Assembly (NCBI GenBank): GCA_964187785.1
Contig: OZ076409.1
Span: 75,270,001 to 75,334,000, forward strand
Length of the DNA: 64,000 nucleotides
Direction of reading: 5' to 3'
Source: Amphiscolops sp. MND2022
Lineage: Eukaryota
Shown: in pieces, positions 1 through 64,000 of the stretch
Layout: the number at the start of each line of letters is the position of its first letter
How positions within the stretch are numbered: position 1 is the stretch's first letter
Notes under the pieces: generated by a model
What the model saw: only the letters and a program-made list of their open reading frames with translations
Database searches by the model: none
What the model was told of the DNA's origin: nothing
Program-made: the position numbers and the translations under genes

Positions 1-742
1 TTGTGTTTAAAGGGTACAAATGTTTGGTGTTTTATGGATAACAGTACCTATTAGGTGTTTCGACGGTATGCAGTTGTGAACATAGTCATGAAACCTTGTG
101 GGGGGTAACGGTATATAGCACCGGAAGTCCAAAACGTTGGAGACAGGATAAGTTTTTTGGTTTTAAAACGTCTTTCGGCCTACTTTTGTCGACTATTATG
201 GTCTATTTTTGAAAAATAAAATTTTTCCATATAGTTTCAGAGACTCCGAAACCTCAACCAACATAACCGTTACCTTATGATAGCCTTTCAAGTTGGCCTG
301 GTGTCAACTTGGAAGGGCTATCCTTCAAAAATCATTAATCAAGTATGTTTTTGAGTATGTTTGTATTACTTTAGAATCAATTAGAGCTTAAAGGAAAGTT
401 TGCCAACGACAAAAACTATGTCGTGATGATTCCGTTATTAGAATACTTGTTAACAAAGTTTTAAAAACGTTGATTTTTTACATATCAAATGTGTCCTAAA
501 TGCCAGAAAACCTCTTTACCAAACAAATGGTATTGATTGAATTGTATATAACAGCTAATAAAAGTTCAAACTGAATATTACGTTTCATTTTGGAAGCTGA
601 AACGTCATTTTATAGTTTCATTAACGTCAACGCCACATACTTTACATCAACGCCCACCGTCCGTAGGCATGCCGAGGCATGCCTTTCGACGACGTATACC
701 AAATTCCTTTAACACAACACCCCCGAGCGCGGTAGCCGCTAG
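1..742 (+). mobile_element. Family A unit, 3' part (truncated by window edge)
   Basis: Matches the 3' part of 45636-47614. Carries the 44-bp hairpin (279-322), the TCAACGCC pair, the SphI palindrome (665-684) and a terminal CTAG. Confidence 0.7.
279..322 (+). other. Family A 44-bp subterminal bulged hairpin (representative)
   Basis: GATAGCCTTTCAAGTTGGC ctggt GTCAACTTGGAAGGGCTATC: 19 pairs including two G-T, with one bulged G. Also at ~2275, ~37332, ~39305, ~47151 and ~49147. Confidence 0.85.
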
Positions 743-2736
743 GTGCGGGGGGGTAACCCCAACTTTTTTCTTGGAGGAATCGGGTAGGGTCCTGATTCCG
801 AGTTCAGTGCCGCCAGCTATCGTTAAAAACCCATACCTTTTAAACCCGATCTCGGGAACTAACCACGCCCCTTCTTTAATTTTTTGGCCCCCACTCACTT
901 TTTGAGAGTAGATCGCCCCCCACTGGGTTCCAAGTTGGGCAAAAATGGAGGTCATGGGTAACGGGGACCGTTAAGGGGTAACTCAGGGGGTAAAATTTAT
1001 TTTTTGCGTCATATCTTTTCCCCCCGTGGATTTAGCGCTTCCGGTCAGCAGACAAAACCTCATGTACGTGATAAGGGGCCTCCGTAGGTCCAAACAAAAT
1101 TTTTCTATCATGCACCGTTACGGACTTGCCCCCCCGGCCCAACCGTTATTTTGCCGGAAATTGCCTTTTTTGACAGGAAAGGAGTCGTCTGAGCACGGAG
1201 TCGCTTGGTAATGTTTTGTAGTGCATCTGGAGACGTGTTGGGGGACATGTAGTTTGCCGACCCCAGTTTACCCCTCGGACGGGAAATGACCGTTATGTGA
1301 GTTTTAAAAATGCCCCCCTTCAATTTTCCCCGCAATTTCCGGTGTGAAGGAGTGGGAGTAGGGTGTCGGGTGCCATATATCAAAAGTAGGTTTAGACAAG
1401 GACCAACCGGAAACATGTGGTTTCGGACCCCCTGACCCAACCCGTTAGCCGCTATTAGGGTGATCGCCTCCTTTTTTTGCTGTTAAAACCGGAAAACGGG
1501 CATTGAGGGGTAAATATCTCGTGAACGCGTGGAGCAATCGTGTCCATCACTACTACAAGGTTTCATACCCATGATATGGTGCCTTCAGGGGGGCAAACAG
1601 ATTACCGCTATCTATCACCGTTACCGACTTGGCCCCCCAGCCTAACCGCTATGTGACCGGAAATTGCACTTTTTGAGCCCAAAGGGTCGATCCTAGCCGG
1701 GCAACGATAGGTAACATATTGTAGTACTCATTGAGACGAGTTGGGGGATCTAGTTTCAGTCACCCCCGTTACCCCTTGAGACCGGAAATGACCGTTATGT
1801 GAGTAGAATTGCAATTTTTATACCTTTTGAAGGGCATTTAGAAGCGGAAGGAATGGTAATAGGTGCTTGGACACTATATGATGTAATGGAGGTCGTGAGG
1901 AGAGCATTCGGAAGTAACCGTTACGTTGACCCCAAAGTCCCCCTGGTACCGTTAACAACCGGAAATGGCCAGATTTTGTGTTTGTAGGGTACAAATGTTT
2001 GGTATTTTATGGATAAAAGTACCTGGAAGGTGTTTTAAAGGCCTCCAGAAGTGAACATAGTCAAGAAACTTTGTGGGGGGTAACGGTATATAGCACCGGA
2101 AGTCCAAACCGTTAGTTACAGAATAGGTTTTTTGGTTTCAAAATGTCTTTAGGCGTAGTTTTGTGGGTGGAATCGTCATAATATCAACTAATACGGACTT
2201 TTTTCGGAAATAAAATTTTTTCACATTAGTTTCAGGGACCTCCAATGTTTCAGTCAACATAACCGTTACATTTTGATAGCCTTTCAAGTTGGCCTGGTGT
2301 CAACTTGGAAGGGCTATCCTTCTAAAATCGTTAATCAAGAGTGTTTTTGGGTAGGTATATGTTGCATTAGTACCAATTAGAGCTTCATCAACAGTTTGCC
2401 AACGGCAAAAACGATGTCGTGATAATTCCGTTATAAGAATATTAATTAACAAATTGTTTACAAAGTTGATTTTTTTCATTTAAAATGTGTCCTAATGCCA
2501 CCAAATTGAATAAAATAATAAATGGTATTGACTAAAACTAAATAACATTGAAAAAGAACATCAACATTTTTATTAGGTCTCATTATGGAAGCTGAAACCT
2601 CACGTTTTAACTTGATTAACGTCAACGCCACATACTTTACATCAACGCCCACCGTCTGTGGGCATGCCGAGGCATGCCCTTCGACGACGTATACCAAACA
2701 ACCTCCATATCTACACCCACCCGCGGTAGCAGCTAG
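743..2736 (+). mobile_element. Family A unit (1994 bp), putative non-autonomous cassette
   Basis: Starts GTGCGGGGGGGTAACCCC, has the GGGTAGGGTCC box 39 bp in, is rich in ACCGTTA/CCGGAAAT, and shares the 3' terminal block with family B. Mobility of family A is inferred from shared ends; no A-unit indel is seen. Confidence 0.7.
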
Positions 2737-3698
2737 GTGCCGGGATTTCTATTCGTTCGAGTATGTGGCGCGTGTGGGTAGGGCCCCTGGCGCGCTCTTT
2801 TATTTCGGGTACACCTACTCCAAATTCACGATGTGATTTCGACGATCTCGTAAACTAGCCACACGATTTGGCTGAAATTTGGCACACGTACCCCCCTCGG
2901 CACGGTGAAGATGATTTTCTACTGACGTTTTTCCCGCTAAACATTTTTTGTTGACCAAAATAACGGTTTTTGGGGTAAAATTTTCAACTTTTTTTAAATT
3001 TCATCTTATATCTCGCCACGGGTACACGCTAGCGCTTCCAAACCTTGCTGACGAAAGTTTGCAAACTGTCTCAGGAATGCTGTGTGAAATTTTCAGCTCA
3101 ATCGGACTTAAACTCGAGGAGATATAGCGTTTTTCCGGAGCGGGGGGGTTTCATTTTTCTAACGGTCCAGCTTATCTTTGCCATTTTTTCGAAAATGCAC
3201 TCGCCTAAAGGCCTCCCCTGGCCGGTTTTACTCCCAAAAAAACCATTTGGCCCTAAATACGGAGTTTCAGCGTTCTAGCATTCTCGGGCGAAAAGTTGTG
3301 GGACTTAGAAAATTTCAAAAATTTTCAAAAAAATTTTTTTTTGTTATTTGGGCCCCCAAAGTGGGGGAAAGGACCCCCCAACCATTAATTTGAGTGAATG
3401 CATGTGCAAAGCCCTTGTATAGAGGAGAAAAATGCCGTTTAGAACGTCTTTTTATCTTTACTCAACGTTGACTTATGACGTTTTGAAGGTGACCGTTAGA
3501 TATGGAAAATTGATGTTTTGAGTATTTATCTCATCTGAAAGCCATTGAGATACAACATGTTTTGCTCAAAACGGGTTTCATTGCAGTTTCGCTGTCTATT
3601 AACACCCTTTGGTGACTTTTGACATATTTTTGCTTTTATATAAAACCAATTTTTTGTGCATTTTTTCTTTTTTTTTCATCTAATATCTTGAAACAGTT

Positions 3699-3742
3699 GA
3701 GTACATTCCATCTCCCTTCCCGGGGGAGATGAGAATGTACTC
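3699..3742 (+). other. Family B 44-bp subterminal bulged hairpin (representative)
   Basis: GAGTACATTC CATCTCCC ttcccgg GGGAGATG A GAATGTACTC: arms are reverse complements with one unpaired A. Confidence 0.9.
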
Positions 3743-3907
3743 GCTAAAAGCCAAGAACTACGGCCAATACCTTCCCGAGCTATGCACTACAAATATTGCA
3801 TATGCATGCAGACCTTTTGATACATTTTTATCTTTGTAGATTGACTGGAAAAACCGAAAACTCTGTCCTGATTATACAAAGTTTCCTCACAACGACACAT
3901 GTTTACG

Positions 3908-3976
3908 TCAACGCCCCATAGTTCTTATCAACGCCCCCCGTCCGTGGGCATGCCGAGGCATGCCCTTCGACGACGT
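3908..3976 (+). other. 3' terminal block: 2x TCAACGCC, then GGGCATGCC-GA-GGCATGCCC palindrome, then TTCGACGACG (representative; in all intact A and B units)
   Basis: Nearly invariant across otherwise unalignable A and B bodies. The palindrome is at 3946-3965, and lies ~35-55 bp before the CTAG depending on the unit. Confidence 0.9.
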
Positions 3977-4006
3977 GCACCAAAATATATTCGAGCGCGG
4001 TAGCCG

Positions 4007-4013
4007 CTAGGTG
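4007..4013 (+). other. Junction / putative recombination or nicking site CTAG|GTG (representative of 47)
   Basis: CTRGGTG occurs at every intact unit boundary, and all four unit indels map to it. Confidence 0.85.
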
Positions 4014-7000
4014 CCGGGATTTCTATTCGATAAAGTATGTGGCGCGCCTTGGGTAGGGTCCCTTGCGCGCTCTTGGGTATGGTGTTCACCAGCTAGGAAA
4101 CAGGGGTCGATTTTTCGGGATCTCCTAAACTAGCCACACGATTTGGCTGAAATTTGGCACACGTACTCCCCTCGGCACGGTGAAGATGATTTCCTACTGA
4201 CATTTTTCCCGCAAAATTTTTTTTGTTGTCCAAAATAACGGTTTTTGGGGTAAAATTTTGAATTTTTTTTAAATTTTATCTTATATCTCGCCACGGGTTC
4301 ACGCTAGCGCTTCAAAACCCTGCTAAAGAAAGCTTGCAAACTGTCTCAGGAATGCGGTGTGAAATTTTCAGCTCAATCGGACTTAAACTCGGGGAGATAT
4401 AGAGTTTTTCCGGAGCGGGGGGGTTTCATTTTTCTAACGGTCCAGCTTATCTTTGCCATTTTTTCGAAAATGCACTCGCCTAAAGGCCTCCCCTGGCCGG
4501 TTTTATTCCCAGCAAAACCATTTGGCCCTAAATACGGAGTTTCAGCGTTCCAGCATTCCCGGGCGAAAAGTTGTGGGACTTAGAAAAGTTCAAAAAATTT
4601 CAAAAAAATTTTTTTCCGTTTTCCGCCCTCCCCCCCTAGGGGAAAAGACCCCCCAACCAGTAATTTGAGTGAATTCATGTGGAAAGGCCATGTTTAGAGG
4701 AGAAAAATACCGTTTAGATCGTCTTTTTATCTTAACTCAACGTTGACTTATGACGTTTTGAAGGTGATGTTTGGAGGTGTAAAGCACGTGAATAGTAAAC
4801 GTTATGAGTATTTATCTGATCTGAAAGCCATTGAGATGCAATATGGTTTGCTCAAAACGTAATTCATGGCAGTTTGGCAATCAATCAACACCCTTTGTTG
4901 TCGTTTGACAGACTTTTTTGTTGTTATAATAAAAAATTTTGTGTATTTATTCATTTTTTTCTCATCAAATAACTTGAAACAGTTGAGTACATTCCATCCC
5001 CCCCTTCCGGGGGAGATGAGAATGTACTCGCAAAAAGCACCGAACTACGACCCTTACCTTCCCGAGCTACGCAGTATAAGGACTACATATTGGTTCCGAC
5101 ATTTTCATAGAGTTAAATCTTGGTAATCTGTCTGGATATGCAGAAAAACCAGCACGTGCTTTTTTATACCAAGTTGCTCACAACGACAATTATTTTATAT
5201 CAACGCCCCCATATTTATCAACGCCCCCCGTCCGTGGGCATGCCGAGGCATGCCCTTCGACGACGTATACCAAGATATGTTCGAGCGCGTTAGCCTAGGT
5301 GGCCGTGTCTTTTCGACGTGCTTTTGCATTGAGGAGTGGGTAGGGCCCCGCGACGACCTAGAAGAATTGGATGCTCACCGAAACGTGCAGAATTCTACGA
5401 GATCTCATAGTTTGAGCCATACGATTTTTCTGAAATTTGGCATGTGGCCTGGAATTGGTGAGTAGGTAAAACGTGTAGAAGGTAATTTTTCCCAAATTCC
5501 ATTGTGAGAGGAGATATGGGCAAATAACGGACCCAAAATTGGGGAAAATGCACTTTTTTCAAGTTTGTCAGCCAATATCTCATTTCCAGGTGCCCGTAGC
5601 GTTCCGCACGTGGACGTCAATATTGCTCAACGCTGTTGGAAGAGTGCGTGGACAAATTTTGGTTCAAATCGGACTGAAACTTGGCGAGAAATTAACGGTT
5701 TTTTGGGCGTTTCCGGGGTAAATTTTTTAACGGTCCAGCTTATCTTTGCCATTTTTTCGAAAATGTACATGCCTAAAGGCCTCCCCCTGGCCGAATTTAC
5801 TCCCAGCAAACCCATTTGGCCCTAAATACGGAGTTTCAGCTGTCCAGCATTTCCGGGCGAAAAGTTGTGGGACTTTGAAAAATTTCAAAATTTTTCAAAA
5901 ATTTTTTTTTCCGTTTTCCGGGCCCCCCAATGAAGGGGAACGACCCCCCAACCAGTATTTTGAGTAATTTCATGAGGAAAGCCCATGTTTAGAGGAGAAA
6001 ATGCCGCTTAGAACGTCTTTTTATCTTAACTTGATGTTGACTTATGATCTTTTGAGTAGCGTATAACACGTGATCACAGTAGTGAAAACCCTAATTTTCA
6101 AAAATTTTCAAACCATAACGCATGAAAAGAACCTGGAAAAGGTTCCGATGGGTCAGTTGGGATGTCTGAAGCATGTGTACATTCCCGTAGTGTATAGCGG
6201 ATGTATTTGGGACTTATTAGAAATTGTGATATGTTTTATACAAGTCTTTGTTTCTCTTAGAATCTTATGCAGTTGAGTACATTCCATCTCCCTCTCAGGG
6301 GAGATGTGAATGTACGTTTGCCAAATGCCTTGTATATTTCACATCTTTGATGGATTCAAATAACTAAACAAGTGTGATTTGCGTTTGCCGAACCACTGCG
6401 ACAAAACATCCTAAATCTATAGCGAGTATGTATGGTTTTTGTCTTTAGTGTTTCGTCTTGTGTAGCCGACTTCCACATCCAAATATCAACGCCCGCCGTC
6501 CGTAGGCATGCCGAGGCATGCCTTTCGACGACGTATGCCAAATGCCCAATGCCACGCTGTCATTATCGCTAGGTGCCGGGATTTCTATTCGTTCGAGTAT
6601 GTGGCGCGTGTGGGTAGGGCCCCTGGCGCGCTCTTGTGTTTCGGGTTTTCCTACTCCTAAACCGCGTTCAGATTTTCGGGATCTCGTAAACTAGCCATAC
6701 GATTTGGCTGAAATTTGGCACACGTACCCCCCTCGGCACGGTGAAGATGATTCCCTACTGACGTTTTGCCCGCTAAACATTTTTTGTTGACCAAAATAAC
6801 GGTTTTTGGTGGAAAATTTTCAACTTTTTTTAAAATTCATCTTATATCTCGCCCCAGGTTTACGCTAGCGCTTCAAAACCTTGCTGACGAAAGTTTGCAA
6901 ACTGTCTCAGGAATGCGGTGTGAAATTTTCAGCTCAATCGGACTTAAACTCGAGGAGATATAGCGTTTTTCCGGAGCGGGGGGGTTTCATTTTTCTAACG

Positions 7001-7840
7001 GTCCAGCGTATCTTTGCCATTTTTTCGAAAATGCACTCGCCTAAAGGCCTCCCCTGGCCGGTTTTACTCCCAAAAAAACCATTTGGCCCTAAATACGGGG
7101 TTTCAGCGTTCTAGCATTTTCGGGCGAAAAGTTGTGGGACTTAGAATATTTCAAAAATTTTCAAAAAAATTTTTTTCCGTTATTTGGGCCCCCAATGTGG
7201 GGGAAAGGACCCCCCAACCAGTATTTTGAGTGAATGCATGTGCAAAGCGCTTGTTTAGAGGAGAAAAATGTCGTTTAGAACGTCTTTTTATCTTTACTCA
7301 ACGTTGACTTTTGTCGTTTTGAAGGTGACCGTTAGATATGGAAAATTGATGTTTTGAGTATTTATCTCATCTGAAAGCCATTGAGATACAACATGTTTTG
7401 CTCAAAACGTGTTTCATTGCAGTATCGCTGTCCATTAACACCCTTTGGTGACTTTTGACATATTTTTTTTATATATAATATCACTTTTTTGTGCATTTTT
7501 TCGTTTTTTTCTCATCTAATATCTTGAAACAGTTGAGTACATTCCATCTCCCTTCCCGGGGGAGATGAGAATGTACTCGCTAAAGGCCATGAACTACGGC
7601 CTATACCTTCCCGAGCTACGCACTACAATTATTGCATATGCATGCAGACCTTTTGATACATTTTTATCTTTATAGATTGACTGGACAAACTGAAAACTCT
7701 GTCCTGATTATACAAAGTTACCTCACAACGACACATGTTTACGTCAACGCTCCATACTTTACATCAACGCCCACCGTCCGTGGGCATGCCGAGGCATGCC
7801 CTTCGACGACGTATAGCCACTCAAACGCGGTAGCCGCTAG

Positions 7841-8899
7841 GTGGTCGGGTGTTTTACCTTTACAGAGTAGTGCGAGGCCGGGTAGGGTCCCGTGACGAGC
7901 TTGAAGAATAGCCTGCTAAAAATATACATGTTGGGGGGGGGGTCTACGGAGACGATCTCGAAAATGAACCGTTAGAATTTATTCAAACTTTGCATGCGGA
8001 CATAGAATCAAAATGTAAGAACTTTTTCCTACTGGCACTTTTCGCTCCATACCCTGTGACGGAAGTTATGAGCAAATGTATGTCGAAATCACCCATTTTT
8101 CGCATCTTTTCAGTCGCTGCTCCTCAGCCATTGGAGCCAATAGGCCGAAACTTTTTGTGTGAGGTACAAATGAAGTGGGCTACAAGATGGCCAAAAATTT
8201 TTGGCCAGGTCCTAATACATCGGGAAATATGATAGAAAATATACACCAAAAAAGGTGATTTTTTGACACTTTTTATCATGACTTCCGAAGTGCCCAATGG
8301 AATAGGTAGTGCCTATGGATAAAAATGAATGGTTTTATGTTTAATCGAAAGAGGAACAAATTTTGGTTTTTTTGGCCAAAAAAAAGTTCTACAAAAGTTC
8401 TACCAAAATTCGAAAAATTTAGAATTATTCCAAAAAAAAGGTTTTTTCGTCTTTTTTGATGTTTTTTCACATTTTGAGGTCAAAAACGAGGTACCCGAGC
8501 ACTTACACTGACTTTTTAGGGGAATTTGACACATTTAATTTTTATTTTTGGTTAATGATTACACTTTTAAAGTTTTAATCCCAAATTACTGCAATCTTTT
8601 CTCAGTTGTTGGAATTCTATGTTTGTTGGTAAATGACATGTAGAAAGATCGCCGATGTTCCGGGAGAACGCAAAGCGTTTCGGAGGAAGATTGGCGACAA
8701 ACGATAAAAGTCTGTGCAACTTATGTGCTTCCAATGAGGTGCTTGGTAGAATTATCAAGATGAAAAAATAACTTTTTTGAGGTAGTTTGTTGTGAAATGA
8801 AAACGATTAAAGTTTACAATTTTAAGTTGCACCAACTTCAGTTTCAATCAAGTATTGTCTGAATAGGCCTTACTGGTAGTTGGTACCTGCCTCCACTGG
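7841..8899 (+). mobile_element. Family C unit C1 (1059 bp)
   Basis: Starts GTGGTCGGG, has GGGTAGGGTCC 39 bp in, ends GCCTCCACTGG, and lacks the SphI block. Second copy at 55774-56833. Confidence 0.75.
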
Positions 8900-11800
8900 G
8901 TGGCCGGAAATTTTTTTTTCAGCAAAATCTTTGCCATTGGGGGAGGGGCCCCGGATGGCCAGTAGTACGGGATAGCTTCCTACCAAATCCAGGCGGAAAA
9001 AACGTGATTTCGGAAACTAGCCGTCAGAATTTGCTCAAATTTTGCATACGGCTTCCTATGACAATCCTAAGAACTAATCCCTACTGGCATTTTGCCCAAA
9101 AAACGCAAAAAGTTGGTCAAAATCTTAGTTTTTTGGTCAAAAAATGGCGTTTTTTCGAAAAAAATTTTTTTCAGAGACAATTACTCGTAACTGGTTCACC
9201 CAGCGCAAAAACGCCTAGCTGATTTATTGTTGGGCATTTCATGAGAAGTGCGTATACAAATTTTCGTCCAGATCGGAAACAAATTGACTAAGTATTAGCC
9301 GGAATTCGGACGCATTTTTTCGCAAATTTTTGAAAACCTAGTCTATCTCTGCCGTTTTTTGCCCAGATTTTTTTCCAGGTCCTCTCCTAAAGGCCTCCCC
9401 TGGCCGGTTTACTTCCCAGAAAAACCATTTGGCCCTAAATACGGAGTTTCAGCGTTCTAGCATTCCCGGGCGAAAAGATGTGGGACTTAGAAAAAATTCA
9501 AAATTTTTCAAAAAATTTTTTTTTCGTTTTCCGGCCCCCCAATGAAGGGGAACGACCCCCCAACGAGGATTTTTGGTGAATTCACGTGGAAAGGCCTTGT
9601 TTTGTGGAGCAAATTGCCGTTTAGAGCGACTTTTTATCTTAACTTGACGTTGACCTCTGTCGTTTTGAATTTGATATTAGTATGTGTTGAGCATGTGAAA
9701 AGTTGATGATTTCAGTTGTTCTCTCGTGTTCAAGCCATTGAGATACAAGCGGTAGTGATCAAAATGTGATTTATCGCAATTTGGTGGTGCTTTTGGTGTA
9801 TTTTGATTCTTTTAAATAAAAAGTTGTTCTTTATATATTTGGTGTATTGATTCAAATGAACAAGAAACAGTTGAGTACATTTCATCTCCCCCCTTGTGGG
9901 GGAGATGAGGATGTACCCGCTAAATGACACGCACAATGGCCCAATTTTATTTTTATGCGACGTTTTCTAGGCTTTTGCGCAAGCCCACTAAAATTTAGAC
10001 TGGTTTCCTTTTCTTTTACTCCAAAATTTTCCGTACTAACCACCTTACGCACCACCAGCTCAACGTAACATCTGTAACGTCAACGCCACACACTCTCACT
10101 AACGCCCACCGTCCGTGGGCATGCCGAGGCATGCCCTTCGACGACGTATGCCAAATAGCGCCACAGGGCGCAAACTTGTCCGCTAGGTGCCGGGATTTCC
10201 ATTCGATAAGGAATTCTGCGCGTGTGGGTAGGGCCCCTGGCGCGCTCCTGTGTTTTCGGTTTTCCTACTCCTAAATAGACCCCCTGAATTCCGGGATCTC
10301 CCAAACTATCCATACGATTTGGCTGAAATTTGGCACACGTACCCCCCTCGGCACGGTGAAGATGATTTCCTACTGACGTTTTTCCCGCTAAACATTTTTT
10401 GTTGACCAAAATAACGGTTTTTGGGGTAAAATTTTGAACTTTTTTTAAATTTCATCTTATATCTCGCCACGGGTACACGCTAGCGCTTCCAAACCTTGCT
10501 GACGAAAGTTTGCAAACTGTCTCAGGAATGCTGTGTGAAATTTTCAGCTCAATCGGACTTAAACTCGAGGAGATATAGCGTTTTCCCGGAGCGGGGGGGT
10601 TTCAATTTTCTAACGGTCCAGCTTATCTTTGCCATTTTTTCGAAAATGCACTCGCCTAAAGGCCTCCCCTGGCCGGTTTTATTCCCAACAAAACCATTTG
10701 GCCCTAAATACGGAGTTTCAGCGTTCCAGCATTCCCGGGCGAAAAGTTGTGGGACTTAGAAAAGTTCAAAAATTTTCAAAAAAAAATTTTTCCGTTATTT
10801 GGGCCCTCAAAGTGGGGGAAAAGACCCCCCAACCAGTAAAGCAAGTGAATGCATGTGGAAAGCCCTTGTTTAGACGAGAAAAATGCCGTCTAGAACGTCT
10901 TTTTATCTTAACTTGACATTGACTTTTGTCGTTTTGAAGGTGACCGTTAGATACGGAAAATTGATGTTTTGAGTATTTATCCCATCTGAAAGCCATTGAG
11001 ATACAACATGTTTTGCTCAAAACGTGTTTCATTGCAGTTTCGCTGTCCATTATCACCCTTTGGTGTCTTTTCACGTAATTTTCGTTTCTATAATAACAAT
11101 TTTTTTGTGTATTTATTCATTTTATTCTCATCAAATAACTTGAAACAGTTGAGTACATTCCATCTCCCTTCCCGGGGGAGATGAGAATGTACTCGCTAAA
11201 GGTCAGGAACTACGGTCTATATCTTCCACAACACAAATGGGATTGCAAATGGTTTCAGTTTGTCGCAGAAAACTTCTTTTTGCCCTCTGTGACTCGACAA
11301 AATGAACGTTTCTTACTTACTTTGAAACTCAGCATACCACAACTCATCTCTAACGTCAGCGCCCCCCTACTTGCATCAACGCCCACCGTCCGTGGGCATG
11401 CCGAGGCATGCCCTTCGACGACGTATACCAAGATATACCTGGAGCGCGGTAGCCGCTAGGTGGCCGGAAATTTTTTTTTTCATCAAAATCTTTGCCATTG
11501 GGGGAGGGGCCCCGGATGGCCAGTAGTACGGGATAGCTTCCTACCAAATCCAGATGGAAAAAACGTGATTTCGGAAACTAGCCGTCAGAATTTGCTCAAA
11601 TTTTGCATACGGCTTCCTATGACAATCCTAAGAACTAATCCCTACTAGCATTTTGCCCAAAAAACGCAAAAAGTTGGTCAAAATCTTAGTTTTTTGGTCG
11701 AAAAATGGCGTTTTTTCGAAAAAATTTTTTTTCAGAGACAATTACTCGTAACTGGTTCACCCAGCGCAAAAACGCCTAGCTGATTTATTGTTGAGGACTT

Positions 11801-14800
11801 CATGAGGAGTGCGTATACAAATTTTCGTCCAAATCGGATAAAAGTTGATTGAGAAATAACTGAAAATTTGAGGCATTTTTTTGGAAATTTTTGAAAACCT
11901 AGTCTATCTCTGCCGTTTTTTGCCCAGATTTTTTTCCAGGTCCTCTCCTAAAGGCCTCCCCTGGCCGGTTTACTTCCCAGAAAAACCATTTGGCCCTAAA
12001 TACGGAGTTTCAGCGTTCTAGCATTCCCGGGCGAAAAGATGTGGGACTTAGAAAAAATTCAAAATTTTTCAAAAATTTTTTTTTCGTTTTCCGGCCCCCC
12101 AATGAAGGGGAACGACCCCCCAACGAGGATTTTTGGTGAATTCACGTGGAAAGGCCTTGTTTTGTGGAGCAAATTGCCGTTTAGAGCGACTTTTTATCTT
12201 AACTTGACGTTGACCTCTGTCGTTTTGAATTTGATATTAGTATGTGTTGAGCATGTGAAAAGTTGATGATTTCAGTTGCTCTCTCGTGTTCAAGCCATTG
12301 AGATACAAGCGGTAGTGATCAAAATGTGATTTATCGCAATTTGGTGGTGCTTTTGGTGTATTTTGATTCTTTTAAATAAAAAGTTGTTCTTTATATATTT
12401 GGTGTATTGATTCAAATGAACAAGAAACAGTTGAGTACATTTCATCTCCCCCCTTGTGGGGGAGATGAGGATGTACCCTCTAAATGACACGCACAATGGC
12501 CCAATTTTATTTTTATGCGACGTTTTCTAGGCTTTTGCGCAAGCCCACTAAAATTTAGACTGGTTTCCTTTTCTTTTACTCCAAAATTTTCCGTACTAAC
12601 CACCTTACCCACCACCAGCTCAACGTAACATCTGTAACGTCAACGCCACACACTCTCACTAACGCCCACCGTCCGTGGGCATGCCGAGGCATGCCCTTCG
12701 ACGACGTATGCCAAATAGCGCCACAGGGCGCCCAATTTTGTCTAGGTGCCGGGATTTCCATTCGATAAGGAATTCTGCGCGTGTGGGTAGGGCCCCTGGC
12801 GCGCTCCTGTGTTTTCGGTTTTCCTACTCCAAATTCACACCCCAGTTATCTCCGATCTCGTAAACTATCCATACGATTTGGCTGAAATTTGGCACACGTA
12901 CCCCCCTCGGCACGGTGAAGATGATTTCCTACTGACGTTTTTCCCGCTAAACATTTTTTGTTGACCAAAATAACGGTTTTTGGGGTAAAATTTTCAACTT
13001 TTTTTAAATTTTATCTTATATCTCGCCACGGGTACACGCTAGCGCTTCCAAACCTTGCTGACGAAAGTTTGCAAACTGTCTCAGGACTGCTGTGTGAAAT
13101 TTTCAGCTCAATCGGACTTAAACTCGAGGAGATATAGCGTTTTTCCGGAGCGGGGGGGTTTCATTTTTCTAACGGTCCAGCTTATCTTTGCCATTTTTTC
13201 GAAAATGCACTCGCCTAAAGGCCTCCCCTGGCCGGTTTTATTCCCAGCAAAACCATTTGGCCCTAAATACGGAGTTTCAGCGTTCCAGCATTCCCGGGCG
13301 AAAAGTTGTGGGACTTAGAAAATTTCAAAAATTTTCAAAAATTTTTTTTCCGTTATTTGGGCCCCCAAAGTGGGGGAAAAGACCCCCCAACCAGTAAAGC
13401 AAGTGAATGCATGTGCAAAGCCCTTGTTTAGAGGAGAAAAATGCCGTTTAGAACGTCTTTTTATCTTGGCTCAACGTTGACTTATGACGTTTTGAAGGTG
13501 ATGTTTGGAGGTGTAAATCACGTGAATAGTAAACGTTATGAGTATTTATCTGATCTGAAAGCCATTGAGATGCAATATGGTTTGCTCAAAACGTAATTCA
13601 TGGCAGTTTGGCAATCAATCAACACCCTTTGTTGTCGTTTGACATACTTTTTTGTTGTTATAATAAAAATTTTGTGTATTTGTTCATTTTTTTCTCATCA
13701 AATAACTTGAAACAGTTGAGTACATTCCATCCCCCCTTCCGGGGGAGATGAGAATGTACTCGCAAAAAGCAGCGAATTACGGCCCTTACCTTCCCGAGCT
13801 ACGCAGTATAAGGATTACATATTGGTTCCGACATTTTCATAGAGTTAAATCTTGGTAATCTGTCTGGATATGCAGAAAAACCAGCACGTGCTTTTTTATA
13901 CCAAGTTGCTTACAACGACAATTATTTTATATCAACGCCCCCATATTTATCAACGCCCCCCGTCAGTGGGCATGCCGAGGCATGCCCTTCGACGACGTAT
14001 ACCAAGATATACATCGAGCGCGTTAGCCTAGGTGCCGGTGTTTTTTTACACAATGGCGGATGTTGCGCGGTTGGGGAGGGTCCCTGACGCGCTCCCGGGA
14101 TTTCGGATTTTTTAACCTTTACGTACCCATCAAAAATTTTGGGATCTCGAAAACTAGCCGTACGATTTGGCTGAAATTTGGCACACGTACCCCCCTCGGC
14201 ACGGTGAAGATGATTCCCTACTGACGTTTTGCTCGCTAAACATTTTTTGTTGACCAAAATAACGGTTTTTGGGGTAAATTTTTCAACTTTTTTTAAATTT
14301 TATCTTATATCTCGCCACGGGTTTACGCTAGCGCTTCCAAACCTTGCTGACGAAACCTTGCAAACTGTCTTAGGAATGCGGTGTGAAATTTTCAGCTCAA
14401 TCGGACTCAAACTCGGGGAGATATAGCGTTTTTCCGGAGCGGGGGGGTTTCATTTTTCTAACGGTCCAGCTTATCTTTGCCATTTTTTCGAAAATGCACT
14501 CGCCTAAAAGCCTCCCCTGGCCGGTTTTATTCCCAGCAAAACCATTTGGCCCTAAATACGGAGTTTCAGCGTTCCAGCATTTCCGGGCGAAAAGTTGTGG
14601 GACTTAGAAAATTTCAAAAATTTTCAAAAAATTTTTTTTCCGTTATTTGGGCCCCCAAAGTGGGGGAAAAGACCCCCCAACCAGTAAAGCAAGTGAATGC
14701 ATGTGCAAAGCCCTTGTTTGGACGAGAAAAATTCTGTTTAGAACGTCTTTTTATCTTGGCTCAACGTTGACTTATGACGTTTTGAAGGTGATGTTTGGAG

Positions 14801-17800
14801 GTGTAAAGCAAGTGAATAGTAAACGTTATGAGTATTTATCTGATCTGAAAGCCATTGAGATGCAATATGGTTTGCTCAAAACGTAATTCATTGCAGTTTG
14901 GCAATCAATCAACACCCTTTGTTGTCGTTTGACATACTTTTTTGTTGTTATAATAAAAAATTTTGTGTATTTATTCATTTTTTTCTCATCAAATAACTTG
15001 GAACAGTTGAGTACATTCCATCCCCCCCTTCCGGGGGAGATGAGAATGTACTCGCAAAAAGCACCGAACTACGGCCCTTACCTTCCCGAGCTACGCAGTA
15101 TAAGGATTACATATTGGTTCCGACGTTTTCATAGAGTTATATCTTGGTAATCTGTCTGGATATGCCGAAAAATCAGCACGTGCCTTTTAATACCAAGTTG
15201 CTCACAACGACAATTATTTTATATCAACGCCCCCATATTTATCAACGCCCCCCGTCCGTGGGCATGCCGAGGCATGCCCTTCGACGACCCGCACCAAAAT
15301 ATGCGTTAGCGCGGTAGCTGCTAGGTGGCCGGAAATTTTTTTTTCATCAAAATCTTTGCCATTGGGGGAGGGGCCCCGGATGGCCAGTAGTACGGGATAG
15401 CTTCCTACCAAATCCAGATGGAAAAAACGTGATTTTGGAAACTAGCCGTCAGAATTTGCTCAAATTTTGCATACGGCTTCCTATAACAATCCTAAGAACT
15501 AATCCCTACTGGCATTTTGCCCAAAAAACGCAAAAAGTTGGTCATAATCTTAGTTTTTTGGTCAAAAAATGGCGTTTTTTCGAAAAATTTTTTTTTCAGA
15601 GACAATTACTCGTAACTGGTTCACCCAGCGCAAAAACGCCTAGCTGATTTATTGTTGGGCACTTCATGAGGAGTGCGTATACAAATTTTCGTCCAGATCG
15701 GAAAAAAAATGACTAAGTATTAGCCGGAATTCGGACGCATTTTTTCGCAAATTTTTGAAAACCTAGTCTATCTCTGCCGTTTTTTGCCCAGATTTTTTTC
15801 TAGACCCTCTCCTAAAGGCCTCCCCTGGCCGGATTACCTCTCAGCAAAACCATTTGGCCCTAAATACGAAGTTTCAGCGTTCTAGCATTCTCGGGCGAAA
15901 AGTTGTGGGACTTAGAAAAATTTTTTTGAAAACGCAAAATGTGTAAAGTCAACTTCAGGCCTCCCAAAGTCAAGGAACTTCCACACAACTAGTATTGCAA
16001 GTGAATGCATGTGGAAAGTACTCGGATAGACGAGAAAAATGAGCTATTATAAATCTCTGTAGCTTAACCTGACGTTGACTTATGACAATTTTAGTGTGAG
16101 CTTGCTATGTGAGAAAAAAATTCAAAATTGGAAATCGAAGCTAAGTCTCATCCAAAACTCATCGGAACACGTTCAATCCATCCCAGAGCGGTTTAATTCC
16201 AGCTATATAATGCAGCAACACTATTCAAGACCATTTGATCCACTTACATTAGTTTTGACACCGTATTATTCATCCGAGAGCACAAAACAGTTGAGTACAT
16301 TCCATCTCCCTTTCGGGGGAGATGAGAATGTACTCGCTAAAGTCCAGGTACTACAGCCCATATTTGCTTTTATGCGACGCTCTTATGCTAGTGCGCATAC
16401 TTTTTAATCGTTTAACTGAATTTTCTTCTGTCTGCACTTTGACTTTGACTTGACATATAGTGAACGTTTTGTCTTACAACTTACAAATGAGTAACGTCAA
16501 CGCCCCATCCTTGCATCAACGCCCACCGTCCGTGGGCATGCCGAGGCATGCCCTTCGACGACGTATGCCAAGATATATCCCAAGCGCGGTAGCAGCTAGG
16601 TGCCGGGATTTCTATTCGATAAAGTATGTGGCGCGTGTGGGTAGGGTCCCTGGCGCGCTCTTGGGTATGGTGTTCACCAGCTAGGAAATAGGGGTCGATT
16701 TTTCGGGATCTCCTAAACTAGCCACACGATTTGGCTGAAATTTGGCACACGTACTCCCCTCGGCACGGTGAAGATGATTTCCTACTGACGTTTTTCCCGC
16801 AAAATTTTTTTTGTTGTCCAAAATAACGGTTTTTGGGGTGAAATTTTGATTTTTTTTTAAATTTTATCTTATATCTCGCCACCGGTTTACGCTAGCGCTT
16901 CAAAACCCTGCTAAAGAAAGCTTGCAAACTGTCTCAGGAATGCTGTGTGAAAATTTCAGCTCAATCGGACTTAAACTCAGGGAGATATAGCGTTTTTCCG
17001 GAGCGGGGGGGTTTCATTTTTCTAACGGTCCAGCTTATCTTAGCCATTTTTTCGAAAATGTACTCGCCTAAAGACCTCCCCTGGCCGGTTTTATTCCCAG
17101 CAAAACCATTTGGCCCTAAATACGGAGTTTCAGCGTTCCAGCATTCCCGGGCGAAAAGTTGTGGGACTTAGAAAAGTTCAAAAATTTTCAAAAAATTTTT
17201 TTTCCGTTTTCCGCCCTCCCCCCCGAGGGGAAAAGACCCCCAACCAGTAATTTGAGTGAATTCATGTGGAAAGGCCATGTTTAGAGGAGAAAAATCTCGT
17301 TTAAATCGTCTTTTTATCTTTATTCAACGTTGACTTATGACGTTTTAAAGGTGATGTTTGGAGGTGTGAAGCACGTGAAAAGTAAACGTTATGAGTATTT
17401 ATCTGATCTGAAAGCCATTGAGATGCAACCTGTATTGCTCAAAACGTAATTCATATCAGTTTGGTAGTCAATCAACACCCTTTGTTGTCATTTGACATCT
17501 TTTTTTGTTGATATAAGAAAAAATTTCGTGTATTTATTCATTTTTTTCTCATCAAATAACTTGAAACAGTTGAGTACATTCCATCCCCCCTTCACGGGGG
17601 AGATGAGAATGTACTCGCAAAAAGCCCCGAACTACGGCCCTTACCTTCCTGAGCTACGCAGTATAAAGATTGCATATTGGTTCCGACATTTTCATAGAGT
17701 TATATCTTGGTAATCTGTCTGGGTATGCAGAAAAACCAGCACGTGCTTTTTTATACCAAGTTGCTCACAACGACATTTATTTTATATCAACGCCCCCATA

Positions 17801-20800
17801 TTTATCAACGCCCCCCGTCCGTGGGCATGCCGAGGCATGCCCTTCGACGACGTATACCAAGATATGTTCAAGCGCGTTAGCCTAGGTGCCGGGATTTCCA
17901 TTCGATAAGGAATTCTGCGCGTGTGGGTAGGGCCCCTGGCGCGCTCCTGTGTTTTGGGTTTTCCTACTCTAAATTCACACATCAGTTATCTCGGATCTCG
18001 AAAACTAGCCACACGATTTGGCTAAAATTTGGCACACAGCTCCGTTGGAACATTGTAAGAACAAATCCCTACTGACGTTTTGCCCGCTAAACATTTTTTG
18101 TTGGTCAAAAATGCGATTTTCCGACAAAATTTTTGACTTTTTTTTCTTTTTCAACTCATATCTCGCCACAGGGCTACGCTAGCGCTTTGCAACCTATGAT
18201 CCTTTTTTGTAGGGCATTGCATGTAGAACACGTATGCCAAATTTGGTGGCGATCGGACTTGAACTCAGGGAGATATAACGATTTTTTAGGTGCATTTTTT
18301 GACATTTTTTGCAATTGCTGATTTATCTTTGCCGTTTTTTGCCCAGATTTTTTTTGAGACACTCTCCTAAAGACCTCCCCTGGCCGGTTTACCTCCCAGC
18401 AAAACCATTTGGCCCTAAATACGAAGTTTCAGCGTTCTAGCATTCCCGGGCGAAAAGTTGTGGGCTTAGAATAATTTTTTGGAAACGCAAAATGTGTAAA
18501 GTCAACTTCAGGCCTCCCAAAGTCAAGGAACTTCCACACAACTAGTATTGCAAGTGGATGCATGTGGAAAGTACTGGGATAGACGAGAAAAATGAGCTAT
18601 AGAACGACTCTGTAGCTTAACTTGACGTTGACTTATGATGTTTTGAGTGTGTGCTTACTAAGGGGTCCGAAATTGAAAATTTTTAAAGAAAATTAATATC
18701 GTTAAAAATTCATCGGAATGCCTGCAATATACAGTAGAGCGTGTTCAATTGTAGCTGACTAATGCATCAACGCTGTTCAAGGTCTTTCAACTCAGTTTCA
18801 AATTTTTTTACACTGTATTATCCATCCGAGAGTTCGAAACAGTTGAGTACATTCCATCTCCCTCCCGAGGGAGATGAGAATGTACTCGCTAAAGTACAGA
18901 TACCACGACCCATATTTGTTTCTCTGCGACGCAAACATTTGCTAGTGCACATAAATAGTGATCTTTTGACTGAATTCTGTATTTACATTGACGTGACATA
19001 TGCTGAACGTTCGGTTCTTACAACATACACATGACAAACGTCAACGCCACATACTGTTACCAACGCCCACCGTCCGTGGGCATGCCGAGGCATGCCCTTC
19101 GACGACGTATGCCAAATACCTTTGACCGACGCGCACTCTCCCGCTAGGTGCCGGGATTTCTATTCGATAAAGTATGTGGCGCGTGTGGGTAGGGTCCCTG
19201 GCGCGCTCTTGGGTATGGTGTTCACCAGCTAGGAAATAGGGGTCGATTTTTCGGGATCTCGTAAACTAGCCACACGATTTGGCTGAAATTTGGCACACGT
19301 ACTCCCCTCGGCACGGTGAAGATGATTTCCTACTGACGTTTTTCCCGCAAAATTTTTTTTGTTGTCCAAAATAACGGTTTTTGGGGTAAAATTTTGAATT
19401 TTTTTTAAATTTTATCTTATATCTCGCCACCGGTTTAGGCTAGCGCTTCAAAACCCTGCTAAAGAAAGCTTGCAAACTGTCTCAGGAATGCGGTGTGAAA
19501 TTTTCAGCTCAATCGGACTTAAACTCGGGGAGATATAGCGTTTTTCCGGAGCGGGGGGGTTTCATTTTTCTAACGGTCCAGCTTATCTTAGCCATTTTTT
19601 CGAAAATGTACTCGCCTAAAGACCTCCCCTGGCCGGTTTTATTCCCAGCAAAACCATTTGGCCCTAAATACGGAGTTTCAGCGTTCCAGCATTCCCGGGC
19701 GAAAAGTTGTGGGACTTAGAAAAATTCAAAAATTTTCAAAAAAAAATTTTTCCGTTTTCCGCCCTCCCCCCCTAGGGGAAAAGACCCCCCAACCAGTAAT
19801 TTGAGTGAATTCATGTGGAAAGGCCATGTTTAGACGAAAAAATTGCCGTTTAGAACGTCTTTATATCTCAACCTGACATTGACTTATGAAGCTTTAAAGG
19901 TGATGTTTGGACGTGTGAAGCATGTAAAAAAGGAATTTTTTGATTTTATTTCATCAGAAAGTCATTGAATTACACGCTGTGAAGCCCAGAGCGTGGTTTC
20001 TAATAGTTTGGTATCGTTTAAACGCATTTTGGTGTCTTTTTACTCTGTTTAAAAAACTTTTCTCCTGAAAATTAATAAATTTTGATTACTTTTCTTACTT
20101 TCCATTAATTTTTTTTTCTTATATTTTTACTTGAAACAGTTGAGTACATTCCATCTCCCTTCCCGGGGGAGATGAGAATGTACTCGCAAAAAGCCGCGAA
20201 CTACGGCCCATACCTTCCCGAGATACGCAGTATAAAGATAACATAATGGTCCAGACATTTTAATGGAGTTGTATCTTGGTAATATGTCTGGATTTGCAGA
20301 AAAATCAGCACGTGCCATTTTATACCAAGTTGCTCGCAACGACAATTAATTTAAATCAACGCCCCCCACAAAAATCAACGCCCCCCGTCCGTGGGCATGC
20401 CGAGGCATGCCCTTCGACGACGTGCACCAAAATATGCCCCGAGCGCGTTAGCAGCTAGGTGCCGGGATTTCTATTCGTTCGAGTATGTGGCGCGTGTGGG
20501 TAGGGCCCCTGGCGCGCTCTTTTATTTCGGGTACACCTACTCCAAATTCACGATGTGATTTCGACGATCTCGTAAACTAGCCATACGATTTGGCTGAAAT
20601 TTGGCACACGTACCCCCCTCGGCACGGTGAAGATGATTCCCTACTGACGTTTTGCCCGCTAAACATTTTTTGTTGACCAAAATAACGGTTTTTGGTGGAA
20701 AATTTTTGATTTTTTTTAAAATTCATCTTATATCTCGCCACGGGTTTACGCTAGCGCTTCAAAACCTTGCTGACGAAAGTTTGCAAACTGTCTCAGGAAT

Positions 20801-23800
20801 GCGGTGTGAAATTTTCAGCTCAATCGGACTTAAACTCGAGGAGATATAGCGTTTTTCCGGAGCGGGGGGGTTTCATTTTTCTAACGGTCCAGCTTATCTT
20901 TGCCATTTTTTCGAAAATGCACTCGCCTAAAGGCCTCCCCTGGCCGGTTTTATTCCCAGCAAAACCATTTGGCCCTAAATACGGAGTTTCAGCGTTCTAG
21001 CATTCTCGGGCGAAAAGTTGTGGGACTTAGAAAATTCAAAAATTTTCAAAAAAATTTTTTTTTGTTATTTGGGCCCCCAAAGTGGGGGAAAGGACCCCCC
21101 AACCATTAATTTGAGTGAATGCATGTGCAAAGCCCTTGTATAGAGGAGAAAAATGCCGTTTAGAACGTCTTTTTATCTTTACTCAACATTGACTTATGAC
21201 GTTTTGAAGGTGACCGTTAGAAATGGAAAATTGATGTTTTGAGTATTTATCTCATCTGAAAGCCATTGAGATACAACATGTTTTGCTCAAAACGGGTTTC
21301 ATTGCAGTTTCGCTGTCTATTAACACCCTTTGGTGACTTTTGACATATTTTTGCTTTTATATAAAACCAATTTTTTGTGCATTTTTTCTTTTTTTTTCAT
21401 CTAATATCTTGAAACAGTTGAGTACATTCCATCTCCCTTCCCGGGGGAGATGAGAATGTACTCGCTAAAAGCCAAGAACTACGGCCAAAACCTTCCCGAG
21501 CTACGCACTACAAATATTGCATATGCATGCAGACCTTTTGATACATTTTTATCTTTGTAGATTGACTGGAAAAACCGAAAACTATGTCCTGATTATACAA
21601 AGTTTCCTCACAACGACACATGTTTACGTCAACGCCCCATAGTTCTTATCAACGCCCCCCGTCCGTGGGCATGCCGTGGCATGCCCTTCGACGACGTGCA
21701 CCAAAATATATTCGAGCGCGGTAGCCGCTAGGTGCCGGTGTTTTTTTACACAATGGGGGAAGTTGCGCGTGTGGGGAGGGTCCCTGACGCGCTCCCGGGA
21801 TTTCGGATTTTTTAACCTTTACGTACCCATCAAAAATTTTGGGATCTCGAAAACTAGCCGTACGATTTGGCTGAAATTTGGCACACGTACCCCCCTCGGC
21901 ACGGTGAAGATGATTCCCTACTGACGTTTTGCTCGCTAAACATTTTTTGTTGACCAAAATAACGGTTTTTGGGGTAAAATTTTCAACTTTTTTTAAATTT
22001 CATCTTATATCTCGCCACAGGTGCACGCTAGCGCTTCCAAACCTTGCTGACGAAAGGTCGCAAACTGTCTCAGGAATGCTGTGTGAAATTTTCAGCTCAA
22101 TCGGACTTAAACTCGAGGAGATATAGCGTTTTTCCGCAGCGGGGGGGTTTCATTTTTCTAACGGTCCAGCTTATCTTTGCCATTTTTTCAAAAATGCACT
22201 CGCCTAAAGGCCTCCCCTGGCCGGTTTTATTCCCAGCAAAACCATTTGGCCCTAAATACGGAGTTTCAGCGTTCCAGCATTCCCGGGCGAAAAGTTGTGG
22301 GACTTAGAATTTTTCAAAAATTTTCAAAAATTTTTTTTTCCGTTATTTGGGCCCCCAAAGTGGGGGAAAAGACCCCCCAACCAGTAAAGCAAGTGAATGC
22401 ATGTGGAAAGCCCTTGTTTAGACGAGAAAAATGGCGTTTAGAACGTTTTTTTATCGTAACTTGACATTGACTTTTGTCGTTTTGAAGGTGACCGTTAGAT
22501 ACGGAAAATTGATGTTTTGAGTGTTTATCCCATCTGAAAGCCATTGAGATACAACATGTTTTGCTCAAAACGTGTTTCATTGCAGTTTCGCTGTCCATTA
22601 ACACCCTTTGGTGTCTTTTGACGTAATTTTCTTTTCTATAACAACAATTTCTTTGTGTATTTATTCATTTTTTTCTCATCAAATAACTTGAAACAGTTGA
22701 GTACATTCCATCTCCCTTCCCGGGGGAGATGAGAATGTACTCGCTAAAGGTCAGGAACTACGGTCTATATCTTCCACAACACAAAAGAGATTGCAAATTG
22801 TTTCAGTTTGTCGCAGAAAACTTCTTTTTGCACTCTGTGACTCGACAAAGTGAACGTTTCTTACTTACTTTGAATCTCACCATACCACAACTCATCTCTA
22901 ACGTCAACGCCCCCCACACACATCAACGCCCCCCGTCCGTGGGCATGCCGAGGCATGCCCTTCGACGACGTATAGCAAAATATATTCGAACGCGGTAGCG
23001 GCTAGGTGCCGGGATTTCTATTCGTTCGAGTATGTGGCGCGTGTGGGTAGGGCCCCTGGCGCGCTCTTGTGTTTGGGGGTTTCCTACTTCTAAATCACGT
23101 TCAGATTTCCGGGATCTCGTAAACTATCCATACGATTTGGCTGAAATTTGGCACACGTACCCCCCTCGGCACGGTGAAGATGATTTCCTACTGACGTTTT
23201 TCCCGCTAAACATTTTTTGTTGACCAAAATAACGGTTTTTGGTGGAAAATTTTTGATTTTTTTTAAATTTTATCTTATATCTCGCCACGGGTCCACGCTA
23301 GCGCTTCCAAACCTTGCTGACGAAACCTAGCGAACTGTCTCAGGAATGCTGTGTGAAATTTTCAGCTCAATCGGACTTAAACTCGGGGAGATATAGCGTT
23401 TTTCCGGAGCGGGGGGGTTTCATTTTTCTAACGGTCCAGCTTATCTTTGCCATTTTTTCGAAAATGCACTCGCCTAAAGGCCTCCCCTGGCCGGTTTTAC
23501 TCCCAAAAAAACCATTTGGCCCTAAATACGGAGTTTCAGCGTTCTAGCATTCCGGGGCGAAAAGTTGTGGTACTTAGTAAATTTCAAAAATTTTCAAATT
23601 TTTTTTTTCGTTATTTGGGCCCCCAAAGTGGGGGAAAAGACCCCCCAACCAGTAATTTGAGTGAATTCATGTGGAAAGGCCATGTTTAGCGGCGAAAAAT
23701 GCTTTTTAGATCGTCTTTTTATTTTAACCTGTTGTTGACTTATGTTGTTTTGAAGGTGATGTTTGGATGTGTGAAGCATGTGAAAAGGTAATTTTTTGTG

Positions 23801-26800
23801 TCTTTATCTCTTCTAAAAGCCATTGAGATGCAATCTGTTTTGCTCAAAACGTAATTCAATGCAATTTGGCAGTCAATGAACACAATTTGGTGTCTTTTGT
23901 TATATTTTTCTGTTGATATAATAAAAAATTTTGTGTCTTTATTAATTTTTTTTGAATAAAATAACTTGAAACAGTTGAGTACATTCCATCCCCCCCTTCC
24001 GGGGGAGATGGAAATGTACTCGCTAAAAGCCGCGAACAAGAGCCCATACCTTCCTGCGCTACGCAGTATAAAGATTGCATGTTGGTTCCGACTTTTTGGT
24101 AGTGTTATATCTTGGTAATTTGACTGAATATGGAGAAAAATCAGCAAGTGCTCTTTTATAGCAAATTGCTGACAACGACAATTTTTTTATATCAACGCCC
24201 CCATATTTATCAACGCCCCCCGTCCGTGGGCATGCCGAGGCATGCCCTTCGACGACGTATACCAAAATATGCGTTAGCGCGGTAGCCGCTAGGTGCCGGG
24301 ATTTCTATTCGATAAGAGAAGTTGCGCGTGTGGGTAGGGCCCCTGGCGCGCTCTTGTGTTTGGGGGTTTCCTACTTCTAAATCACGTTCAGATTTCCGGG
24401 ATCTCGTAAACTATCCATACGATTTGGCTGAAATTTGGCACACGTACCCCCCTCGGCACGGTGAAGATGATTTCCTACTGACGTTTTTCCCGCTAAACAT
24501 TTTTTGTTGACCAAAATAACGGTTTTTGGTGGAAAATTTTTGATTTTTTTTTAAATTTTATCTTATATCTCGCCACGGGTCCACGCTAGCGCTTCCAAAC
24601 CTTGCTGACGAAACCTCGCAAACTGTCTCAGGAATGCTGTGTGAAATTTTCAGCTCAATCGGACTTAAACTCGGGGAGATATAGCGTTTTTCCGGAGCGG
24701 GGGGGTTTCATTTTTCTAACGGTCCAACTTATCTTTGCCATTTTTTCGAAAATGCACTCGCCTAAAGGCCTCCCCTGGCCGGTTTTACTCCCAGCAAAAC
24801 CATTTGGCCCTAAATACGGAGTTTCAGCGTTCCAGCATTCCGGGGCGAAAAGTTGTGGGACTTAGTAAATTTCAAAAATTTTCAAAAAATTTTTTTTCGT
24901 TATTTGGGCCCCCAAAGTGGGGGAAAAGACCCCCAACCAGTAATTTGAGTGAATTCATGTGGAAAGGCCATGTTTAGCGGAGAAAAATGCCTTTTAGATC
25001 GTCTTTTTATTTTAACCTGTTGTTGACTTATGTTGTTTTGAAGGTGATGTTTGGATGTGTGAAGCATGTGAAAAGGTAATTTTTTGTGTCTTTATCTCTT
25101 CTAAAAGCCATTGAGATGCAATCTGTTTTGCTCAAAACGTAATTCAATGCAATTTGGCAGTCAATGAACACAATTTGGTGTCTTTTGTTATATTTTTCTG
25201 TTGATATAATAAAAAATTTTGTGTCTTTATTCATTTTTTTTAAATAAAATAACTTGAAACAGTTGAGTACATTCCATCCCCCCTTCCGGGGAGATGGAAA
25301 TGTACTCGCTAAAAGCCGCGAACAAGAGCCCATACCTTCCTGCGGTACGCAGTATAAAGATTGCATGTTGGTTCCGACTTTTTGGTAGTGTTATATCTTG
25401 GTAATTTGACTGAATATGGAGAAAAATCAGCACGTGCTCTTTTATAGCAAGTTGCTGACAACGACAATTTTTATTTATCAACGCCCCCATATTTATCAAC
25501 GTCCCCCGTCCGTGGGCATGCCGAGGCATGCCCTTCGACGACGTGCACCAAGATATACCCCAAGCGCGTTAGCCTAGGTGCCGGGATTTCCATTCGATAA
25601 GGAATTCTGCGCGTGTGGGTAGGGCCCCTGGCGCGCTCCTGTGTTTTGGGTTTTCCTACTCTAAATTCACACATCAGTTATCTCGGATCTCGAAAACTAG
25701 CCACACGATTTGGCTGAAATTTGGCACACGTACCCCCCTCGGCACGGTGAAGATGATTTCCTACTGACGTTTTTCCCGCTAAACATTTTTTGTTGACCAA
25801 AATAACGGTTTTTGGGGTAAAATTTTCAACTTTTTTTAAATTTTATCTTATATCTCGCCACGGGTACACGCTAGCGCTTCCAAACCTTGCTGACGAAAGT
25901 TTGCAAACTGTCTCAGGAATGCTGTGTGAAATTTTCAGCTCAATCGGACTTAAACTCGAGGAGATATAGCGTTTTTCCGGAGCGGGGGGGTTTCATTTTT
26001 CTAACGGTCCAGCTTATCTTTGCCATTTTTTCGAAAATGCACTCGCCTAAAGGCCTCCCCTGGCCGGTTTTATTCCCAGCAAAACCATTTGGCCCTAAAT
26101 ACGGAGTTTCAGCGTTCCAGCATTCCCGGGCGAAAAGTTGTGGGACTTAGAAAATTTCAAAAATTTTCAAAAATTTTTTTTCCGTTATTTGGGCCCCCAA
26201 AGTGGGGGAAAAGACCCCCCAACCAGTAAAGCAAGTGAATGCATGTGCAAAGCCCTTGTTTAGAGGAGAAAAATGCCGTTTAGAACGTCTTTTTATCTTG
26301 GCTCAACGTTGACTTATGACGTTTTGAAGGTGATGTTTGGAGGTGTAAATCACGTGAATAGTAAACGTTATGAGTATTTATCTGATCTGAAAGCCATTGA
26401 GATGCAATATGGTTTGCTCAAAACGTAATTCATGGCAGTTTGGCAATCAATCAACACCCTTTGTTGTCGTTTGACATACTTTTTTGTTGTTATAATAAAA
26501 ATTTTGTGTATTTGTTCATTTTTTTCTCATCAAATAACTTGAAACAGTTGAGTACATTCCATCCCCCCTTCCGGGGGAGATGAGAATGTACTCGCAAAAA
26601 GCAGCGAATTACGGCCCTTACCTTCCCGAGCTACGCAGTATAAGGATTACATATTGGTTCCGACATTTTCATAGAGTTAAATCTTGGTAATCTGTCTGGA
26701 TATGCAGAAAAATCAGCACGTGCCTTTTAATACCAAGTTGCTCACAACGACAATTATTTTATATCAACGCCCCCATATTTATCAACGCCCCCCGTCCGTG

Positions 26801-29800
26801 GGCATGCCGAGGCATGCCCTTCGACGACGTATACCAAGATATACATCGAGCGCGTTAGCCTAGGTGGCCGTGTCTTTTCGACGTGCTTTTGCATTGAGGA
26901 GTGGGTAGGGCCCCGCGACGACCTAGAAGAATTGGATGCTCACCGAAACGTGCAGAATTCTACGAGATCTCATAGTTTGAGCCATACGATTTTTCTGAAA
27001 TTTGGCATGTGGCCTGGAATTGGTGAGTAGGTAAAACGTGTAGAAGGTAATTTTTCCCAAATTCCACTGTGAGAGGAGATATGGGCAAATAACGGACCCA
27101 AAAATGGCAAAAATGCACATTTTTCAACTTTGTCAGCCAATATCTCTTTTCCAGGTGCCCGTAGCGTTCCGCACGTGGACATCAATATTGCTCAGCGCTG
27201 TTGGAGGAGTGCGTGGACAAATTTTGGTTTAAATCGGACTTAAACTTGACGAGAAATTAACGGTTTTTTGGGCGTTTCCGGGGTAAATTTTTTAACGGTC
27301 CAGCTTATCTTTGCCATTTTTTCGAAAATGTACATGCCTAAAGGCCTCCCCCTGGCCGAATTTACTCCCAGCAAACCCATTTGGCCCTAAATACGGAGTT
27401 TCAGCGTTCCAGCATTCCGGGGCGGAAAGTTGTGGGACTTGGAAAAATTTCAAAATTTTTTCAAAAATTTTTTTTCCCGTTTTCCGGGCCCCCAATGAAG
27501 GGGAACGACCCCCCAACCAGTATTTTGAGTGAATTCATGTGGAACGCCCATGTTTGGAGGAGAAAAATGCCGTTTAGTACATCTTTTTATCTTAACTTGA
27601 CATTGACTTATGACGTTTTGAATGTGATGTTAGGATATATGAAGCATGTTAAAAGTTGGAGTTTTGAGACTTTATCTCATCGGAAAACCATTGAGATACA
27701 AGCAGTTTTGCTAAAAACGATTTTCATTGTAGATTAGCAGAGTATTAGTACACTTTGATGTCATTTGAGTATTTTTTTCTTCTATATAATAACTGTTTTT
27801 ATGTATTTATTCCAATTTATCTCATCTCATTTTAACATCAAGCAGTTGAGTACATTTCATCTCCCTTTCGGGGGAGATGAGAATGTACTCGCTAAAAACC
27901 TAATGCTATGGCGCCAATGTTTGGATGGGAAGTTTTCTATGCTTTGAAAAAAGTTATTTTTAATTACTTGATTTTTTAAAACAATAATTAACATGAAGTA
28001 CATTACTTGCTCCTACTACTACCACGATACATCTCTAACGTCAACGCCCCCTGCTTGCATCAACGCCCCATCGTCCGTGGGCATGCCGAGGCATGCCCTT
28101 CGACGACGTATGCCAAATGCCCAGTGCCACGCAGTCTTTCCCCGCTAGGTGGCCGTGTCTTTTCGACGTGCTTTTGCATCGAGGAGTGGGTAGGGCCCCG
28201 CGACGACCTAAAAGAATTGGATGCTCACCGAAACGTGCAGAATTCTACGAGATCTCATAGTTTGAGCCATACGATTTTTCTGAAACTTGGCATGTGGCCT
28301 GGAATTGGTGAGTAGGTAAAACGTGTAGGAGGTAATTTTTCCCAAATTCCATTGTGAGAGGAGATATGGGCAAATAACGGACCCAAAAATGGGGAAAATG
28401 CACTTTTTTCAAGTTTGTCAGCCAATATCTCATTTCCACGTGCCCGTAGCGTTCCGCACGTGGACATCAATATTGCTCAGCGCTGTTGGAGGAGTGCGTG
28501 GACAAATTTTGGTTTAAATCGGACTTAAACTTGACGAGAAATTAACGGTTTTTTGGGCGTTTCCGGGGTAAATTTTTTAACGGTCCAGCTTATCTTTGCC
28601 ATTTTTTCGAAAATGTACATGCCTAAAGGCCTCCCCCTGGCCGAATTTACTCCCAGCAAACCCATTTGGCCCTAAATACGGAGTTTCAGCGTTCCAGCAT
28701 TCCGGGGCGGAAAGTTGTGGGACTTGGAAAAATTTCAAAATTTTTTCAAAAATTTTTTTCCCGTTTTCCGGGCCCCCAATGAAGGGGAACGACCCCCCAA
28801 CCAGTATTTTGAGTGAATTCATGTGGAACGCCCATGTTTGGAGGAGAAAAATGCCGTTTAGCACATCTTTTTATCTTAACTTGACATTGACTTATGACGT
28901 TTTGAATGTGATGTTAGGATATATGAAGCATGTTAAAAGTTGAAGTTTTGAGTCTTTATCTCATCGGAAAACCATTGAGATACAAGCAGTTTTGCTAAAA
29001 ACGATTTTCATTGTAGGTTAGCACAGTATTAGTACACTTTGATGTCATTTGAGTATTTTTTTCTTCTATATAATAACTGTTTTTATGTATTTATTCCAAT
29101 TTATCTCATCTTTTAACATCAAGCAGTTGAGTACATTTCATCTCCCTTTCGGGGGAGATGAGAATGTACTCGCTAAAAACCTAATGCTATGGCGCCAATG
29201 TTTGGATGAGAAGTTTTCTATGCTTTGAAAAAAGTTATTTTTAATTACTTGATTTTTTAAAACAATAATTAACATGAAGTACATTACTTGCTCCTACTAC
29301 TACCACCATACATCTCTAACGTCAACGCCCCCTGCTTGCATCAACGCCCCATCGTCCGTGGGCATGCCGAGGCATGCCCTTCGACGACGTATGCCAAATG
29401 CCCAGTGCCACGCAGTCTTTCCCCGCTAGGTGCCGGGATTTCTATTCATTAAAGTATGTTGCGCGTGTGGGTAGGGCCCCGTGGCGCGCTCTTGTGTCCC
29501 TGTTCTCATAACTGCAATTTCCGGCAGCATTCTGAGCGATTTTCTAAACTATCCATACGATTCGGCTGAAATTTGGCACACGTACCCCCCTCGGCACGGT
29601 GAAGATGATTTCCTACTGACGTTTTTCCCGCAAAATTTTTTTTGTTGTCCAAAATAACGGTTTTTGGGGTAAAATTTTGAATTTGTTTTAAATTTTATCT
29701 TATATCTCGCCACGGGTTTACGCTAGCGCTTCAAAACCCTGCTAAAGAAAGCTTGCAAACTGTCTCAGGAATGCGGTGTGAAATTTTCAGCTCAATCGGA

Positions 29801-32800
29801 CTCAAACTCGGGGAGATATAGCGTTTTTCCGGAGCGGGGGGGTTTCATTTTTCTAACGGTCCAGCTTATCTTTGCCATTTTTTCGAAAATGCACTCGCCT
29901 AAAGGCCTCCCCTGGCCGGTTTTATTCCCAGCAAAACCATTTGGCCCTAAATACGGAGTTTCAGCGTTCCAGCATTCCCGGGCGAAAAGTTGTGGGACTT
30001 AGAAAAGTTCAAAAATTTTCAAAAAATTTTTTTTCCGTTTTCCGCCCTCCCCCCCTAGGGGAAAAGACCCCCCAACCAGTAATTTGAGTGAATTCATGTG
30101 GAAAGGCCATGTTTAGAGGAGAAAAATGCCGTTTAGAACGTCTTTTTATCTTGGCTCAACGTTGACTTATGACGTTTTGAAGGTGGTGTTTGCAGGTGTA
30201 AAGCACGCGAATAGTAAACGTTATGAGTATTTATCTGATCTGAAAGCCATTGAGATGAATATGGTTTGCTCAAAACGTAATTCATGGCAGTTTGGCAATC
30301 AATCAACACCCTTTGTTGTCGTTTGACATACTTTTTTGTTGTTATAATAAAAAATTTTGTGTATTTATTCATTTTTTTCTCATCAAATAACTTGAAACAG
30401 TTGAGTACATTCCATCCCCCCCTTCCGGGGGAGATGAGAATGTACTCGCAAAAAGCACCGAACTACGGCCCTAACCTTCCCGAGCTACGCAGTATAAGGA
30501 TTACATATTGGTTCCGACATTTTCATAGAGTTAAATCTTGGTAATCTGTCTGGATATGCAGAAAAACCAGCACGTGCTTTTTTATACCAAGTTGCTTACA
30601 ACGACAATTATTTTATATCAACGCCCCCATATTTATCAACGCCCCCCGTCCGTGGGCATGCCGAGGCATGCCCTTCGACGACGTATACCAAGATATTCCC
30701 GAGCGCGTTAGCCTAGGTGCCGGGATTTCTATTCGATAAGGAATTCTGCGCGTGTGGGTAGGGCCCCTGGCGCGCTCCTGTGTTTTCGGTTTTCCTACTC
30801 CAAATTCACACCCCAGTTATCTCCGATCTCGTAAACTATCCATACGATTTGGCTGAAATTTGGCACACGTACCCCCCTCGGCACGGTGAAGATGATTTCC
30901 TACTGACGTTTTTCCCGCTAAACATTTTTTGTTGACCAAAATAACGGTTTTTGGGGTAAAATTTTCAACTTTTTTTAAATTTTATCTTATATCTCGCCAC
31001 GGGTACACGCTAGCGCTTCCAAACCTTGCTGACGAAAGTTTGCAAACTGTCTCAGGAATGCTGTGTGAAATTTTCAGCTCAATCGGACTTAAACTCGAGG
31101 AGATATAGCGTTTTTCCGGAGCGGGGGGGTTTCATTTTTCTAACGGTCCAGCTTATCTTTGCCATTTTTTCGAAAATGCACTCGCCTAAAGGCCTCCCCT
31201 GGCCGGTTTTATTCCCAGCAAAACCATTTGGCCCTAAATACGGAGTTTCAGCGTTCCAGCATTCCCGGGCGAAAAGTTGTGGGACTTAGAAAATTTCAAA
31301 AATTTTCAAAAATTTTTTTTCCGTTATTTGGGCCCCCAAAGTGGGGGAAAAGACCCCCCAACCAGTAAAGCAAGTGAATGCATGTGCAAAGCCCTTGTTT
31401 AGAGGAGAAAAATGCCGTTTAGAACGTCTTTTTATCTTGGCTCAACGTTGACTTATGACGTTTTGAAGGTGATGTTTGGAGGTGTAAATCACGTGAATAG
31501 TAAACGTTATGAGTATTTATCTGATCTGAAAGCCATTGAGATGCAATATGGTTTGCTCAAAACGTAATTCATGGCAGTTTGGCAATCAATCAACACCCTT
31601 TGTTGTCGTTTGACATACTTTTTTGTTGTTATAATAAAAATTTTGTGTATTTGTTCATTTTTTTCTCATCAAATAACTTGAAACAGTTGAGTACATTCCA
31701 TCCCCCCTTCCGGGGGAGATGAGAATGTACTCGCAAAAAGCAGCGAATTACGGCCCTTACCTTCCCGAGCTACGCAGTATAAGGATTACATATTGGTTCC
31801 GACATTTTCATAGAGTTAAATCTTGGTAATCTGTCTGGATATGCAGAAAAATCAGCACGTGCCTTTTAATACCAAGTTGCTCACAACGACAATTATTTTA
31901 TATCAACGCCCCCATATTTATCAACGCCCCCCGTCCGTGGGCATGCCGAGGCATGCCCTTCGACGACGTATACCAAGATATACATCGAGCGCGTTAGCCT
32001 AGGTGCCGGGATTTTCTATTCGACAAGTTTGCGCGCCTTGGGGAGGGTCCCTTTGCGCGCTTTAAGATCCAGGTGTTTCCAACTCCTAAACGGGCATGTG
32101 ATTTCGACGATCTCCTAAACTAGCCATACGATTTGGCTGAAATTTGGCACACGTACCCCCCTCGGCACGGTGAAGATGATTCCCCACTGACGTTTTGCTC
32201 GCTAAACATTTTTTGTTGACCAAAATAACGGTTTTTGGGGTAAAATTTTCAACTTTTTTTAAATTTCATCTTATATCTCGCCACGGGTTTACGCTAGCGC
32301 TTCCAAACCTTGCTGACGAAAATTTGCAAACTGTCTCAGGAATGCTGTGTGAAATTTTCAGCTCAATCGGACTTAAACTTGGGGAGATATAGCGTTTTTC
32401 CGGAGCGGGGGGGTTTCATTTTTCTAACGGTCCAGCTTATCTTTGCCATTTTTTCGAAAATGCACTCGCCTAAAGGCCTCCCCTGGCCGGTTTTATTCCC
32501 AGCAAAACCATTTGGCCCTAAATACGGAGTTTCAGCGTTCTAGCATTCCCGGGCGAAAAGTTGTGGGACTTAGAAACTTTCAAAAATTTTCAAAAAATTT
32601 TTTTCCGTTATTTGGGCCCTCAAAGTGGTGGAAAAGACCCCCCAACCAGTAAAGCAAGTGAATGCATGTGGAAAGCCCTTGTTTAGACGAGAAAAATGCC
32701 GTTTATAACGTCTTTTTATCTTAACTTGACATTGACTTTTGTCGTTTTGAAGGTGACCGTTAGATACGGAAAATTGATGTTTTGAGTGTTTATCCCATCT

Positions 32801-35800
32801 GAAAGCCATTGAGATACAACATGTTTTGCTCAAAACGTGTTTCATTGCAGTTTCGCTGTCCATTGACACCCTTTGGTGTCTTTTGACGTAATTTTCTTTT
32901 CTATAATAACAATTTCTTTGTGTATTTATTCATTTTTTTCTCATCAAATAACTTGAAACAGTTGAGTACATTCCATCTCCCTTCCCGGGGGAGATGAGAA
33001 TGTACTCGCTAAAGGTCAGGAACTACGGTCTATATCTTCCACAACACAAAAGAGATTGCAAATTGTTTCAGTTTGTCGCAGAAAACTTCTTTTTGCACTC
33101 TGTGACTCGACAAAGTGAACGTTTCTTACTTACTTTGAATCTCACCATACCACAACTCATCTCTAACGTCAACGCCCCCCACACACATCAACGCCCCCCG
33201 TCCGTGGGCATGCCGAGGCATGCCCTTCGACGACGTATAGCAAAATATATTCGAACGCGGTAGCAGCTAGGTGCCGGGATTACTATTCATTCAAGTAAGT
33301 TGCGCGTGTGGGTAGGGCCCCTGGCGCGCTCTTTTATTTCGGGTACACCTACTCCAAATTCACGATGTGATTTCGACGATCTCGTAAACTAGCCACACGA
33401 TTTGGCTGAAATTTGGCACACAGCTCCGTTGGAACATTGTAAGAACAAATCCCTACTGACGTTTTGCCCGCTAAACATTTTTTGTTGGTCAAAAATGCGA
33501 TTTTCCGACAAAATTTTTGACTTTTTTTTCTTTTTCAACTCATATCTCGCCACAGGGTCACGCTAGCGCTTTGCAATCTATGATCTTTTTTTGTAGGGCA
33601 TTGCATGTAGAACACGTATACCAAATTTGGTGGCAATCGGACTTAAACTCGGGGAGATATAACGATTTTTTAGGTGCATTTTTTGACATTTTTTGCATTT
33701 GCTGATTTATCTTTGCCGTTTTTTGCCCAGATTTTTTTTGAGACACTCTCCTAAAGAACTCCCCTGGCCGGTTTACCTCCCAGCAAAACCATTTGGCCCT
33801 AAATACGAAGTTTCAGCGTTCTAGCATTCCCGGGCGAAAAGTTGTGGGACTTAGAATAATTTTTTGGAAACGCAAAATGTGTAAAGTCAACTTCAGGCCT
33901 CCCAAAGTCAGGGAACTTCCACACAACTAGGATTGCAAGTGGATGCGTGTGGAAAGTACTGTGATAGACGAGAAAAATGAGCTATAGAACGACTCTGTAG
34001 CTTAACTTGACGTTGACTTATGATGTTTTGAATGTGTGCTTGCTAAGGGGTCCGAAATTGAAAATTTTTAAAGAAAATTAATATCGTCAAAAATTCATCG
34101 GAATGCCTGCAATATACAGTAGAGCGTGTTCAATTGTAGCTGACTAATGCACCAACGCCGTTCAAGGCCTTTTTACTCAGTTTCAAATTTTTTTACACTG
34201 TATTATCCATCCGAGAGTTCGAAACAGTTGAGTACATTCCATCTCCCTCCCGAGGGAGATGAGAATGTACTCGCTAAAGTCCAGATACCACGACCCATAT
34301 TTGTTTCTCTGCGACGCAAACATTTGCTAGTGCACATAAATAGTGATCTTTTGACTGAATTCTGTATTTACATTGACGTGACATATGCTGAACGTTCGGT
34401 TCTTACAACATACACATGACAAACGTCAACGCCACATACTGTTACCAACGCCCACCGTCCGTGGGCATGCCGAGGCATGCCCTTCGACGACGTATGCCAA
34501 ATACCTTTGACCTACGCGCACTCTCCCGCTAGGTGCCGGGATTTCCATTCGATAAGGAATTCTGCGCGTGTGGGTAGGGCCCCTGGCGCGCTCCTGTGTT
34601 TTCGGTTTTCCTACTCCAAATTCACACCCCAGTTATCTCCGATCTCGTAAACTATCCATACGATTTGGCTGAAATTTGGCACACGTACCCCCCTCGGCAC
34701 GCTGAAGATGATTCCCTACTGACGTTTTGCTCGCTAAACATTTTTTGTTGACCAAAATAACGGTTTTTGGGGTAAAATTTTCAACTTTTTTTAAATTTCA
34801 TCTTATATCTCGCCACGGGTACACGCTAGCGCTTCCAAAACTTGCTGACGAAAGCTTGCAAACTGTCTCAGGAATGCGGTGTGAAATTTTCAGCTCAATC
34901 GGACTTAAACTCGGGGAGATATAGCGTTTTTCCGGAGCGGGGGGGTTTCATTTTTCTAACGGTCCAGCTTATCTTAGCCATTTTTTCGAAAATGTAATCG
35001 CCTAAAGGCCTCCCCTGGCCGGTTTTACTCCCAGCAAAACCATTTGGCCCTAAATACGGAGTTTCAGCGTTCCAGCATTCCCGGGCGAAAAGTTGTGGGA
35101 CTTAGAAAATTTCAAAAATTTTCAAAATTTTTTTTTCCGTTATTTGGGCCCCCAAAGTGGGGGAAAAGACCCCCCAACCAGTAAAGCAAGTGAATGCATG
35201 TGCAAAGCCCTTGTTTGGACGAGAAAAATGCCGTTTAGAACGTCTTTTTATCTTGGCTCAACGTTGACTTATGACGTTTTGAAGGTGATGTTTGGAGGTG
35301 TAAAGCACGTGAATAGTAAACGTTATGAGTATTTATCTGATCTGAAAGCCATTGAGATGCAATATGGTTTGCTCAAAACGTAATTCATTGCAGTTTGACA
35401 ATCAATCAACACCCTTTGTTGTCGTTTGACATATTTTTTTGTTGTTATAATAAAAAATTTTGTGTATTTATTCATTTTTTTCTCATCAAATAACTTGAAA
35501 GAGTTGAGTACATTCCATCCCCCCCTTCCGGGGGAGATGAGAATGTACTCGCAAAAAGCACCGAACTACGGCCCTTACCTTCCCGAGCTACGCAGTATAA
35601 GGATTACATATTGGTTCCGACTTTTTCATAGAGTTATATCTTGGTAATCTGTCTGGATATGCCGAAAAATCAGCACGTGCCTTTTAATACCAAGTTGCTC
35701 ACAACAACAATTCTTTTATATCAACGCCCCCATATTTATCAACGCCCCCCGTCCGTGGGCATGCCGAGGCATGCCCTTCGACGACGTATACCAAGATATG

Positions 35801-35819
35801 CCATAACGCGTTAGCCTAG
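8900..35819 (+). mobile_element. Run of 21 family B units (1262-1311 bp) of intermixed subfamilies
   Basis: 5' types: B1 (GTGCCGG..., most units), B2 (GTGGCCGTGTC; 26864, 28149), B3 (GTGGCCGGAAATT; 8900, 11460, 15325), B4 (body CACAGCTCCGTTGGAAC; 17886, 33271). Unit 11460-12745 is precisely absent in copy 2. Confidence 0.8.
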
Positions 35820-37794
35820 GTGCGGGGGGGTAACCCCTACAAAGATATTGGAGGATTCGGGTAGGGTCCTGAATCCGATCTTAGTACCGCCAGCTATCAG
35901 TAGAAAATTTCCCTCAAAAACCGGGATCTCGGGAACTAACCGTAGGATTTGAAAGTTGGAGCGGCCCCCACCAGATTTTCCCGAATAGATCGCCCCCCAC
36001 CGGGCTCCATACCCCGGAAAATTTTTTTTTGGCCACACGGGCGACAGTTAGGGGGTCATTTTAGGGGTAAAATTCATATTGGTCCATATAACTTTTTTCC
36101 TGTTGGTTTAAAAGTTTGGGAACCCTGCTAAAGGTTTTTCGACCATGTTGCAAGGGCTCCGGAGGTGCAAACCAAATTTTTCTATCTTGAAGCTATCTCC
36201 AAGTACCCCCCCGCTCAAACCGTTATTTTTCCGGAAACGCAGGTTTTTGACCCGGAAGGAGTCGTCTGAGCGCGGGGTCGTTAGGTGATGTTTTGGGGAC
36301 GGCCTTGAGACAAAGTGGGGGACATGTAGTTTACCAACCTCAATTTACCCCCCGGACGGGAAATGACCGTTATATGAGCGGAAAAAATGCCCCCCTTCAC
36401 GTTTTACCGCTATTTCCGGTGTGAAGGTGTGGGAGAGCGCGTCGGGTGCCATATATCAAAAGTAGGTTTAGACAAAGACCTATCGGAAACATGTGGTTTG
36501 GGACCCCCTGACCCAACCCGTTAGCGGGAAATGGGGCTTCCGCCTCCTTTTTTTACGGTTAAAAACGGAAAATGGGCATTGAGGGGTAAATATCTCGTGA
36601 ACGCGTGGAGCTACGGTGTCCTTCACTACTACAAGTTTTCATACCCATGATATGGTGCCTTCAGGGGGGCAAACAGATTTCCGCTATCTATCACTGTTAC
36701 GGACTTGGCCCCCCAGCCTAACCGCTATGTGACCGGAAATGTCACTTTTTGAGCCCAAAGGGTCGGTCCCAGCCAGGGAACGTTAGATAACTTTTTGTAG
36801 TACTCATTGAGACGAGTTGGGGGACATAGTTTCAGTCACCCCCCGTTACCCCTTGTGACCGGAAATGACCGTTATGTGGGTAAAATTGGGATTTTTGTAC
36901 TTTTTGAAGGGCAATTAGGTGCGGAAGGAGTGGTAATAGGTGCTTGGACACTATATGATGGAATGGAGGACGTGAGGCGAACATTCAGACATAACCGTTA
37001 TGTTGACCCTAAAGTCCCCCTGGTACCGTAAACGACCGGAAATGGTCAAATTTTGTGTCTATTGGGTACAAATGTTTGGTATTTTGTAAATAAAAGTATC
37101 TATTAGGTGTTTCGACGGTCTGCAGTAGTGAACATAGTCATGAAACCTTGTCGGGGGGTAACGGTATATAGCACCGGAAGTCCAAAACGTTAGAGACGGG
37201 ATAGGTTTTTCCGTTTTAAAATGTCTTTCGGCGTACTTTTGTCAACTAATATGGAATATTTTGTAAAATTAAAGTTTTTCCATATAGTTTCAGAGACTCC
37301 CAAACCTCAAACAACATAACCGTTACCTTATGATAGCCTTTCAAGTTGGCCTGGTGTCAACTTGGAAGGGCTATCCTTCAAAAATCATTGATCAAGTGTG
37401 TTTTTGGGTATGTTTGAATCATTTTAGAATCAATTAGAGCTTCAAGAAATGTTTGCCAACGACAAAAACTATGTCGCGATGATTCCGTTATTAGAGTAAT
37501 AGTTAACAAAATATTGATTAAGTTGATTTTTTACATTTCAAAAGTGTCCTAAAAGCCAGAAAACCTCTTTACCAAACAAATGGTATTGATTGGATTGTAT
37601 ATAACAGGTAATAAAAGTTCAAATTGATTATTACGTTTTATTATGTGAGCTGAAACGTCATATTATAGTTTAATTAACGTCAACGCCACATACTTTACAC
37701 CAACGCCCACCGTCTGTGGGCATGCCGAGGCATGCCCTTCGACGACGTATACCAAATACATTTCATATCTACACCCACCCGCGGTAGCAGCTAG
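35820..37794 (+). mobile_element. Family A unit, second subfamily (1975 bp)
   Basis: Same start, internal motifs and 3' block as 743-2736, but the first ~350 bp are diverged. Confidence 0.7.
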
Positions 37795-40508
37795 GTGCGG
37801 GGGGGTAACCCCAACAAATATATTGGAGGATTCGGGTAGGGTCCTGAATCCGATTTTAACTCTAATAGCTATCGATAGGAAATCTTGCAAAAATTTCGGG
37901 ATCTCGTGATCTAACCATAGGATTTTAAAGTTGGAGCGGCCCCCACCAGATTTTCCGAAAATTAGCGCCCCCCACCGGTTTCCATACCCCGGAAAATTTT
38001 TTTCTGGCCACACGGGCGACCGTTAGGGGGTCATTTTAGGGGTAAAATTCATATTGGGCCACATAACTTTTTTTCTGTTGATTTAAAACTTTGGAACCCT
38101 GCTAAAAGTTTCTTGACCGTGTTGCAGGGGCCCCGAAGGTCCAAACCAAATTTTTCTATCTTGAAGCTATCTCCAAGTACCCCCCCGCTCAAACCGTTAT
38201 TTTTCCGGAAACGCAGGTTTTTGACCCGGAAGGAGTCGTCTGAGCGCGGGGTCGTTAGGTGATGTATTGGGGACGGCCTTGAGACGAAGTGGGGGACAAG
38301 TAGTTTGCCAACCTCAATTTACCCCCCGGACGGGAAATGACCGTTATATGAGCGTGAAAAATGCCCCCCTCCACGTTTTACCGCTATTTCCGGTGTGAAG
38401 GAGTGGGAGTAGCGCGTCGGGTGTTATATAACAAAAGTAGGTTTAGACAAGGACCTATCGGAAACATGTAGTTTGGGACCCCCTGGACCAACCCGTTAGC
38501 GGGAAATGGGGCTTCCGCCTCCTTTTTTTAGTGCTAAAACCGTAAAATGGGCATTGAGGGGTAAATATCTCGTGAACGCGTGGAGCAATCGTGTCCATCA
38601 CTACTACAAGGTTTCATACCCATGATATGGTGCCTTCAGGGGGGCAAACAGATTTCCGCTATCTATCACCGTTACCGACTTGTCCCCCCAGCCTAACCGC
38701 TATGTGACCGGAAATGTCACTTTTTGAGCCCAAAGGGTCGGACCCAGCCTGGGAACGTTAGGTAACTTATTGCAGTACTCAATGAGACGAGTTGGGGGAT
38801 ATAGTTTCAGTCAACCCCCGTTACCCCTTGGGACCGGAAATGACCGTTATGTGGGTAAATTTGCAATTTTTATACTTTTTCAAGTGTATTTAGGTGCGGA
38901 AGGAGTGGTAATAGGTGCTTGGACACTATATGAGGTAAGGGAGGACGTGAGGCGAGCATTCGGAAATAACCGTTATGTTGACCCTAAAGTCCCCCTAGTA
39001 CCGTAAACGACCGGAAATGGTCAAATTTTGTGTCTATTGGGTACAAATGTTTTGTATTTTGTAGATAAAAGTATCTATTAGGTGTTTCGACGGTCTACAG
39101 TAGTGAACATAGTCATGAAACCTTGTGGGGGGTAACGGTATATAGCACCGGAAGTCAAACCGTTGGAGACAGGATAGGTTTTTTGGTTTTAAAATGTCTT
39201 TCGGCGTAATTTTTTCGACTCTTGTGGACTATTTTTAAAAATTAAAGTTTTTCCATATAGTTTCAGAGACTCCGAAACCTCAACCAACATAACCGTTACC
39301 TTATGATAGCCTTTCAAGTTGGCCTGGTGTCAACTTGGAAGCGCTATCCTTCTGAAATCGTTAATCAAGAGTGTTTTTGGGTAGGTATATATTGCATTAG
39401 TACCAATTAGAGCTTCATCAACAGTGTACCAACGACAAAAACTATGCCGTCATGATTCCGTTATTAGAATCATAGTGAGCAAATTGTTGAAAAAAATGGT
39501 TTTTTCCATACAAAATGTGTCCTAAATGCCAGGAAACCTATTTACCTAACAAATGGTATTAATTGGAATGTTTGTAACAGATTTTGTAACGGACTCAAAC
39601 TCAGGGAGATATAGCGTTTTTCCGGAGCGGGGGGGTTTCATTTTTCTAACGGTCCAGCTTATCTTTGCCATTTTTCGAAAATGTACTCGCCTAAAGACCT
39701 CCCCTGGCCGGTTTTATTCCCAGCAAAACCATTTGGCCCTAAATACGGAGTTTCAGCGTTCCAGCATTCCCGGGCGAAAAGTTGTGGGACTTAGAAAAGT
39801 TCAAAAATTTTCAAAAAATTTTTTTCCGTTATTTGGGCCCCCAAAGTGGGGGAAAAGACCCCCCAACCAGTAAGGCAAGTGAATGCATGTGCAAAGCCCT
39901 TGTTTAGAGGAGAAAAATGCCGTTTAGAACGTCTTTTTATCTTGGCTCAACGTTGACTTATGACGTTTTGAAGGTGATGTTTGGAGGTGTGAAGCACGTG
40001 AATAGTAAACGTTATGAGTATTTATCTGATCTGAAAGCCATTGAGATGCAATATGGTTTGCTCAAAACGTAATTCATGGCAGTTTGGCAATCAATCAACA
40101 CCCTTTGTTGTCGTTTGACATACTTTTTTGTTGTTATAATAAAAAATTTTGTGTATTTATTCATTTTTTTCTCATCAAATAACTTGAAACAGTTGAGTAC
40201 ATTCCATCCCCCCCTTCCGGGGGAGATGAGAATGTACTCGCAAAAAGCACCGAACTACGGCCCTTACCTTCCCGAGCTACGCAGTATAAGGATTACATAT
40301 TGGTTCCGACATTTTCATAGAGTTAAATCTTGGTAATCTGTCTGGATATGCAGAAAACCAGCACGTGCTTTTTTATACCAAGTTGCTTACAACGACAATT
40401 ATTTTATATCAACGCCCCCATATTTATCAACGCCCCCCGTCCGTGGGCATGCCGAGGCATGCCCTTCGACGACGTATACCAAGATATACGTCGAGCGCGT
40501 TAGCCTAG
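37795..40508 (+). mobile_element. A/B fusion: 3'-truncated family A unit joined to a 5'-truncated family B unit
   Basis: A sequence runs to ~39580 (…tttgtaacag), then filler attttgtaac, then B sequence from ggactcaaactc (39591). The SphI block and CTAGGTG junction expected between them are missing. Confidence 0.85.
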
Positions 40509-43500
40509 GTGGCCGTGTCTTTTCGACGTGCTTTTGCATTGAGGAGTGGGTAGGGCCCCGCGACGACCTAGAAGAATTGGATGCTCACCGAAACGTGCAG
40601 AATTCTACGAGATCTCATAGTTTGAGCCATACGATTTTTCTGAAATTTGGCATGTGGCCTGGAATTGGTGAGTAGGTAAAACGTGTAGGAGGTGATTTTT
40701 CCCAAATTCCACTGTGAGACGAGATATGGGCAAATAACGGTCCCAAAAATGGCAAAAATGCACTTTTTTCAAGTTTGTCAGCCCATATCTCGTTCCCAGG
40801 TGCCCGGAGCGGGACGCGTTAAGCTGATTATAAACTCTAGGGTGCTGAGGCTGTACGGTGAACTTGGGCCCGTTCCGATCCGACTTGTAGTCTTGGAGAA
40901 ATAACGGTATTTTTGGGGAACCTTTTCTAACGGTCCAGCTTATCTTTGCCATTTTTTCGAAAATGTACTCGCCTAAAGGCCTCCCCCTGGCCGAATTTAC
41001 TCCCAGCAAAACCATTTGGCCCTAAATACGGAGTTTCAGCGTTCCAGCATTCCCGGGCGAAAAGTTGTGGGACTTGGAAAATTTTCAAAAATTTTCAAAA
41101 AATTTTTTTTTCGTTTTCCGGGCCCCCAATGAAGGGGAAACGACCCCCCAACCAGTATTTTGAGTGAATTCATGTGGAAAGCCCTTGTTTTGACGAGAAA
41201 AATACCGTTTAGAACATCTTTTTATCTTGACTCAACGTTGACTTATGACGTTTTGAATGTGATGTAAGGATGTAGGAGGCATGTGATAAGTTGATGTTTT
41301 GAGTCTTTATCTCATATGAAAGCGGTTGAGATGCAAGCTGTCCTGCTCAAAACGTCTTTCGTTGTAATTTTCCAGTGCACCAATACCCTTTGGTGTCATA
41401 TAAACATACTTTTTGTCGATATATTAACAATTTTAATGTATTTATTCCAATTTTTATTATCTTATAACTCAAAACAGTTGAGTACATTTCATCTCCCTTT
41501 CGGGGGAGATGAGAATGTACTCGCTAAAGACCTAGCGCCATGACCAAAAGTTTGAAACCCACGTTTTTTATCTTCTTACAGACTTGTTTTTGTATTTTTT
41601 CGGAATTTTTTAAAAATTAATATACTTGAAATACATTACTTGACTTTACTACTACAACCCACCTCCAACGACAACGCCCCCCTGCTTGCATCAACGCCCA
41701 CCGTCCGTGGGCATGCCGAGGCATGCCCTTCGACGACGTATGCCAAATGCCCAGTGCCACGCAGTCATTATCGCTAGGTGCCGGGATTTCTATTCGATAA
41801 AGTATGTGGCGCGCCTTGGGTAGGGTCCCTTGCGCGCTCTTGGGTATGGTGTTCACCAGCTAGGAAACAGGGGTCGATTTTTCGGGATCTCCTAAACTAG
41901 CCACACGATTTGGCTGAAATTTGGCACACGTACTCCCCTCGGCACGGTGAAGATGATTTCCTACTGACGTTTTTCCCGCAAAATTTTTTTTGTTGTCCAA
42001 AATAACGGTTTTTGGGGTAAAATTTTGAATTTTTTTTAAATTTTATCTTATATCTCGCCACGGGTTTACGCTAGCGCTTCAGAACCTTGCTAAAGAAAGT
42101 TTGCAAACTGTCTCAGGAATGCTGTGTGAAAATTTCAGCTCAATCGGACTTAAACTCGGGGAGATATAGAGTTTTTCCGGAGCGGGGGGGTTTCATTTTT
42201 CTAACGGTCCAGCTTATCTTTGCCATTTTTTCGAAAATGCACTCGCCTAAAGGCCTCCCCTGGCCGGTTTTATTCCCAGCAAAACCATTTGGCCCTAAAT
42301 ACGGAGTTTCAGCGTTCCAGCATTCCCGGGCGAAAAGTTGTGGGACTTAGAAAAGTTCAAAAATTTTCAAAAAATTTTTTTTCCGTTATTTGGGCCCCCA
42401 AAGTGGGGGAAAAGACCCCCCAACCAGTAAGGCAAGTGAATGCATGTGCAAAGCCCTTGTTTAGAGGAGAAAAATGCCGTTTAGAACGTCTTTTTATCTT
42501 GGCTCAATGTTGACTTATGACGTTTTGAAGGTGATGTTTGGAGGTGTAAAGCACGTGAAAAGTAAACGTTATGAGTATTTATCTGATCTGAAAGCCATTG
42601 AGATGCAACCTGTTTTGCTCAAAACGTAATTCATATCAGTTTGGTAGTCAATCAACACCCTTTGTTGTCATTTGACATACTTTTTTTGTTGATATAATAA
42701 AAAATTTCGTGTATTTATTCATTTTTTTCTCATCAAATAACTTGAAACAGTTGAGTACATTCCATCCCCCCTTCACGGGGGAGATGAGAATGTACTCGCA
42801 GAAAGCCCCGAACTACGGCCCTTACCTTCCTGAGCTACGCAGTATAAAGATTGCATATTGGTTCCGACATTTTGATAGAGTTATATCTTGGTAATCTGTC
42901 TGGGTATGCAGAAAAACCAGCACGTGCTTTTTTATACCAAGTTGCTCACAACGACATTTATTTTATATCAACGCCCCCATATTTATCAACGCCCCCCGTC
43001 CGTGGGCATGCCGAGGCATGCCCTTCGACGACGTATACCAAGATATGTTCGAGCGCGTTAGCCTAGGTGGCCGGAAATTTTTTTTTCAGCAAAATCTTTG
43101 CCATTGGGGGAGGGGCCCCGGATGGCCAGTAGTACGGGATAGCTTCCTACCAAATCCAGATGGAAAAAACGTGATTTTGGAAACTAGCCGTCAGAATTTG
43201 CTCAAATTTTGCATACGGCTTCCTATAACAATCCTAAGAACTAATCCCTACTGGCATTTTGCCCGAAAAACGCAAAAAGTTGGTCAAAATCTTAGTTTTT
43301 TGGTCAAAAAATGGCGTTTTTTCGAAAAAAAAATTTTTCAGAGACAATTACTCGTAACTGGTTCACCCAGCGCAAAAACGCCTAGCTGATTTATTGTTGG
43401 GCACTTCATGAGGAACACGTATACAAATTTTCGTTCAGATCGGAAAAAAAAAGACTAAGTATTAGCCGGAATTCGGACGCATTGTTTCGCAAATTTTTGA

Positions 43501-45635
43501 AAACCTAGTCTATCTCTGCCGTTTTTTGCCCAGATTTTTTTCCAGGTCCTCTCCTAAAGGCCTCCCCTGGCCGGTTTACTTCCCAGAAAAACCATTTGGC
43601 CCTAAATACGGAGTTTCAGCGTTCTAGCATTCCCGGGCGAAAAGATGTGGGACTTAGAAAAAATTCAAAATTTTTCAAAATTTTTTTTTTCGTTTTCCGG
43701 CCCCCCAATGAAGGGGAACGACCCCCCAACGAGGATTTTTGGTGAATTCACGTGGAAAGGCCTTGTTTTGTGGAGAAAATTGCCGTTTAGAGCGACTTTT
43801 TATCTTAACTTGACGTTGACCTCTGTCGTTTTGAATTTGATATTAGTATGTGTTGAGCATGTGAAAAGTTGATGATTTCAGTTGTTCTCTCGTGTTCAAG
43901 CCATTGAGATACAAGCGGTAGTGATCAAAATGTGATTTATCGCAATTTGGTGGTGCTTTTGGTGTATTTTGATTCTTTTAAATAAAAAGTTGTTCTTTAT
44001 ATATTTGGTGTATTGATTCAAATTAACAAGAAACCGTTGAGTACATTTCATCTCCCCCCTTGTGGGGGAGATGAGGATGTACCCGCTAAATGACACGCAC
44101 AATGGCCCACTTTTACTTTTATGTGACGTTTTCTAGGCTTTTGCGCAAGCCCACTAATATTTAGACTGGTTTCCTTTTCTTTTACTCCAAAATTTTCCGT
44201 ACTAACCACCTTACGCACCACCAGCTCAACGTAACATCTGTAACGTCAACGCCACACACTCTCACTAACGCCCACCGTCCGTGGGCATGCCGAGGCATGC
44301 CCTTCGACGACGTATGCCAAATAGCGCCACAGGGCGCAAACTTGTCCGCTAGGTGGCCGGAAATTTTTTTTTTCAGCAAAATCTTTGCCATTGGGGGAGG
44401 GGCCCCGGATGGCCAGTAGTACGGCATAGCTCCCTACGGAATCCAGGCGGAAAAAACGTGATTTTGGAAACTAGCCGTCAGAATTTGCTCAAATTTTGCA
44501 TACGGCTTCCTATAACAATCCTAAGAACTAATCCCTACTGGCATTTTGCCCAAAAAACGCAAAAAGTTGGTCAAAATCTTAGTTTTTTGGTCAAAAAATG
44601 GCGTTTTTTCGAAAAAAATTTTTTTCAGAGACAATTACTCGTAACTGGTTCACCCAGCGCAAAAACGCCTAGCTGATTTATTGTTGGGCACTTCATGAGG
44701 AGTGCGTATACAAACTTTCGTCCAAATCGGATGAAAGTTGATTGAGAAATAACAGAAAATTTGAGGCATTTTTTTGGAAATTTTTGAAATCCCAGTCTAT
44801 CTCTGCCGTTTTTTGCCCAGATTTTTTTCCAGACACTCTCCTAAAGACCTCCCCTGGCCGGTTTACCTCCCAGCAAAACCATTTGGCCCTAAATACGGAG
44901 TTTCAGCGTTCTAGCATTCCCGGGCGAAAAGTTGTGGGACTTAGAAAAAATTTTTGGAAACGCAAAATGTGTAAAGTCAACTTCAGGCCTCCCAAAGTCA
45001 AGAAACTTCCACACAACTAGTATTGCAAGTGAATGCATGTAGAAAGTACTCGAATAGACAAGGAAAATGGGCTATAGAACGACTCTGTAGCTTAACTTGA
45101 CGTTGACTTATGACATTTTGAGTGTGAGCGTCCTATAGGATTTTAATGTCAAAAATGAGATTTTGTAAGTCATGAGTCATCAAAAACTCATCGGAATACG
45201 TTCAATCATCCCCATAGCTGTTCAATCACCGTTGCTTAGTAGAGCAACGCCATTATATGTCTTTGGACCCATTTTAAAAATTTTCCTTACCGTCTTATTC
45301 GTCCGATATCACGAAACAGTTGAGTACATTCCATCTTCCCCCTTGTGGGGGAGATGAGAATGTACTCGCCAAAGACCTGATACAATGACCCATATTGGTT
45401 TTTATTTGACTTTTCTCACAATATTGCACACGGATAGCTGTGTTTGGTAAAAGTTTTCCTTTGCACCATGTCTCCAGAAGCAAAACCACTTCTTTAGCTT
45501 ACTACTTCTACTCAAACATCACTAACGTCAACGCCACATACTGGCATCAACGCCCACCGTCTGTGGGCATGCCGAGGCATGCCCTTCGACGACGTATGCC
45601 AAATAGCGCCGCAGGGCGCCCCCAATTTCCGCTAG
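40509..45635 (+). mobile_element. Run of 4 family B units (40509 B2, 41778 B1, 43067 B3, 44353 B3)
   Basis: Junctions at 41777, 43066, 44352 and 45635; conserved core and hairpins present in each. Confidence 0.8.
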
Positions 45636-48600
45636 GTGCGGGGGGGTAACCCCAACTTTTTTCTTGGAGGAATCGGGTAGGGTCCTGATTCCGAGTTCAG
45701 TGCCGCCAGCTATCGTTAAAAACCTATACCTTTTAAACCCGATCTCGAGAACTAACCACGCCCCTTCTTTGATTTTTTGGCCCCCACTCACTTTTTGATA
45801 GTAGATCGCCCCCCACTGGGTTCCAAGTTGGGCAAAAATGGAGGTCAAGGGTAACGGGGACCGTTAAGGGGTAACTCAGGGGGTAAAATTTATTTTTTGC
45901 GTCATATCTTTTCCCCCCGTGGATTTAGCGCTTCCGGTCAGCAGACAAAACCTCATGTACGTGATACGGGGCCTCCGTAGGTCCAAACAAAATTTTTCTA
46001 TCATGCACCGTTACGGACTTGCCCCCCCCCCGGCCCAACCGTTATTTTGCCGGAAATTGCACTTTTTGACCGGGAAGGAGTCGTCTGAGCACGGAGTCGT
46101 TTGGTAATGTTTTGTAGTGCATCTGGAGACGTGTTGGGGGACATGTAGTTTGCCGGCCCCAGTTTACCCCCCGGACGGGAAATGACCGTTATGTGAGTTT
46201 TAAAATTACCCCCCTTCAATTTTCCCCGTTATTTCCGGTGTGAAGGAGTGGGAGTAGCGCGTCGGGTGCCATATATCAAAAGTAGGTTTAGACAAGGACC
46301 AACCGGAAACATGTGGTTTGGGACCCCCTGACCCAACCCGTTAGCCGTTATAAGGGTGATCGCCTCCTTTTTTTACACTCAAAACCGGAAAACGGGTATT
46401 GAGGGGTAAATATCTCGTGAACGCGTGGAGCAATCGTGTCCATCACTACTACAAGGTTTCATACCCATGATATGGTGCCTTCAGGGGGGCAAACAGATTA
46501 CCGCTATCTATCACCGTTACGGACTTGGCCCCCCAGCCCAACCGCTATGTGACCGGAAATGTCACTTTTTGAGCCCAAAGGGTCGATCGCAGCCTGGGAA
46601 CGTTAGGTAACTTATTGTAGTACTCATTGAGACGAGTTGGGGGACATAGTTTCAGTCACCCCCCGTTACCCCTTAGGACCGGAAATGACCGTTTTGTGAG
46701 TGAAATTGCAATTTTTATACTTTTTGAAAGGCATTTAGGTGCAGAAGGAGTGGTAATAGGTGCTTGGACACTATATAATGATAAGGAGGACGTGAGGCGA
46801 GCATTCGAAAAAAACCGTTATGTTGACCCCAAAGTCCCCCTGGTACCGTAAATGACCGGAAATGGTCAAATTTTGTGTTTAAAGGGTACAAATGTTTGGT
46901 GTTTTATGGATAACAGTACCTATTAGGTGTTTCGACGGTATGCAGTTGTGAACATAGTCATGAAACCTTGTGGGGGGTAACGGTATATAGCACCGGAAGT
47001 CCAAAACGTTGGAGACAGGATAAGTTTTTTGGTTTTAAAACGTCTTTCGGCCTACTTTTGTCGACTATTATGGTCTATTTTTGAAAAATAAAATTTTTCC
47101 ATATAGTTTCAGAGACTCCGAAACCTCAACCAACATAACCGTTACCTTATGATAGCCTTTCAAGTTGGCCTGGTGTCAACTTGGAAGGGCTATCCTTCAA
47201 AAATCATTAATCAAGTATGTTTTTGAGTATGTTTGTATTACTTTAGAATCAATTAGAGCTTAAAGGAAAGTTTGCCAACGACAAAAACTATGTCGTGATG
47301 ATTCCGTTATTAGAATACTTGTTAACAAAGTTTTAAAAACGTTGATTTTTTACATATCAAATGTGTCCTAAATGCCAGAAAACCTCTTTACCAAACAAAT
47401 GGTATTGATTGAATTGTATATAACAGCTAATAAAAGTTCAAACTGAATATTACGTTTCATTTTGGAAGCTGAAACGTCATTTTATAGTTTCATTAACGTC
47501 AACGCCACATACTTTACATCAACGCCCACCGTCCGTAGGCATGCCGAGGCATGCCTTTCGACGACGTATACCAAATTCCTTTAACACAACACCCCCGAGC
47601 GCGGTAGCCGCTAGGTGCGGGGGGGTAACCCCAACTTTTTTCTTGGAGGAATCGGGTAGGGTCCTGATTCCGAGTTCAGTGCCGCCAGCTATCGTTAAAA
47701 ACCCATACCTTTTAAACCCGATCTCGGGAACTAACCACGCCCCTTCTTTAATTTTTTGGCCCCCACTCACTTTTTGAGAGTAGATCGCCCCCCACTGGGT
47801 TCCAAGTTGGGCAAAAATGGAGGTCATGGGTAACGGGGACCGTTAAGGGGTAACTCAGGGGGTAAAATTTATTTTTTGCGTCATATCTTTTCCCCCCGTG
47901 GATTTAGCGCTTCCGGTCAGCAGACAAAACCTCATGTACGTGATAAGGGGCCTCCGTAGGTCCAAACAAAATTTTTCTATCATGCACCGTTACGGACTTG
48001 CCCCCCCGGCCCAACCGTTATTTTGCCGGAAATTGCCTTTTTTGACAGGAAAGGAGTCGTCTGAGCACGGAGTCGCTTGGTAATGTTTTGTAGTGCATCT
48101 GGAGACGTGTTGGGGGACATGTAGTTTGCCGACCCCAGTTTACCCCTCGGACGGGAAATGACCGTTATGTGAGTTTTAAAAATGCCCCCCTTCAATTTTC
48201 CCCGCAATTTCCGGTGTGAAGGAGTGGGAGTAGGGTGTCGGGTGCCATATATCAAAAGTAGGTTTAGACAAGGACCAACCGGAAACATGTGGTTTCGGAC
48301 CCCCTGACCCAACCCGTTAGCCGCTATTAGGGTGATCGCCTCCTTTTTTTGCTGTTAAAACCGGAAAACGGGCATTGAGGGGTAAATATCTCGTGAACGC
48401 GTGGAGCAATCGTGTCCATCACTACTACAAGGTTTCATACCCATGATATGGTGCCTTCAGGGGGGCAAACAGATTACCGCTATCTATCACCGTTACCGAC
48501 TTGGCCCCCCAGCCTAACCGCTATGTGACCGGAAATTGCACTTTTTGAGCCCAAAGGGTCGATCCTAGCCGGGCAACGATAGGTAACATATTGTAGTACT

Positions 48601-49608
48601 CATTGAGACGAGTTGGGGGATCTAGTTTCAGTCACCCCCGTTACCCCTTGAGACCGGAAATGACCGTTATGTGAGTAGAATTGCAATTTTTATACCTTTT
48701 GAAGGGCATTTAGAAGCGGAAGGAATGGTAATAGGTGCTTGGACACTATATGATGTAATGGAGGTCGTGAGGAGAGCATTCGGAAGTAACCGTTACGTTG
48801 ACCCCAAAGTCCCCCTGGTACCGTTAACAACCGGAAATGGCCAGATTTTGTGTTTGTAGGGTACAAATGTTTGGTATTTTATGGATAAAAGTACCTGGAA
48901 GGTGTTTTAAAGGCCTCCAGAAGTGAACATAGTCAAGAAACTTTGTGGGGGGTAACGGTATATAGCACCGGAAGTCCAAACCGTTAGTTACAGAATAGGT
49001 TTTTTGGTTTCAAAATGTCTTTAGGCGTAGTTTTGTGGGTGGAATCGTCATAATATCAACTAATACGGACTTTTTTCGGAAATAAAATTTTTTCACATTA
49101 GTTTCAGGGACCTCCAATGTTTCAGTCAACATAACCGTTACATTTTGATAGCCTTTCAAGTTGGCCTGGTGTCAACTTGGAAGGGCTATCCTTCTAAAAT
49201 CGTTAATCAAGAGTGTTTTTGGGTAGGTATATGTTGCATTAGTACCAATTAGAGCTTCATCAACAGTTTGCCAACGGCAAAAACGATGTCGTGATAATTC
49301 CGTTATAAGAATATTAATTAACAAATTGTTTACAAAGTTGATTTTTTTCATTTAAAATGTGTCCTAATGCCACCAAATTGAATAAAATAATAAATGGTAT
49401 TGACTAAAACTAAATAACATTGAAAAAGAACATCAACATTTTTATTAGGTCTCATTATGGAAGCTGAAACCTCACGTTTTAACTTGATTAACGTCAACGC
49501 CACATACTTTACATCAACGCCCACCGTCTGTGGGCATGCCGAGGCATGCCCTTCGACGACGTATACCAAACAACCTCCATATCTACACCCACCCGCGGTA
49601 GCAGCTAG
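45636..49608 (+). mobile_element. Two family A units (45636-47614, 1979 bp; 47615-49608, 1994 bp)
   Basis: Both start GTGCGGGGGGGTAACCCC; the second matches 743-2736 at offset 46872. Confidence 0.7.
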
Positions 49609-52600
49609 GTGCCGGGATTTCTATTCGATAAAGTATGTGGCGCGCCTTGGGTAGGGTCCCTTGCGCGCTCTTGGGTATGGTGTTCACCAGCTAGGAAACA
49701 GGGGTCGATTTTTCGGGATCTCCTAAACTAGCCACACGATTTGGCTGAAATTTGGCACACGTACTCCCCTCGGCACGGTGAAGATGATTTCCTACTGACA
49801 TTTTTCCCGCAAAATTTTTTTTGTTGTCCAAAATAACGGTTTTTGGGGTAAAATTTTGAATTTTTTTTAAATTTTATCTTATATCTCGCCACGGGTTCAC
49901 GCTAGCGCTTCAAAACCCTGCTAAAGAAAGCTTGCAAACTGTCTCAGGAATGCGGTGTGAAATTTTCAGCTCAATCGGACTTAAACTCGGGGAGATATAG
50001 AGTTTTTCCGGAGCGGGGGGGTTTCATTTTTCTAACGGTCCAGCTTATCTTTGCCATTTTTTCGAAAATGCACTCGCCTAAAGGCCTCCCCTGGCCGGTT
50101 TTATTCCCAGCAAAACCATTTGGCCCTAAATACGGAGTTTCAGCGTTCCAGCATTCCCGGGCGAAAAGTTGTGGGACTTAGAAAAGTTCAAAAAATTTCA
50201 AAAAAATTTTTTTCCGTTTTCCGCCCTCCCCCCCTAGGGGAAAAGACCCCCCAACCAGTAATTTGAGTGAATTCATGTGGAAAGGCCATGTTTAGAGGAG
50301 AAAAATACCGTTTAGATCGTCTTTTTATCTTAACTCAACGTTGACTTATGACGTTTTGAAGGTGATGTTTGGAGGTGTAAAGCACGTGAATAGTAAACGT
50401 TATGAGTATTTATCTGATCTGAAAGCCATTGAGATGCAATATGGTTTGCTCAAAACGTAATTCATGGCAGTTTGGCAATCAATCAACACCCTTTGTTGTC
50501 GTTTGACAGACTTTTTTGTTGTTATAATAAAAAATTTTGTGTATTTATTCATTTTTTTCTCATCAAATAACTTGAAACAGTTGAGTACATTCCATCCCCC
50601 CCTTCCGGGGGAGATGAGAATGTACTCGCAAAAAGCACCGAACTACGACCCTTACCTTCCCGAGCTACGCAGTATAAGGACTACATATTGGTTCCGACAT
50701 TTTCATAGAGTTAAATCTTGGTAATCTGTCTGGATATGCAGAAAAACCAGCACGTGCTTTTTTATACCAAGTTGCTCACAACGACAATTATTTTATATCA
50801 ACGCCCCCATATTTATCAACGCCCCCCGTCCGTGGGCATGCCGAGGCATGCCCTTCGACGACGTATACCAAGATATGTTCGAGCGCGTTAGCCTAGGTGG
50901 CCGTGTCTTTTCGACGTGCTTTTGCATTGAGGAGTGGGTAGGGCCCCGCGACGACCTAGAAGAATTGGATGCTCACCGAAACGTGCAGAATTCTACGAGA
51001 TCTCATAGTTTGAGCCATACGATTTTTCTGAAATTTGGCATGTGGCCTGGAATTGGTGAGTAGGTAAAACGTGTAGAAGGTAATTTTTCCCAAATTCCAT
51101 TGTGAGAGGAGATATGGGCAAATAACGGACCCAAAATTGGGGAAAATGCACTTTTTTCAAGTTTGTCAGCCAATATCTCATTTCCAGGTGCCCGTAGCGT
51201 TCCGCACGTGGACGTCAATATTGCTCAACGCTGTTGGAAGAGTGCGTGGACAAATTTTGGTTCAAATCGGACTGAAACTTGGCGAGAAATTAACGGTTTT
51301 TTGGGCGTTTCCGGGGTAAATTTTTTAACGGTCCAGCTTATCTTTGCCATTTTTTCGAAAATGTACATGCCTAAAGGCCTCCCCCTGGCCGAATTTACTC
51401 CCAGCAAACCCATTTGGCCCTAAATACGGAGTTTCAGCTGTCCAGCATTTCCGGGCGAAAAGTTGTGGGACTTTGAAAAATTTCAAAATTTTTCAAAAAT
51501 TTTTTTTTCCGTTTTCCGGGCCCCCCAATGAAGGGGAACGACCCCCCAACCAGTATTTTGAGTAATTTCATGAGGAAAGCCCATGTTTAGAGGAGAAAAT
51601 GCCGCTTAGAACGTCTTTTTATCTTAACTTGATGTTGACTTATGATCTTTTGAGTAGCGTATAACACGTGATCACAGTAGTGAAAACCCTAATTTTCAAA
51701 AATTTTCAAACCATAACGCATGAAAAGAACCTGGAAAAGGTTCCGATGGGTCAGTTGGGATGTCTGAAGCATGTGTACATTCCCGTAGTGTATAGCGGAT
51801 GTATTTGGGACTTATTAGAAATTGTGATATGTTTTATACAAGTCTTTGTTTCTCTTAGAATCTTATGCAGTTGAGTACATTCCATCTCCCTCTCAGGGGA
51901 GATGTGAATGTACGTTTGCCAAATGCCTTGTATATTTCACATCTTTGATGGATTCAAATAACTAAACAAGTGTGATTTGCGTTTGCCGAACCACTGCGAC
52001 AAAACATCCTAAATCTATAGCGAGTATGTATGGTTTTTGTCTTTAGTGTTTCGTCTTGTGTAGCCGACTTCCACATCCAAATATCAACGCCCGCCGTCCG
52101 TAGGCATGCCGAGGCATGCCTTTCGACGACGTATGCCAAATGCCCAATGCCACGCTGTCATTATCGCTAGGTGCCCGGATTTCTATTCATTAAAGTATGT
52201 TGCGCGTGTGGGTAGGGCCCCGTGGCGCGCTCTTGTGTCCCTGTTCTAAAATCTGTAATTTCCGGCAGCATTCTGAGCGATTTTCTAAACTATCCATACG
52301 ATTTGGCTAAAATTTGGCACACGTACCCCCCTCGGCACGGTGAAGATGATTTCCTACTGACGTTTTTCCCGCAAAATTTTTTTTGTTGTCCAAAATAACG
52401 GTTTTTGGGGTAAAATTTTGAACTTTTTTTAAATTTCATCTGATATCTCGCCACGGGTTTACGCTAGCGCTTCAAAACCCTGCTAAAGAAAGCTTGCAAA
52501 CTGTCTCAGGAATGCGGTGTGAAATTTTCAGCTCAATCGGACTTAAACTCAGGGAGATATAGCGTTTTTCCGGAGCGGGGGGGTTTCATTTTTCTAACGG

Positions 52601-54726
52601 TCCAGCTTATCTTTGCCATTTTTTCGAAAATGCACTCGTCTAAAGGACTCCCCTGGCCGGTTTTATTCCCAGGAAAACCATTTGGCCCTAAATACGGAGT
52701 TTCAGCGTTCCAGCATTTCCGGGCGAAAAGTTGTGGGACTTAGAAAAGTTCAAAAGTTTTCAAAAAATTTTTTTCCGTTTTCCGCCTTCCCCCCCTAGGG
52801 GAAAAGACCCCCCAACCAGTAATTTGAGTGAATTCATGTGGAAAGGCCATGTTTAGAGGAGAAAAATACCGTTTAGATCGTCTTTTTATCTTTATTCAAC
52901 GTTGACTTATGACGTTTTGAAGGTGATGTTTGGAGGTGTGAAGCACGTGAAAAGTAAACGTTATGAGTATTTATCTGATCTGAAAGCCATTGAGATGCAA
53001 CCTGTTTTGCTCAAAACGTAATTCATATCAGTTTGGTAGTCAATCAACACCCTTTGTTGTCATTTGACATCTTTTTTTGTTGATATAAGAAAAAATTTTG
53101 TGTATTTATTCATTTTTTTCTCATCAAATAACTTGAAACAGTTGAGTACATTCCATCCCCCCTTCACGGGGGAGATGAGAATGTACTCGCAAAAAGCCCC
53201 GAACTACGGCCCTTACCTTCCTGAGCTACGCAGTATAAAGATTGCATATTGGTTCCGACATTTTGATAGAGTTATATCTTGGTAATCTGTCTGGGTATGC
53301 AGAAAAACAAGCACGTGCTTTTTTATACCAAGTTGCTCACAACGACATTTATTTTATATCAACGCCCCCATATTTATCAACGCCCCCCGTCCGTGGGCAT
53401 GCCGAGGCATGCCCTTCGACGACGTATACCAAGATATACTTCGAGCGCGTTAGCCTAGGTGCCGGGATTTCTATTCGTTCGAGTATGTGGCGCGTGTGGG
53501 TAGGGCCCCTGGCGCGCTCTTGTGTTTCGGGTTTTCCTACTCCTAAACCGCGTTCAGATTTTCGGGATCTCGTAAACTAGCCATACGATTTGGCTGAAAT
53601 TTGGCACACGTACCCCCCTCGGCACGGTGAAGATGATTCCCTACTGACGTTTTGCCCGCTAAACATTTTTTGTTGACCAAAATAACGGTTTTTGGTGGAA
53701 AATTTTCAACTTTTTTTAAAATTCATCTTATATCTCGCCCCAGGTTTACGCTAGCGCTTCAAAACCTTGCTGACGAAAGTTTGCAAACTGTCTCAGGAAT
53801 GCGGTGTGAAATTTTCAGCTCAATCGGACTTAAACTCGAGGAGATATAGCGTTTTTCCGGAGCGGGGGGGTTTCATTTTTCTAACGGTCCAGCGTATCTT
53901 TGCCATTTTTTCGAAAATGCACTCGCCTAAAGGCCTCCCCTGGCCGGTTTTACTCCCAAAAAAACCATTTGGCCCTAAATACGGGGTTTCAGCGTTCTAG
54001 CATTTTCGGGCGAAAAGTTGTGGGACTTAGAATATTTCAAAAATTTTCAAAAAAATTTTTTTCCGTTATTTGGGCCCCCAATGTGGGGGAAAGGACCCCC
54101 CAACCAGTATTTTGAGTGAATGCATGTGCAAAGCGCTTGTTTAGAGGAGAAAAATGTCGTTTAGAACGTCTTTTTATCTTTACTCAACGTTGACTTTTGT
54201 CGTTTTGAAGGTGACCGTTAGATATGGAAAATTGATGTTTTGAGTATTTATCTCATCTGAAAGCCATTGAGATACAACATGTTTTGCTCAAAACGTGTTT
54301 CATTGCAGTATCGCTGTCCATTAACACCCTTTGGTGACTTTTGACATATTTTTTTTATATATAATATCACTTTTTTGTGCATTTTTTCGTTTTTTTCTCA
54401 TCTAATATCTTGAAACAGTTGAGTACATTCCATCTCCCTTCCCGGGGGAGATGAGAATGTACTCGCTAAAGGCCATGAACTACGGCCTATACCTTCCCGA
54501 GCTACGCACTACAATTATTGCATATGCATGCAGACCTTTTGATACATTTTTATCTTTATAGATTGACTGGACAAACTGAAAACTCTGTCCTGATTATACA
54601 AAGTTACCTCACAACGACACATGTTTACGTCAACGCTCCATACTTTACATCAACGCCCACCGTCCGTGGGCATGCCGAGGCATGCCCTTCGACGACGTAT
54701 AGCCACTCAAACGCGGTAGCCGCTAG
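49609..54726 (+). mobile_element. Run of 4 family B units (49609, 50897, 52171, 53459)
   Basis: 49609, 50897 and 53459 match 4011, 5299 and 6573. Unit 52171-53458 has no counterpart at this position in copy 1. Confidence 0.8.
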
Positions 54727-55773
54727 GTGGTCCGGGGTAGTTCCCCACATTATTTAGGGCGAGGCCGGGGAGGGTCCCGATGCCGAGCTTAATTTTCGCG
54801 TGTCGAACTATATCATCTAGCACACCAGTCAAAAAACGGCGATTTTCGAATTGAACCGATAAAACTTCTTTAAACTTTGCATGTGTACTTATCTTGCCGA
54901 TGTACAAATGATGTTCTGCTGGTCAAACATGACCCTATTACTTGGCGGGAAGTTATGAGCAAATGATCGGTTTTTTCACCCTGTTTCGGTACTTTTTCGC
55001 TGCGATATCTGCAGCATGTGGATACAATTGGCTGATACTTTGCATGCGAGGCATAAATGTTGTCAGGTGTTTGCATGCCAAAAATCATTAGGCTGGTGAC
55101 ACTAGGCTGGGAGATAGAAGTAGAAAAAGTAGTGGAAAATTGTGAATTCTCCGGTCATCGCGTCATAACTTCCGAACTTTTATACAGATGATGTTTTCTT
55201 TAGCGGTAGCAGTACAGTCGATGTGTTTTCAACATCGCGTGGTCAGGATAAAAAATAAAAAATAAAAAAGTTCTACAAAAGTTCTACAAAAATTCTAAAA
55301 ATTGCGAATTTTTTCAAAAAAAAATTTTTTTCGGATTCCATTGTATTTTTATACCAGGAATTCAAAAATCACATTATTTATCGTGTCAACGGCGCCAAAA
55401 TGGGTTTATTTTTAATATTGACCGCTTTCACCAGCTTGATATACCAGTTTCAGTAAGTATTTGAAAAATACTCAGGGTTGAGGCAAATGCATAAGTAGCA
55501 CGATTTTAAAACGTAATTTTATTTGTCACCGGTGTTCCGAGGGATGCACAGCAGCACGCAGGAACAACGGTGACCCGGAAGAAAGGCTGTAGATACTTGT
55601 TACGACCGAAGGCAGTCACTGTTTAGTTTTGTTCGACATGATTATGTACGTCGTTGCGATGTGCATCGGCAAAAATTCACATCAGTGACCCCAAAGTGGA
55701 ACAAGTTATACATGAATTGAGAACAGGCAGTACCGTTCGGCCCCCTGGTAATTGGTAGCTTTGCCTCCACTGG
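54727..55773 (+). mobile_element. Family C unit C2 (1047 bp), single copy in the window
   Basis: Starts GTGGTCCGGGG and ends GCCTCCACTGG. Shares AAAAAAGTTCTACAAAAGTTCTAC, AAACTTTGCATG and CGGAAGTTATGAGCAAATG with C1 but is otherwise strongly diverged. Absent from copy 1. Confidence 0.8.
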
Positions 55774-56833
55774 GTGGTCGGGTGTTTTACCTTTACAGAG
55801 TAGTGCGAGGCCGGGTAGGGTCCCGTGACGAGCTTGAAGAATAGCCTGCTAAAAATATACATGTTGGGGGGGGGGGTCTACGGAGACGATCTCGAAAATG
55901 AACCGTTAGAATTTATTCAAACTTTGCATGCGGACATAGAATCAAAATGTAAGAACTTTTTCCTACTGGCACTTTTCGCTCCATACCCTGTGACGGAAGT
56001 TATGAGCAAATGTATGTCGAAATCACCCATTTTTCGCATCTTTTCAGTCGCTGCTCCTCAGCCATTGGAGCCAATAGGCCGAAACTTTTTGTGTGAGGTA
56101 CAAATGAAGTGGGCTACAAGATGGCCAAAAATTTTTGGCCAGGTCCTAATACATCGGGAAATATGATAGAAAATATACACCAAAAAAGGTGATTTTTTGA
56201 CACTTTTTATCATGACTTCCGAAGTGCCCAATGGAATAGGTAGTGCCTATGGATAAAAATGAATGGTTTTATGTTTAATCGAAAGAGGAACAAATTTTGG
56301 TTTTTTTGGCCAAAAAAAAGTTCTACAAAAGTTCTACCAAAATTCGAAAAATTTAGAATTATTCCAAAAAAAAGGTTTTTTCGTCTTTTTTGATGTTTTT
56401 TCACATTTTGAGGTCAAAAACGAGGTACCCGAGCACTTACACTGACTTTTTAGGGGAATTTGACACATTTAATTTTTATTTTTGGTTAATGATTACACTT
56501 TTAAAGTTTTAATCCCAAATTACTGCAATCTTTTCTCAGTTGTTGGAATTCTATGTTTGTTGGTAAATGACATGTAGAAAGATCGCCGATGTTCCGGGAG
56601 AACGCAAAGCGTTTCGGAGGAAGATTGGCGACAAACGATAAAAGTCTGTGCAACTTATGTGCTTCCAATGAGGTGCTTGGTAGAATTATCAAGATGAAAA
56701 AATAACTTTTTTGAGGTAGTTTGTTGTGAAATGAAAACGATTAAAGTTTACAATTTTAAGTTGCACCAACTTCAGTTTCAATCAAGTATTGTCTGAATAG
56801 GCCTTACTGGTAGTTGGTACCTGCCTCCACTGG
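55774..56833 (+). mobile_element. Family C unit C1, second copy (1060 bp)
   Basis: Matches 7841-8899 with one extra G in the poly-G run. Confidence 0.75.
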
Positions 56834-59800
56834 GTGGCCGGAAATTTTTTTTTCAGCAAAATCTTTGCCATTGGGGGAGGGGCCCCGGATGGCCAGTAGT
56901 ACGGGATAGCTTCCTACCAAATCCAGGCGGAAAAAACGTGATTTCGGAAACTAGCCGTCAGAATTTGCTCAAATTTTGCATACGGCTTCCTATGACAATC
57001 CTAAGAACTAATCCCTACTGGCATTTTGCCCAAAAAACGCAAAAAGTTGGTCAAAATCTTAGTTTTTTGGTCAAAAAATGGCGTTTTTTCGAAAAAAATT
57101 TTTTTCAGAGACAATTACTCGTAACTGGTTCACCCAGCGCAAAAACGCCTAGCTGATTTATTGTTGGGCATTTCATGAGAAGTGCGTATACAAATTTTCG
57201 TCCAGATCGGAAACAAATTGACTAAGTATTAGCCGGAATTCGGACGCATTTTTTCGCAAATTTTTGAAAACCTAGTCTATCTCTGCCGTTTTTTGCCCAG
57301 ATTTTTTTCCAGGTCCTCTCCTAAAGGCCTCCCCTGGCCGGTTTACTTCCCAGAAAAACCATTTGGCCCTAAATACGGAGTTTCAGCGTTCTAGCATTCC
57401 CGGGCGAAAAGATGTGGGACTTAGAAAAAATTCAAAATTTTTCAAAAAATTTTTTTTTCGTTTTCCGGCCCCCCAATGAAGGGGAACGACCCCCCAACGA
57501 GGATTTTTGGTGAATTCACGTGGAAAGGCCTTGTTTTGTGGAGCAAATTGCCGTTTAGAGCGACTTTTTATCTTAACTTGACGTTGACCTCTGTCGTTTT
57601 GAATTTGATATTAGTATGTGTTGAGCATGTGAAAAGTTGATGATTTCAGTTGTTCTCTCGTGTTCAAGCCATTGAGATACAAGCGGTAGTGATCAAAATG
57701 TGATTTATCGCAATTTGGTGGTGCTTTTGGTGTATTTTGATTCTTTTAAATAAAAAGTTGTTCTTTATATATTTGGTGTATTGATTCAAATGAACAAGAA
57801 ACAGTTGAGTACATTTCATCTCCCCCCTTGTGGGGGAGATGAGGATGTACCCGCTAAATGACACGCACAATGGCCCAATTTTATTTTTATGCGACGTTTT
57901 CTAGGCTTTTGCGCAAGCCCACTAAAATTTAGACTGGTTTCCTTTTCTTTTACTCCAAAATTTTCCGTACTAACCACCTTACGCACCACCAGCTCAACGT
58001 AACATCTGTAACGTCAACGCCACACACTCTCACTAACGCCCACCGTCCGTGGGCATGCCGAGGCATGCCCTTCGACGACGTATGCCAAATAGCGCCACAG
58101 GGCGCAAACTTGTCCGCTAGGTGCCGGGATTTCCATTCGATAAGGAATTCTGCGCGTGTGGGTAGGGCCCCTGGCGCGCTCCTGTGTTTTCGGTTTTCCT
58201 ACTCCTAAATAGACCCCCTGAATTCCGGGATCTCCCAAACTATCCATACGATTTGGCTGAAATTTGGCACACGTACCCCCCTCGGCACGGTGAAGATGAT
58301 TTCCTACTGACGTTTTTCCCGCTAAACATTTTTTGTTGACCAAAATAACGGTTTTTGGGGTAAAATTTTGAACTTTTTTTAAATTTCATCTTATATCTCG
58401 CCACGGGTACACGCTAGCGCTTCCAAACCTTGCTGACGAAAGTTTGCAAACTGTCTCAGGAATGCTGTGTGAAATTTTCAGCTCAATCGGACTTAAACTC
58501 GAGGAGATATAGCGTTTTCCCGGAGCGGGGGGGTTTCAATTTTCTAACGGTCCAGCTTATCTTTGCCATTTTTTCGAAAATGCACTCGCCTAAAGGCCTC
58601 CCCTGGCCGGTTTTATTCCCAACAAAACCATTTGGCCCTAAATACGGAGTTTCAGCGTTCCAGCATTCCCGGGCGAAAAGTTGTGGGACTTAGAAAAGTT
58701 CAAAAATTTTCAAAAAAAAATTTTTCCGTTATTTGGGCCCTCAAAGTGGGGGAAAAGACCCCCCAACCAGTAAAGCAAGTGAATGCATGTGGAAAGCCCT
58801 TGTTTAGACGAGAAAAATGCCGTCTAGAACGTCTTTTTATCTTAACTTGACATTGACTTTTGTCGTTTTGAAGGTGACCGTTAGATACGGAAAATTGATG
58901 TTTTGAGTATTTATCCCATCTGAAAGCCATTGAGATACAACATGTTTTGCTCAAAACGTGTTTCATTGCAGTTTCGCTGTCCATTATCACCCTTTGGTGT
59001 CTTTTCACGTAATTTTCGTTTCTATAATAACAATTTTTTTGTGTATTTATTCATTTTATTCTCATCAAATAACTTGAAACAGTTGAGTACATTCCATCTC
59101 CCTTCCCGGGGGAGATGAGAATGTACTCGCTAAAGGTCAGGAACTACGGTCTATATCTTCCACAACACAAATGGGATTGCAAATGGTTTCAGTTTGTCGC
59201 AGAAAACTTCTTTTTGCCCTCTGTGACTCGACAAAATGAACGTTTCTTACTTACTTTGAAACTCAGCATACCACAACTCATCTCTAACGTCAGCGCCCCC
59301 CTACTTGCATCAACGCCCACCGTCCGTGGGCATGCCGAGGCATGCCCTTCGACGACGTATACCAAGATATACCTGGAGCGCGGTAGCCGCTAGGTGCCGG
59401 GATTTCCATTCGATAAGGAATTCTGCGCGTGTGGGTAGGGCCCCTGGCGCGCTCCTGTGTTTTCGGTTTTCCTACTCCAAATTCACACCCCAGTTATCTC
59501 CGATCTCGTAAACTATCCATACGATTTGGCTGAAATTTGGCACACGTACCCCCCTCGGCACGGTGAAGATGATTTCCTACTGACGTTTTTCCCGCTAAAC
59601 ATTTTTTGTTGACCAAAATAACGGTTTTTGGGGTAAAATTTTCAACTTTTTTTAAATTTTATCTTATATCTCGCCACGGGTACACGCTAGCGCTTCCAAA
59701 CCTTGCTGACGAAAGTTTGCAAACTGTCTCAGGACTGCTGTGTGAAATTTTCAGCTCAATCGGACTTAAACTCGAGGAGATATAGCGTTTTTCCGGAGCG

Positions 59801-62800
59801 GGGGGGTTTCATTTTTCTAACGGTCCAGCTTATCTTTGCCATTTTTTCGAAAATGCACTCGCCTAAAGGCCTCCCCTGGCCGGTTTTATTCCCAGCAAAA
59901 CCATTTGGCCCTAAATACGGAGTTTCAGCGTTCCAGCATTCCCGGGCGAAAAGTTGTGGGACTTAGAAAATTTCAAAAATTTTCAAAAATTTTTTTTCCG
60001 TTATTTGGGCCCCCAAAGTGGGGGAAAAGACCCCCCAACCAGTAAAGCAAGTGAATGCATGTGCAAAGCCCTTGTTTAGAGGAGAAAAATGCCGTTTAGA
60101 ACGTCTTTTTATCTTGGCTCAACGTTGACTTATGACGTTTTGAAGGTGATGTTTGGAGGTGTAAATCACGTGAATAGTAAACGTTATGAGTATTTATCTG
60201 ATCTGAAAGCCATTGAGATGCAATATGGTTTGCTCAAAACGTAATTCATGGCAGTTTGGCAATCAATCAACACCCTTTGTTGTCGTTTGACATACTTTTT
60301 TGTTGTTATAATAAAAATTTTGTGTATTTGTTCATTTTTTTCTCATCAAATAACTTGAAACAGTTGAGTACATTCCATCCCCCCTTCCGGGGGAGATGAG
60401 AATGTACTCGCAAAAAGCAGCGAATTACGGCCCTTACCTTCCCGAGCTACGCAGTATAAGGATTACATATTGGTTCCGACATTTTCATAGAGTTAAATCT
60501 TGGTAATCTGTCTGGATATGCAGAAAAACCAGCACGTGCTTTTTTATACCAAGTTGCTTACAACGACAATTATTTTATATCAACGCCCCCATATTTATCA
60601 ACGCCCCCCGTCAGTGGGCATGCCGAGGCATGCCCTTCGACGACGTATACCAAGATATACATCGAGCGCGTTAGCCTAGGTGCCGGTGTTTTTTTACACA
60701 ATGGCGGATGTTGCGCGGTTGGGGAGGGTCCCTGACGCGCTCCCGGGATTTCGGATTTTTTAACCTTTACGTACCCATCAAAAATTTTGGGATCTCGAAA
60801 ACTAGCCGTACGATTTGGCTGAAATTTGGCACACGTACCCCCCTCGGCACGGTGAAGATGATTCCCTACTGACGTTTTGCTCGCTAAACATTTTTTGTTG
60901 ACCAAAATAACGGTTTTTGGGGTAAATTTTTCAACTTTTTTTAAATTTTATCTTATATCTCGCCACGGGTTTACGCTAGCGCTTCCAAACCTTGCTGACG
61001 AAACCTTGCAAACTGTCTTAGGAATGCGGTGTGAAATTTTCAGCTCAATCGGACTCAAACTCGGGGAGATATAGCGTTTTTCCGGAGCGGGGGGGTTTCA
61101 TTTTTCTAACGGTCCAGCTTATCTTTGCCATTTTTTCGAAAATGCACTCGCCTAAAAGCCTCCCCTGGCCGGTTTTATTCCCAGCAAAACCATTTGGCCC
61201 TAAATACGGAGTTTCAGCGTTCCAGCATTTCCGGGCGAAAAGTTGTGGGACTTAGAAAATTTCAAAAATTTTCAAAAAATTTTTTTTCCGTTATTTGGGC
61301 CCCCAAAGTGGGGGAAAAGACCCCCCAACCAGTAAAGCAAGTGAATGCATGTGCAAAGCCCTTGTTTGGACGAGAAAAATTCTGTTTAGAACGTCTTTTT
61401 ATCTTGGCTCAACGTTGACTTATGACGTTTTGAAGGTGATGTTTGGAGGTGTAAAGCAAGTGAATAGTAAACGTTATGAGTATTTATCTGATCTGAAAGC
61501 CATTGAGATGCAATATGGTTTGCTCAAAACGTAATTCATTGCAGTTTGGCAATCAATCAACACCCTTTGTTGTCGTTTGACATACTTTTTTGTTGTTATA
61601 ATAAAAAATTTTGTGTATTTATTCATTTTTTTCTCATCAAATAACTTGGAACAGTTGAGTACATTCCATCCCCCCCTTCCGGGGGAGATGAGAATGTACT
61701 CGCAAAAAGCACCGAACTACGGCCCTTACCTTCCCGAGCTACGCAGTATAAGGATTACATATTGGTTCCGACGTTTTCATAGAGTTATATCTTGGTAATC
61801 TGTCTGGATATGCCGAAAAATCAGCACGTGCCTTTTAATACCAAGTTGCTCACAACGACAATTATTTTATATCAACGCCCCCATATTTATCAACGCCCCC
61901 CGTCCGTGGGCATGCCGAGGCATGCCCTTCGACGACCCGCACCAAAATATGCGTTAGCGCGGTAGCTGCTAGGTGGCCGGAAATTTTTTTTTCATCAAAA
62001 TCTTTGCCATTGGGGGAGGGGCCCCGGATGGCCAGTAGTACGGGATAGCTTCCTACCAAATCCAGATGGAAAAAACGTGATTTTGGAAACTAGCCGTCAG
62101 AATTTGCTCAAATTTTGCATACGGCTTCCTATAACAATCCTAAGAACTAATCCCTACTGGCATTTTGCCCAAAAAACGCAAAAAGTTGGTCATAATCTTA
62201 GTTTTTTGGTCAAAAAATGGCGTTTTTTCGAAAAATTTTTTTTTCAGAGACAATTACTCGTAACTGGTTCACCCAGCGCAAAAACGCCTAGCTGATTTAT
62301 TGTTGGGCACTTCATGAGGAGTGCGTATACAAATTTTCGTCCAGATCGGAAAAAAAATGACTAAGTATTAGCCGGAATTCGGACGCATTTTTTCGCAAAT
62401 TTTTGAAAACCTAGTCTATCTCTGCCGTTTTTTGCCCAGATTTTTTTCTAGACCCTCTCCTAAAGGCCTCCCCTGGCCGGATTACCTCCCAGCAAAACCA
62501 TTTGGCCCTAAATACGAAGTTTCAGCGTTCTAGCATTCTCGGGCGAAAAGTTGTGGGACTTAGAAAAATTTTTTTGAAAACGCAAAATGTGTAAAGTCAA
62601 CTTCAGGCCTCCCAAAGTCAAGGAACTTCCACACAACTAGTATTGCAAGTGAATGCATGTGGAAAGTACTCGGATAGACGAGAAAAATGAGCTATTATAA
62701 ATCTCTGTAGCTTAACCTGACGTTGACTTATGACAATTTTAGTGTGAGCTTGCTATGTGAGAAAAAAATTCAAAATTGGAAATCGAAGCTAAGTCTCATC

Positions 62801-64000
62801 CAAAACTCATCGGAACACGTTCAATCCATCCCAGAGCGGTTTAATTCCAGCTATATAATGCAGCAACACTATTCAAGACCATTTGATCCACTTACATTAG
62901 TTTTGACACCGTATTATTCATCCGAGAGCACAAAACAGTTGAGTACATTCCATCTCCCTTTCGGGGGAGATGAGAATGTACTCGCTAAAGTCCAGGTACT
63001 ACAGCCCATATTTGCTTTTATGCGACGCTCTTATGCTAGTGCGCATACTTTTTAATCGTTTAACTGAATTTTCTTCTGTCTGCACTTTGACTTTGACTTG
63101 ACATATAGTGAACGTTTTGTCTTACAACTTACAAATGAGTAACGTCAACGCCCCATCCTTGCATCAACGCCCACCGTCCGTGGGCATGCCGAGGCATGCC
63201 CTTCGACGACGTATGCCAAGATATATCCCAAGCGCGGTAGCAGCTAGGTGCCGGGATTTCTATTCGATAAAGTATGTGGCGCGTGTGGGTAGGGTCCCTG
63301 GCGCGCTCTTGGGTATGGTGTTCACCAGCTAGGAAATAGGGGTCGATTTTTCGGGATCTCCTAAACTAGCCACACGATTTGGCTGAAATTTGGCACACGT
63401 ACTCCCCTCGGCACGGTGAAGATGATTTCCTACTGACGTTTTTCCCGCAAAATTTTTTTTGTTGTCCAAAATAACGGTTTTTGGGGTGAAATTTTGATTT
63501 TTTTTTAAATTTTATCTTATATCTCGCCACCGGTTTACGCTAGCGCTTCAAAACCCTGCTAAAGAAAGCTTGCAAACTGTCTCAGGAATGCTGTGTGAAA
63601 ATTTCAGCTCAATCGGACTTAAACTCAGGGAGATATAGCGTTTTTCCGGAGCGGGGGGGTTTCATTTTTCTAACGGTCCAGCTTATCTTAGCCATTTTTT
63701 CGAAAATGTACTCGCCTAAAGACCTCCCCTGGCCGGTTTTATTCCCAGCAAAACCATTTGGCCCTAAATACGGAGTTTCAGCGTTCCAGCATTCCCGGGC
63801 GAAAAGTTGTGGGACTTAGAAAAGTTCAAAAATTTTCAAAAAATTTTTTTTCCGTTTTCCGCCCTCCCCCCCGAGGGGAAAAGACCCCCAACCAGTAATT
63901 TGAGTGAATTCATGTGGAAAGGCCATGTTTAGAGGAGAAAAATCTCGTTTAAATCGTCTTTTTATCTTTATTCAACGTTGACTTATGACGTTTTAAAGGT
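56834..64000 (+). mobile_element. Run of 5 complete family B units plus a partial one (56834, 58121, 59394, 60680, 61973, 63248)
   Basis: Match units 8900, 10187, 12746, 14032, 15325 and 16600 of copy 1. Confidence 0.8.

Follow-up and report, generated by a model that had tools for sequence, protein, structure and literature searches.

Canonical Helitrons (HLE1, e.g., Helraiser) encode a RepHel transposase, in which an HUH/two-tyrosine Rep is joined to a PIF1 helicase, and carry a 3' CTRR end; in the available text of their descriptions, they insert without target duplication, are accompanied by non-autonomous partners that have both ends, and form head-to-tail joints (PMC11417382; PMC4778049). 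All these traits are found again in the elements described here. The Helitron2/Helentron elements (HLE2, including HINE/DINE and FoHeli) share other traits with them: a transposase of 2,200–2,600 aa, a hairpin near the 5' end and an OTU domain, the latter in a single homolog. The capture of a GIY-YIG domain is reported, in the accessible part of PMC11417382, for one Sphagnum HLE2. Conserved internal hairpins, which are the subject of this work, were not found described for HLE1 in the available text of either source (PMC11417382; PMC4778049).

The stretch of 64,000 nucleotides of Amphiscolops sp. MND2022 analysed here (the window) is an array of gene-less, rolling-circle (Helitron-like) transposons. 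From 1 to 64000, non-autonomous elements of families A, B, C and D are arranged head to tail on the + strand, in units of about 1.98 kb (A), 1.28 kb (B) and 1.05 kb (C and D), and the array runs past both window edges among the matches listed for the flanking stretches. The elements begin with GTG and end with CTRG, either CTAG or, in C and D, CTGG; they have no inverted repeats at their very ends and no target-site duplication. At the joint 739..745 (+, cut between 742 and 743), for instance, the 3' end of one element meets the 5' end of the next, a complete A element (743..2736, +), which is itself followed by a complete B element, delimited by its ends (2737..4010, +). The palindrome-marked joints of the window, 44 on the + strand and 0 on the – strand, are all CTAG^GTG (44/44). 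Genome-wide, one end motif is present in 4,998 copies and the B hairpin (see below) in 2,144. A protein-coding reading of the window is not supported by its 27 ORFs, all of 100–136 aa; searches of the window gave three trivial matches for short tandem repeats and none for Rfam at the gathering threshold.

The units are assigned to the Helitron superfamily, as non-autonomous members, because autonomous partners from the same arrays, with a RepHel ORF of 2,200–2,600 aa, have both ends in common with them. Coding and non-coding elements share 0.76–1.18 kb at the 5' end and about 86 nt at the 3' end: the first ~1.18 kb of the complete A element matches an autonomous element encoding a 2,216-aa RepHel, and the B-family 5' ends (~0.76–0.8 kb) match another, encoding a 2,328-aa RepHel. 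The partner ORFs match the Helitron_like_N and PIF1 profiles, contain HUH and Y..KY motifs, and encode an HUH-Y2 Rep fused to a PIF1 helicase. Their Pfam E-values are weak (~1e-8), an HLE1-like ORF from this genome reaching 1e-59 to 1e-71. GIY-YIG is found at the C-terminus of homologs and OTU in one homolog; in the C-terminus of the B partner, GIY-YIG gave no Pfam match and its motif was recognized by eye only. DUF6570 was not found in the partner ORFs, whereas four control ORFs of the genome match it. In a quick helicase tree, which excluded the HLE1-like rows missed by the helicase motif used, the partners form a separate 22-row clade on a long branch (SH-aLRT 99), apart from the DUF6570-bearing elements of the same genome. 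A second partner ORF weakly resembles ssDNA-binding OB-fold proteins (recognition 1825, below the 2300 mark).

The ends and targets also set these elements apart. Apparent insertion sites read CTDG^NT, the only motif present in apparent host flanks: among the matches listed, left flanks are CTAG or CTTG in 6/7 cases, and right flanks, in a search limited to non-G, are AT in 12 and TT in 3 of 15. These flanks fit neither the A^T insertion of HLE1 nor the T^T insertion of HLE2. The 3' CTAG or CTGG agrees with the CTRR of HLE1, whereas GTG stands in place of its 5' TC. HLE1 further differs by the position of the 3' palindrome, here 60–75 nt from the end, by the Pfam scores, here weak, and by the C-terminal GIY-YIG of the homologs; HLE2 differs by DUF6570, by its T^T target, by its ends, here CTRG, and by the helicase clade, here separate. 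Since targets read CTDG^NT, any joint already formed between two units also qualifies as one.

Close to the 5' end, 37–47 nt inside it, lies a subterminal hairpin, of which the loop is conserved and the stem freely covaries. It is located at 776..799 (+) in the A element, with a conserved loop core and a covarying stem, and at 2768..2795 (+) in the B element, where the loop core of A is carried by a stem of different sequence. As RNAalifold retained only 4 inner pairs, the outer stems shifting register, an arm-swap control was used instead. This candidate Rep-recognition fold, a likely one given its pattern of variation, parallels the subterminal hairpin of IS200/IS605, which lies at a fixed short distance from the cut and is common to all partners of the transposase; the A and B internal hairpins do not. 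The 3' subterminal palindrome (665..684, +), 60–75 nt before CTAG, is a candidate termination hairpin; it also fits a p53-type element. By visual inspection, a short hairpin 10–12 nt before the 3' end, as in HLE1, was recognized for certain end types and not for others.

The internal hairpins are located at 279..322 (+) for A, with a second A-type copy at 2275..2318 (+) within the complete A unit 743–2736, and at 3699..3742 (+) for B. As proposed by the initial annotation, both reference hairpins are 44 nt long, begin with GA and end with TC, and their sequences are unrelated (p = 0.54 vs shuffled hairpins). The common architecture that it had put forward is only partly retrieved. The A reference has an outer stem of 11 bp and an inner stem of 8 bp, separated on the 3' arm by one unpaired G and closed by a 5-nt loop; in the B reference, the two stems are of 10 and 9 bp, the ninth pair being T-G, the unpaired base is an A and the loop is again of 5 nt. 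Both folds are highly stable (DNA folding z of –5.9 for A and –7.0 for B), none of 200 shuffles being as stable, also when folded as RNA.

Among copies, this architecture is shared in a loose way only. The window contains 6 A hairpins, 5 of them identical, and 39 B hairpins, of which 9 are identical to the reference; the B loop variants noticed at first (ttcccgg, tttcgg, tcccga, ccttgtgg) are indeed among the copies. A is 44 nt long in 25/30 distinct variants, whereas B ranges from 42 to 46 nt, just 4 of its 46 distinct variants being of 44 nt. The B bulge is retained in 46/46 variants, although its register shifts by one and its dinucleotide (AG 35, GT 4, GA 3, GC 3, TG 1) does not always provide a purine. 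In A, the irregularity follows 5'-arm position 11 in 17/30 variants and is found at 5–10 or 13–19 in others, and a subfamily of perfect, bulge-free hairpins exists on three contigs (7/10 matches), which shows that the bulge is dispensable in A. The gap separating the two arms differs among variants by as much as 4 nt (B) or 3 nt (A). The distance to the 3' end is 320–580 nt for A and 290–970 nt for B, the hairpins being never at junctions, and one isolated A copy, which has a stem of 26 bp and a longer basal stem, lies outside any Helitron ends.

Conservation was measured on units selected for their end sequences and size, independently of the hairpin. Column conservation in the hairpin reaches 0.93 in B, over 38 distinct sequences out of 144 units of B size, and 0.94 in A, over 22 out of 92 units of A size, as compared to 0.72 and 0.75, respectively, in the best other internal window. 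The hairpin is therefore, as first noticed, the most conserved internal island, and the terminal palindrome block equals it (0.89 in B units, 0.96 in A units). In both families, the two arms of one copy fold better together than arms exchanged between copies. In the B alignment, from which 3 distant B-like rows of 49 were excluded, 4/19 pairs change on both sides and 0/500 shuffles reach the 8 cells, but slid-register controls equal this covariation score (0.069 vs 0.068); in A, covariation is weak (2/19 pairs). Both arms are conserved in sequence (0.92–0.96) and compensatory changes are few. The hairpins are subject to selection, and a part of their changes are compensatory. The strand asymmetry that had been attributed to G-T pairs is not borne out: the fold is better on the + strand in 24/30 A variants but in only 20/46 B variants, and mismatches outside the central zone show no strand bias (10 G-T vs 8 A-C distinct events, p = 0.81).

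When the search was extended to all complete non-autonomous units of less than 6 kb delimited by their ends, 292/294 were found to match hairpin type A, B, C/D or E; of the remaining two, one has an A variant and the other a fifth hairpin type. In the window, type C is located at 55527..55572 (+), in the 1.05-kb element 54727–55773, and type D, to which it is related, at 8651..8696 (+), in the 1.06-kb element 7841–8899; C is unrelated to A and B. The hairpin types are of similar size, with sequences that are mutually unrelated except for the homology of C with D. Virtually every non-autonomous unit has one hairpin, of 42–46 nt and 19–21 bp, at a variable internal position. The B hairpin occurs with several 5'-end and 3'-end types, the hairpin type being independent of the end type. 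Among Markov-resampled units, a stem score of at least 13 is reached in 2/41.

Two explanations that do not involve folding as a signal can be weighed against these results. The hairpins could be double-stranded inverted repeats, or cruciforms, bound by a dimeric protein such as the GIY-YIG domain or a chromatin factor, single-strand folding being incidental. The conserved sequence of both arms, the lack of an excess of G-T over A-C and the perfect-palindrome A variant are in agreement with this possibility, which we nevertheless consider improbable, as the spacing of the arms varies (up to 4 nt in B, 3 nt in A) and at least four unrelated sequences, which vary independently of the 5'- and 3'-end types, occupy one role. 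They could also be neutral palindromes that rolling-circle copying homogenizes through template switching or gene conversion, given that the arms are near-perfect repeats and that the arrays contain long recent duplications. This is disfavoured and very improbable: if one arm corrected the other, the bulge would be expected to disappear, whereas it persists in 46/46 B variants with a changing base. Drift is not expected to provide unrelated sequences in essentially all units, and Markov-resampled units rarely score at least 13.

The A and B hairpins were not found in the transposase-coding partners, whose tails were surveyed separately (4/20 tails, without clear stop or end, being excluded). 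A 33-nt hairpin with an 11–12-bp stem and a 3'-arm bulge is present in 14/24 coding tails (6/12 distinct), and three other distinct tails have hairpins scoring 13, 18 and 22; the last 3/12 peak at 11–11.5, a score also attained by 17/36 Markov controls. The coding elements contain, in addition, hairpins of 45–56 nt, in 2–3 copies 3' of the ORFs, with invariant G-U pairs and a preference for the + strand. In three related metagenome contigs, no hairpin scores 12 or more, though little sequence is available beyond the ORF.

Integron attC sites and IS200/IS605 ends are bulged hairpins of similar size, and attC sites stand in cassette arrays. The initial annotation had drawn this analogy, and bulged stems of similar size across the families of a cassette-like array do recall a recombination site in which the hairpin marks the point of cutting and joining. 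Such a role is hardly credible here and the analogy is abandoned, since the hairpins are never at junctions: the joints, CTRG^GTG, are 290–970 nt away, and the breakpoint of the single chimeric unit of the window follows the A hairpin by about 230 nt and precedes the B hairpin by 600 nt. Strand exchange at the hairpin base and a fixed extrahelical base on one strand, which define attC, are not found; the bulge is dispensable in A, the coding partners have neither A nor B and, instead of an integrase or a Y1 TnpA, encode a RepHel.

We favour, with a probability of roughly 45%, a role in cis: the 44-nt hairpins would act as a fold on the displaced single strand, most likely helping the conversion of a single-stranded circle to double-stranded DNA, and would not be a cut site. 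By analogy with Helitron biology, the 5' subterminal hairpin would direct Rep to its nicking point, ^GT; the + strand would be peeled off and closed into a circle at CTRG^GT, and the circle would join a target mimicking this joint, so that arrays would grow into themselves. The internal hairpin would stay folded on the peeled strand or circle as a putative priming or protein-loading site, where a central bulge would be tolerated. In rolling-circle plasmids, a single-strand origin works as such a site; the likeness lies in the near-universal presence in units, the need in cis and the primer site being predicted. The presence of one of four unrelated hairpin types in 292/294 units points to a function in cis, as a trans product could be lost from free-riding families, of which none is seen, and unrelated types of similar size, B occurring with several end types, argue for shape over sequence. 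The hairpins of the coding tails and, weakly, the OB-fold-like second ORF also count in favour of a single-strand signal. On the other hand, mismatches have no strand bias, B folds equally on both strands, the coding elements are without A and B, a lone A hairpin lies outside Helitron ends, and the maintenance of arm sequence with few compensatory changes goes against pure shape and is more like a sequence-specific site or a small RNA. Of the structure-specific recognition of single-stranded DNA initially suggested, the HUH rolling-circle setting and the selection on the hairpins thus remain, without the attC and IS200/IS605 analogy.

A small-RNA cargo, the leading alternative, could account for several of these observations: each element would carry a miRNA- or shRNA-like gene, with a promoter in the shared 5' part, damping host silencing or regulating the autonomous elements. 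The 19–21-bp stem with its central irregularity and conserved arms, the 45–56-nt hairpins of the coding elements, in 2–3 copies with invariant G-U and + preference, and the lone A hairpin with its 26-bp stem would suit such a gene. However, a hairpin of 44 nt with a 3–5-nt loop is short for a Dicer precursor under the Drosha/Dicer stem size rule, and a stem of 19–21 bp without a conserved basal stem is not that of a microRNA precursor. Arm asymmetry is inconsistent, the arms match 8 autonomous elements no better than shuffles do (best, 5–8 mismatches), there is no Rfam match, and a single copy in almost all units agrees more readily with a function in cis than with one in trans. In non-array context, the 15 exact 5'-arm matches are 12 complete hairpin copies, 1 truncated copy and 2 isolated 17-nt matches, for a chance expectation estimated at about 1 per pattern. 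No T-run that could serve as Pol III terminator follows the A or B hairpin on either strand. We therefore hold this explanation to be rather unlikely. It has a precedent in miR820 of rice CACTA elements, a conserved hairpin cargo in a DNA transposon in the available text (PMC3459959), as compared to which the hairpin here is shorter and is present in nearly every unit.

A role of the hairpin in second-strand synthesis would bear on the Helraiser model, which, in the part of the source available, leaves the step from single-stranded circle to double-stranded DNA open (“possibly converted”; PMC4778049). According to the same text, Helraiser circles in which plasmid cargo is flanked by nothing but the two ends could be recovered from cells and were active as double-stranded DNA (PMC4778049), so that a canonical Helitron needs no such internal hairpin, a point against the role in cis favoured here. 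As each of the natural mini-elements of ~1 kb described here retains a single conserved internal hairpin, the question of conversion can be tested by one deletion. Tools that search for TC starts or terminal inverted repeats would overlook a GTG...CTRG Helitron clade with a CTDG^NT target, and self-targeting would provide a simple route to multi-family arrays. No description of this combination of features was found in the literature searched; Repbase and the HELIANO supplements (unclassified elements, GIY-YIG case) may bear on its novelty. It is tentatively conceivable, though doubtful, that these elements are a third Helitron lineage (RepHel-GIY-YIG) which, by inserting into the joints of its own ends, assembles mixed cassette arrays of thousands of units resembling those of integrons, and that the interchangeable hairpin acquired by each of its gene-less satellites is the first second-strand origin to be defined in a eukaryotic rolling-circle transposon, or else a selfish small-RNA gene.

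Two other systems allow the arrays themselves to be compared. IS91/ISCR elements similarly have a Y2 HUH Rep and an orientation-specific insertion beside a tetranucleotide target, as far as the available text of PMC10288648 describes them; the elements studied here are eukaryotic, with a fused helicase and an internal hairpin, and form multi-family arrays over long chromosome stretches. Tandem and centromeric Helitron arrays of plants and Meloidogyne also cluster autonomous and non-autonomous elements, in the accessible text of PMC13404089 (see also Xiong et al., 2016, on Helitron arrays, as cited therein). Here, in contrast, elements of different families abut with base precision at a single target motif, and no satellite separates them.

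The window (G000:C1:75,270,001-75,334,000), taken from a 1.07-Gb eukaryotic assembly, is composed of head-to-tail units, with 44 CTAG^GTG joints on the + strand and 0 on the - strand; further units, 1.05 kb long, have the 3' end CTGG. The same array organisation is found in sampled stretches of several chromosomes, and the B pattern occurs 2,144 times in the genome (reversed control, 0). A Helitron_like_N search reveals that intact frames, each about 2,370 aa long, are numerous in the region of the window and on its strand, and RepHel ORFs of 2,216-2,589 aa lie among array units in 10 neighbourhoods, both ends being in view for 8. These large ORFs match Helitron_like_N and PIF1 and contain HUH and Y..KY motifs; a C-terminal GIY-YIG is present in two homologs (P0003 and P0009), and the C-terminus of the B partner itself gives no Pfam match. 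The 5' sequence of A units matches one coding element over about 1.18 kb and that of B units a second one over about 0.8 kb, and about 86 nt of 3' end is common to coding elements and non-coding units, the hairpin-bearing middle part of A and B units having no match in coding elements. The array units are firmly identified as non-autonomous Helitron-like elements.

One chimeric unit (37795-40508) carries both hairpins because A 1-1786 is joined to the part of B that starts at position 367. Series of units are repeated with their order preserved (1-7800 and about 46,900-54,700; 10,100-16,600 and 58,000-63,200), pointing to segmental duplication in addition to insertion. Two oppositely oriented arrays meet in stretch L128 (G000:C1, about 23.977-23.980 Mb). 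Two accessory ORFs are seen in coding elements (stretch L049), one of 383 aa (4979-6130) weakly resembling POT1/CTC1/RPA-type OB folds, the other of 219 aa (3313-3972) without Pfam match.

The A and B hairpins are located on the + strand where the initial annotation had placed them. A (279-322) has an outer stem of 11 bp and an inner one of 8 bp, separated by an unpaired G on the 3' arm, and a loop of 5 nt; in B (3699-3742) the two stems are 10 and 9 bp long, the unpaired base is an A and the loop again has 5 nt. Their DNA folds have z-scores of -5.9 and -7.0, respectively, with 0/200 shuffles equally stable; RNA folding was run as well. The window contains 6 A and 39 B copies. When units are selected by ends and length alone, the hairpin is, as had been proposed, the most conserved internal window, both at B size (0.93 vs 0.72; 38 distinct among 144 units) and at A size (0.94 vs 0.75; 22 among 92). 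Neutrality of the hairpins is given very little weight, and we consider them genuine and under selection, in a Helitron lineage that is unusual and whose mixed arrays build themselves. Overall, the initial observation is borne out in part, and part of its interpretation is supported.

The "same architecture" ascribed to both hairpins holds only loosely once more copies are compared. B length ranges from 42 to 46 nt across 46 distinct variants, only 4 being of 44 nt, and the 3'-arm bulge, present in all 46, differs in base and register. In A, the irregularity follows position 11 in 17/30 variants and lies elsewhere in the remainder, and a bulge-free subfamily accounts for 7/10 matches. Both sides are changed in 4/19 B pairs (8 cells, reached by 0/500 shuffles, the covariation score of slid registers being similar) and in 2/19 A pairs (27/500 shuffles). 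The + strand folds better in 24/30 A variants vs 20/46 B variants, and, away from the hairpin centre, 10 distinct G-T events compare with 8 of A-C; strand asymmetry as a general trait is therefore unsupported.

Among 294 complete units below 6 kb, 292 could be typed (A, 106; B, 155; A+B compound, 5; C/D, 20; E, 6), the other two carrying an A variant and a fifth hairpin type. The types are mutually unrelated, apart from C with D, and the B hairpin is combined with several 5' and several 3' end types. That unrelated hairpins are present in nearly every unit, once each, suggests that they are required in cis. A partial counterpart exists in coding elements, where 14/24 tails (6/12 distinct) contain a 33-nt hairpin whose stem of 11-12 bp is bulged on the 3' arm; its conservation is 0.97 vs 0.58 and 0.71 for the flanks, in copies picked by their arms. 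Strong hairpins that differ in sequence are seen in three further distinct tails, whereas those of another three are weak, at a level reached by 17/36 controls.

The A and B hairpins lie 320-580 and 290-970 nt, respectively, from the 3' end, none is located at a joint, and they are absent from 8 whole coding elements, save matches in merged upstream units, and from 24 delimited coding-element tails. A recombination site of the attC or IS200/IS605 kind, the proposed analogy, is rejected on these grounds as extremely improbable. The analogy better fits a 5' hairpin at offset 37-47 from GTG, which has a conserved loop core and an outer stem of just 42% identity from family to family (89 variants), and whose native arms give -8.6 kcal/mol vs -5.7 +/- 0.24 with between-family arm swaps (48 sequences). 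Coding as well as non-coding elements have it, and it behaves as expected of an HUH-recognised fold. The same core starts a metagenome contig (L158:15-42) whose RepHel is 30% identical; conservation of the end signal thus extends past this genome.

We favour, with a probability of about 0.45, the possibility that the 44-nt hairpin folds on the + strand once displaced, or on the circle formed from it, where it would most likely serve second-strand priming or protein loading. Three points speak against it: the strand test was null, both arms are conserved in sequence, and Helraiser circles were functional without any such hairpin cargo (PMC4778049). A protein site on duplex DNA is rather unlikely. 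The main rival, small-RNA cargo, seems less probable than the displaced-strand fold: it has a precedent in rice miR820 (PMC3459959) and some support from multi-copy hairpins of coding elements and from a lone A hairpin, described below. A target search for the hairpin arms found none.

The former are several families of 45-56-nt hairpins, 2-3 copies each, 3' of ORFs (L030:3048-3203, L039:2134-6469, L029:4899-5211, L043:3013-3946). Some retain the apical part and exchange the outer stem, which suggests putative RNA cis-elements or a small-RNA cluster. The latter (L183:1494-1553; G000:C5, about 8.4315 Mb), 93-96% identical over 52-59 nt, has a basal stem 8 bp longer, adjoins a decayed unrelated repeat and lacks Helitron ends; it is possibly a source or a stray capture. 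Within the 5' arm of B, the nearly invariant stretch (3703-3710) reads as a miR-1/206 8-mer target site, perhaps by chance. Myb-type hexamers number 12 vs 0.9 expected in the A unit of L018 (maximum 4 in 200 shuffles), one lying directly upstream of the A hairpin in A-type units (e.g. 743-2736). A 3' palindrome (665-684), which fits two abutting p53-type half-sites, is found at 43/44 unit ends of the window, where the p53-type pattern matches 43 times; genome-wide, this end motif is present 4,998 times (reversed control, 0). The palindrome may act as a terminator hairpin, as a DNA-damage-responsive element or in both ways.

Where no G follows a 3' end, the next bases are AT (12/15) or TT (3/15). 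With a single exception, every genomic copy of the B 5' end of highest frequency has a G before it, non-AG cases reading CTGG, CTTG or CTCG, and apparent host flanks end in CTAG or CTTG at 6/7 of the left edges listed. The target therefore reads CTDG^NT, mimicking the joint CTRG^GT. Joints and element ends would be good targets, so that unlike families could stack base-exactly as a cassette array.

In a quick helicase tree, from which HLE1-like rows were left out, the 22 relatives group together (SH-aLRT 99), their clade being long-branched and apart from 8 other Helitron rows of the genome, 4 of them DUF6570-positive; other data contain relatives with about 30% identity. GTG...CTRG elements, a CTDG^NT target and obligatory internal hairpins are each undescribed in the Helitron literature covered (GIY-YIG, tandem arrays, microRNA, second-strand synthesis), including passages of PMC6431247, PMC5148889, PMC13404089 and PMC6765114. 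The lineage differs from HLE1, which starts with TC and inserts at A^T, and from HLE2, which inserts at T^T and has DUF6570 (PMC11417382), and its CTDG^NT target recalls the tetranucleotide target of IS91 (PMC10288648).

Follow-up and report, generated by a model that had tools for sequence, protein, structure and literature searches.

The window analysed here comprises 64,000 bp of contig C1 (OZ076409.1:75270001-75334000) of Amphiscolops sp. MND2022 (GCA_964187785.1) and belongs to a head-to-tail array of gene-less Helitron-like units (Table 1). It holds 47 unit junctions, all on the + strand, 44 of them reading CTAG|GTG and three CTGG|GTG. The array is unbroken across the 524 kb examined (250 kb to the left of the window and 210 kb to the right), where we counted 351 units of many families (61 clusters at 90%). 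Whole units are 1-2 kb long and have the structure GTG...hairpin...CTAG. No open reading frame in the window exceeds 136 aa, the RepHel proteins gave no tblastn match to the eight longer units tested, Rfam gave no match in the window and Tandem Repeats Finder returned three trivial rows. The conserved motif near the 5' ends is part of a hairpin whose outer stem arms vary from family to family, and the subterminal palindrome near the 3' ends is common to most families and to an autonomous unit (see below); some families are devoid of this 3' hairpin. The terminal hairpins fold weakly better than shuffled sequences, and the z-scores of the left-terminal one are weak (mean -0.95 over 42 families). 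Such arrays lie in the middle of C1 and near the ends of C1, C2 and C3, and an identity with centromeres was supported neither way.

Table 1 Features of the array. Positions are window coordinates unless a contig is named; ^ marks the break.
Feature	Position	Strand	Remarks
Head-to-tail array of gene-less Helitron-like units	1..64000	+	Window is part of a larger array
S1, one unit, copy 1 only	2737..4010	+	Break within GCTAG^GTGCCGGGATTTCTATTCG, 24 bp
Left-terminal motif GGG(T/G)AGGG(T/C)CCC, conserved	2776..2787	+	Forms the loop and inner stem of a bulged hairpin, about 40 nt in from the 5' end of units
Subterminal palindrome GGGCATGCC-GA-GGCATGCCC	3946..3965	+	About 45-60 nt before 3' CTAG
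Example junction CTAG^GTG	4007..4013	+	One unit's 3' end meets the 5' end of its neighbour; the target is regenerated
S4, one unit, copy 1 only	11460..12745	+	Break within CTAG^GTG, 7 bp
S5, one unit, copy 1 only	19148..20458	+	Break within 24 bp across the junction
S6, two units, copy 1 only	23006..25577	+	Break within 17 bp
S7, different unit per copy at one junction	33271..34532 (copy 1), 76037-77323 (copy 2)	+	
Duplication breakpoint	39580..39595	+	Inside units, not at a junction
S0, two units, copy 2 only	41778..44352	+	Break within CGCTAG^GTG
S2, one unit, copy 2 only	52171..53458	+	Break within CTAG^GTGCC, 9 bp
S3, one unit, copy 2 only	54727..55773	+	Break within G^GTGGTC, 7 bp
Autonomous unit, locus L045	C1:75162576-75174801		12,226 bp; outside the window at about 95-107 kb upstream, the array being unbroken between them

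The autonomous member L045 contains two genes, an intact ORF1 of 2349 aa (Rep-Pif1-GIY-YIG-like) and an ORF2 of 308 aa (RPA-like). Its 5' end is of the B type (69-80% identity over ~780 bp to the five window units tested) and its 3' end carries the hairpin and CTAG of the window units. ORF1 matched the profiles Helitron_like_N (E 1.2e-7) and PIF1 (E 4.3e-7) and contains the motifs FFLTLTCN, EFQ..PHIH, YIAKY and GRPGSGKT, and the C-terminus of the family profile matched the SLX1 GIY-YIG domain (E 4.8e-12). At E<=0.001 the model of the Rep (pLDDT 75.6) matched a single PDB entry, 7LCC, the Helraiser transposase (E 2.7e-7), which a single-sequence search did not reach at E<=1. The best match of a low-confidence model of ORF2 (pLDDT 53.8) was RPA70 (E 9e-4). 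The Y2 Rep fused to a Pif1/SF1B helicase is the RepHel arrangement of the Helitron-like superfamily, and the absence of target-site duplication and the non-autonomous units with the termini of the autonomous one also correspond to that superfamily. In a quick tree, whose sole references were three HLE1-like proteins of this genome labelled by Pfam score and motif, the Rep formed a branch separate from this genome's HLE1- and HLE2-type proteins (SH-aLRT 100). Two further copies of L045 differ at 6 and 8 of 4026 bases. Among 20 autonomous loci sampled (Rep identity 33-100%), 17 had a junction on at least one side and 12 on both, which speaks for a shared target; three had none under the pattern used. 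No relative was found among viral contigs.

The window is spanned by a tandem duplication of ~44 kb, with copy 1 at -4704..39584 and copy 2 at about 39590..82375 in window coordinates. At 39584, 1790 of the 1971 bp of a 2-kb unit are joined to the last 919 of the 1286 bp of a 1.3-kb unit, with a 5-nt insert that repeats nearby sequence. Chimeric joints with a short insert copied from nearby are typical of end-joining repair events. Since this joint lies inside units, the comparison can also reveal breaks outside junctions. A 3.8 kb duplication near -197 kb also broke inside units and gave a chimeric unit, so homologous exchange acts in the array as well.

Along the full length of the duplication, 11 units differ at eight sites (S0 to S7), all eight at junctions, against two substitutions and three homopolymer indels in 36,584 shared bp. 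Four of these sites (S1-S4) had been described in an earlier note on this DNA as whole-unit differences that break in the junction; S0, S5, S6 and S7 were absent from it. Exact-match chaining of 1-20000 against 44000-64000 (blocks 1-2755=46873-49627, 4006-6577=49604-52175, 6569-7846=53455-54732, 7933-11462=55867-59396, 12742-15840=59390-62488 and 15842-17352=62490-64000) reproduced its four windows of 24, 9, 7 and 7 bp and their intersection at GGTG. The "about two" small mutations that it mentioned are exactly two in the region it covered, an indel in a G run at 7943 and a substitution at 15841. It had also remarked that much longer homology went unused; indeed, between 11 and 53 longer identity tracts per site, the longest of 24-113 bp, could have been used and were not. 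A null model of homologous crossover weighted by tract length, as it had proposed, was rejected at S1-S4 (p = 0.025, 0.007, 0.034 and 0.011, product about 7e-8) and for the seven simple sites together (1.9e-13). The S2 unit has an exact copy 163 kb upstream with different flanks. The S3 unit, which ends in CTGG and is missing the common hairpin, aligns over 1045 bp at 99.9% with a copy in another array, near C1:3.61 Mb; over its first 745 bp it matches, at 84.5%, the 5' end of another autonomous family.

GGTG did not hold as a recombination core, since the ends seen in the array narrow the break to either side of one G, CTAG^GTG. At 42 hairpin ends the next base is not G (A in 30, T in 11, C in 1), and 28 of the 30 such loci read have T as second base. 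After CTAG-G, the cases other than GTG continue with T in 31 and with another base in two. One common 5' end, the total of which was not counted, has a predecessor other than G once genome-wide. All 15 cases with a base other than A at -2 still read CTNG, and S3 sets the cut to the right of A/G. The target consensus is thus CTDG^DT, without target duplication, so that the element carries a mimic of the target at its own end and creates a further target with each insertion. By sequence CTAG^ and CTA^G are equal, and the cut is probably at the former, following the precedent of Helitrons. One B unit carries two insertions, 13 bp from each other, at CTTG^GT and CTGG^GT. Their flanks match intact units (19 within 6 edits, the three printed ones being mutually identical), which makes them precise insertions into a known empty site with no target duplication.

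We counted 150 CTAG in 45 non-redundant unit bodies; DT comes next in two cases on the + strand and in 54 on the - strand. A plain preference for CTAGGT within the array would already predict 11/11 changes at junctions (P=0.88) because the unit bodies are purged of CTAGGT; under a preference for the broad motif CTDG^DT the same 11/11 is unlikely (1.8e-5). Genome-wide, GTG[GC] comes next after 3943 hairpin ends, only some of them checked as unit starts, versus 75 in the other classes counted, GTG[AT] followers being outside this comparison. This excess at junctions may have arisen by local hopping, by segmental duplication or because dispersed copies are selected against.

None of the 350 adjacent unit pairs is identical, and neighbours of the same family are enriched at 90% identity (58 versus 32.5 +/- 4.9 after shuffling). 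For nine independent single units, exact copies stand elsewhere between flanks that differ on both sides (13 pairs listed). Such copies imply copy-in and not reshuffling alone, and single units that recur in new flanks, taken with the lack of identical neighbours, argue for copy-in one at a time rather than concatemers or recombinase crossover. An origin of the array from rolling-circle concatemers was rejected on the 0/350 identical neighbours.

Our main reading, to which we give a probability of roughly 0.85 on sequence evidence, is that the array consists of gene-less and enzyme-coding Helitron-like transposons that start with GTG and end with CTAG or CTGG, and whose whole units likely arrive singly. 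A predicted HUH Rep-helicase would nick one strand at CTAG^GT and join in a copied unit, and each inserted unit would recreate the CTAG^GT target at its own ends. By analogy with Helraiser, the plus strand would be peeled off, a circle with a head-to-tail joint would form and strand transfer into the target would follow. As the array junction has the sequence of the circle joint, a junction can act both as origin and as target. Transposition may be replicative via circular intermediates, for which the exact dispersed copies speak indirectly, and elements of this group would likely build arrays that extend over hundreds of kilobases. That resident junctions are preferred for more than their six-base motif, perhaps by way of the left-terminal hairpins, is a weaker claim towards which we lean slightly. 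The earlier note had proposed an enzymatic site-specific strand exchange, recent or ongoing. The 8/8 junction sites, the few substitutions and the intact enzyme ORF in the array bear out its enzymatic, site-specific and recent character, but not a crossover of recombinase type, since the enzyme found is a single-strand HUH Rep-helicase and nine single units are exactly copied in unrelated flanks. HUH enzymes catalyse site-specific integration as well as recombination (available text of PMC6049929), so that "strand exchange" in a broad sense fits.

The most serious competitor keeps the same RepHel and takes the 11 differences mainly as precise excisions between two junctions (origin-to-origin recombination of relaxase type), copy-in being minor. 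Two adjacent units are involved at 2/8 sites, polymorphic units show no sign of being younger than shared ones (nearest-copy medians 98.4 vs 98.8%, p=0.62, which does not separate insertion from deletion), site-specific recombination is supported by HUH proteins and clean Helitron excision was suggested in maize (PMC6049929 and PMC2267711, in the sections available). However, copies of the S2 and S3 units stand elsewhere at 100% and 99.9% identity, the two insertions in the B unit entered a known empty site, Helraiser gave no empty donor sites in the available part of PMC5876387, and arrays this large need a net gain. We consider it unlikely as the main process, and the same enzyme may account for part of the 11 differences by precise excision. 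The assembler might also have misplaced two haplotypes in tandem, the region being highly repetitive and 3/5 of the small differences being homopolymer indels, as in long-read error. This is improbable, as the joint fuses two unit types around a short insert that has its source nearby, in the manner of a real repair event, and even if the copies were allelic their unit differences would stay real junction-precise polymorphisms.

The model implied by the earlier note, in which a trans-acting tyrosine or serine recombinase moves units as cassettes at a GGTG core in the manner of integrons, would explain the scarless gains and losses of whole units and the short direct repeat at both ends of each, and a few tyrosine-recombinase matches do exist in the genome. 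We hold it to be very improbable, since the coding units carry a HUH Rep-helicase, the base after CTAG is free among G, A and T, and the target is purged on one strand only. No ORF of tyrosine-recombinase type of at least 200 aa was found in the 524 kb. A tyrosine recombinase as driver was rejected on the PF00589 matches, only four in the genome (on C3 and a small contig, none on C1) with a model that performs weakly on eukaryotic enzymes. Ordinary exchange does operate in the array, as the two duplications broken inside units illustrate; that homologous or microhomology-mediated deletion in a satellite placed the breakpoints at junctions by chance is practically negligible, with 8/8 sites at junctions, windows as small as 7 bp and the crossover null rejected for seven sites.

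The duplication is a natural record of 11 unit changes at base precision versus two substitutions. It bears on the target choice of Helitrons and on the origin of tandem arrays, by concatemers or by repeated insertion, in a field with few active Helitrons to test and in a genome with many intact RepHel genes. It offers a directly testable case of a transposon whose own ends are the target, and a way for a transposon to grow into an array of megabase scale; it may also yield a HUH integrase for eukaryotes that leaves no scar and prefers certain sites. A broader reading, more doubtful than probable in our view, would join all this in an undescribed ancient rolling-circle clade with Rep-Pif1-GIY-YIG proteins, present also in Perkinsus, an amphipod and metagenomes. 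Its enzyme would be an origin-specific integrase that recognises the left-terminal hairpins of residents and inserts units of 1-15 kb at CTAG^GTG without a scar. Dozens of families, with proteins as little as ~33% identical, would have one target in common and jointly build integron-like safe-harbour arrays that span megabases, with a turnover per junction thousands of times the substitution rate per base. If this were true, the intact copies would be candidates for a site-specific large-cargo integrase in eukaryotic cells.

Judged from sequence, what is known here appears to be the Helitron-like superfamily, and what appears new are the GTG ends, the CTDG^DT target, the separate Rep branch and the self-targeted mixed arrays. 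The data suggest a Helitron lineage outside HLE1 and HLE2 that finders based on TC...CTRR or TIRs would miss. No description of a Helitron that has GTG/CTAG ends, inserts at CTDG^DT or forms mixed arrays by self-targeting was found in the literature covered; Repbase, subscription journals and the HELIANO supplements (19 genomes with unclassified elements) were outside this scope and may hold the group. With HLE1/Helraiser, as described in the available text of PMC11417382, PMC4778049 and PMC5876387, the array elements share the two-Tyr HUH Rep fused to a Pif1 helicase, the 3' hairpin (here 45-60 nt from the end) with a CTRR end, the absence of target duplication, an RPA-like second gene, non-autonomous units with common termini and a head-to-tail joint identical to the circle joint. 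They differ in the 5' GTG instead of TC, in the target (CTDG^DT instead of A^T), in the C-terminal GIY-YIG, in a longer HUH motif (EFQ-x4-N[LF]xHxH versus EWQKRGLxHxH) and in the branch of the Rep, apart from the three HLE1-like proteins of this genome.

HLE2 (Helitron2/Helentron) resembles them in the large RepHel, the hairpins near both ends and the OTU found in some relatives here, and a Sphagnum HLE2 family is reported with a captured GIY-YIG (both from the accessible part of PMC11417382). The HLE2 marker DUF6570 was found in none of the 18 family proteins scanned versus 6/6 HLE2-type proteins of the same genome, there was no AP endonuclease match, insertion is not at T^T, and no short asymmetric terminal inverted repeats were noticed in a look by eye at the unit ends. 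The Paramecium third-clade Helitrons, which we compared by description and outside the Rep tree, are also divergent, with their own target specificity and oriented clustering, but target telomeric repeats, and GIY is absent from the main text of PMC13085455.

Beyond Helitrons, IS91 shares HUH rolling-circle transposition, oriented insertion without duplication and a target tetranucleotide that adjoins the start end and is closely related to its own terminal cleavage tetranucleotide, whereas it is prokaryotic and has no helicase, and the available text of 10.1101/2025.01.24.634351 describes no array that such elements built themselves from hundreds of mixed units. The HUH enzymes TrwC and AAV Rep likewise integrate DNA where their own origin is present in copy, but they are not transposases of arrays (PMC6049929, available text), and Replitrons have a Y1 Rep without helicase (PMC10288648, as far as its available text goes) in place of the Y2 Rep-Pif1. 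Comparable arrangements are in maize r1, where heterologous Helitrons abut head to tail at CTAG and consecutive insertion was argued (PMC2267711), in the bat and plant tandem arrays cited in PMC5876387 and in the self-insertion of Fusarium Helitrons (PMC5148889). As the accessible parts of these sources present them, those are pairs, or arrays read as concatemers, whereas here many families are mixed, neighbours are never identical and every junction is a consensus target.

The duplication was analysed in the window together with flanks of 250 kb (left) and 210 kb (right), in a genome of 1.07 Gb. Over 36,584 shared bases its two tandem copies differ by 2 substitutions and 3 single-base homopolymer indels, and by 11 whole units, inserted or excised, at eight sites, all of them (8/8) located at junctions, the CTAG/GTG-type joints between head-to-tail units. 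The earlier note had read four such differences, a common crossover core GGTG and about two small mutations from a part of this region. Exact-match chaining reproduces the four, with ambiguity windows of 24, 9, 7 and 7 bp that do intersect in GGTG, and two small changes were counted in the same part. A homologous-crossover null weighted by tract length gives 1.9e-13 for the seven simple sites (the eighth has a different unit in each copy and was left out). Breaks away from junctions show up where present, since the breakpoint of the large duplication, which carries a 5-nt insert, falls within units, and another duplication, of 3808 bp, broke inside homologous units leaving a chimeric unit, a route to mosaic unit families.

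Location of the features discussed (G000, the genome assembly; C1, OZ076409.1; negative window coordinates lie left of the window)
Feature	Window coordinates	Genome or locus coordinates
Window		G000:C1:75270001-75334000
Tandem duplication, left copy	-4704..39584	
Tandem duplication, right copy	about 39590..82375	
Second tandem duplication, 3.8 kb	-197260..-189867	G000:C1 about 75.073-75.080 Mb
Exactly copied unit (S2)	52171-53458	
CTGG-ending unit (S3)	54727-55773	
Autonomous unit, 12,226 bp, same array as the window	-107424..-95199	
RepHel cluster, + strand		G000:C1 about 70.6-76.5 Mb
Further RepHel clusters		C2 102-103.9 Mb; C3 2.4-3.9 Mb
Loci with Rep and helicase in consecutive frames		C1:75619001; C3:2783001; C9:3375001
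Local inversion in an array (L042)		G000:C1:23975300-23979640
Tyrosine recombinase repeats (L002-L004)		G000:C3:2081591-2086792
Bulged hairpin of the P0061 contig		L279:193-223 (and L278 start)

The window holds 47 junctions. In 524 kb, a first pass gave 349 (336 CTAG/GTG, 11 CTGG/GTG, 1 CTAG/ATG and 1 CTTG/GTG), to which three more were added by hand, and all lie on one strand. Clustering at 90% identity groups the 351 units into 61 clusters, and none of the 350 adjacent pairs is identical. Nine single units, S2 among them, recur as exact copies whose two flanks both differ (13 pairs are listed, some redundant via the duplication), and an array about 72 Mb distant contains a 99.9% copy of S3. 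Genome-wide, the hairpin pattern occurs 4241 times. A local inversion was seen at L042, where two + junctions face a - run inside one array.

The base after the 3' CTAG is other than G at 42 ends (30 A, 11 T, 1 C); 31 ends run into GT and a non-G, two into G and a non-T, and 3943 into GTG[GC], a count with GTG[AT] outside it. At 28 of 30 loci picked without regard to the second base, that base is T, and where position -2 is not A the end reads CTNG (15/15). One common 5' end has a non-G before it in a single case, its total being uncounted, and S3, a CTGG-ending unit behind a CTAG, puts the break right of the A/G. From the varying follower base, the 5'-end contexts and S3, the break lies on one side or the other of the single G of CTAG; by Helitron precedent (PMC4778049, accessible part) it would be at CTAG^GTG, and the target consensus, as read from the sequence, is CTDG^DT. 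Within a B unit, one unit type of the array, two insertions have flanks matching intact units, indicating neither target duplication nor loss. Across 45 non-redundant unit bodies (some blocks are still common to them), CTAG followed by DT occurs twice on the plus strand versus 54 times on the minus, a bias that would follow from plus-strand cutting of the motif by a single-strand enzyme.

A candidate enzyme is encoded in the same array. The 12,226 bp unit shares at least 22 bases at its 5' start with S2-type units, ends in hairpin and CTAG like the gene-less units, and has an ORF of 2349 aa matching Helitron_like_N and PIF1 (RepHel). Helraiser transposase was the only match of the predicted Rep-region structure at E<=0.001, and the family profile matches Pif1 helicases, the Helraiser helicase and, with its C-terminus, GIY-YIG nucleases of the SLX1 type (of 17 homologues scanned, 10 have a PF01541 score above cut-off). 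For a second ORF of 308 aa the model was poor (pLDDT 53.8), with RPA70 as best match. The Rep region has 121 matches in the genome (118 of 479 candidates were scored), many with open frames >2000 aa; 17 of 20 sampled RepHel loci are bordered by a GTG/CTAG junction, 12 of them on both sides. In one autonomous subfamily an intron probably separates Rep and helicase, which lie in consecutive frames of 1682-1694 aa and of 592 or 231 aa; the long frames of three other families stop before the GIY-YIG region. Perkinsus olseni and Hyalella azteca proteins are among the relatives found beyond this genome, along with other records. A distant metagenomic one, P0061 (Rep region 25% identical, contig ~13.5 kb), has a bulged hairpin as in array units, GGGGAGGGTCCC (z -2.16), at the start of its contig, 5' of the ORFs; its terminus is not GTG and not placeable on the contig. 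Seven of 15 listed cluster members are on contigs of 13.0-14.0 kb.

In the C1 cluster, open frames >2000 aa accompany dozens of RepHel matches. Junctions were found in 14 of 16 samples of 10 kb from C1 70.8-76.22 Mb (13 on +, 1 on -) and in none of four outside, pointing to a cluster of arrays of ~6 Mb, sampled and not necessarily continuous. HLE1-type and DUF6570-bearing HLE2-type Helitrons (L208-L255) are spread across many contigs of the same genome, one with a weak JAB domain match below cut-off. Tyrosine recombinase domains were also seen, as three tandem repeats in a single 1055-aa open frame (L002-L004), presumably Crypton-like, and as a match with many overlapping frames on the small contig C1368 (L001), possibly of non-host origin.

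The enzymatic, site-specific exchange of the earlier note stands in part, a rolling-circle transposase taking the place of a recombinase. Copy-in by RepHel at CTAG^GT is the most likely mechanism (probability about 0.85). Following Helraiser, RepHel would nick at the 5' junction of a unit, peel off the plus strand, cut again at the next CTAG, circularise the copy and transfer it into CTAG^GT; the Helraiser enzyme makes and cleaves precise head-to-tail joints (PMC5876387, accessible part). As elements end in CTAG and start with GT, each insertion leaves perfect targets at both ends, common to many families, so that arrays would grow from within. Inside the array the hexamer CTAGGT alone accounts for junction use: 335 of its occurrences lie at junctions and 4 in the interior of units. 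Genome-wide, ~94,000 CTAGGT sites, a figure scaled up from 295 kb of loci outside arrays, against ~4,000 junction-type ends counted suggest an added preference for junctions, but local hopping, duplication or selection could produce this excess instead. Eleven events in ~64 junction-copies (32 per copy) versus 2 substitutions in 73 kb, very small counts, put turnover per junction at several thousand times the per-base rate, if the events fell so.

By enzyme, termini and absence of target duplication the array elements are Helitron-like. They depart from HLE1 by their 5' end, their target and their place in the tree, and from HLE2 by the lack of DUF6570 and by their target (definitions as in the accessible part of PMC11417382). 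The tree is a quick one of 49 Rep cores; its references come solely from the Amphiscolops genome, and long branches in it are flagged. One of its branches (SH-aLRT 100) separates the 36 family rows from the other rows. That they are an undescribed clade working as a shared origin-specific integrase is possible, if rather doubtful. Our literature search found no description of GTG/CTAG ends, a CTDG^DT target or mixed self-targeted arrays; Repbase, subscription papers and the HELIANO supplementary unclassified lists lay outside it and could contain the group. The accessible parts of 10.64898/2026.09.17.752431, PMC6431247, PMC10288648 and PMC13404089 describe no system closer than those that follow, each likewise cited from its accessible part: a mixed head-to-tail Helitron pair in maize (PMC2267711), Helitron self-insertion in Fusarium (PMC5148889), Helitron-derived subtelomeric repeats in Hydractinia (PMC11934779) and a third, telomere-targeted Helitron clade in Paramecium (PMC13085455). 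For TrwC and AAV Rep, integration takes place at copies of the enzyme's own origin (PMC6049929), and in IS91 the target mimics the element end (10.1101/2025.01.24.634351), the same logic as in the array elements.

Follow-up and report, generated by a model that had tools for sequence, protein, structure and literature searches.

What joins a series of unlike DNA units at one and the same point, and what is the short G-rich box that follows each of these joins at an almost constant distance? The question is raised by the window, by which we mean the whole stretch of 64,000 nt that was analysed (1..64000). In it, non-coding units that differ from one another and belong to several lineages follow each other head to tail, 46 of them complete (1047–2714 bp) and two partial, with no spacers and in a single orientation (+ strand). 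The array continues past the window on both sides, both of its ends lying outside the 64,000 nt. An earlier note on this DNA had described the box in three families of units and read it as a protein-binding site, about four helical turns from a crossover. The answer that we favour, with a probability of roughly 0.55, is that the units are non-autonomous rolling-circle elements (HUH, Helitron-like) in which a hairpin at the left end would fix the position of the nick and would also be the only target in the array.

Organisation of the array

Units of lineage A are about 1.98 kb long (for example the non-coding unit at 743..2736), and those of lineages B, B2, D and E are about 1.28 kb and roughly 70–86% alike in parts. 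Two C types of about 1.05 kb have only short stretches in common with the remaining lineages. Within the first part of the window these are represented by a B unit at 2737..4010, a B2 unit at 5299..6572, the C1 unit at 7841..8899 (1.06 kb) and a D unit at 8900..10186. There are thus more families than the three first described, and the last of these units, originally grouped with C1 under the name C2, is closer in its body to B than to C1. Unit lengths are tightly clustered, with 38 of the 46 falling between 1262 and 1311 bp though their bodies diverge by up to about 30%, and this narrow range may reflect a size constraint.

Families follow one another at random along the array (20 same-family neighbours versus 16.7, p 0.12), and so do the left-end types, of which there are at least six. 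Neighbouring units are never identical; those of equal length have at least 22 differences. The random order and the absence of identical neighbours fit events that happened one at a time and not concatemers, and a simple rolling-circle concatemer is ruled out by adjacent units never being identical. Only one of the 46 units has a join away from a junction, a chimera at 37795–40508 that consists of A sequence to about position 1786 and then of B sequence from about position 368.

Some internal features of the units were also seen. The A units contain an internal duplication of 238 nt (1069–1302 and 1572–1804), its copies about 502 nt apart and 73.5% identical, as well as a long hairpin in their interior (279–322, 2275–2318), some 420 nt away from the right end. 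A different long internal hairpin is found in B, D and E units about 270 nt before the right end (3699–3742 in the window), and it is kept in a diverged metagenome contig, L002 (about 566–607), while the surrounding sequence diverges.

Whole-unit differences between near-identical blocks

A higher-order duplication on the + strand gives the array two blocks, at 1..17352 and at 46873..64000, and the comparison of the two reveals where units come and go. The blocks have 2 differences in 14,792 shared bases, plus four whole-unit indels. Ten unit pairs compared between them have 0, 0, 0, 0, 1, 0, 0, 0, 0 and 1 differences, and the partial block ends match at 742/742 and 753/753 positions. Two units are present in the first block only, the B unit at 2737..4010 and a D unit at 11460..12745, and two in the second only, a B unit at 52171..53458 and a second C-type unit at 54727..55773. 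In that order, a filled site and its empty counterpart have only 24, 7, 9 and 7 letters in common; the intersection of the four is G|GTG, and the crossover falls somewhere within GGTG. Target duplication is absent at the unit ends. Since the blocks are nearly identical and nevertheless differ by four whole units, the junction is a recently used site of precise insertion or excision. The two blocks could be alleles joined in the assembly, but even then the indels would remain genuine polymorphisms.

One way to account for such a locus is a satellite shuffled by unequal exchange or gene conversion, with the box as a host-protein site kept across diverged monomers, much as the CENP-B box is kept in alpha satellite. 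The 47-kb higher-order duplication, the mosaic units, the A/B chimera at 37795 and the clustered unit lengths all agree with this, and together they indicate that ordinary recombination does act in the array. The indels themselves are harder to explain in this way. In all four of them the left neighbour keeps its own tail, whereas exchange through the shared right-end module would be expected to swap this variable tail, and the letters shared at the sites are few, as given above. In the case of the unit at 54727..55773, the right end even differs from that of its left neighbour. Furthermore, 15 tails and 8 leaders (the stretches between junction and box) combine in 27 ways, all joined at one point. 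Satellite shuffling is therefore quite unlikely to explain the junctions.

The junction and the box

Junctions were defined independently of the box, as CTRGGTG (CTRG|GTG, the first at 739..745), and 47 were found on the + strand, 44 with CTAG and 3 with CTGG. The box pattern GGGKAGGGNCC also has 47 matches in the window, all on the + strand, where 0.22 are expected and 100 shuffles gave at most 4; allowing one mismatch produced no further copies in the window. Every box is paired with one junction and none of the 47 junctions is without a box, the distance between the two being +39 in 32 cases, +40 in nine, +41 in five and +37 in one. The first box lies at 782..793 and the last at 63287. Positions and offsets given earlier for part of the set were right, with boxes at 782, 2776, 5338 and 7880 at +39, those at 4051 and 8940 at +40 and the one at 14073 at +41. 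The box is thus downstream of the crossover, inside the left end of each unit, and the leader between them (743..781 in the first A unit) has a near-fixed length of 37–41 nt and a variable sequence. Relative to the junction, the standard deviation of the box position is 0.76 nt, against 4.7 nt for a palindrome on the upstream side. With this spacing, and with the four whole-unit indels mapping to the junction, the proposal of a signal held at a set distance from an actual crossover point is supported.

An information profile was built from one representative per lineage, six from the window and L002. Across these seven lineages the box carries 1.80 bits on average, compared with 0.54 for the preceding 30 nt and 0.55 for the sequence after it, so the profile has the expected peak, and a flat logo, the outcome named in advance as speaking against the claim, was not seen. 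The sequences around the box had been called unrelated, but this does not hold throughout. The leaders are diverged, with an ungapped identity of 6–20 of 34 positions (20/34 between the two C types), but a second motif is common to all seven lineages at +98 to +114 (846–870, 2843–2885 and equivalent positions in the window), so that a single ancestor of all the left ends is probable. This motif region may resemble the core of insect DINE-1/HINE-type non-autonomous elements.

The exact point at which one unit gives way to the next can be narrowed from the letters of the junction. The R of CTRG goes with the upstream unit, and this, together with the 27 combinations of tails and leaders, places the switch point within GGTG. 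Four letters are not the whole target, as none of the 198 other GGTG sites on the + strand is a unit boundary. The left-end signature can be written as GGTG, then 34–38 nt, then GGGKAGGGNCCY.

Two smaller observations concern the same region. The 4-mer KAGG is present in the loop of the box and also across the CTAG and CGAG junctions, which may mean that one protein pocket is used twice, or may be chance. A small hairpin of a G-run and a C-run is found in the leader of A (748–760), of the unit at 54727 (54734–54746) and of L002 (891–902), and is not clear in B or D.

A junction of this kind could also be the core at which a double-strand site-specific recombinase makes its crossover, with the box as an arm-type site about 3.7 helical turns away. 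The enzyme would be either of the tyrosine type (as in Cryptons and integrons) or of the serine type with a GG core. Precise whole-unit indels without duplication within a 4-nt core, a fixed distance from junction to box and a mixed, cassette-like order of units are all in line with such an enzyme. Clean excision would also come naturally to it, whereas for the Helitron Helraiser empty donor sites were undetected, according to the accessible part of PMC5876387. On the other hand, the surroundings of the junction show no evident dyad symmetry and no conserved inverted arms; columns −10 to −5 and +3 to +10 have low information, and a search for the arms of tyrosine-recombinase att or integron attC sites found low information on both sides of GGTG. 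The complement of the junction occurs seven times on the + strand, each time inside a D unit, so there is no general attC-like pairing. A duplex site also does not predict the complementary stems and G-A tandems described below, which are specific to each lineage, and no recombinase gene was found among the 18 open reading frames of the window or in the collection scans. A double-strand recombinase thus seems rather doubtful.

A predicted hairpin at the left end

The box can be extended by one base. In 47/47 copies its 12 nt read GGG-KAGGGN-CCY, that is, a 3-bp apical stem and a 6-nt loop. The consensus GGG(T/G)AGGGNCC of the earlier note is therefore correct as far as it goes and one base short, as the final Y completes the stem. 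Below the box, the arms vary from lineage to lineage yet remain self-complementary. In the A unit, the full hairpin (774..801) has a 9-bp stem with one G-T pair and a GA/GA tandem at its foot. The arms GGAATC/GATTCC of the A unit at 743 are replaced by GGATTC/GAATCC in the one at 35820, a two-sided change, and arms of the GCGCG type are found in B, GCCAT/ATGGC in D and a new stem, GGCGC/GCGCC, in L002. GA stands opposite GA at the foot of the stem in A, B2, both C types and L002 (13 of the 47 units of the window), and in the B2 unit at 5299..6572 the lower stem is mostly two such tandems. The stems of B and D (34 of the 47) are without it.

When arms were swapped among eight end types, the true pairing ranked first of 40,320 with DNA energies and second with RNA energies. 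With a simple pair score it ranked 60 if G-A tandems were left out and 2 if they were included. In 10/10 types the predicted fold of the + strand is lower in energy than that of the − strand, which is partly expected from the G-richness of the + strand. RNAalifold, applied to 11 ends, predicted the apical 3-bp stem alone and no two-sided change; it misses the lower stem because the stems are out of register. For B2, C1 and the unit at 54727, standard energies give weak folds, and the true arm is outdone by some of the foreign ones; the lower stems of these three rely on G-A pairs.

G-T pairs and tandem G-A pairs require a single strand that folds back on itself; a duplex palindrome does not form them. 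The earlier picture of a duplex arm counted in helical turns is consequently not supported, as the flanks of the box co-vary as a hairpin stem with just these pairs. Rather than a plain duplex site, the box probably forms the conserved tip of a hairpin that is predicted for the single strand. It is the best-conserved signal of the left end in an array that was recently active. As to geminivirus origins, in which the nick site is in the hairpin loop, a loop of this function is ruled out here by a switch point 39 nt away.

Folding alone is equally compatible with a hairpin in single-stranded DNA and in RNA. The signal could thus act in a transcript that starts at about the junction G, with a protein bound to the hexaloop and a step through RNA or a cDNA circle. 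The rank of 2 of 40,320 with RNA energies is consistent with this, as are the G at the beginning of the units and the fact that G-U and G-A pairs are common in RNA. What such a pathway leaves unexplained is that 47/47 left ends are complete and that poly(A) tails, target duplications and terminal redundancy are all absent; Rfam also has no hit at gathering score. We consider it unlikely that the hairpin acts as RNA. The complete left ends and the lack of tail and target duplication rule out a non-LTR retroposon as well.

The right end

In A, B, D and E units the right end is formed by a module (for example 627..700 on the + strand) of CAACGC repeats followed by an imperfect hairpin of 34 nt with a palindromic core of 18 nt. 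This core is present in 44 copies in the window and starts 58–77 nt before the junction. It is absent from the three C-type units, which finish in CTGG; in C1, for example, a different right end of this kind is found together with a box as elsewhere. Canonical Helitrons (HLE1) carry a short hairpin 10–12 nt from the 3' end; in the array, a 5-bp GC hairpin lies 14–16 nt before the junction in 3 of 30 distinct tails, and most tails fold weakly. The left end is therefore strict, being kept in every lineage, while the right end is loose, varying in position (sd 4.7 nt) and replaced altogether in C.

If we take the p53-family response element to be two RRRCWWGYYY half-sites, the right-end palindrome (665–684 and 43 further copies; 812–831 in L002) fits this consensus, with one mismatch in 43 of the 44 copies. 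A two-sided change from G-C to A-T is seen in four copies and in L002. The palindrome could bind a host transcription factor, act as a terminator hairpin, or do both.

Related sequences

A scan of metagenomes with the right-end palindrome gave three matches, L001 to L003, and the same scan gave none in viral contigs and none in prokaryote genomes. L001 and L003 were dropped, as their match is confined to the 23–24 nt of the palindrome in bacterial-looking DNA. L002 is a diverged contig of 1172 nt that was retrieved by the palindrome and not by the box, and it has the right-end module, a CGAG|GTG junction and a box at +38. In longer matches it is 69–77% alike to B and D bodies. The internal hairpin pattern had 0 and 0 matches in two collections scanned. 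Single hits in viral contigs (L004–L010, four with the junction plus box and three with the hairpin pattern) are attributed to chance, having no BLAST similarity to the window. A blastn search of 2600–4100 against phage and plasmid collections gave no match. Neither a transposase gene nor an autonomous partner with the same ends, such as one encoding Rep-helicase, was found in the collections scanned, L002 being the sole relative.

Within the window, the 18 open reading frames have no Pfam match above cut-off and one sub-threshold hit, no tRNA was found, and Rfam reported nothing at gathering score, with six weak sub-threshold hits in 700–12000. Together with its long A/T runs, this lack of genes hints at a eukaryotic source of the DNA. 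One sequencing run, X1, matches the window with a share of 0.13, and no RNA run is among the matches listed. On 5200–10300 this run has 20 records; the eight listed are of 103–314 nt and low depth, and among them the C1 unit and most of D are without cover. An X1 contig of 151 nt spans the junction at 6573 with 12 differences, and the eight of these differences that are listed miss junction and box.

Comparison with known systems

Some candidates can be set aside from the ends alone. Group II introns start with GUGYG, end in AY and contain a catalytic domain V; they are ruled out by units that end in AG or GG and by the lack of an Rfam hit. Tandem spliceosomal introns (GT...AG) are ruled out by the three units that end in GG.

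For the mobile elements discussed in the following, the comparison extends to the accessible parts of the papers cited. The array units behave like a non-autonomous Helitron but fit neither HLE1 nor HLE2 as defined there (PMC11417382, PMC4067079). Similar to HLE1, they have a CTRR-like 3' end (CTAG in 44 and CTGG in 3 of 47, L002 departing from this with CGAG). They share with Helraiser the absence of target duplication, precise right-to-left junctions of head-to-tail copies, and ends of unequal strictness, the left being essential and the right looser. Helraiser depends on its left end and not on its right, the determinants at its ends lie within 40 nt (PMC4778049), and its transposase precisely forms and cleaves right-to-left junctions on the top strand (PMC5876387). 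The differences are also several. The 5' end is GTG or TG and not TC, and no cut within GGTG gives TC at any of the 47 junctions; the units carry a hairpin with a conserved loop at +39; the palindrome starts 58–77 nt from the end, whereas in Helraiser the hairpin is described as 11 nt upstream of the end; all four empty sites have G|G, not A|T, at the junction; and adjacent units are never identical. Helraiser is moreover reported to target AT dinucleotides broadly and not its own ends (PMC4778049).

HLE2 elements (Helitron2, Helentron/DINE-1/HINE) are similar in having a left-end hairpin, but the array units have neither their inverted repeats of 11–18 nt nor a TT target; in a search for terminal or subterminal inverted repeats, the longest match in 10/10 units was 8–10 nt, compared with a shuffle mean of 8.4–9.4. 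The nearest precedents in the accessible literature are found elsewhere. FoHeli3-5, termed 'HLE2-reverse', start with TG like the array units, one FoHeli4 was inserted 2 bp upstream of the 5' end of another, and three tandem copies were seen in Metarhizium (PMC5148889). As described there, such targeting of ends is a rare event, in contrast to 47/47 junctions in the array. The second precedent is that of the telomere-targeted Helitrons of Paramecium (PMC13085455), which likewise insert at a specific target in a single orientation, with several alternative right ends. The text available describes them as flanked by telomeric repeats, while the array units have no spacer.

Single-strand chemistry with a hairpin is also known from the IS200/IS605 and REP/TnpA-REP systems, which resemble the array in their strand-specific subterminal hairpins and in cleavage away from the hairpin; the HUH TnpA proteins recognise the loop of a hairpin and irregularities in its stem (PMC8266576, from the part available). 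These systems differ in that the array units are 1–2 kb long and eukaryotic-looking, with no matches in the prokaryote, phage and plasmid collections scanned. A guide tetranucleotide was looked for, and no invariant 4-mer precedes the stem across the seven lineages; a REP-type GTAG guide is ruled out, as GTAG is in the loop and varies to GGAG. Replitrons have a left end that inserts right after RG in one orientation (PMC10288648, in the part available), comparable to the RG|GTG of the array. The 6-bp terminal direct repeat, fuzzy right ends, duplications and right-end hairpin described for Replitron-1 in the same source are not found in the array. Direct repeats of more than 10 nt between the ends are absent from 10 units, and GGTG could be a 4-nt repeat. 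Tandem arrays of the transposable elements R1, hobo and P also consist of full elements placed head to tail and can expand by unequal exchange (PMC5932611). In the accessible account each consists of one family, with target duplication in double-insertion junctions, while this array is mixed and has no duplication. No description of a mixed, junction-targeted array was found in the literature searched, which excluded Repbase and most subscription papers, and the element family may already be catalogued.

How the array may grow

The rolling-circle proposal favoured here is based on the asymmetry between a strict left and a loose right end, on the cleavage of junctions by Helraiser and on the reading of hairpin loops by HUH proteins. 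An HUH transposase, probably of Helitron type and encoded elsewhere, would bind the folded left end and nick within GGTG, about 39 nt upstream of the box. Donor and target would presumably be recognised through one and the same left-end signal, and the right end of an incoming unit or circle would be joined immediately before an existing left end. Each such event would preserve all junctions and add one, so that a mixed array could grow unit by unit; run in reverse, the reaction would cleanly excise a unit. As a terminator the right end would be looser, consisting of CKRG whether or not the palindrome module is present. If the cut were at GG|TG, the 5' end would be T, as in the Helitron groups described in the accessible parts of PMC11417382 and PMC5148889.

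A bolder version of this scheme, which we put forward tentatively, is that the locus is an integron-like cassette array in a eukaryote, working with single-strand chemistry. An HUH enzyme with the hairpin-marked junction of its own elements as sole target would then precisely add and remove whole units faster than point mutations build up, and unrelated passengers would share a left-end 'address' at one locus.

Meaning for rolling-circle elements and satellites

Eukaryotic rolling-circle transposons have been described as inserting at 2-nt targets, and to our knowledge the recognition of their left end is poorly defined. The diverged lineages of this array show what is kept, namely the loop bases, the 3-bp stem and the distance to the cut, and also what is free, the sequence of leader and lower stem; in this sense they are ready-made mutants. 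Were the junction the only target, the units would form a eukaryotic element family that stays within its own array. They would then also offer a way for a transposon to become a complex satellite without target duplication, as well as a candidate precise integrase. If the integron-like reading is true, the array would be a self-limiting safe harbour served by a natural, scarless site-specific integrase.

Follow-up and report, generated by a model that had tools for sequence, protein, structure and literature searches.

Whole-unit differences at a four-letter junction point to enzymatic turnover of a large tandem repeat array

Introduction

Turnover of tandem arrays is usually ascribed to unequal exchange and slippage. 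Bacterial integron cassettes and IS200/IS605-type hairpin elements lie in one orientation, carry structured end sites and are gained or lost singly at a short core. Here we describe an array that fills most of a window of 64,000 nucleotides, the whole stretch of DNA that was analysed:

742..63246, + strand: array of 46 whole units in one orientation, extending past both ends of the window

Unlike integron cassettes, these units are geneless, 1-2 kb long and without an integrase alongside in the window, and the host is a eukaryote.

Helitron1/HLE1 elements and tandem Helitron arrays, as presented in excerpts of their descriptions (PMC5876387, PMC5148889, PMC11417382), share with this array non-coding units, a 3' hairpin followed by CTAG or CTGG, polar head-to-tail joints, copy gain and no target duplication. 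In contrast to those elements, the units here start with GTG or GGTG rather than TC, and their target is the junction rather than a site between A and T. The minus-strand reading begins with TAG or CAG after CACC; the 5' TC of Helitron1 was not found there. Helitron1 ends in CTRR with a hairpin about 10-12 nt upstream; CTAG or CTGG is present at 47/47 junctions here, at a distance of 39-58 bp from the palindrome that precedes it. In further contrast to the excerpted accounts, a diverged metagenome contig of the same architecture (L001) ends in CGAG, a second conserved stem-loop stands at the unit start, and several unrelated families are interleaved unit by unit. Terminal inverted repeats were not detected in 36 units (own head and tail 6.6, non-cognate pairs 6.7, interior controls 6.7), neither the short asymmetric type of Helitron2/Helentron/HLE2 nor the type of DDE cut-and-paste elements and MITEs. 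The TT insertion and T-rich flanks of Helitron2/Helentron/HLE2 were likewise not found at the junction, whose consensus is CT[AG]GGTG[CG].

The array shows the arrangement by which Cryptons are recognised, with a 4-bp direct core at both ends, one core at the empty site and no terminal inverted repeats. The short direct core has letters similar to those of CryptonF-1_cRei (CACC vs CACCG) in the available portions of two papers (PMC9977147, PMC3212892). Unlike the Cryptons of those portions, the units here exchange only at a composite junction, giving a pure array, and carry conserved hairpins at both ends; a mixed-family cassette array does not appear in the same portions. A Cre/Xer-type site, with 11-13-bp inverted arms and a 6-8-bp spacer (excerpted from PMC3212892), was not detected, since the best match of inverted arms round the core was 4.4-4.8/11 at junctions and 5.4 at 200 other GGTG sites. 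Replitrons, which are HUH-type, appear similar in their short direct end repeats, terminal hairpin and orientation-specific insertion after RG (here AG before GTG, or GG before GTG), according to excerpts of PMC10288648. In contrast to Replitron-1 in that text, units here are without fuzzy ends or variable duplications; a Rep was not seen in the window, and the repeat is a single core common to adjoining units. The shared 4-bp core and the hairpins are seen here, but an array made up entirely of such units gives no means of separating core from target.

Results

Two parts of the array are twins, which would have been made by a large duplication:

1..17352, + strand: twin block copy 1
46873..64000, + strand: twin block copy 2

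The shared parts are 99.99% identical, with 1 SNP and one 1-bp indel across 14,792 shared bases, and the blocks differ by four whole units:

11459..12744, + strand: U09, 1286 bp counted from GGTG, in copy 1 and missing from copy 2
2736..4009, + strand: U02, copy 1 only, 24-bp overlap including GGTG
52170..53457, + strand: U38, copy 2 only, 9-bp overlap CTAGGTGCC
54726..55772, + strand: U40, copy 2 only, 1047 bp, of an unrelated family

For U09, the letters of the two occupied junctions and of the empty site are as follows:

11456..11462, + strand: left junction CTAGGTG, core GGTG 11459-11462 (GTAGCCG-CTAGGTG-GCCGG)
12742..12748, + strand: right junction CTAGGTG, core GGTG 12745-12748 (ATTTTGT-CTAGGTG-CCGGG)
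59390..59396, + strand: empty junction in copy 2, a U08-type tail directly on a U10-type head (GTAGCCG-CTAGGTG-CCGGG)

Positions 7933-11462 are exactly identical to 55867-59396, and 12742-15840 to 59390-62488. These limits of identity define the extra piece as 1286 bp with a 7-bp overlap, confirming at letter level a first-pass annotation of a unit exactly present or absent, with CTAGGTG at its boundaries and at the empty site. The 7-bp boundary proposed there is exact in this case but not specific to the event, as CTAGGTG is found at 44/47 unit boundaries; the common part is GGTG. At each of the four sites, GGTG stands at both unit ends and once at the empty site. In U40 the overlap is GGTGGTC, with no common letters left of GGTG, and the CTA on one side of this unit and CTG on the other indicate a functional core of at most 4 bp (GGTG). 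Units private to each copy number two and two, only two copies being compared, and older neighbour pairs gave no usable signal for gain versus loss. None of the extra units recurs elsewhere in the window, their nearest relatives being at 98.1, 97.0, 95.4 and 59.5%.

The four events left many internal sites unused. In-register exact tracts of at least 7 bp inside the units numbered 55, 45, 82 and 20 per event, the longest being 102, 49, 57 and 24 bp. Exchange at the junction only, in 4/4 events, has a product P of 7e-8 by length and 2e-7 by count; without the U09 event, which prompted the finding, the product for the other three is about 7e-6. These values are rough, as the null is a simple one devised for this analysis. 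With the large differences between twin blocks at junctions in 4/4 cases and inside units in 0, the earlier argument against generic homology-driven deletion is supported.

U09 is 97.0% identical to the unit at 8899-10185. In 50-column windows, identity to that unit is only 90% and 67% over alignment columns 350-450, where the unit at 44352 matches U09 at 94-96%, and it falls to 83% in the tail:

11790..11890, + strand: patch like the 44352 unit and unlike the 8899 unit (internal mosaicism)

The patch limits are those of the first-pass annotation and correspond to columns 350-450. Its description of U09 as close to 8900-10186 except for the patch and tail is borne out, as is its view that U09 is no simple local duplicate. 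Units are internally mosaic over longer times, which indicates that ordinary exchange acts in the array as well; at a slower pace, such exchange would produce this mosaicism.

Near-identical unit pairs (at least 95%) outside the twins have unlike neighbours on both sides in 18/18 cases, with neighbour identity at most 0.90, so single units have been copied to new junctions too. The overlap of these 18 pairs to the right is never below 4 and exactly 4 in half of them (9/18), and to the left it is 0 in 2/18. The circle joint predicted for U09 is absent within the window. Given that any tail may stand next to any head in the array, PCR of this joint would not be specific for a circle, as the joint could sit in the chromosome beyond the window. 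One sequencing run shares sequence with the window (share 0.10); RNA runs were not among the matches, and no run from this individual turned up. From the matching run, 6 contigs were aligned to the window, with no joints reported among them and none across the whole of U09. One 151-nt contig (run X1, depth 2.1) across 12665-12790 has another tail and an unchanged core, a weak hint.

All 47 junctions read CT[A/G]GGTG, 44 as CTAGGTG and 3 as CTGGGTG. CTAGGTG occurs 44 times on the + strand, always at junctions, and 0 times on the - strand, against about 3.2 per strand predicted from base composition. Away from junctions, GGTG occurs 201 times on the + strand and 146 times on the - strand, and none of these serves as a unit boundary; more than the core must therefore be read. 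Target duplication amounts to nothing beyond the core.

The units are non-coding, stand head to tail and belong to at least 3 families with unrelated bodies in the 64-kb window. Thirty-eight measure 1262-1311 bp, 4 measure 1975-1994 bp and 3 measure 1047-1060 bp; the remaining one is a chimera of 2714 bp (37794-40507) whose break lies away from GGTG. Despite their tight size, some pairs within the 38-unit main family of 1.28 kb are merely 63-66% identical. The 2-kb and 1.28-kb families have only about 60-90 bp of tail in common. No blastn match was found between the 1.05-kb units and the 1.28-kb or 2-kb units compared, and the 1.05-kb units have the head motif spaced as in other families. L001 has the architecture of the window, with the joint CGA-GGTG and the motif at 39 bp. 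Four elements of the units are placed below on U09:

11494..11520, + strand: head stem-loop, with the motif GGG[TG]AGGG[TCG]CC at 11501-11511
11986..12004, + strand: invariant 19-bp block, in 30/30 aligned 1.28-kb units and also in L001
12435..12476, + strand: internal hairpin of 39-42 nt with a short bulge on the 3' arm
12677..12696, + strand: tail palindrome GGGCATGCC-GA-GGCATGCCC

The window contains 47 copies of the head motif, each 38-42 bp past the junction GGTG. Head stems vary in sequence between 7 families and pair best with their own partner, 88/5040 permutations being as good; this is a permutation test, the MAFFT alignment of 14 heads being out of register for the stems. Two families have weak stems, at -2.2 and -4.0 kcal/mol. 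For U09, the head hairpin by itself reaches z -0.9, and the folding of entire junction regions does not surpass that of shuffled sequence (z +0.6 to -1.4). The bulged internal hairpin has 39 copies in the window and 1 in L001, with z -3.8 in U09 and -5.8 in L001. The tail palindrome is present in 44 copies, 39-58 bp ahead of the next GGTG, and missing from the three 1.05-kb units; it might be bound in double-stranded form. The 19-bp block lies in the conserved middle, near which left and right halves switch partners.

We found no ORF above 164 codons in the window and no enzyme gene; of 31 stop-to-stop ORFs of at least 110 codons, 20 were scanned and contained no Pfam family above cut-off. A sub-threshold match to DUF3452 (E 0.006) was rejected. 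The window contains 0 tRNAs and 0 Rfam matches at gathering thresholds. Three tail patterns had 0 matches in viral contigs, and phage records also gave 0. Two viral contigs with the junction-plus-head pattern (L003, L004) have one and the same sequence around the match, bear no likeness to the units and were set aside as chance. The only match in a prokaryote genome (L002) is a 24-bp hairpin just past a stop codon; it shows no likeness to the units beyond that and was discarded.

Discussion

Gain, loss or copying of a whole unit at a four-letter joint, unlike ordinary repeat slippage, points to a cut-and-join enzyme. We read the array as an accumulation of non-autonomous mobile cassettes that insert preferentially where one cassette ends and the next begins, and we place at roughly 0.87 the probability that an enzyme encoded elsewhere reads the composite site, frees a unit circle and joins it into another junction. 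The composite site would consist of the tail signals, GGTG and the head stem-loop, set at a constant distance of 40 bp. In the released one-unit circle the joint would once more be a junction, ready to be joined into another junction of the array.

Our tentative candidate for the mover, held at a little under even odds, is a single-strand HUH/rolling-circle transposase acting in trans, which we consider likelier than a Crypton-like tyrosine recombinase. It would nick at GGTG, peel or copy one strand from junction to junction and insert by strand transfer, with the hairpins as recognition signals. A single-strand enzyme is suggested by head-stem pairing kept across families, the conserved bulged hairpin and strict polarity, and by net copying without inverted arms or target duplication past the core; the hairpin evidence is modest. 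Against an HUH enzyme are the absence of a 5' TC, of a target between A and T or between T and T, and of terminal inverted repeats, and the position of the palindrome, which is 39-58 bp from the end where 10-12 bp would be usual; the ends thus match no HUH transposon so far described. The 4-bp direct core, a Crypton trait, and the lack of an enzyme gene in the window also weigh against it. Excision was not seen for Helraiser or Replitron-1 in the excerpted accounts, and proven unit losses would therefore speak against HUH.

A Crypton-like tyrosine recombinase is a possible, if less probable, mover of the cassettes. Here the GGTG cores of neighbouring junctions would recombine as double strands, cutting out one unit as a circle that re-enters at another junction; copy number would grow when a unit excised from one sister chromatid is inserted into the other. 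The ends of Cryptons are direct repeats of 4-6 bp, with inverted repeats absent (PMC3212892, PMC13465315, both in excerpt), and CryptonF-1_cRei, in the available part of PMC9977147, has ends CACCG, target CAYCG and clean excision, with copy number still rising. The core here is CACC on the minus strand, each twin block has clean empty sites for units of the other, and target-specific CryptonV families are mentioned in PMC8869645. Opposed to this are the lack of inverted binding arms at the core (4.4-4.8/11 vs 5.4 at the 200 controls), stems that change sequence and keep pairing, which fit a single-strand reader better, and the recombinase gene, not seen in the window. Furthermore, all 4/4 events involve a single unit, where free core recombination might drop several (a small sample), and terminal repeats are not found in animal Cryptons according to excerpts of PMC3212892.

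It is more speculative still, and on balance unlikely, that the array represents a new class of eukaryotic mobile DNA, with integron-like arrays of unrelated non-coding cassettes that share a junction site, circulate as unit-length circles and re-enter only at junctions. If so, the narrow length range seen in the main family and its conserved internal hairpins would reflect a free single-stranded circle phase, and a satellite-like array would be shuffled enzymatically faster than it is mutated.

Host repair at a fragile joint, in which hairpin-induced breaks and template switching on the short core need no element enzyme, appears improbable. Hairpins do flank the junction, internal mosaicism shows copying repair to be active in the array, and an enzyme gene was not found in the window. 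Repair should, however, draw on the 44-63 bp of tail homology that lie immediately upstream; the core and the 38-42-bp spacing are kept scar-free in 47/47 junctions and the same end signals recur in unrelated families. Ordinary satellite turnover, with unequal crossover or microhomology deletion landing by chance on a unit boundary, is very improbable. The extended tandem organisation with its higher-order duplication, left and right unit halves that switch partners near the conserved middle, the 37794-40507 chimera broken outside GGTG and the 24-bp overlap at 2736 all speak for it, but the recent breakpoints lie at junctions in 4/4 cases (P about 7e-8) rather than being spread over the monomer, and single units were copied between unlike neighbours. 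An assembly artefact, with two haplotypes or mis-joined paths placed in tandem, would suit the 99.99% identity of the shared parts and is the least credible account, as none of the extra units has a second copy in the window, 7-9-bp overlaps are too short for assembler joins, the same joint occurs in L001 and in one contig of run X1, and the polymorphism would still be real if the blocks were two haplotypes.

Between the two copies, whole-unit changes at the 4-bp core (4) outnumber point changes (2). This is direct sequence evidence for site-specific, enzymatic turnover of a large repeat array and makes the proposal that satellites arise from self-insertion of mobile elements cleanly testable. 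The sharply defined end signals make the missing enzyme searchable in the host assembly, and a junction-specific cut-and-join enzyme that seems to have acted recently would be of interest for its mechanism and possibly as a tool. Among papers searched by title and opening of the abstract, none describes an array of several families shuffled at a GGTG core; the unit families may already be catalogued, in Repbase, Dfam or elsewhere. The CRESS-type nonanucleotide NANTATTAC, absent from U09, has 4 scattered matches in the window.

Organisation of the array

The window in full is one array, in which CTAGGTG occurs 44 times on the forward strand and never on the reverse (expectation ~3.2 per strand). 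Three further boundaries read CTGGGTG (8896, 55770 and 56830), and cutting at these 47 junction sites, with units counted from the GGTG core, gave 46 whole units in a single orientation.

Sizes of whole units (forward strand)
38 units of 1262-1311 bp
4 units of ~2 kb
3 units of ~1.05 kb
1 chimera of 2714 bp

Between the 2-kb family and the four 1.28-kb units compared with it, similarity is confined to 58-90 bp of tail; the 1.05-kb units have no match to either. GC content is 41-45% along the whole window, which holds no ORF above 164 codons, no Rfam match and no tRNA; a scan of 20 of the 31 ORFs gave no Pfam family above cut-off. On these grounds the host is probably eukaryotic. Main-family length is 1281 ± 10 bp (38 units) despite identity of just 63-66% in some pairs, which may point to a constraint on size, from packaging of circles or phasing of nucleosomes. 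Within the 2-kb family, a stretch of ~235 bp is directly repeated with 73% identity (1069-1302 and 1572-1804).

Whole units differ between twin copies at junctions

Two near-identical array segments, copy 1 (1-17352) and copy 2 (46873-64000), form a twin block. Over the 14,792 bp that they share, made up of ten pairs of units with their flanking sequence, a single substitution and a single 1-bp indel separate them. When 1-17400 was chained against 46873-64000 by exact matches, six long matching blocks resulted. Each copy also holds two whole units that the other lacks, four in all.

Units private to one copy of the twin block (forward strand)
2736-4009, copy 1, end overlap 24 bp
11459-12744, copy 1, end overlap 7 bp
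52170-53457, copy 2, end overlap 9 bp
54726-55772, copy 2, end overlap 7 bp

The offset between copies is 45.6-47.9 kb; the block is a segmental duplication of very recent date or else a pair of haplotypes placed in tandem.

At the unit 11459-12744, identity by the same chaining ends at 11462 = 59396 and resumes at 12742 = 59390, with 1286 bp additional in copy 1 and a 7-bp overlap at the unit ends. The left, right and empty-site junctions described in the first-pass annotation all match on re-reading, and the described resemblance to 8899-10185 was likewise recovered: identity is 97.0% overall (95.9% to 43066-44351), with a patch like the 44352 unit and a tail of its own. The proposed 7-bp shared boundary holds for this event. 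Unit 54726 shares nothing left of GGTG and unit 11459 nothing right of it, and the exchange interval common to all four events is therefore GGTG. The presence/absence observation is real, and stronger than was first seen.

Aligning the unit of each event with both neighbours gave 55, 45, 82 and 20 internal exact tracts, in register and at least 7 bp long (longest 102, 49, 57 and 24 bp), against which all four events fall on the junction. Under a simple null model treating all four as deletions, the chance of this is P 7e-8 with crossovers proportional to tract length or 2e-7 by count, and ~7e-6 (product of the other three values) once the event behind the original finding is omitted. These data argue against generic microhomology-mediated deletion.

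In their older history, units are mosaic, the left half and the right half swapping partners near a conserved middle block. One chimera (37794-40507) joins 1787 bp of a 2-kb unit to the final 918 bp of a 1.28-kb unit, with its break near 39580-39590, the sole unit-scale break found off a junction core. Ordinary exchange therefore exists; the four recent events did not arise from it. A 19-bp block (11986-12004, 39 other places, and position 137 of the diverged metagenome contig L001) is invariant across the 1.28-kb family and lies near the half-switch region; it may serve as a second recognition site or simply offer the best homology for exchange.

Single units are copied into new settings

Among 36 non-twin units, compared after pre-filtering by shared 12-mers, 18 mutually non-independent pairs reach at least 95% identity, and all 18 have unlike neighbours on both sides (identity <=0.90). 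Units 12745, 25577 and 30716, for example, are 98.9-99.5% identical, each in its own setting. Across the 18 pairs, exact identity extends rightward from the core for at least 4 bp (exactly 4 in nine; one long value, 86) and leftward for at most 14 (0 in two). As many as six head types follow a single tail type, and a single head type is preceded by as many as ten tails. With near-identical units between unlike neighbours and tails and heads freely combined, junctions therefore act as entry sites as well as exit sites.

Signals at unit ends

The head motif GGG[TG]AGGG[TCG]CC occurs 47 times on the forward strand and 0 on the reverse, each 38-42 bp past a junction GGTG. Its flanks vary by family yet tend to pair, two families weakly; only 88 of 5040 permutations over seven families pair as well as each family's own left flank with its own right flank. 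A tail palindrome (44 copies, 39-58 bp ahead of the core) is absent from the 1.05-kb units and in some units carries a paired G-C to A-T change, and a third, bulged hairpin lies within 39 units. Since GGTG also occurs away from boundaries (201 forward, 146 reverse), the target is the composite junction. Neither inverted arms around the core nor terminal inverted repeats of units were found, and whole junction regions folded no better than shuffles.

The tail palindrome (12677-12696 and 42 other places; 43 sites in 64 kb) also reads as two adjacent p53-type half-sites with at most one mismatch to the consensus, RRRCWWGYYY twice. It may be a double-strand binding site instead of, or besides, a hairpin. 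The internal hairpin (12435-12476; L001:567-605) spans 39-42 nt; its loop varies, the short bulge on its 3' arm keeps its place, and the hairpin is also present in L001.

Proposed mechanism

Presence/absence is confined to junctions, single units are copied, and end signals are common to unrelated bodies. We favour (probability about 0.87) a model where a putative enzyme supplied in trans acts on units, a unit takes the form of a unit-length circle, and the circle enters the array at a junction. Such a process would yield a pure, polar, mixed array without further assumptions.

The putative enzyme is tentatively placed, at slightly under even odds, in the HUH/rolling-circle class because hairpins lie at both unit ends, stem pairing is conserved beyond the stem letters, CTRG comes after the hairpin, and the array shows polarity, copy gain and no inverted arms. 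A Crypton-like recombinase, somewhat less probable, would fit the 4-bp direct core with one copy remaining at the empty site, like CryptonF-1_cRei (CACCG; PMC9977147). That the putative trans-acting enzyme belongs to another class is improbable.

Comparison with known systems

In the way it works, the array resembles a self-targeting hairpin element or an integron cassette array. Helitron1 was rejected (units without TC or an A|T target), as were Helitron2/Helentron (without inverted ends or TT) and MITEs (terminal inverted repeats absent); Crypton or Replitron membership hinges on the enzyme. Tandem Helitron arrays and self-insertions have already been described (PMC5876387, PMC5148889, PMC11934779, PMC13404089). 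A mixed-family array reshuffled one unit at a time was not found in the literature searched, which covered these and further papers (PMC3212892, PMC9977147, PMC13465315, PMC5753468, PMC4067079, PMC11417382, PMC8869645, PMC10288648) without Repbase or Dfam. We give a one-in-four chance that the array represents a new class of mobile DNA.

Outside the window, one shallow contig from sequencing run X1 spans the right junction with a differing tail variant, a weak hint. L001 holds a diverged tail-head joint, CGA|GGTG, and a body ~70% identical in the aligned part, together with the central 19-mer, internal hairpin and tail palindrome; its head motif stands at 39 bp. CTA is therefore dispensable, while GGTG and the spacing are kept.

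Follow-up and report, generated by a model that had tools for sequence, protein, structure and literature searches.

The 64-kb window analysed here (the whole stretch of 64,000 nucleotides, positions 1 to 64000) consists almost entirely of repeated sequence, at 42.5% G+C and with a CpG observed/expected ratio of 1.02. The question that it raises is how a single kilobase of it, here referred to as unit C2, came to occur only once, while an exact empty site for it lies elsewhere in the same window. We set unit boundaries by cutting the window at CTRGGTG and obtained a head-to-tail array:

1..64000, + strand: whole array of 48 units (2 cut by the window ends) with 47 CTRG|GTG junctions, in a single orientation

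All 47 junctions are on the + strand, 44 of them with CTAG and 3 with CTGG. RG|GTG is found at 47/47 junctions, and GTG forms the first bases of 47/47 units. The units can be divided into three classes: A (about 2.0 kb), B (1.26–1.31 kb, with several subtypes) and C (1.05–1.06 kb). Three ORFs of at least 120 aa are present in the window, with no Pfam match and no transposase, recombinase or integrase seen. The window holds no tRNA gene, and the part scanned against Rfam (45600–64000) gave no match.

Whole-unit exchange at the junctions

Two large parts of the window are copies of one segment, and they differ by four whole units, each gained or lost at a junction:

1..17352, + strand: first copy of the duplicated segment
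46873..64000, + strand: second copy of the duplicated segment
2737..4010, + strand: B unit in the first copy only; exchange window 24 bp
11460..12745, + strand: B unit in the first copy only; exchange window 7 bp
52171..53458, + strand: B unit in the second copy only; exchange window 9 bp
54727..55773, + strand: unit C2, 1047 bp, non-coding (longest stop-free frame 94 codons), in the second copy only; exchange window 7 bp

Each exchange window is the interval in which the crossover is bounded by sequence common to the extra unit and its neighbours. Across 14,792 shared bases, the two copies show one substitution and one base of difference in a G run (99.99% identical), so that the tally in 14.8 kb is four unit events against two small changes. 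The copies are offset by about 46.9 kb, which suggests either a higher-order repeat of about 34–36 units or alleles assembled in tandem.

The surroundings of C2 and the corresponding place in the other copy are as follows:

53459..54726, + strand: upstream B unit, the same as 6573–7840 (0 differences in 1268 bp)
54723..54729, + strand: left junction CTAG|GTG, whose CTAG comes from the upstream B unit and is retained at the empty site
55770..55776, + strand: right junction CTGG|GTG
55774..56833, + strand: unit C1, downstream neighbour of C2 and about 59% identical to it
7841..8899, + strand: second copy of C1, differing from 55774–56833 by one base in a G run
7837..7843, + strand: empty site of C2, CTAG|GTG, in the other segment copy, exact at 7840/7841

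In a self-BLAST at E<1e-5, the only stretches left uncovered were 54791–55263 and 55334–55766, both within C2, and 9 bp at 39581–39589, so C2 is the sole single-copy kilobase of the window, as the preliminary description had it. That description also stated that the removal of C2 leaves a perfect junction and that the exchange lies 3' of the R in CTRG. Both statements are borne out: the left neighbour shows no difference, C1 shows a single one, and the empty site is exact; moreover, the empty junction keeps CTAG whereas C2 ends in CTGG, which places the C2 exchange 3' of the R, inside 7 bp. Of the four events, that of C2 is the most telling, since C2 shares little homology with its neighbours and defines how far left the cut can lie; how far right, up to GTG, is defined by unit 11460–12745. 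If all four events share one common cut, it falls in the four bases G|GTG.

We compared these events with a null of homology-driven exchange, which chooses the junction among all in-register identical runs of at least 7 bp, weighted by length; this null is generous to short runs, and in its alignment the last window counts 6 bp instead of 7. Between 22 and 83 such runs, up to 102 bp long, were available per event, yet 4/4 events are at a junction. The junction share under the null is 0.025, 0.007, 0.034 and 0.010 for the individual events, with a product of about 6e-8. The probability remains low when C2 is left out, and the four exchanges left no hybrid unit. Moreover, among the 14 closest unit pairs (96–99.5% identical), no pair of left or right neighbours exceeds 90% identity, so the units move singly. 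That whole units of diverged families are gained or lost specifically at junctions is real and well supported.

Kinship and ends of the units

C2 and C1 are collinear, with a global identity of 59.4% (z = 17.7 against 200 shuffles) and block z-scores of 25.5, 19.6, 18.9, 2.2 and 5.3. Three B units and an A unit were compared with the first 210 bp of C2: z was 6.0, 1.4 and 1.6 for the B units and 5.4 for the A unit. C2 is a distant relative of the other units rather than a stranger. It had been introduced as a unique family; this label is too strong for a unit that is collinear with C1 and has 5' motifs common to A and B. The best block between C2 and C1 (55264–55333, 88.6% over 70 bp) is rich in A-tracts with a short tandem duplication, and a similar A/T-tract block is found in B units at about equal distance from the unit start.

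Besides GTG, the 5' ends share a second motif, represented in C2 by the following:

54767..54777, + strand: GGGKAGGGBCC motif of C2, at +41

The motif was derived by aligning 16 unit starts, which match by construction, and its real test is the fixed spacing and the absence elsewhere. It occurs once per unit at +38 to +42 in 47/47 units, and nowhere else on either strand. The junction-plus-motif pattern has a mean of 0 in 100 shuffles. Seven minus-strand CTGGGTG sites, all copies of one site in one B subtype, are without the motif and hold no insertion. At the other end, no 5-mer is common to the last 150 nt across the 45 units scored (the hybrid unit described below and the two cut units excluded). 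Because GTG and the motif are universal and the 3' ends have no common 5-mer, the shared signal consists of CTRG to the left and, to the right, a longer end that is conserved. The preliminary view that one machinery handles different families is upheld in that C2 and three B units were exchanged at the same junction, with the second 5' motif in all units; it needs adjustment in that a common 5' end links the families as distant relatives, which makes the sharing less surprising.

The 3' ends are of two kinds:

54668..54687, + strand: SphI palindrome with 9-bp arms, as in the 3' ends of A and B units
55745..55773, + strand: C-family 3' tail common to C1 and C2, ending CTGG, with no SphI palindrome and no significant hairpin

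The SphI palindrome lies upstream of 44/47 junctions. The three junctions without it all follow C units and are all CTGG, in agreement with the earlier remark that C2 ends in CTGG and lacks this block. Its end is 40–59 nt before the junction in 42/45 full units scored, and it is absent from the three C units. In folding against shuffles, one A/B 3' end gave z = −2.07 and the C 3' ends +0.82 and +0.41; for a hairpin at the 5' motif, z was −1.4 to −1.6 in A and B, 0.04 in C2 and 0.26 in C1. A conserved covarying 5' hairpin was rejected as a candidate, with only a 3-bp stem common to 16 units and no compensatory change. What the units share is sequence, not a proven fold.

We tested 15 registers for terminal inverted repeats and found none; the mean terminal run did not exceed 1.24 bp, with 0 for C2. 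Likewise, C2 is not flanked by a duplication of CTAG, TAG or AG, with TAG/AG on its left against TGG/GG on its right. Base counts for symmetric arms at the junction show at most a CC/GG echo of variable spacing, and conservation to the left of CTRG is gone within about 3 nt. A guide tetranucleotide of IS200/IS605 style, sought by eye with the usual pairing rule, is present in C only and was rejected. An internal period near 160 bp in C units reached z of 3.6–3.7, which is under the shuffle threshold of 5.7–6.1. B units have a short tandem motif about 60–20 nt before the SphI palindrome (e.g. 40405–40440) and a second palindrome about 250 nt before the 3' end. A 12-base core that we presume to be the CTCF-binding consensus matches 3/47 junctions (11460, 28149 and 44353), the rest being near misses; this resemblance may be a coincidence.

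Candidate mechanisms

The explanation that we prefer, tentatively and with somewhat less than even confidence, is that the units are Helitron-like rolling-circle (HUH) elements, themselves non-autonomous, and depend on an enzyme that targets the junctions between elements. All units would belong to one broad lineage, served in trans by an HUH enzyme encoded elsewhere in a probably eukaryotic genome, which would bind the conserved 5' end and nick within G|GTG. The + strand would then be peeled off up to the next CTRG, giving a one-unit circle whose joint is again CTRG|GTG. A joint between neighbours has the same anatomy as this circle joint and would thus be both origin and preferred target, so that new units would land between old ones and mixed arrays would grow. 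Scarless loss of a unit might proceed via reverse strand transfer or resolution at replication. C2 would be a member that has diverged and has a 3' end of its own; the same enzyme or a close relative would move it, and C2 and C1 could have been carried as a pair through read-through of the weak C 3' end. The scheme builds on the observed whole-unit changes at CTRG|GTG (four events, each a gain or a loss), the orientation and the 5' motif, and adds binding, nicking and the circle as inferred steps.

An HUH rolling-circle enzyme agrees with conservation on one side only, with ends of CTRR type, with strict polarity and with a joint that restores its own site. With the cut placed after CTRG, the CTAG and CTGG ends both match the Helitron 3' end, given as CTRR in the available part of PMC4067079. 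The units further resemble Helitron1 and Helraiser in an essential left end with a loose right end, in the lack of a clear target duplication and, for A and B, in a palindrome near the 3' end. The Helraiser circle joint puts CTAG directly against the left end (PMC4778049 and PMC4067079, in the parts available). Against this stand several differences. The units start with GTG (47/47) rather than TC; 4/4 empty sites are within G|GTG of an element junction rather than at A|T in AT-rich DNA; and the palindrome is 40–59 nt from the end, and absent in C, instead of a palindrome of 16–20 nt about 11 nt away. No hairpin about 11 nt from the end was found, and the 5' and 3' folds of C2 and C1 are near those of shuffles. 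No transposase was seen among the three ORFs of the window. From the sources as far as available, Helitrons are described as copy-and-paste elements, which also counts against this explanation, Helraiser prefers AT-rich targets in contrast to the GC-rich joint here (PMC4778049; PMC4067079), and Helitron tandems consist of copies of one element (10.1101/2021.06.02.446622), in contrast to the mixed families of this array.

Other rolling-circle relatives were compared in the same way. According to the accessible parts of PMC4067079, PMC13085455 and PMC5148889, the Helitron2/Helentron/HINE/DINE-1 group likewise has non-coding units of 1–2 kb and structured motifs near both ends, and self-insertion is reported for Fusarium FoHeli. 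These elements differ in inserting at TT or T(T/C), where the junction bases here are G and G. An 11–15 bp subterminal inverted repeat common to both ends, another feature of the group, was not clearly seen here, although the two ends of a unit pair slightly better than permuted ends in 2/3 settings (see below). Internal motifs of the units presumably resemble those of HINE/DINE-1 elements. None of six unit motifs was found in 10 text supplements of the DINE-1 paper (PMC4067079). As far as the available part of PMC10288648 describes them, Replitron-1 and Replitron-N1 also have a left end right after RG and a fixed orientation, and Replitron-N1 is a non-autonomous unit of about 1 kb with a palindrome near its right end. 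In contrast to Replitron-1, C2 is flanked by AG/GG with no duplication including RG, its empty site is exact where the right end of Replitron-1 is fuzzy, and the units lack a 6-bp repeat at both termini; that part of the paper does not mention arrays, and the signatures of Replitron-1 may be peculiar to it. Compared on these sequence features, the units are not members of Helitron1, Helitron2/Helentron, Replitron-1 or a DDE family, because they show no 5' TC or A|T target, no TT target, no RG duplication or fuzzy end, and no terminal inverted repeat, respectively. By analogy, they may work like Helitron- or Crypton-type non-autonomous elements in an integron-like array.

In bacterial integron arrays, cassettes of different families lie in the same orientation and are exchanged singly at a short conserved crossover point. 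The array here differs in that its units are without genes, no integrase gene is in the window, and no attC-type hairpin is common to the ends; also, the four events are spread along the array rather than at one end, the array ends being outside the window.

A Crypton-like tyrosine recombinase is the foremost alternative, possible in our estimate but on the unlikely side. It would exchange double-stranded unit circles via a 4-bp GGTG core at both ends, with the +40 motif as an arm-type binding site, and the array would be an integron array without cargo genes. Cryptons as described match the scarless gain and loss, the fixed orientation and the shared core of 4 bp, and scarless loss is explained more naturally than by an HUH enzyme. 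In the available part of PMC3212892, Cryptons lack terminal inverted repeats but carry terminal direct repeats of 4 or 6 bp and have non-autonomous derivatives, with circular intermediates proposed; the units here similarly lack inverted repeats and have a possible short direct repeat, GGTG, at every unit. The typical Crypton site there consists of two inverted arms of 11–13 bp around 6–8 bp, while the window common to the four events is only 4 bp, no symmetric arms are present, and no matching left arm is seen since conservation fades within about 3 nt of CTRG. GGTG is absent from the terminal repeats in the part of supplement 1 of that paper available, mixed arrays targeted at junctions are not described there, and no recombinase is in the window.

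Host repair alone, that is unequal crossover, single-strand annealing or microhomology-mediated joining using the short junction sequence, is improbable. The 7 bp of microhomology at the C2 site speak for it, and ordinary rearrangement has taken place in the array (an A/B hybrid at 37795–40508, and mosaic units); nevertheless, with 22–83 alternative runs per event, 4/4 exchanges at a junction and no hybrids among them are hardly expected (about 6e-8). A different enzyme we consider equally improbable, either a serine recombinase with a 2-bp core in GGTG or a tyrosine-recombinase retroelement acting on non-autonomous partners. The core of serine recombinases is 2 bp and fits inside the 4-bp window; symmetric arms are missing, as are tRNA genes in the window and Rfam matches in 45600–64000. 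A DDE transposase that works by cut-and-paste, using a fixed target and excising precisely in the manner of piggyBac or Kolobok, is quite improbable. Papers on piggyBac-related CMITEs and KolobokP report precise excision and tandem arrays (PMC2872659 and PMC9587614, in the parts available), and a duplication of up to 4 bp (GGTG) is compatible with the data, but no terminal inverted repeat exists in any of the 15 registers, and the differing flanks of C2 (TAG to its left, TGG to its right) rule out a TAG duplication. Finally, an assembly error or two alleles placed in tandem is very improbable as the source of the duplication and the unit differences, despite the 99.99% identity of the segments: we infer that mis-joins arise in long identical repeats rather than 7-bp overlaps and that an assembler cannot invent a 1-kb unit with correct ends, and with alleles the four differences would be real polymorphisms, which leaves the conclusion unchanged.

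We also searched outside the window, in metagenomic, viral and prokaryotic collections, which cover eukaryotic genomes poorly. The SphI 20-mer was found at 10 loci in metagenomes, the C junction 16-mer at 45 loci in viral contigs, and the junction-plus-motif pattern at 3 viral and 57 prokaryotic loci; the scan pattern comprised CTAG and gaps of 30–36 only and catches 32/47 junctions of the window, so it is incomplete. In these 115 loci, no match to a unit was longer than 39 bp and no locus had two occurrences of the pattern; a blastn of 53459–56833 against phages gave no match. Taken with the non-coding repeats of kilobase size, the lack of prokaryotic and viral relatives in these scans makes a eukaryotic source probable. 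The literature within reach, much of it available only in part, holds no description of a mixed-family array edited at element joints; Repbase, Dfam and most subscription journals were beyond reach, and the elements may already be named in Repbase or Dfam.

The usual explanations for change in tandem arrays are unequal crossover, slippage and the rolling-circle copying of a single unit. Here, units as distant as 59% identity and with different 3' ends were gained or lost exactly at one joint, which implies an enzyme acting on the array. That they represent an undescribed class of eukaryotic mobile elements, which uses the joint of resident elements as its attachment site and forms precisely edited integron-like arrays of diverged non-coding families, is a serious possibility, though a doubtful one. 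If so, the enzyme would be a natural scarless and orientation-specific integrase with a site of about 55 bp, and array editing would here be more frequent than point mutation (4 against 2 in 14.8 kb). If confirmed, this would be a new way in which transposons give rise to satellite-like DNA; it would also mean a landing site where elements can accumulate without harm, and would yield a candidate for a scarless integrase. With CTRG|GTG and the motif at +40 as a signature, the genome can be searched directly for the autonomous partner.

Unit order and mosaic structure

Some units of the minor classes are neighbours:

45636..49608, + strand: adjacent pair of A units, 88.7% identical
35820..40508, + strand: second adjacent A pair, whose later member, 37795–40508, is an A/B deletion hybrid

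Adjacent A pairs had been reported before, and we count two independent ones because the pair at 1–2736 duplicates 45636–49608. C2 does stand directly before the other C type, as C1 starts at 55774, the next base after it. We analyzed the non-redundant order of 36 units with a test chosen post hoc, after the pattern had been seen. A-A and C-C adjacency together number 3 (p = 0.0022), C-C alone gives p = 0.056, and minor-type adjacency by 5' type is 4 (p = 0.0097). B-B neighbours have no excess of identity over chance (26 pairs, p = 0.18 and 0.53), and the extra unit at 11460 precedes a unit of different 5' type. The family-biased target choice put forward in the preliminary description is thus not established by this post hoc test. 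The order of like beside like may reflect target choice; it is accounted for just as well if two units moved jointly or if a local duplication took place long ago, and the same arrangement would result from an old tandem duplication after which one copy lost C2.

Pairing between the 5' and 3' ends of a unit is slightly above that of permuted ends in 2/3 settings (p = 0.00015, 0.0026 and 0.12), and weak in B and C units. It is strongest in the A units 47615–49608 and 35820–37794 (−11.7 and −13.9 kcal/mol, with −7.0 for C2), where the 5' start is rich in G and pairs with C-rich sequence just inside the 3' end of the same unit, an arrangement that resembles an asymmetric inverted repeat. Pairing across real junctions also exceeds that across permuted ones (p = 0.001–0.006), which probably reflects A-A and C-C adjacency again.

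In the hybrid 37795–40508, about 1790 bp of an A unit are fused to a B unit from B position 368; the join, near 39580–39590, carries the 9 unique bases and is the sole imprecise rearrangement seen. A units (e.g. 743–2736) contain an internal direct repeat about 504 bp apart with 70–74% identity, and a weaker period near 148 bp. Many units are mosaic along their length. In 5/12 profiled unit pairs, identity falls from 95–99% at the 5' end to 50–80% further 3', these pairs being among 45636–49608, 43067–45635 and 50897–52170 versus 28149–29429 and 61973–63247; such a gradient may point to exchange beginning at the 5' end. In two other profiled pairs, the differences are mostly within the first 160 bp.
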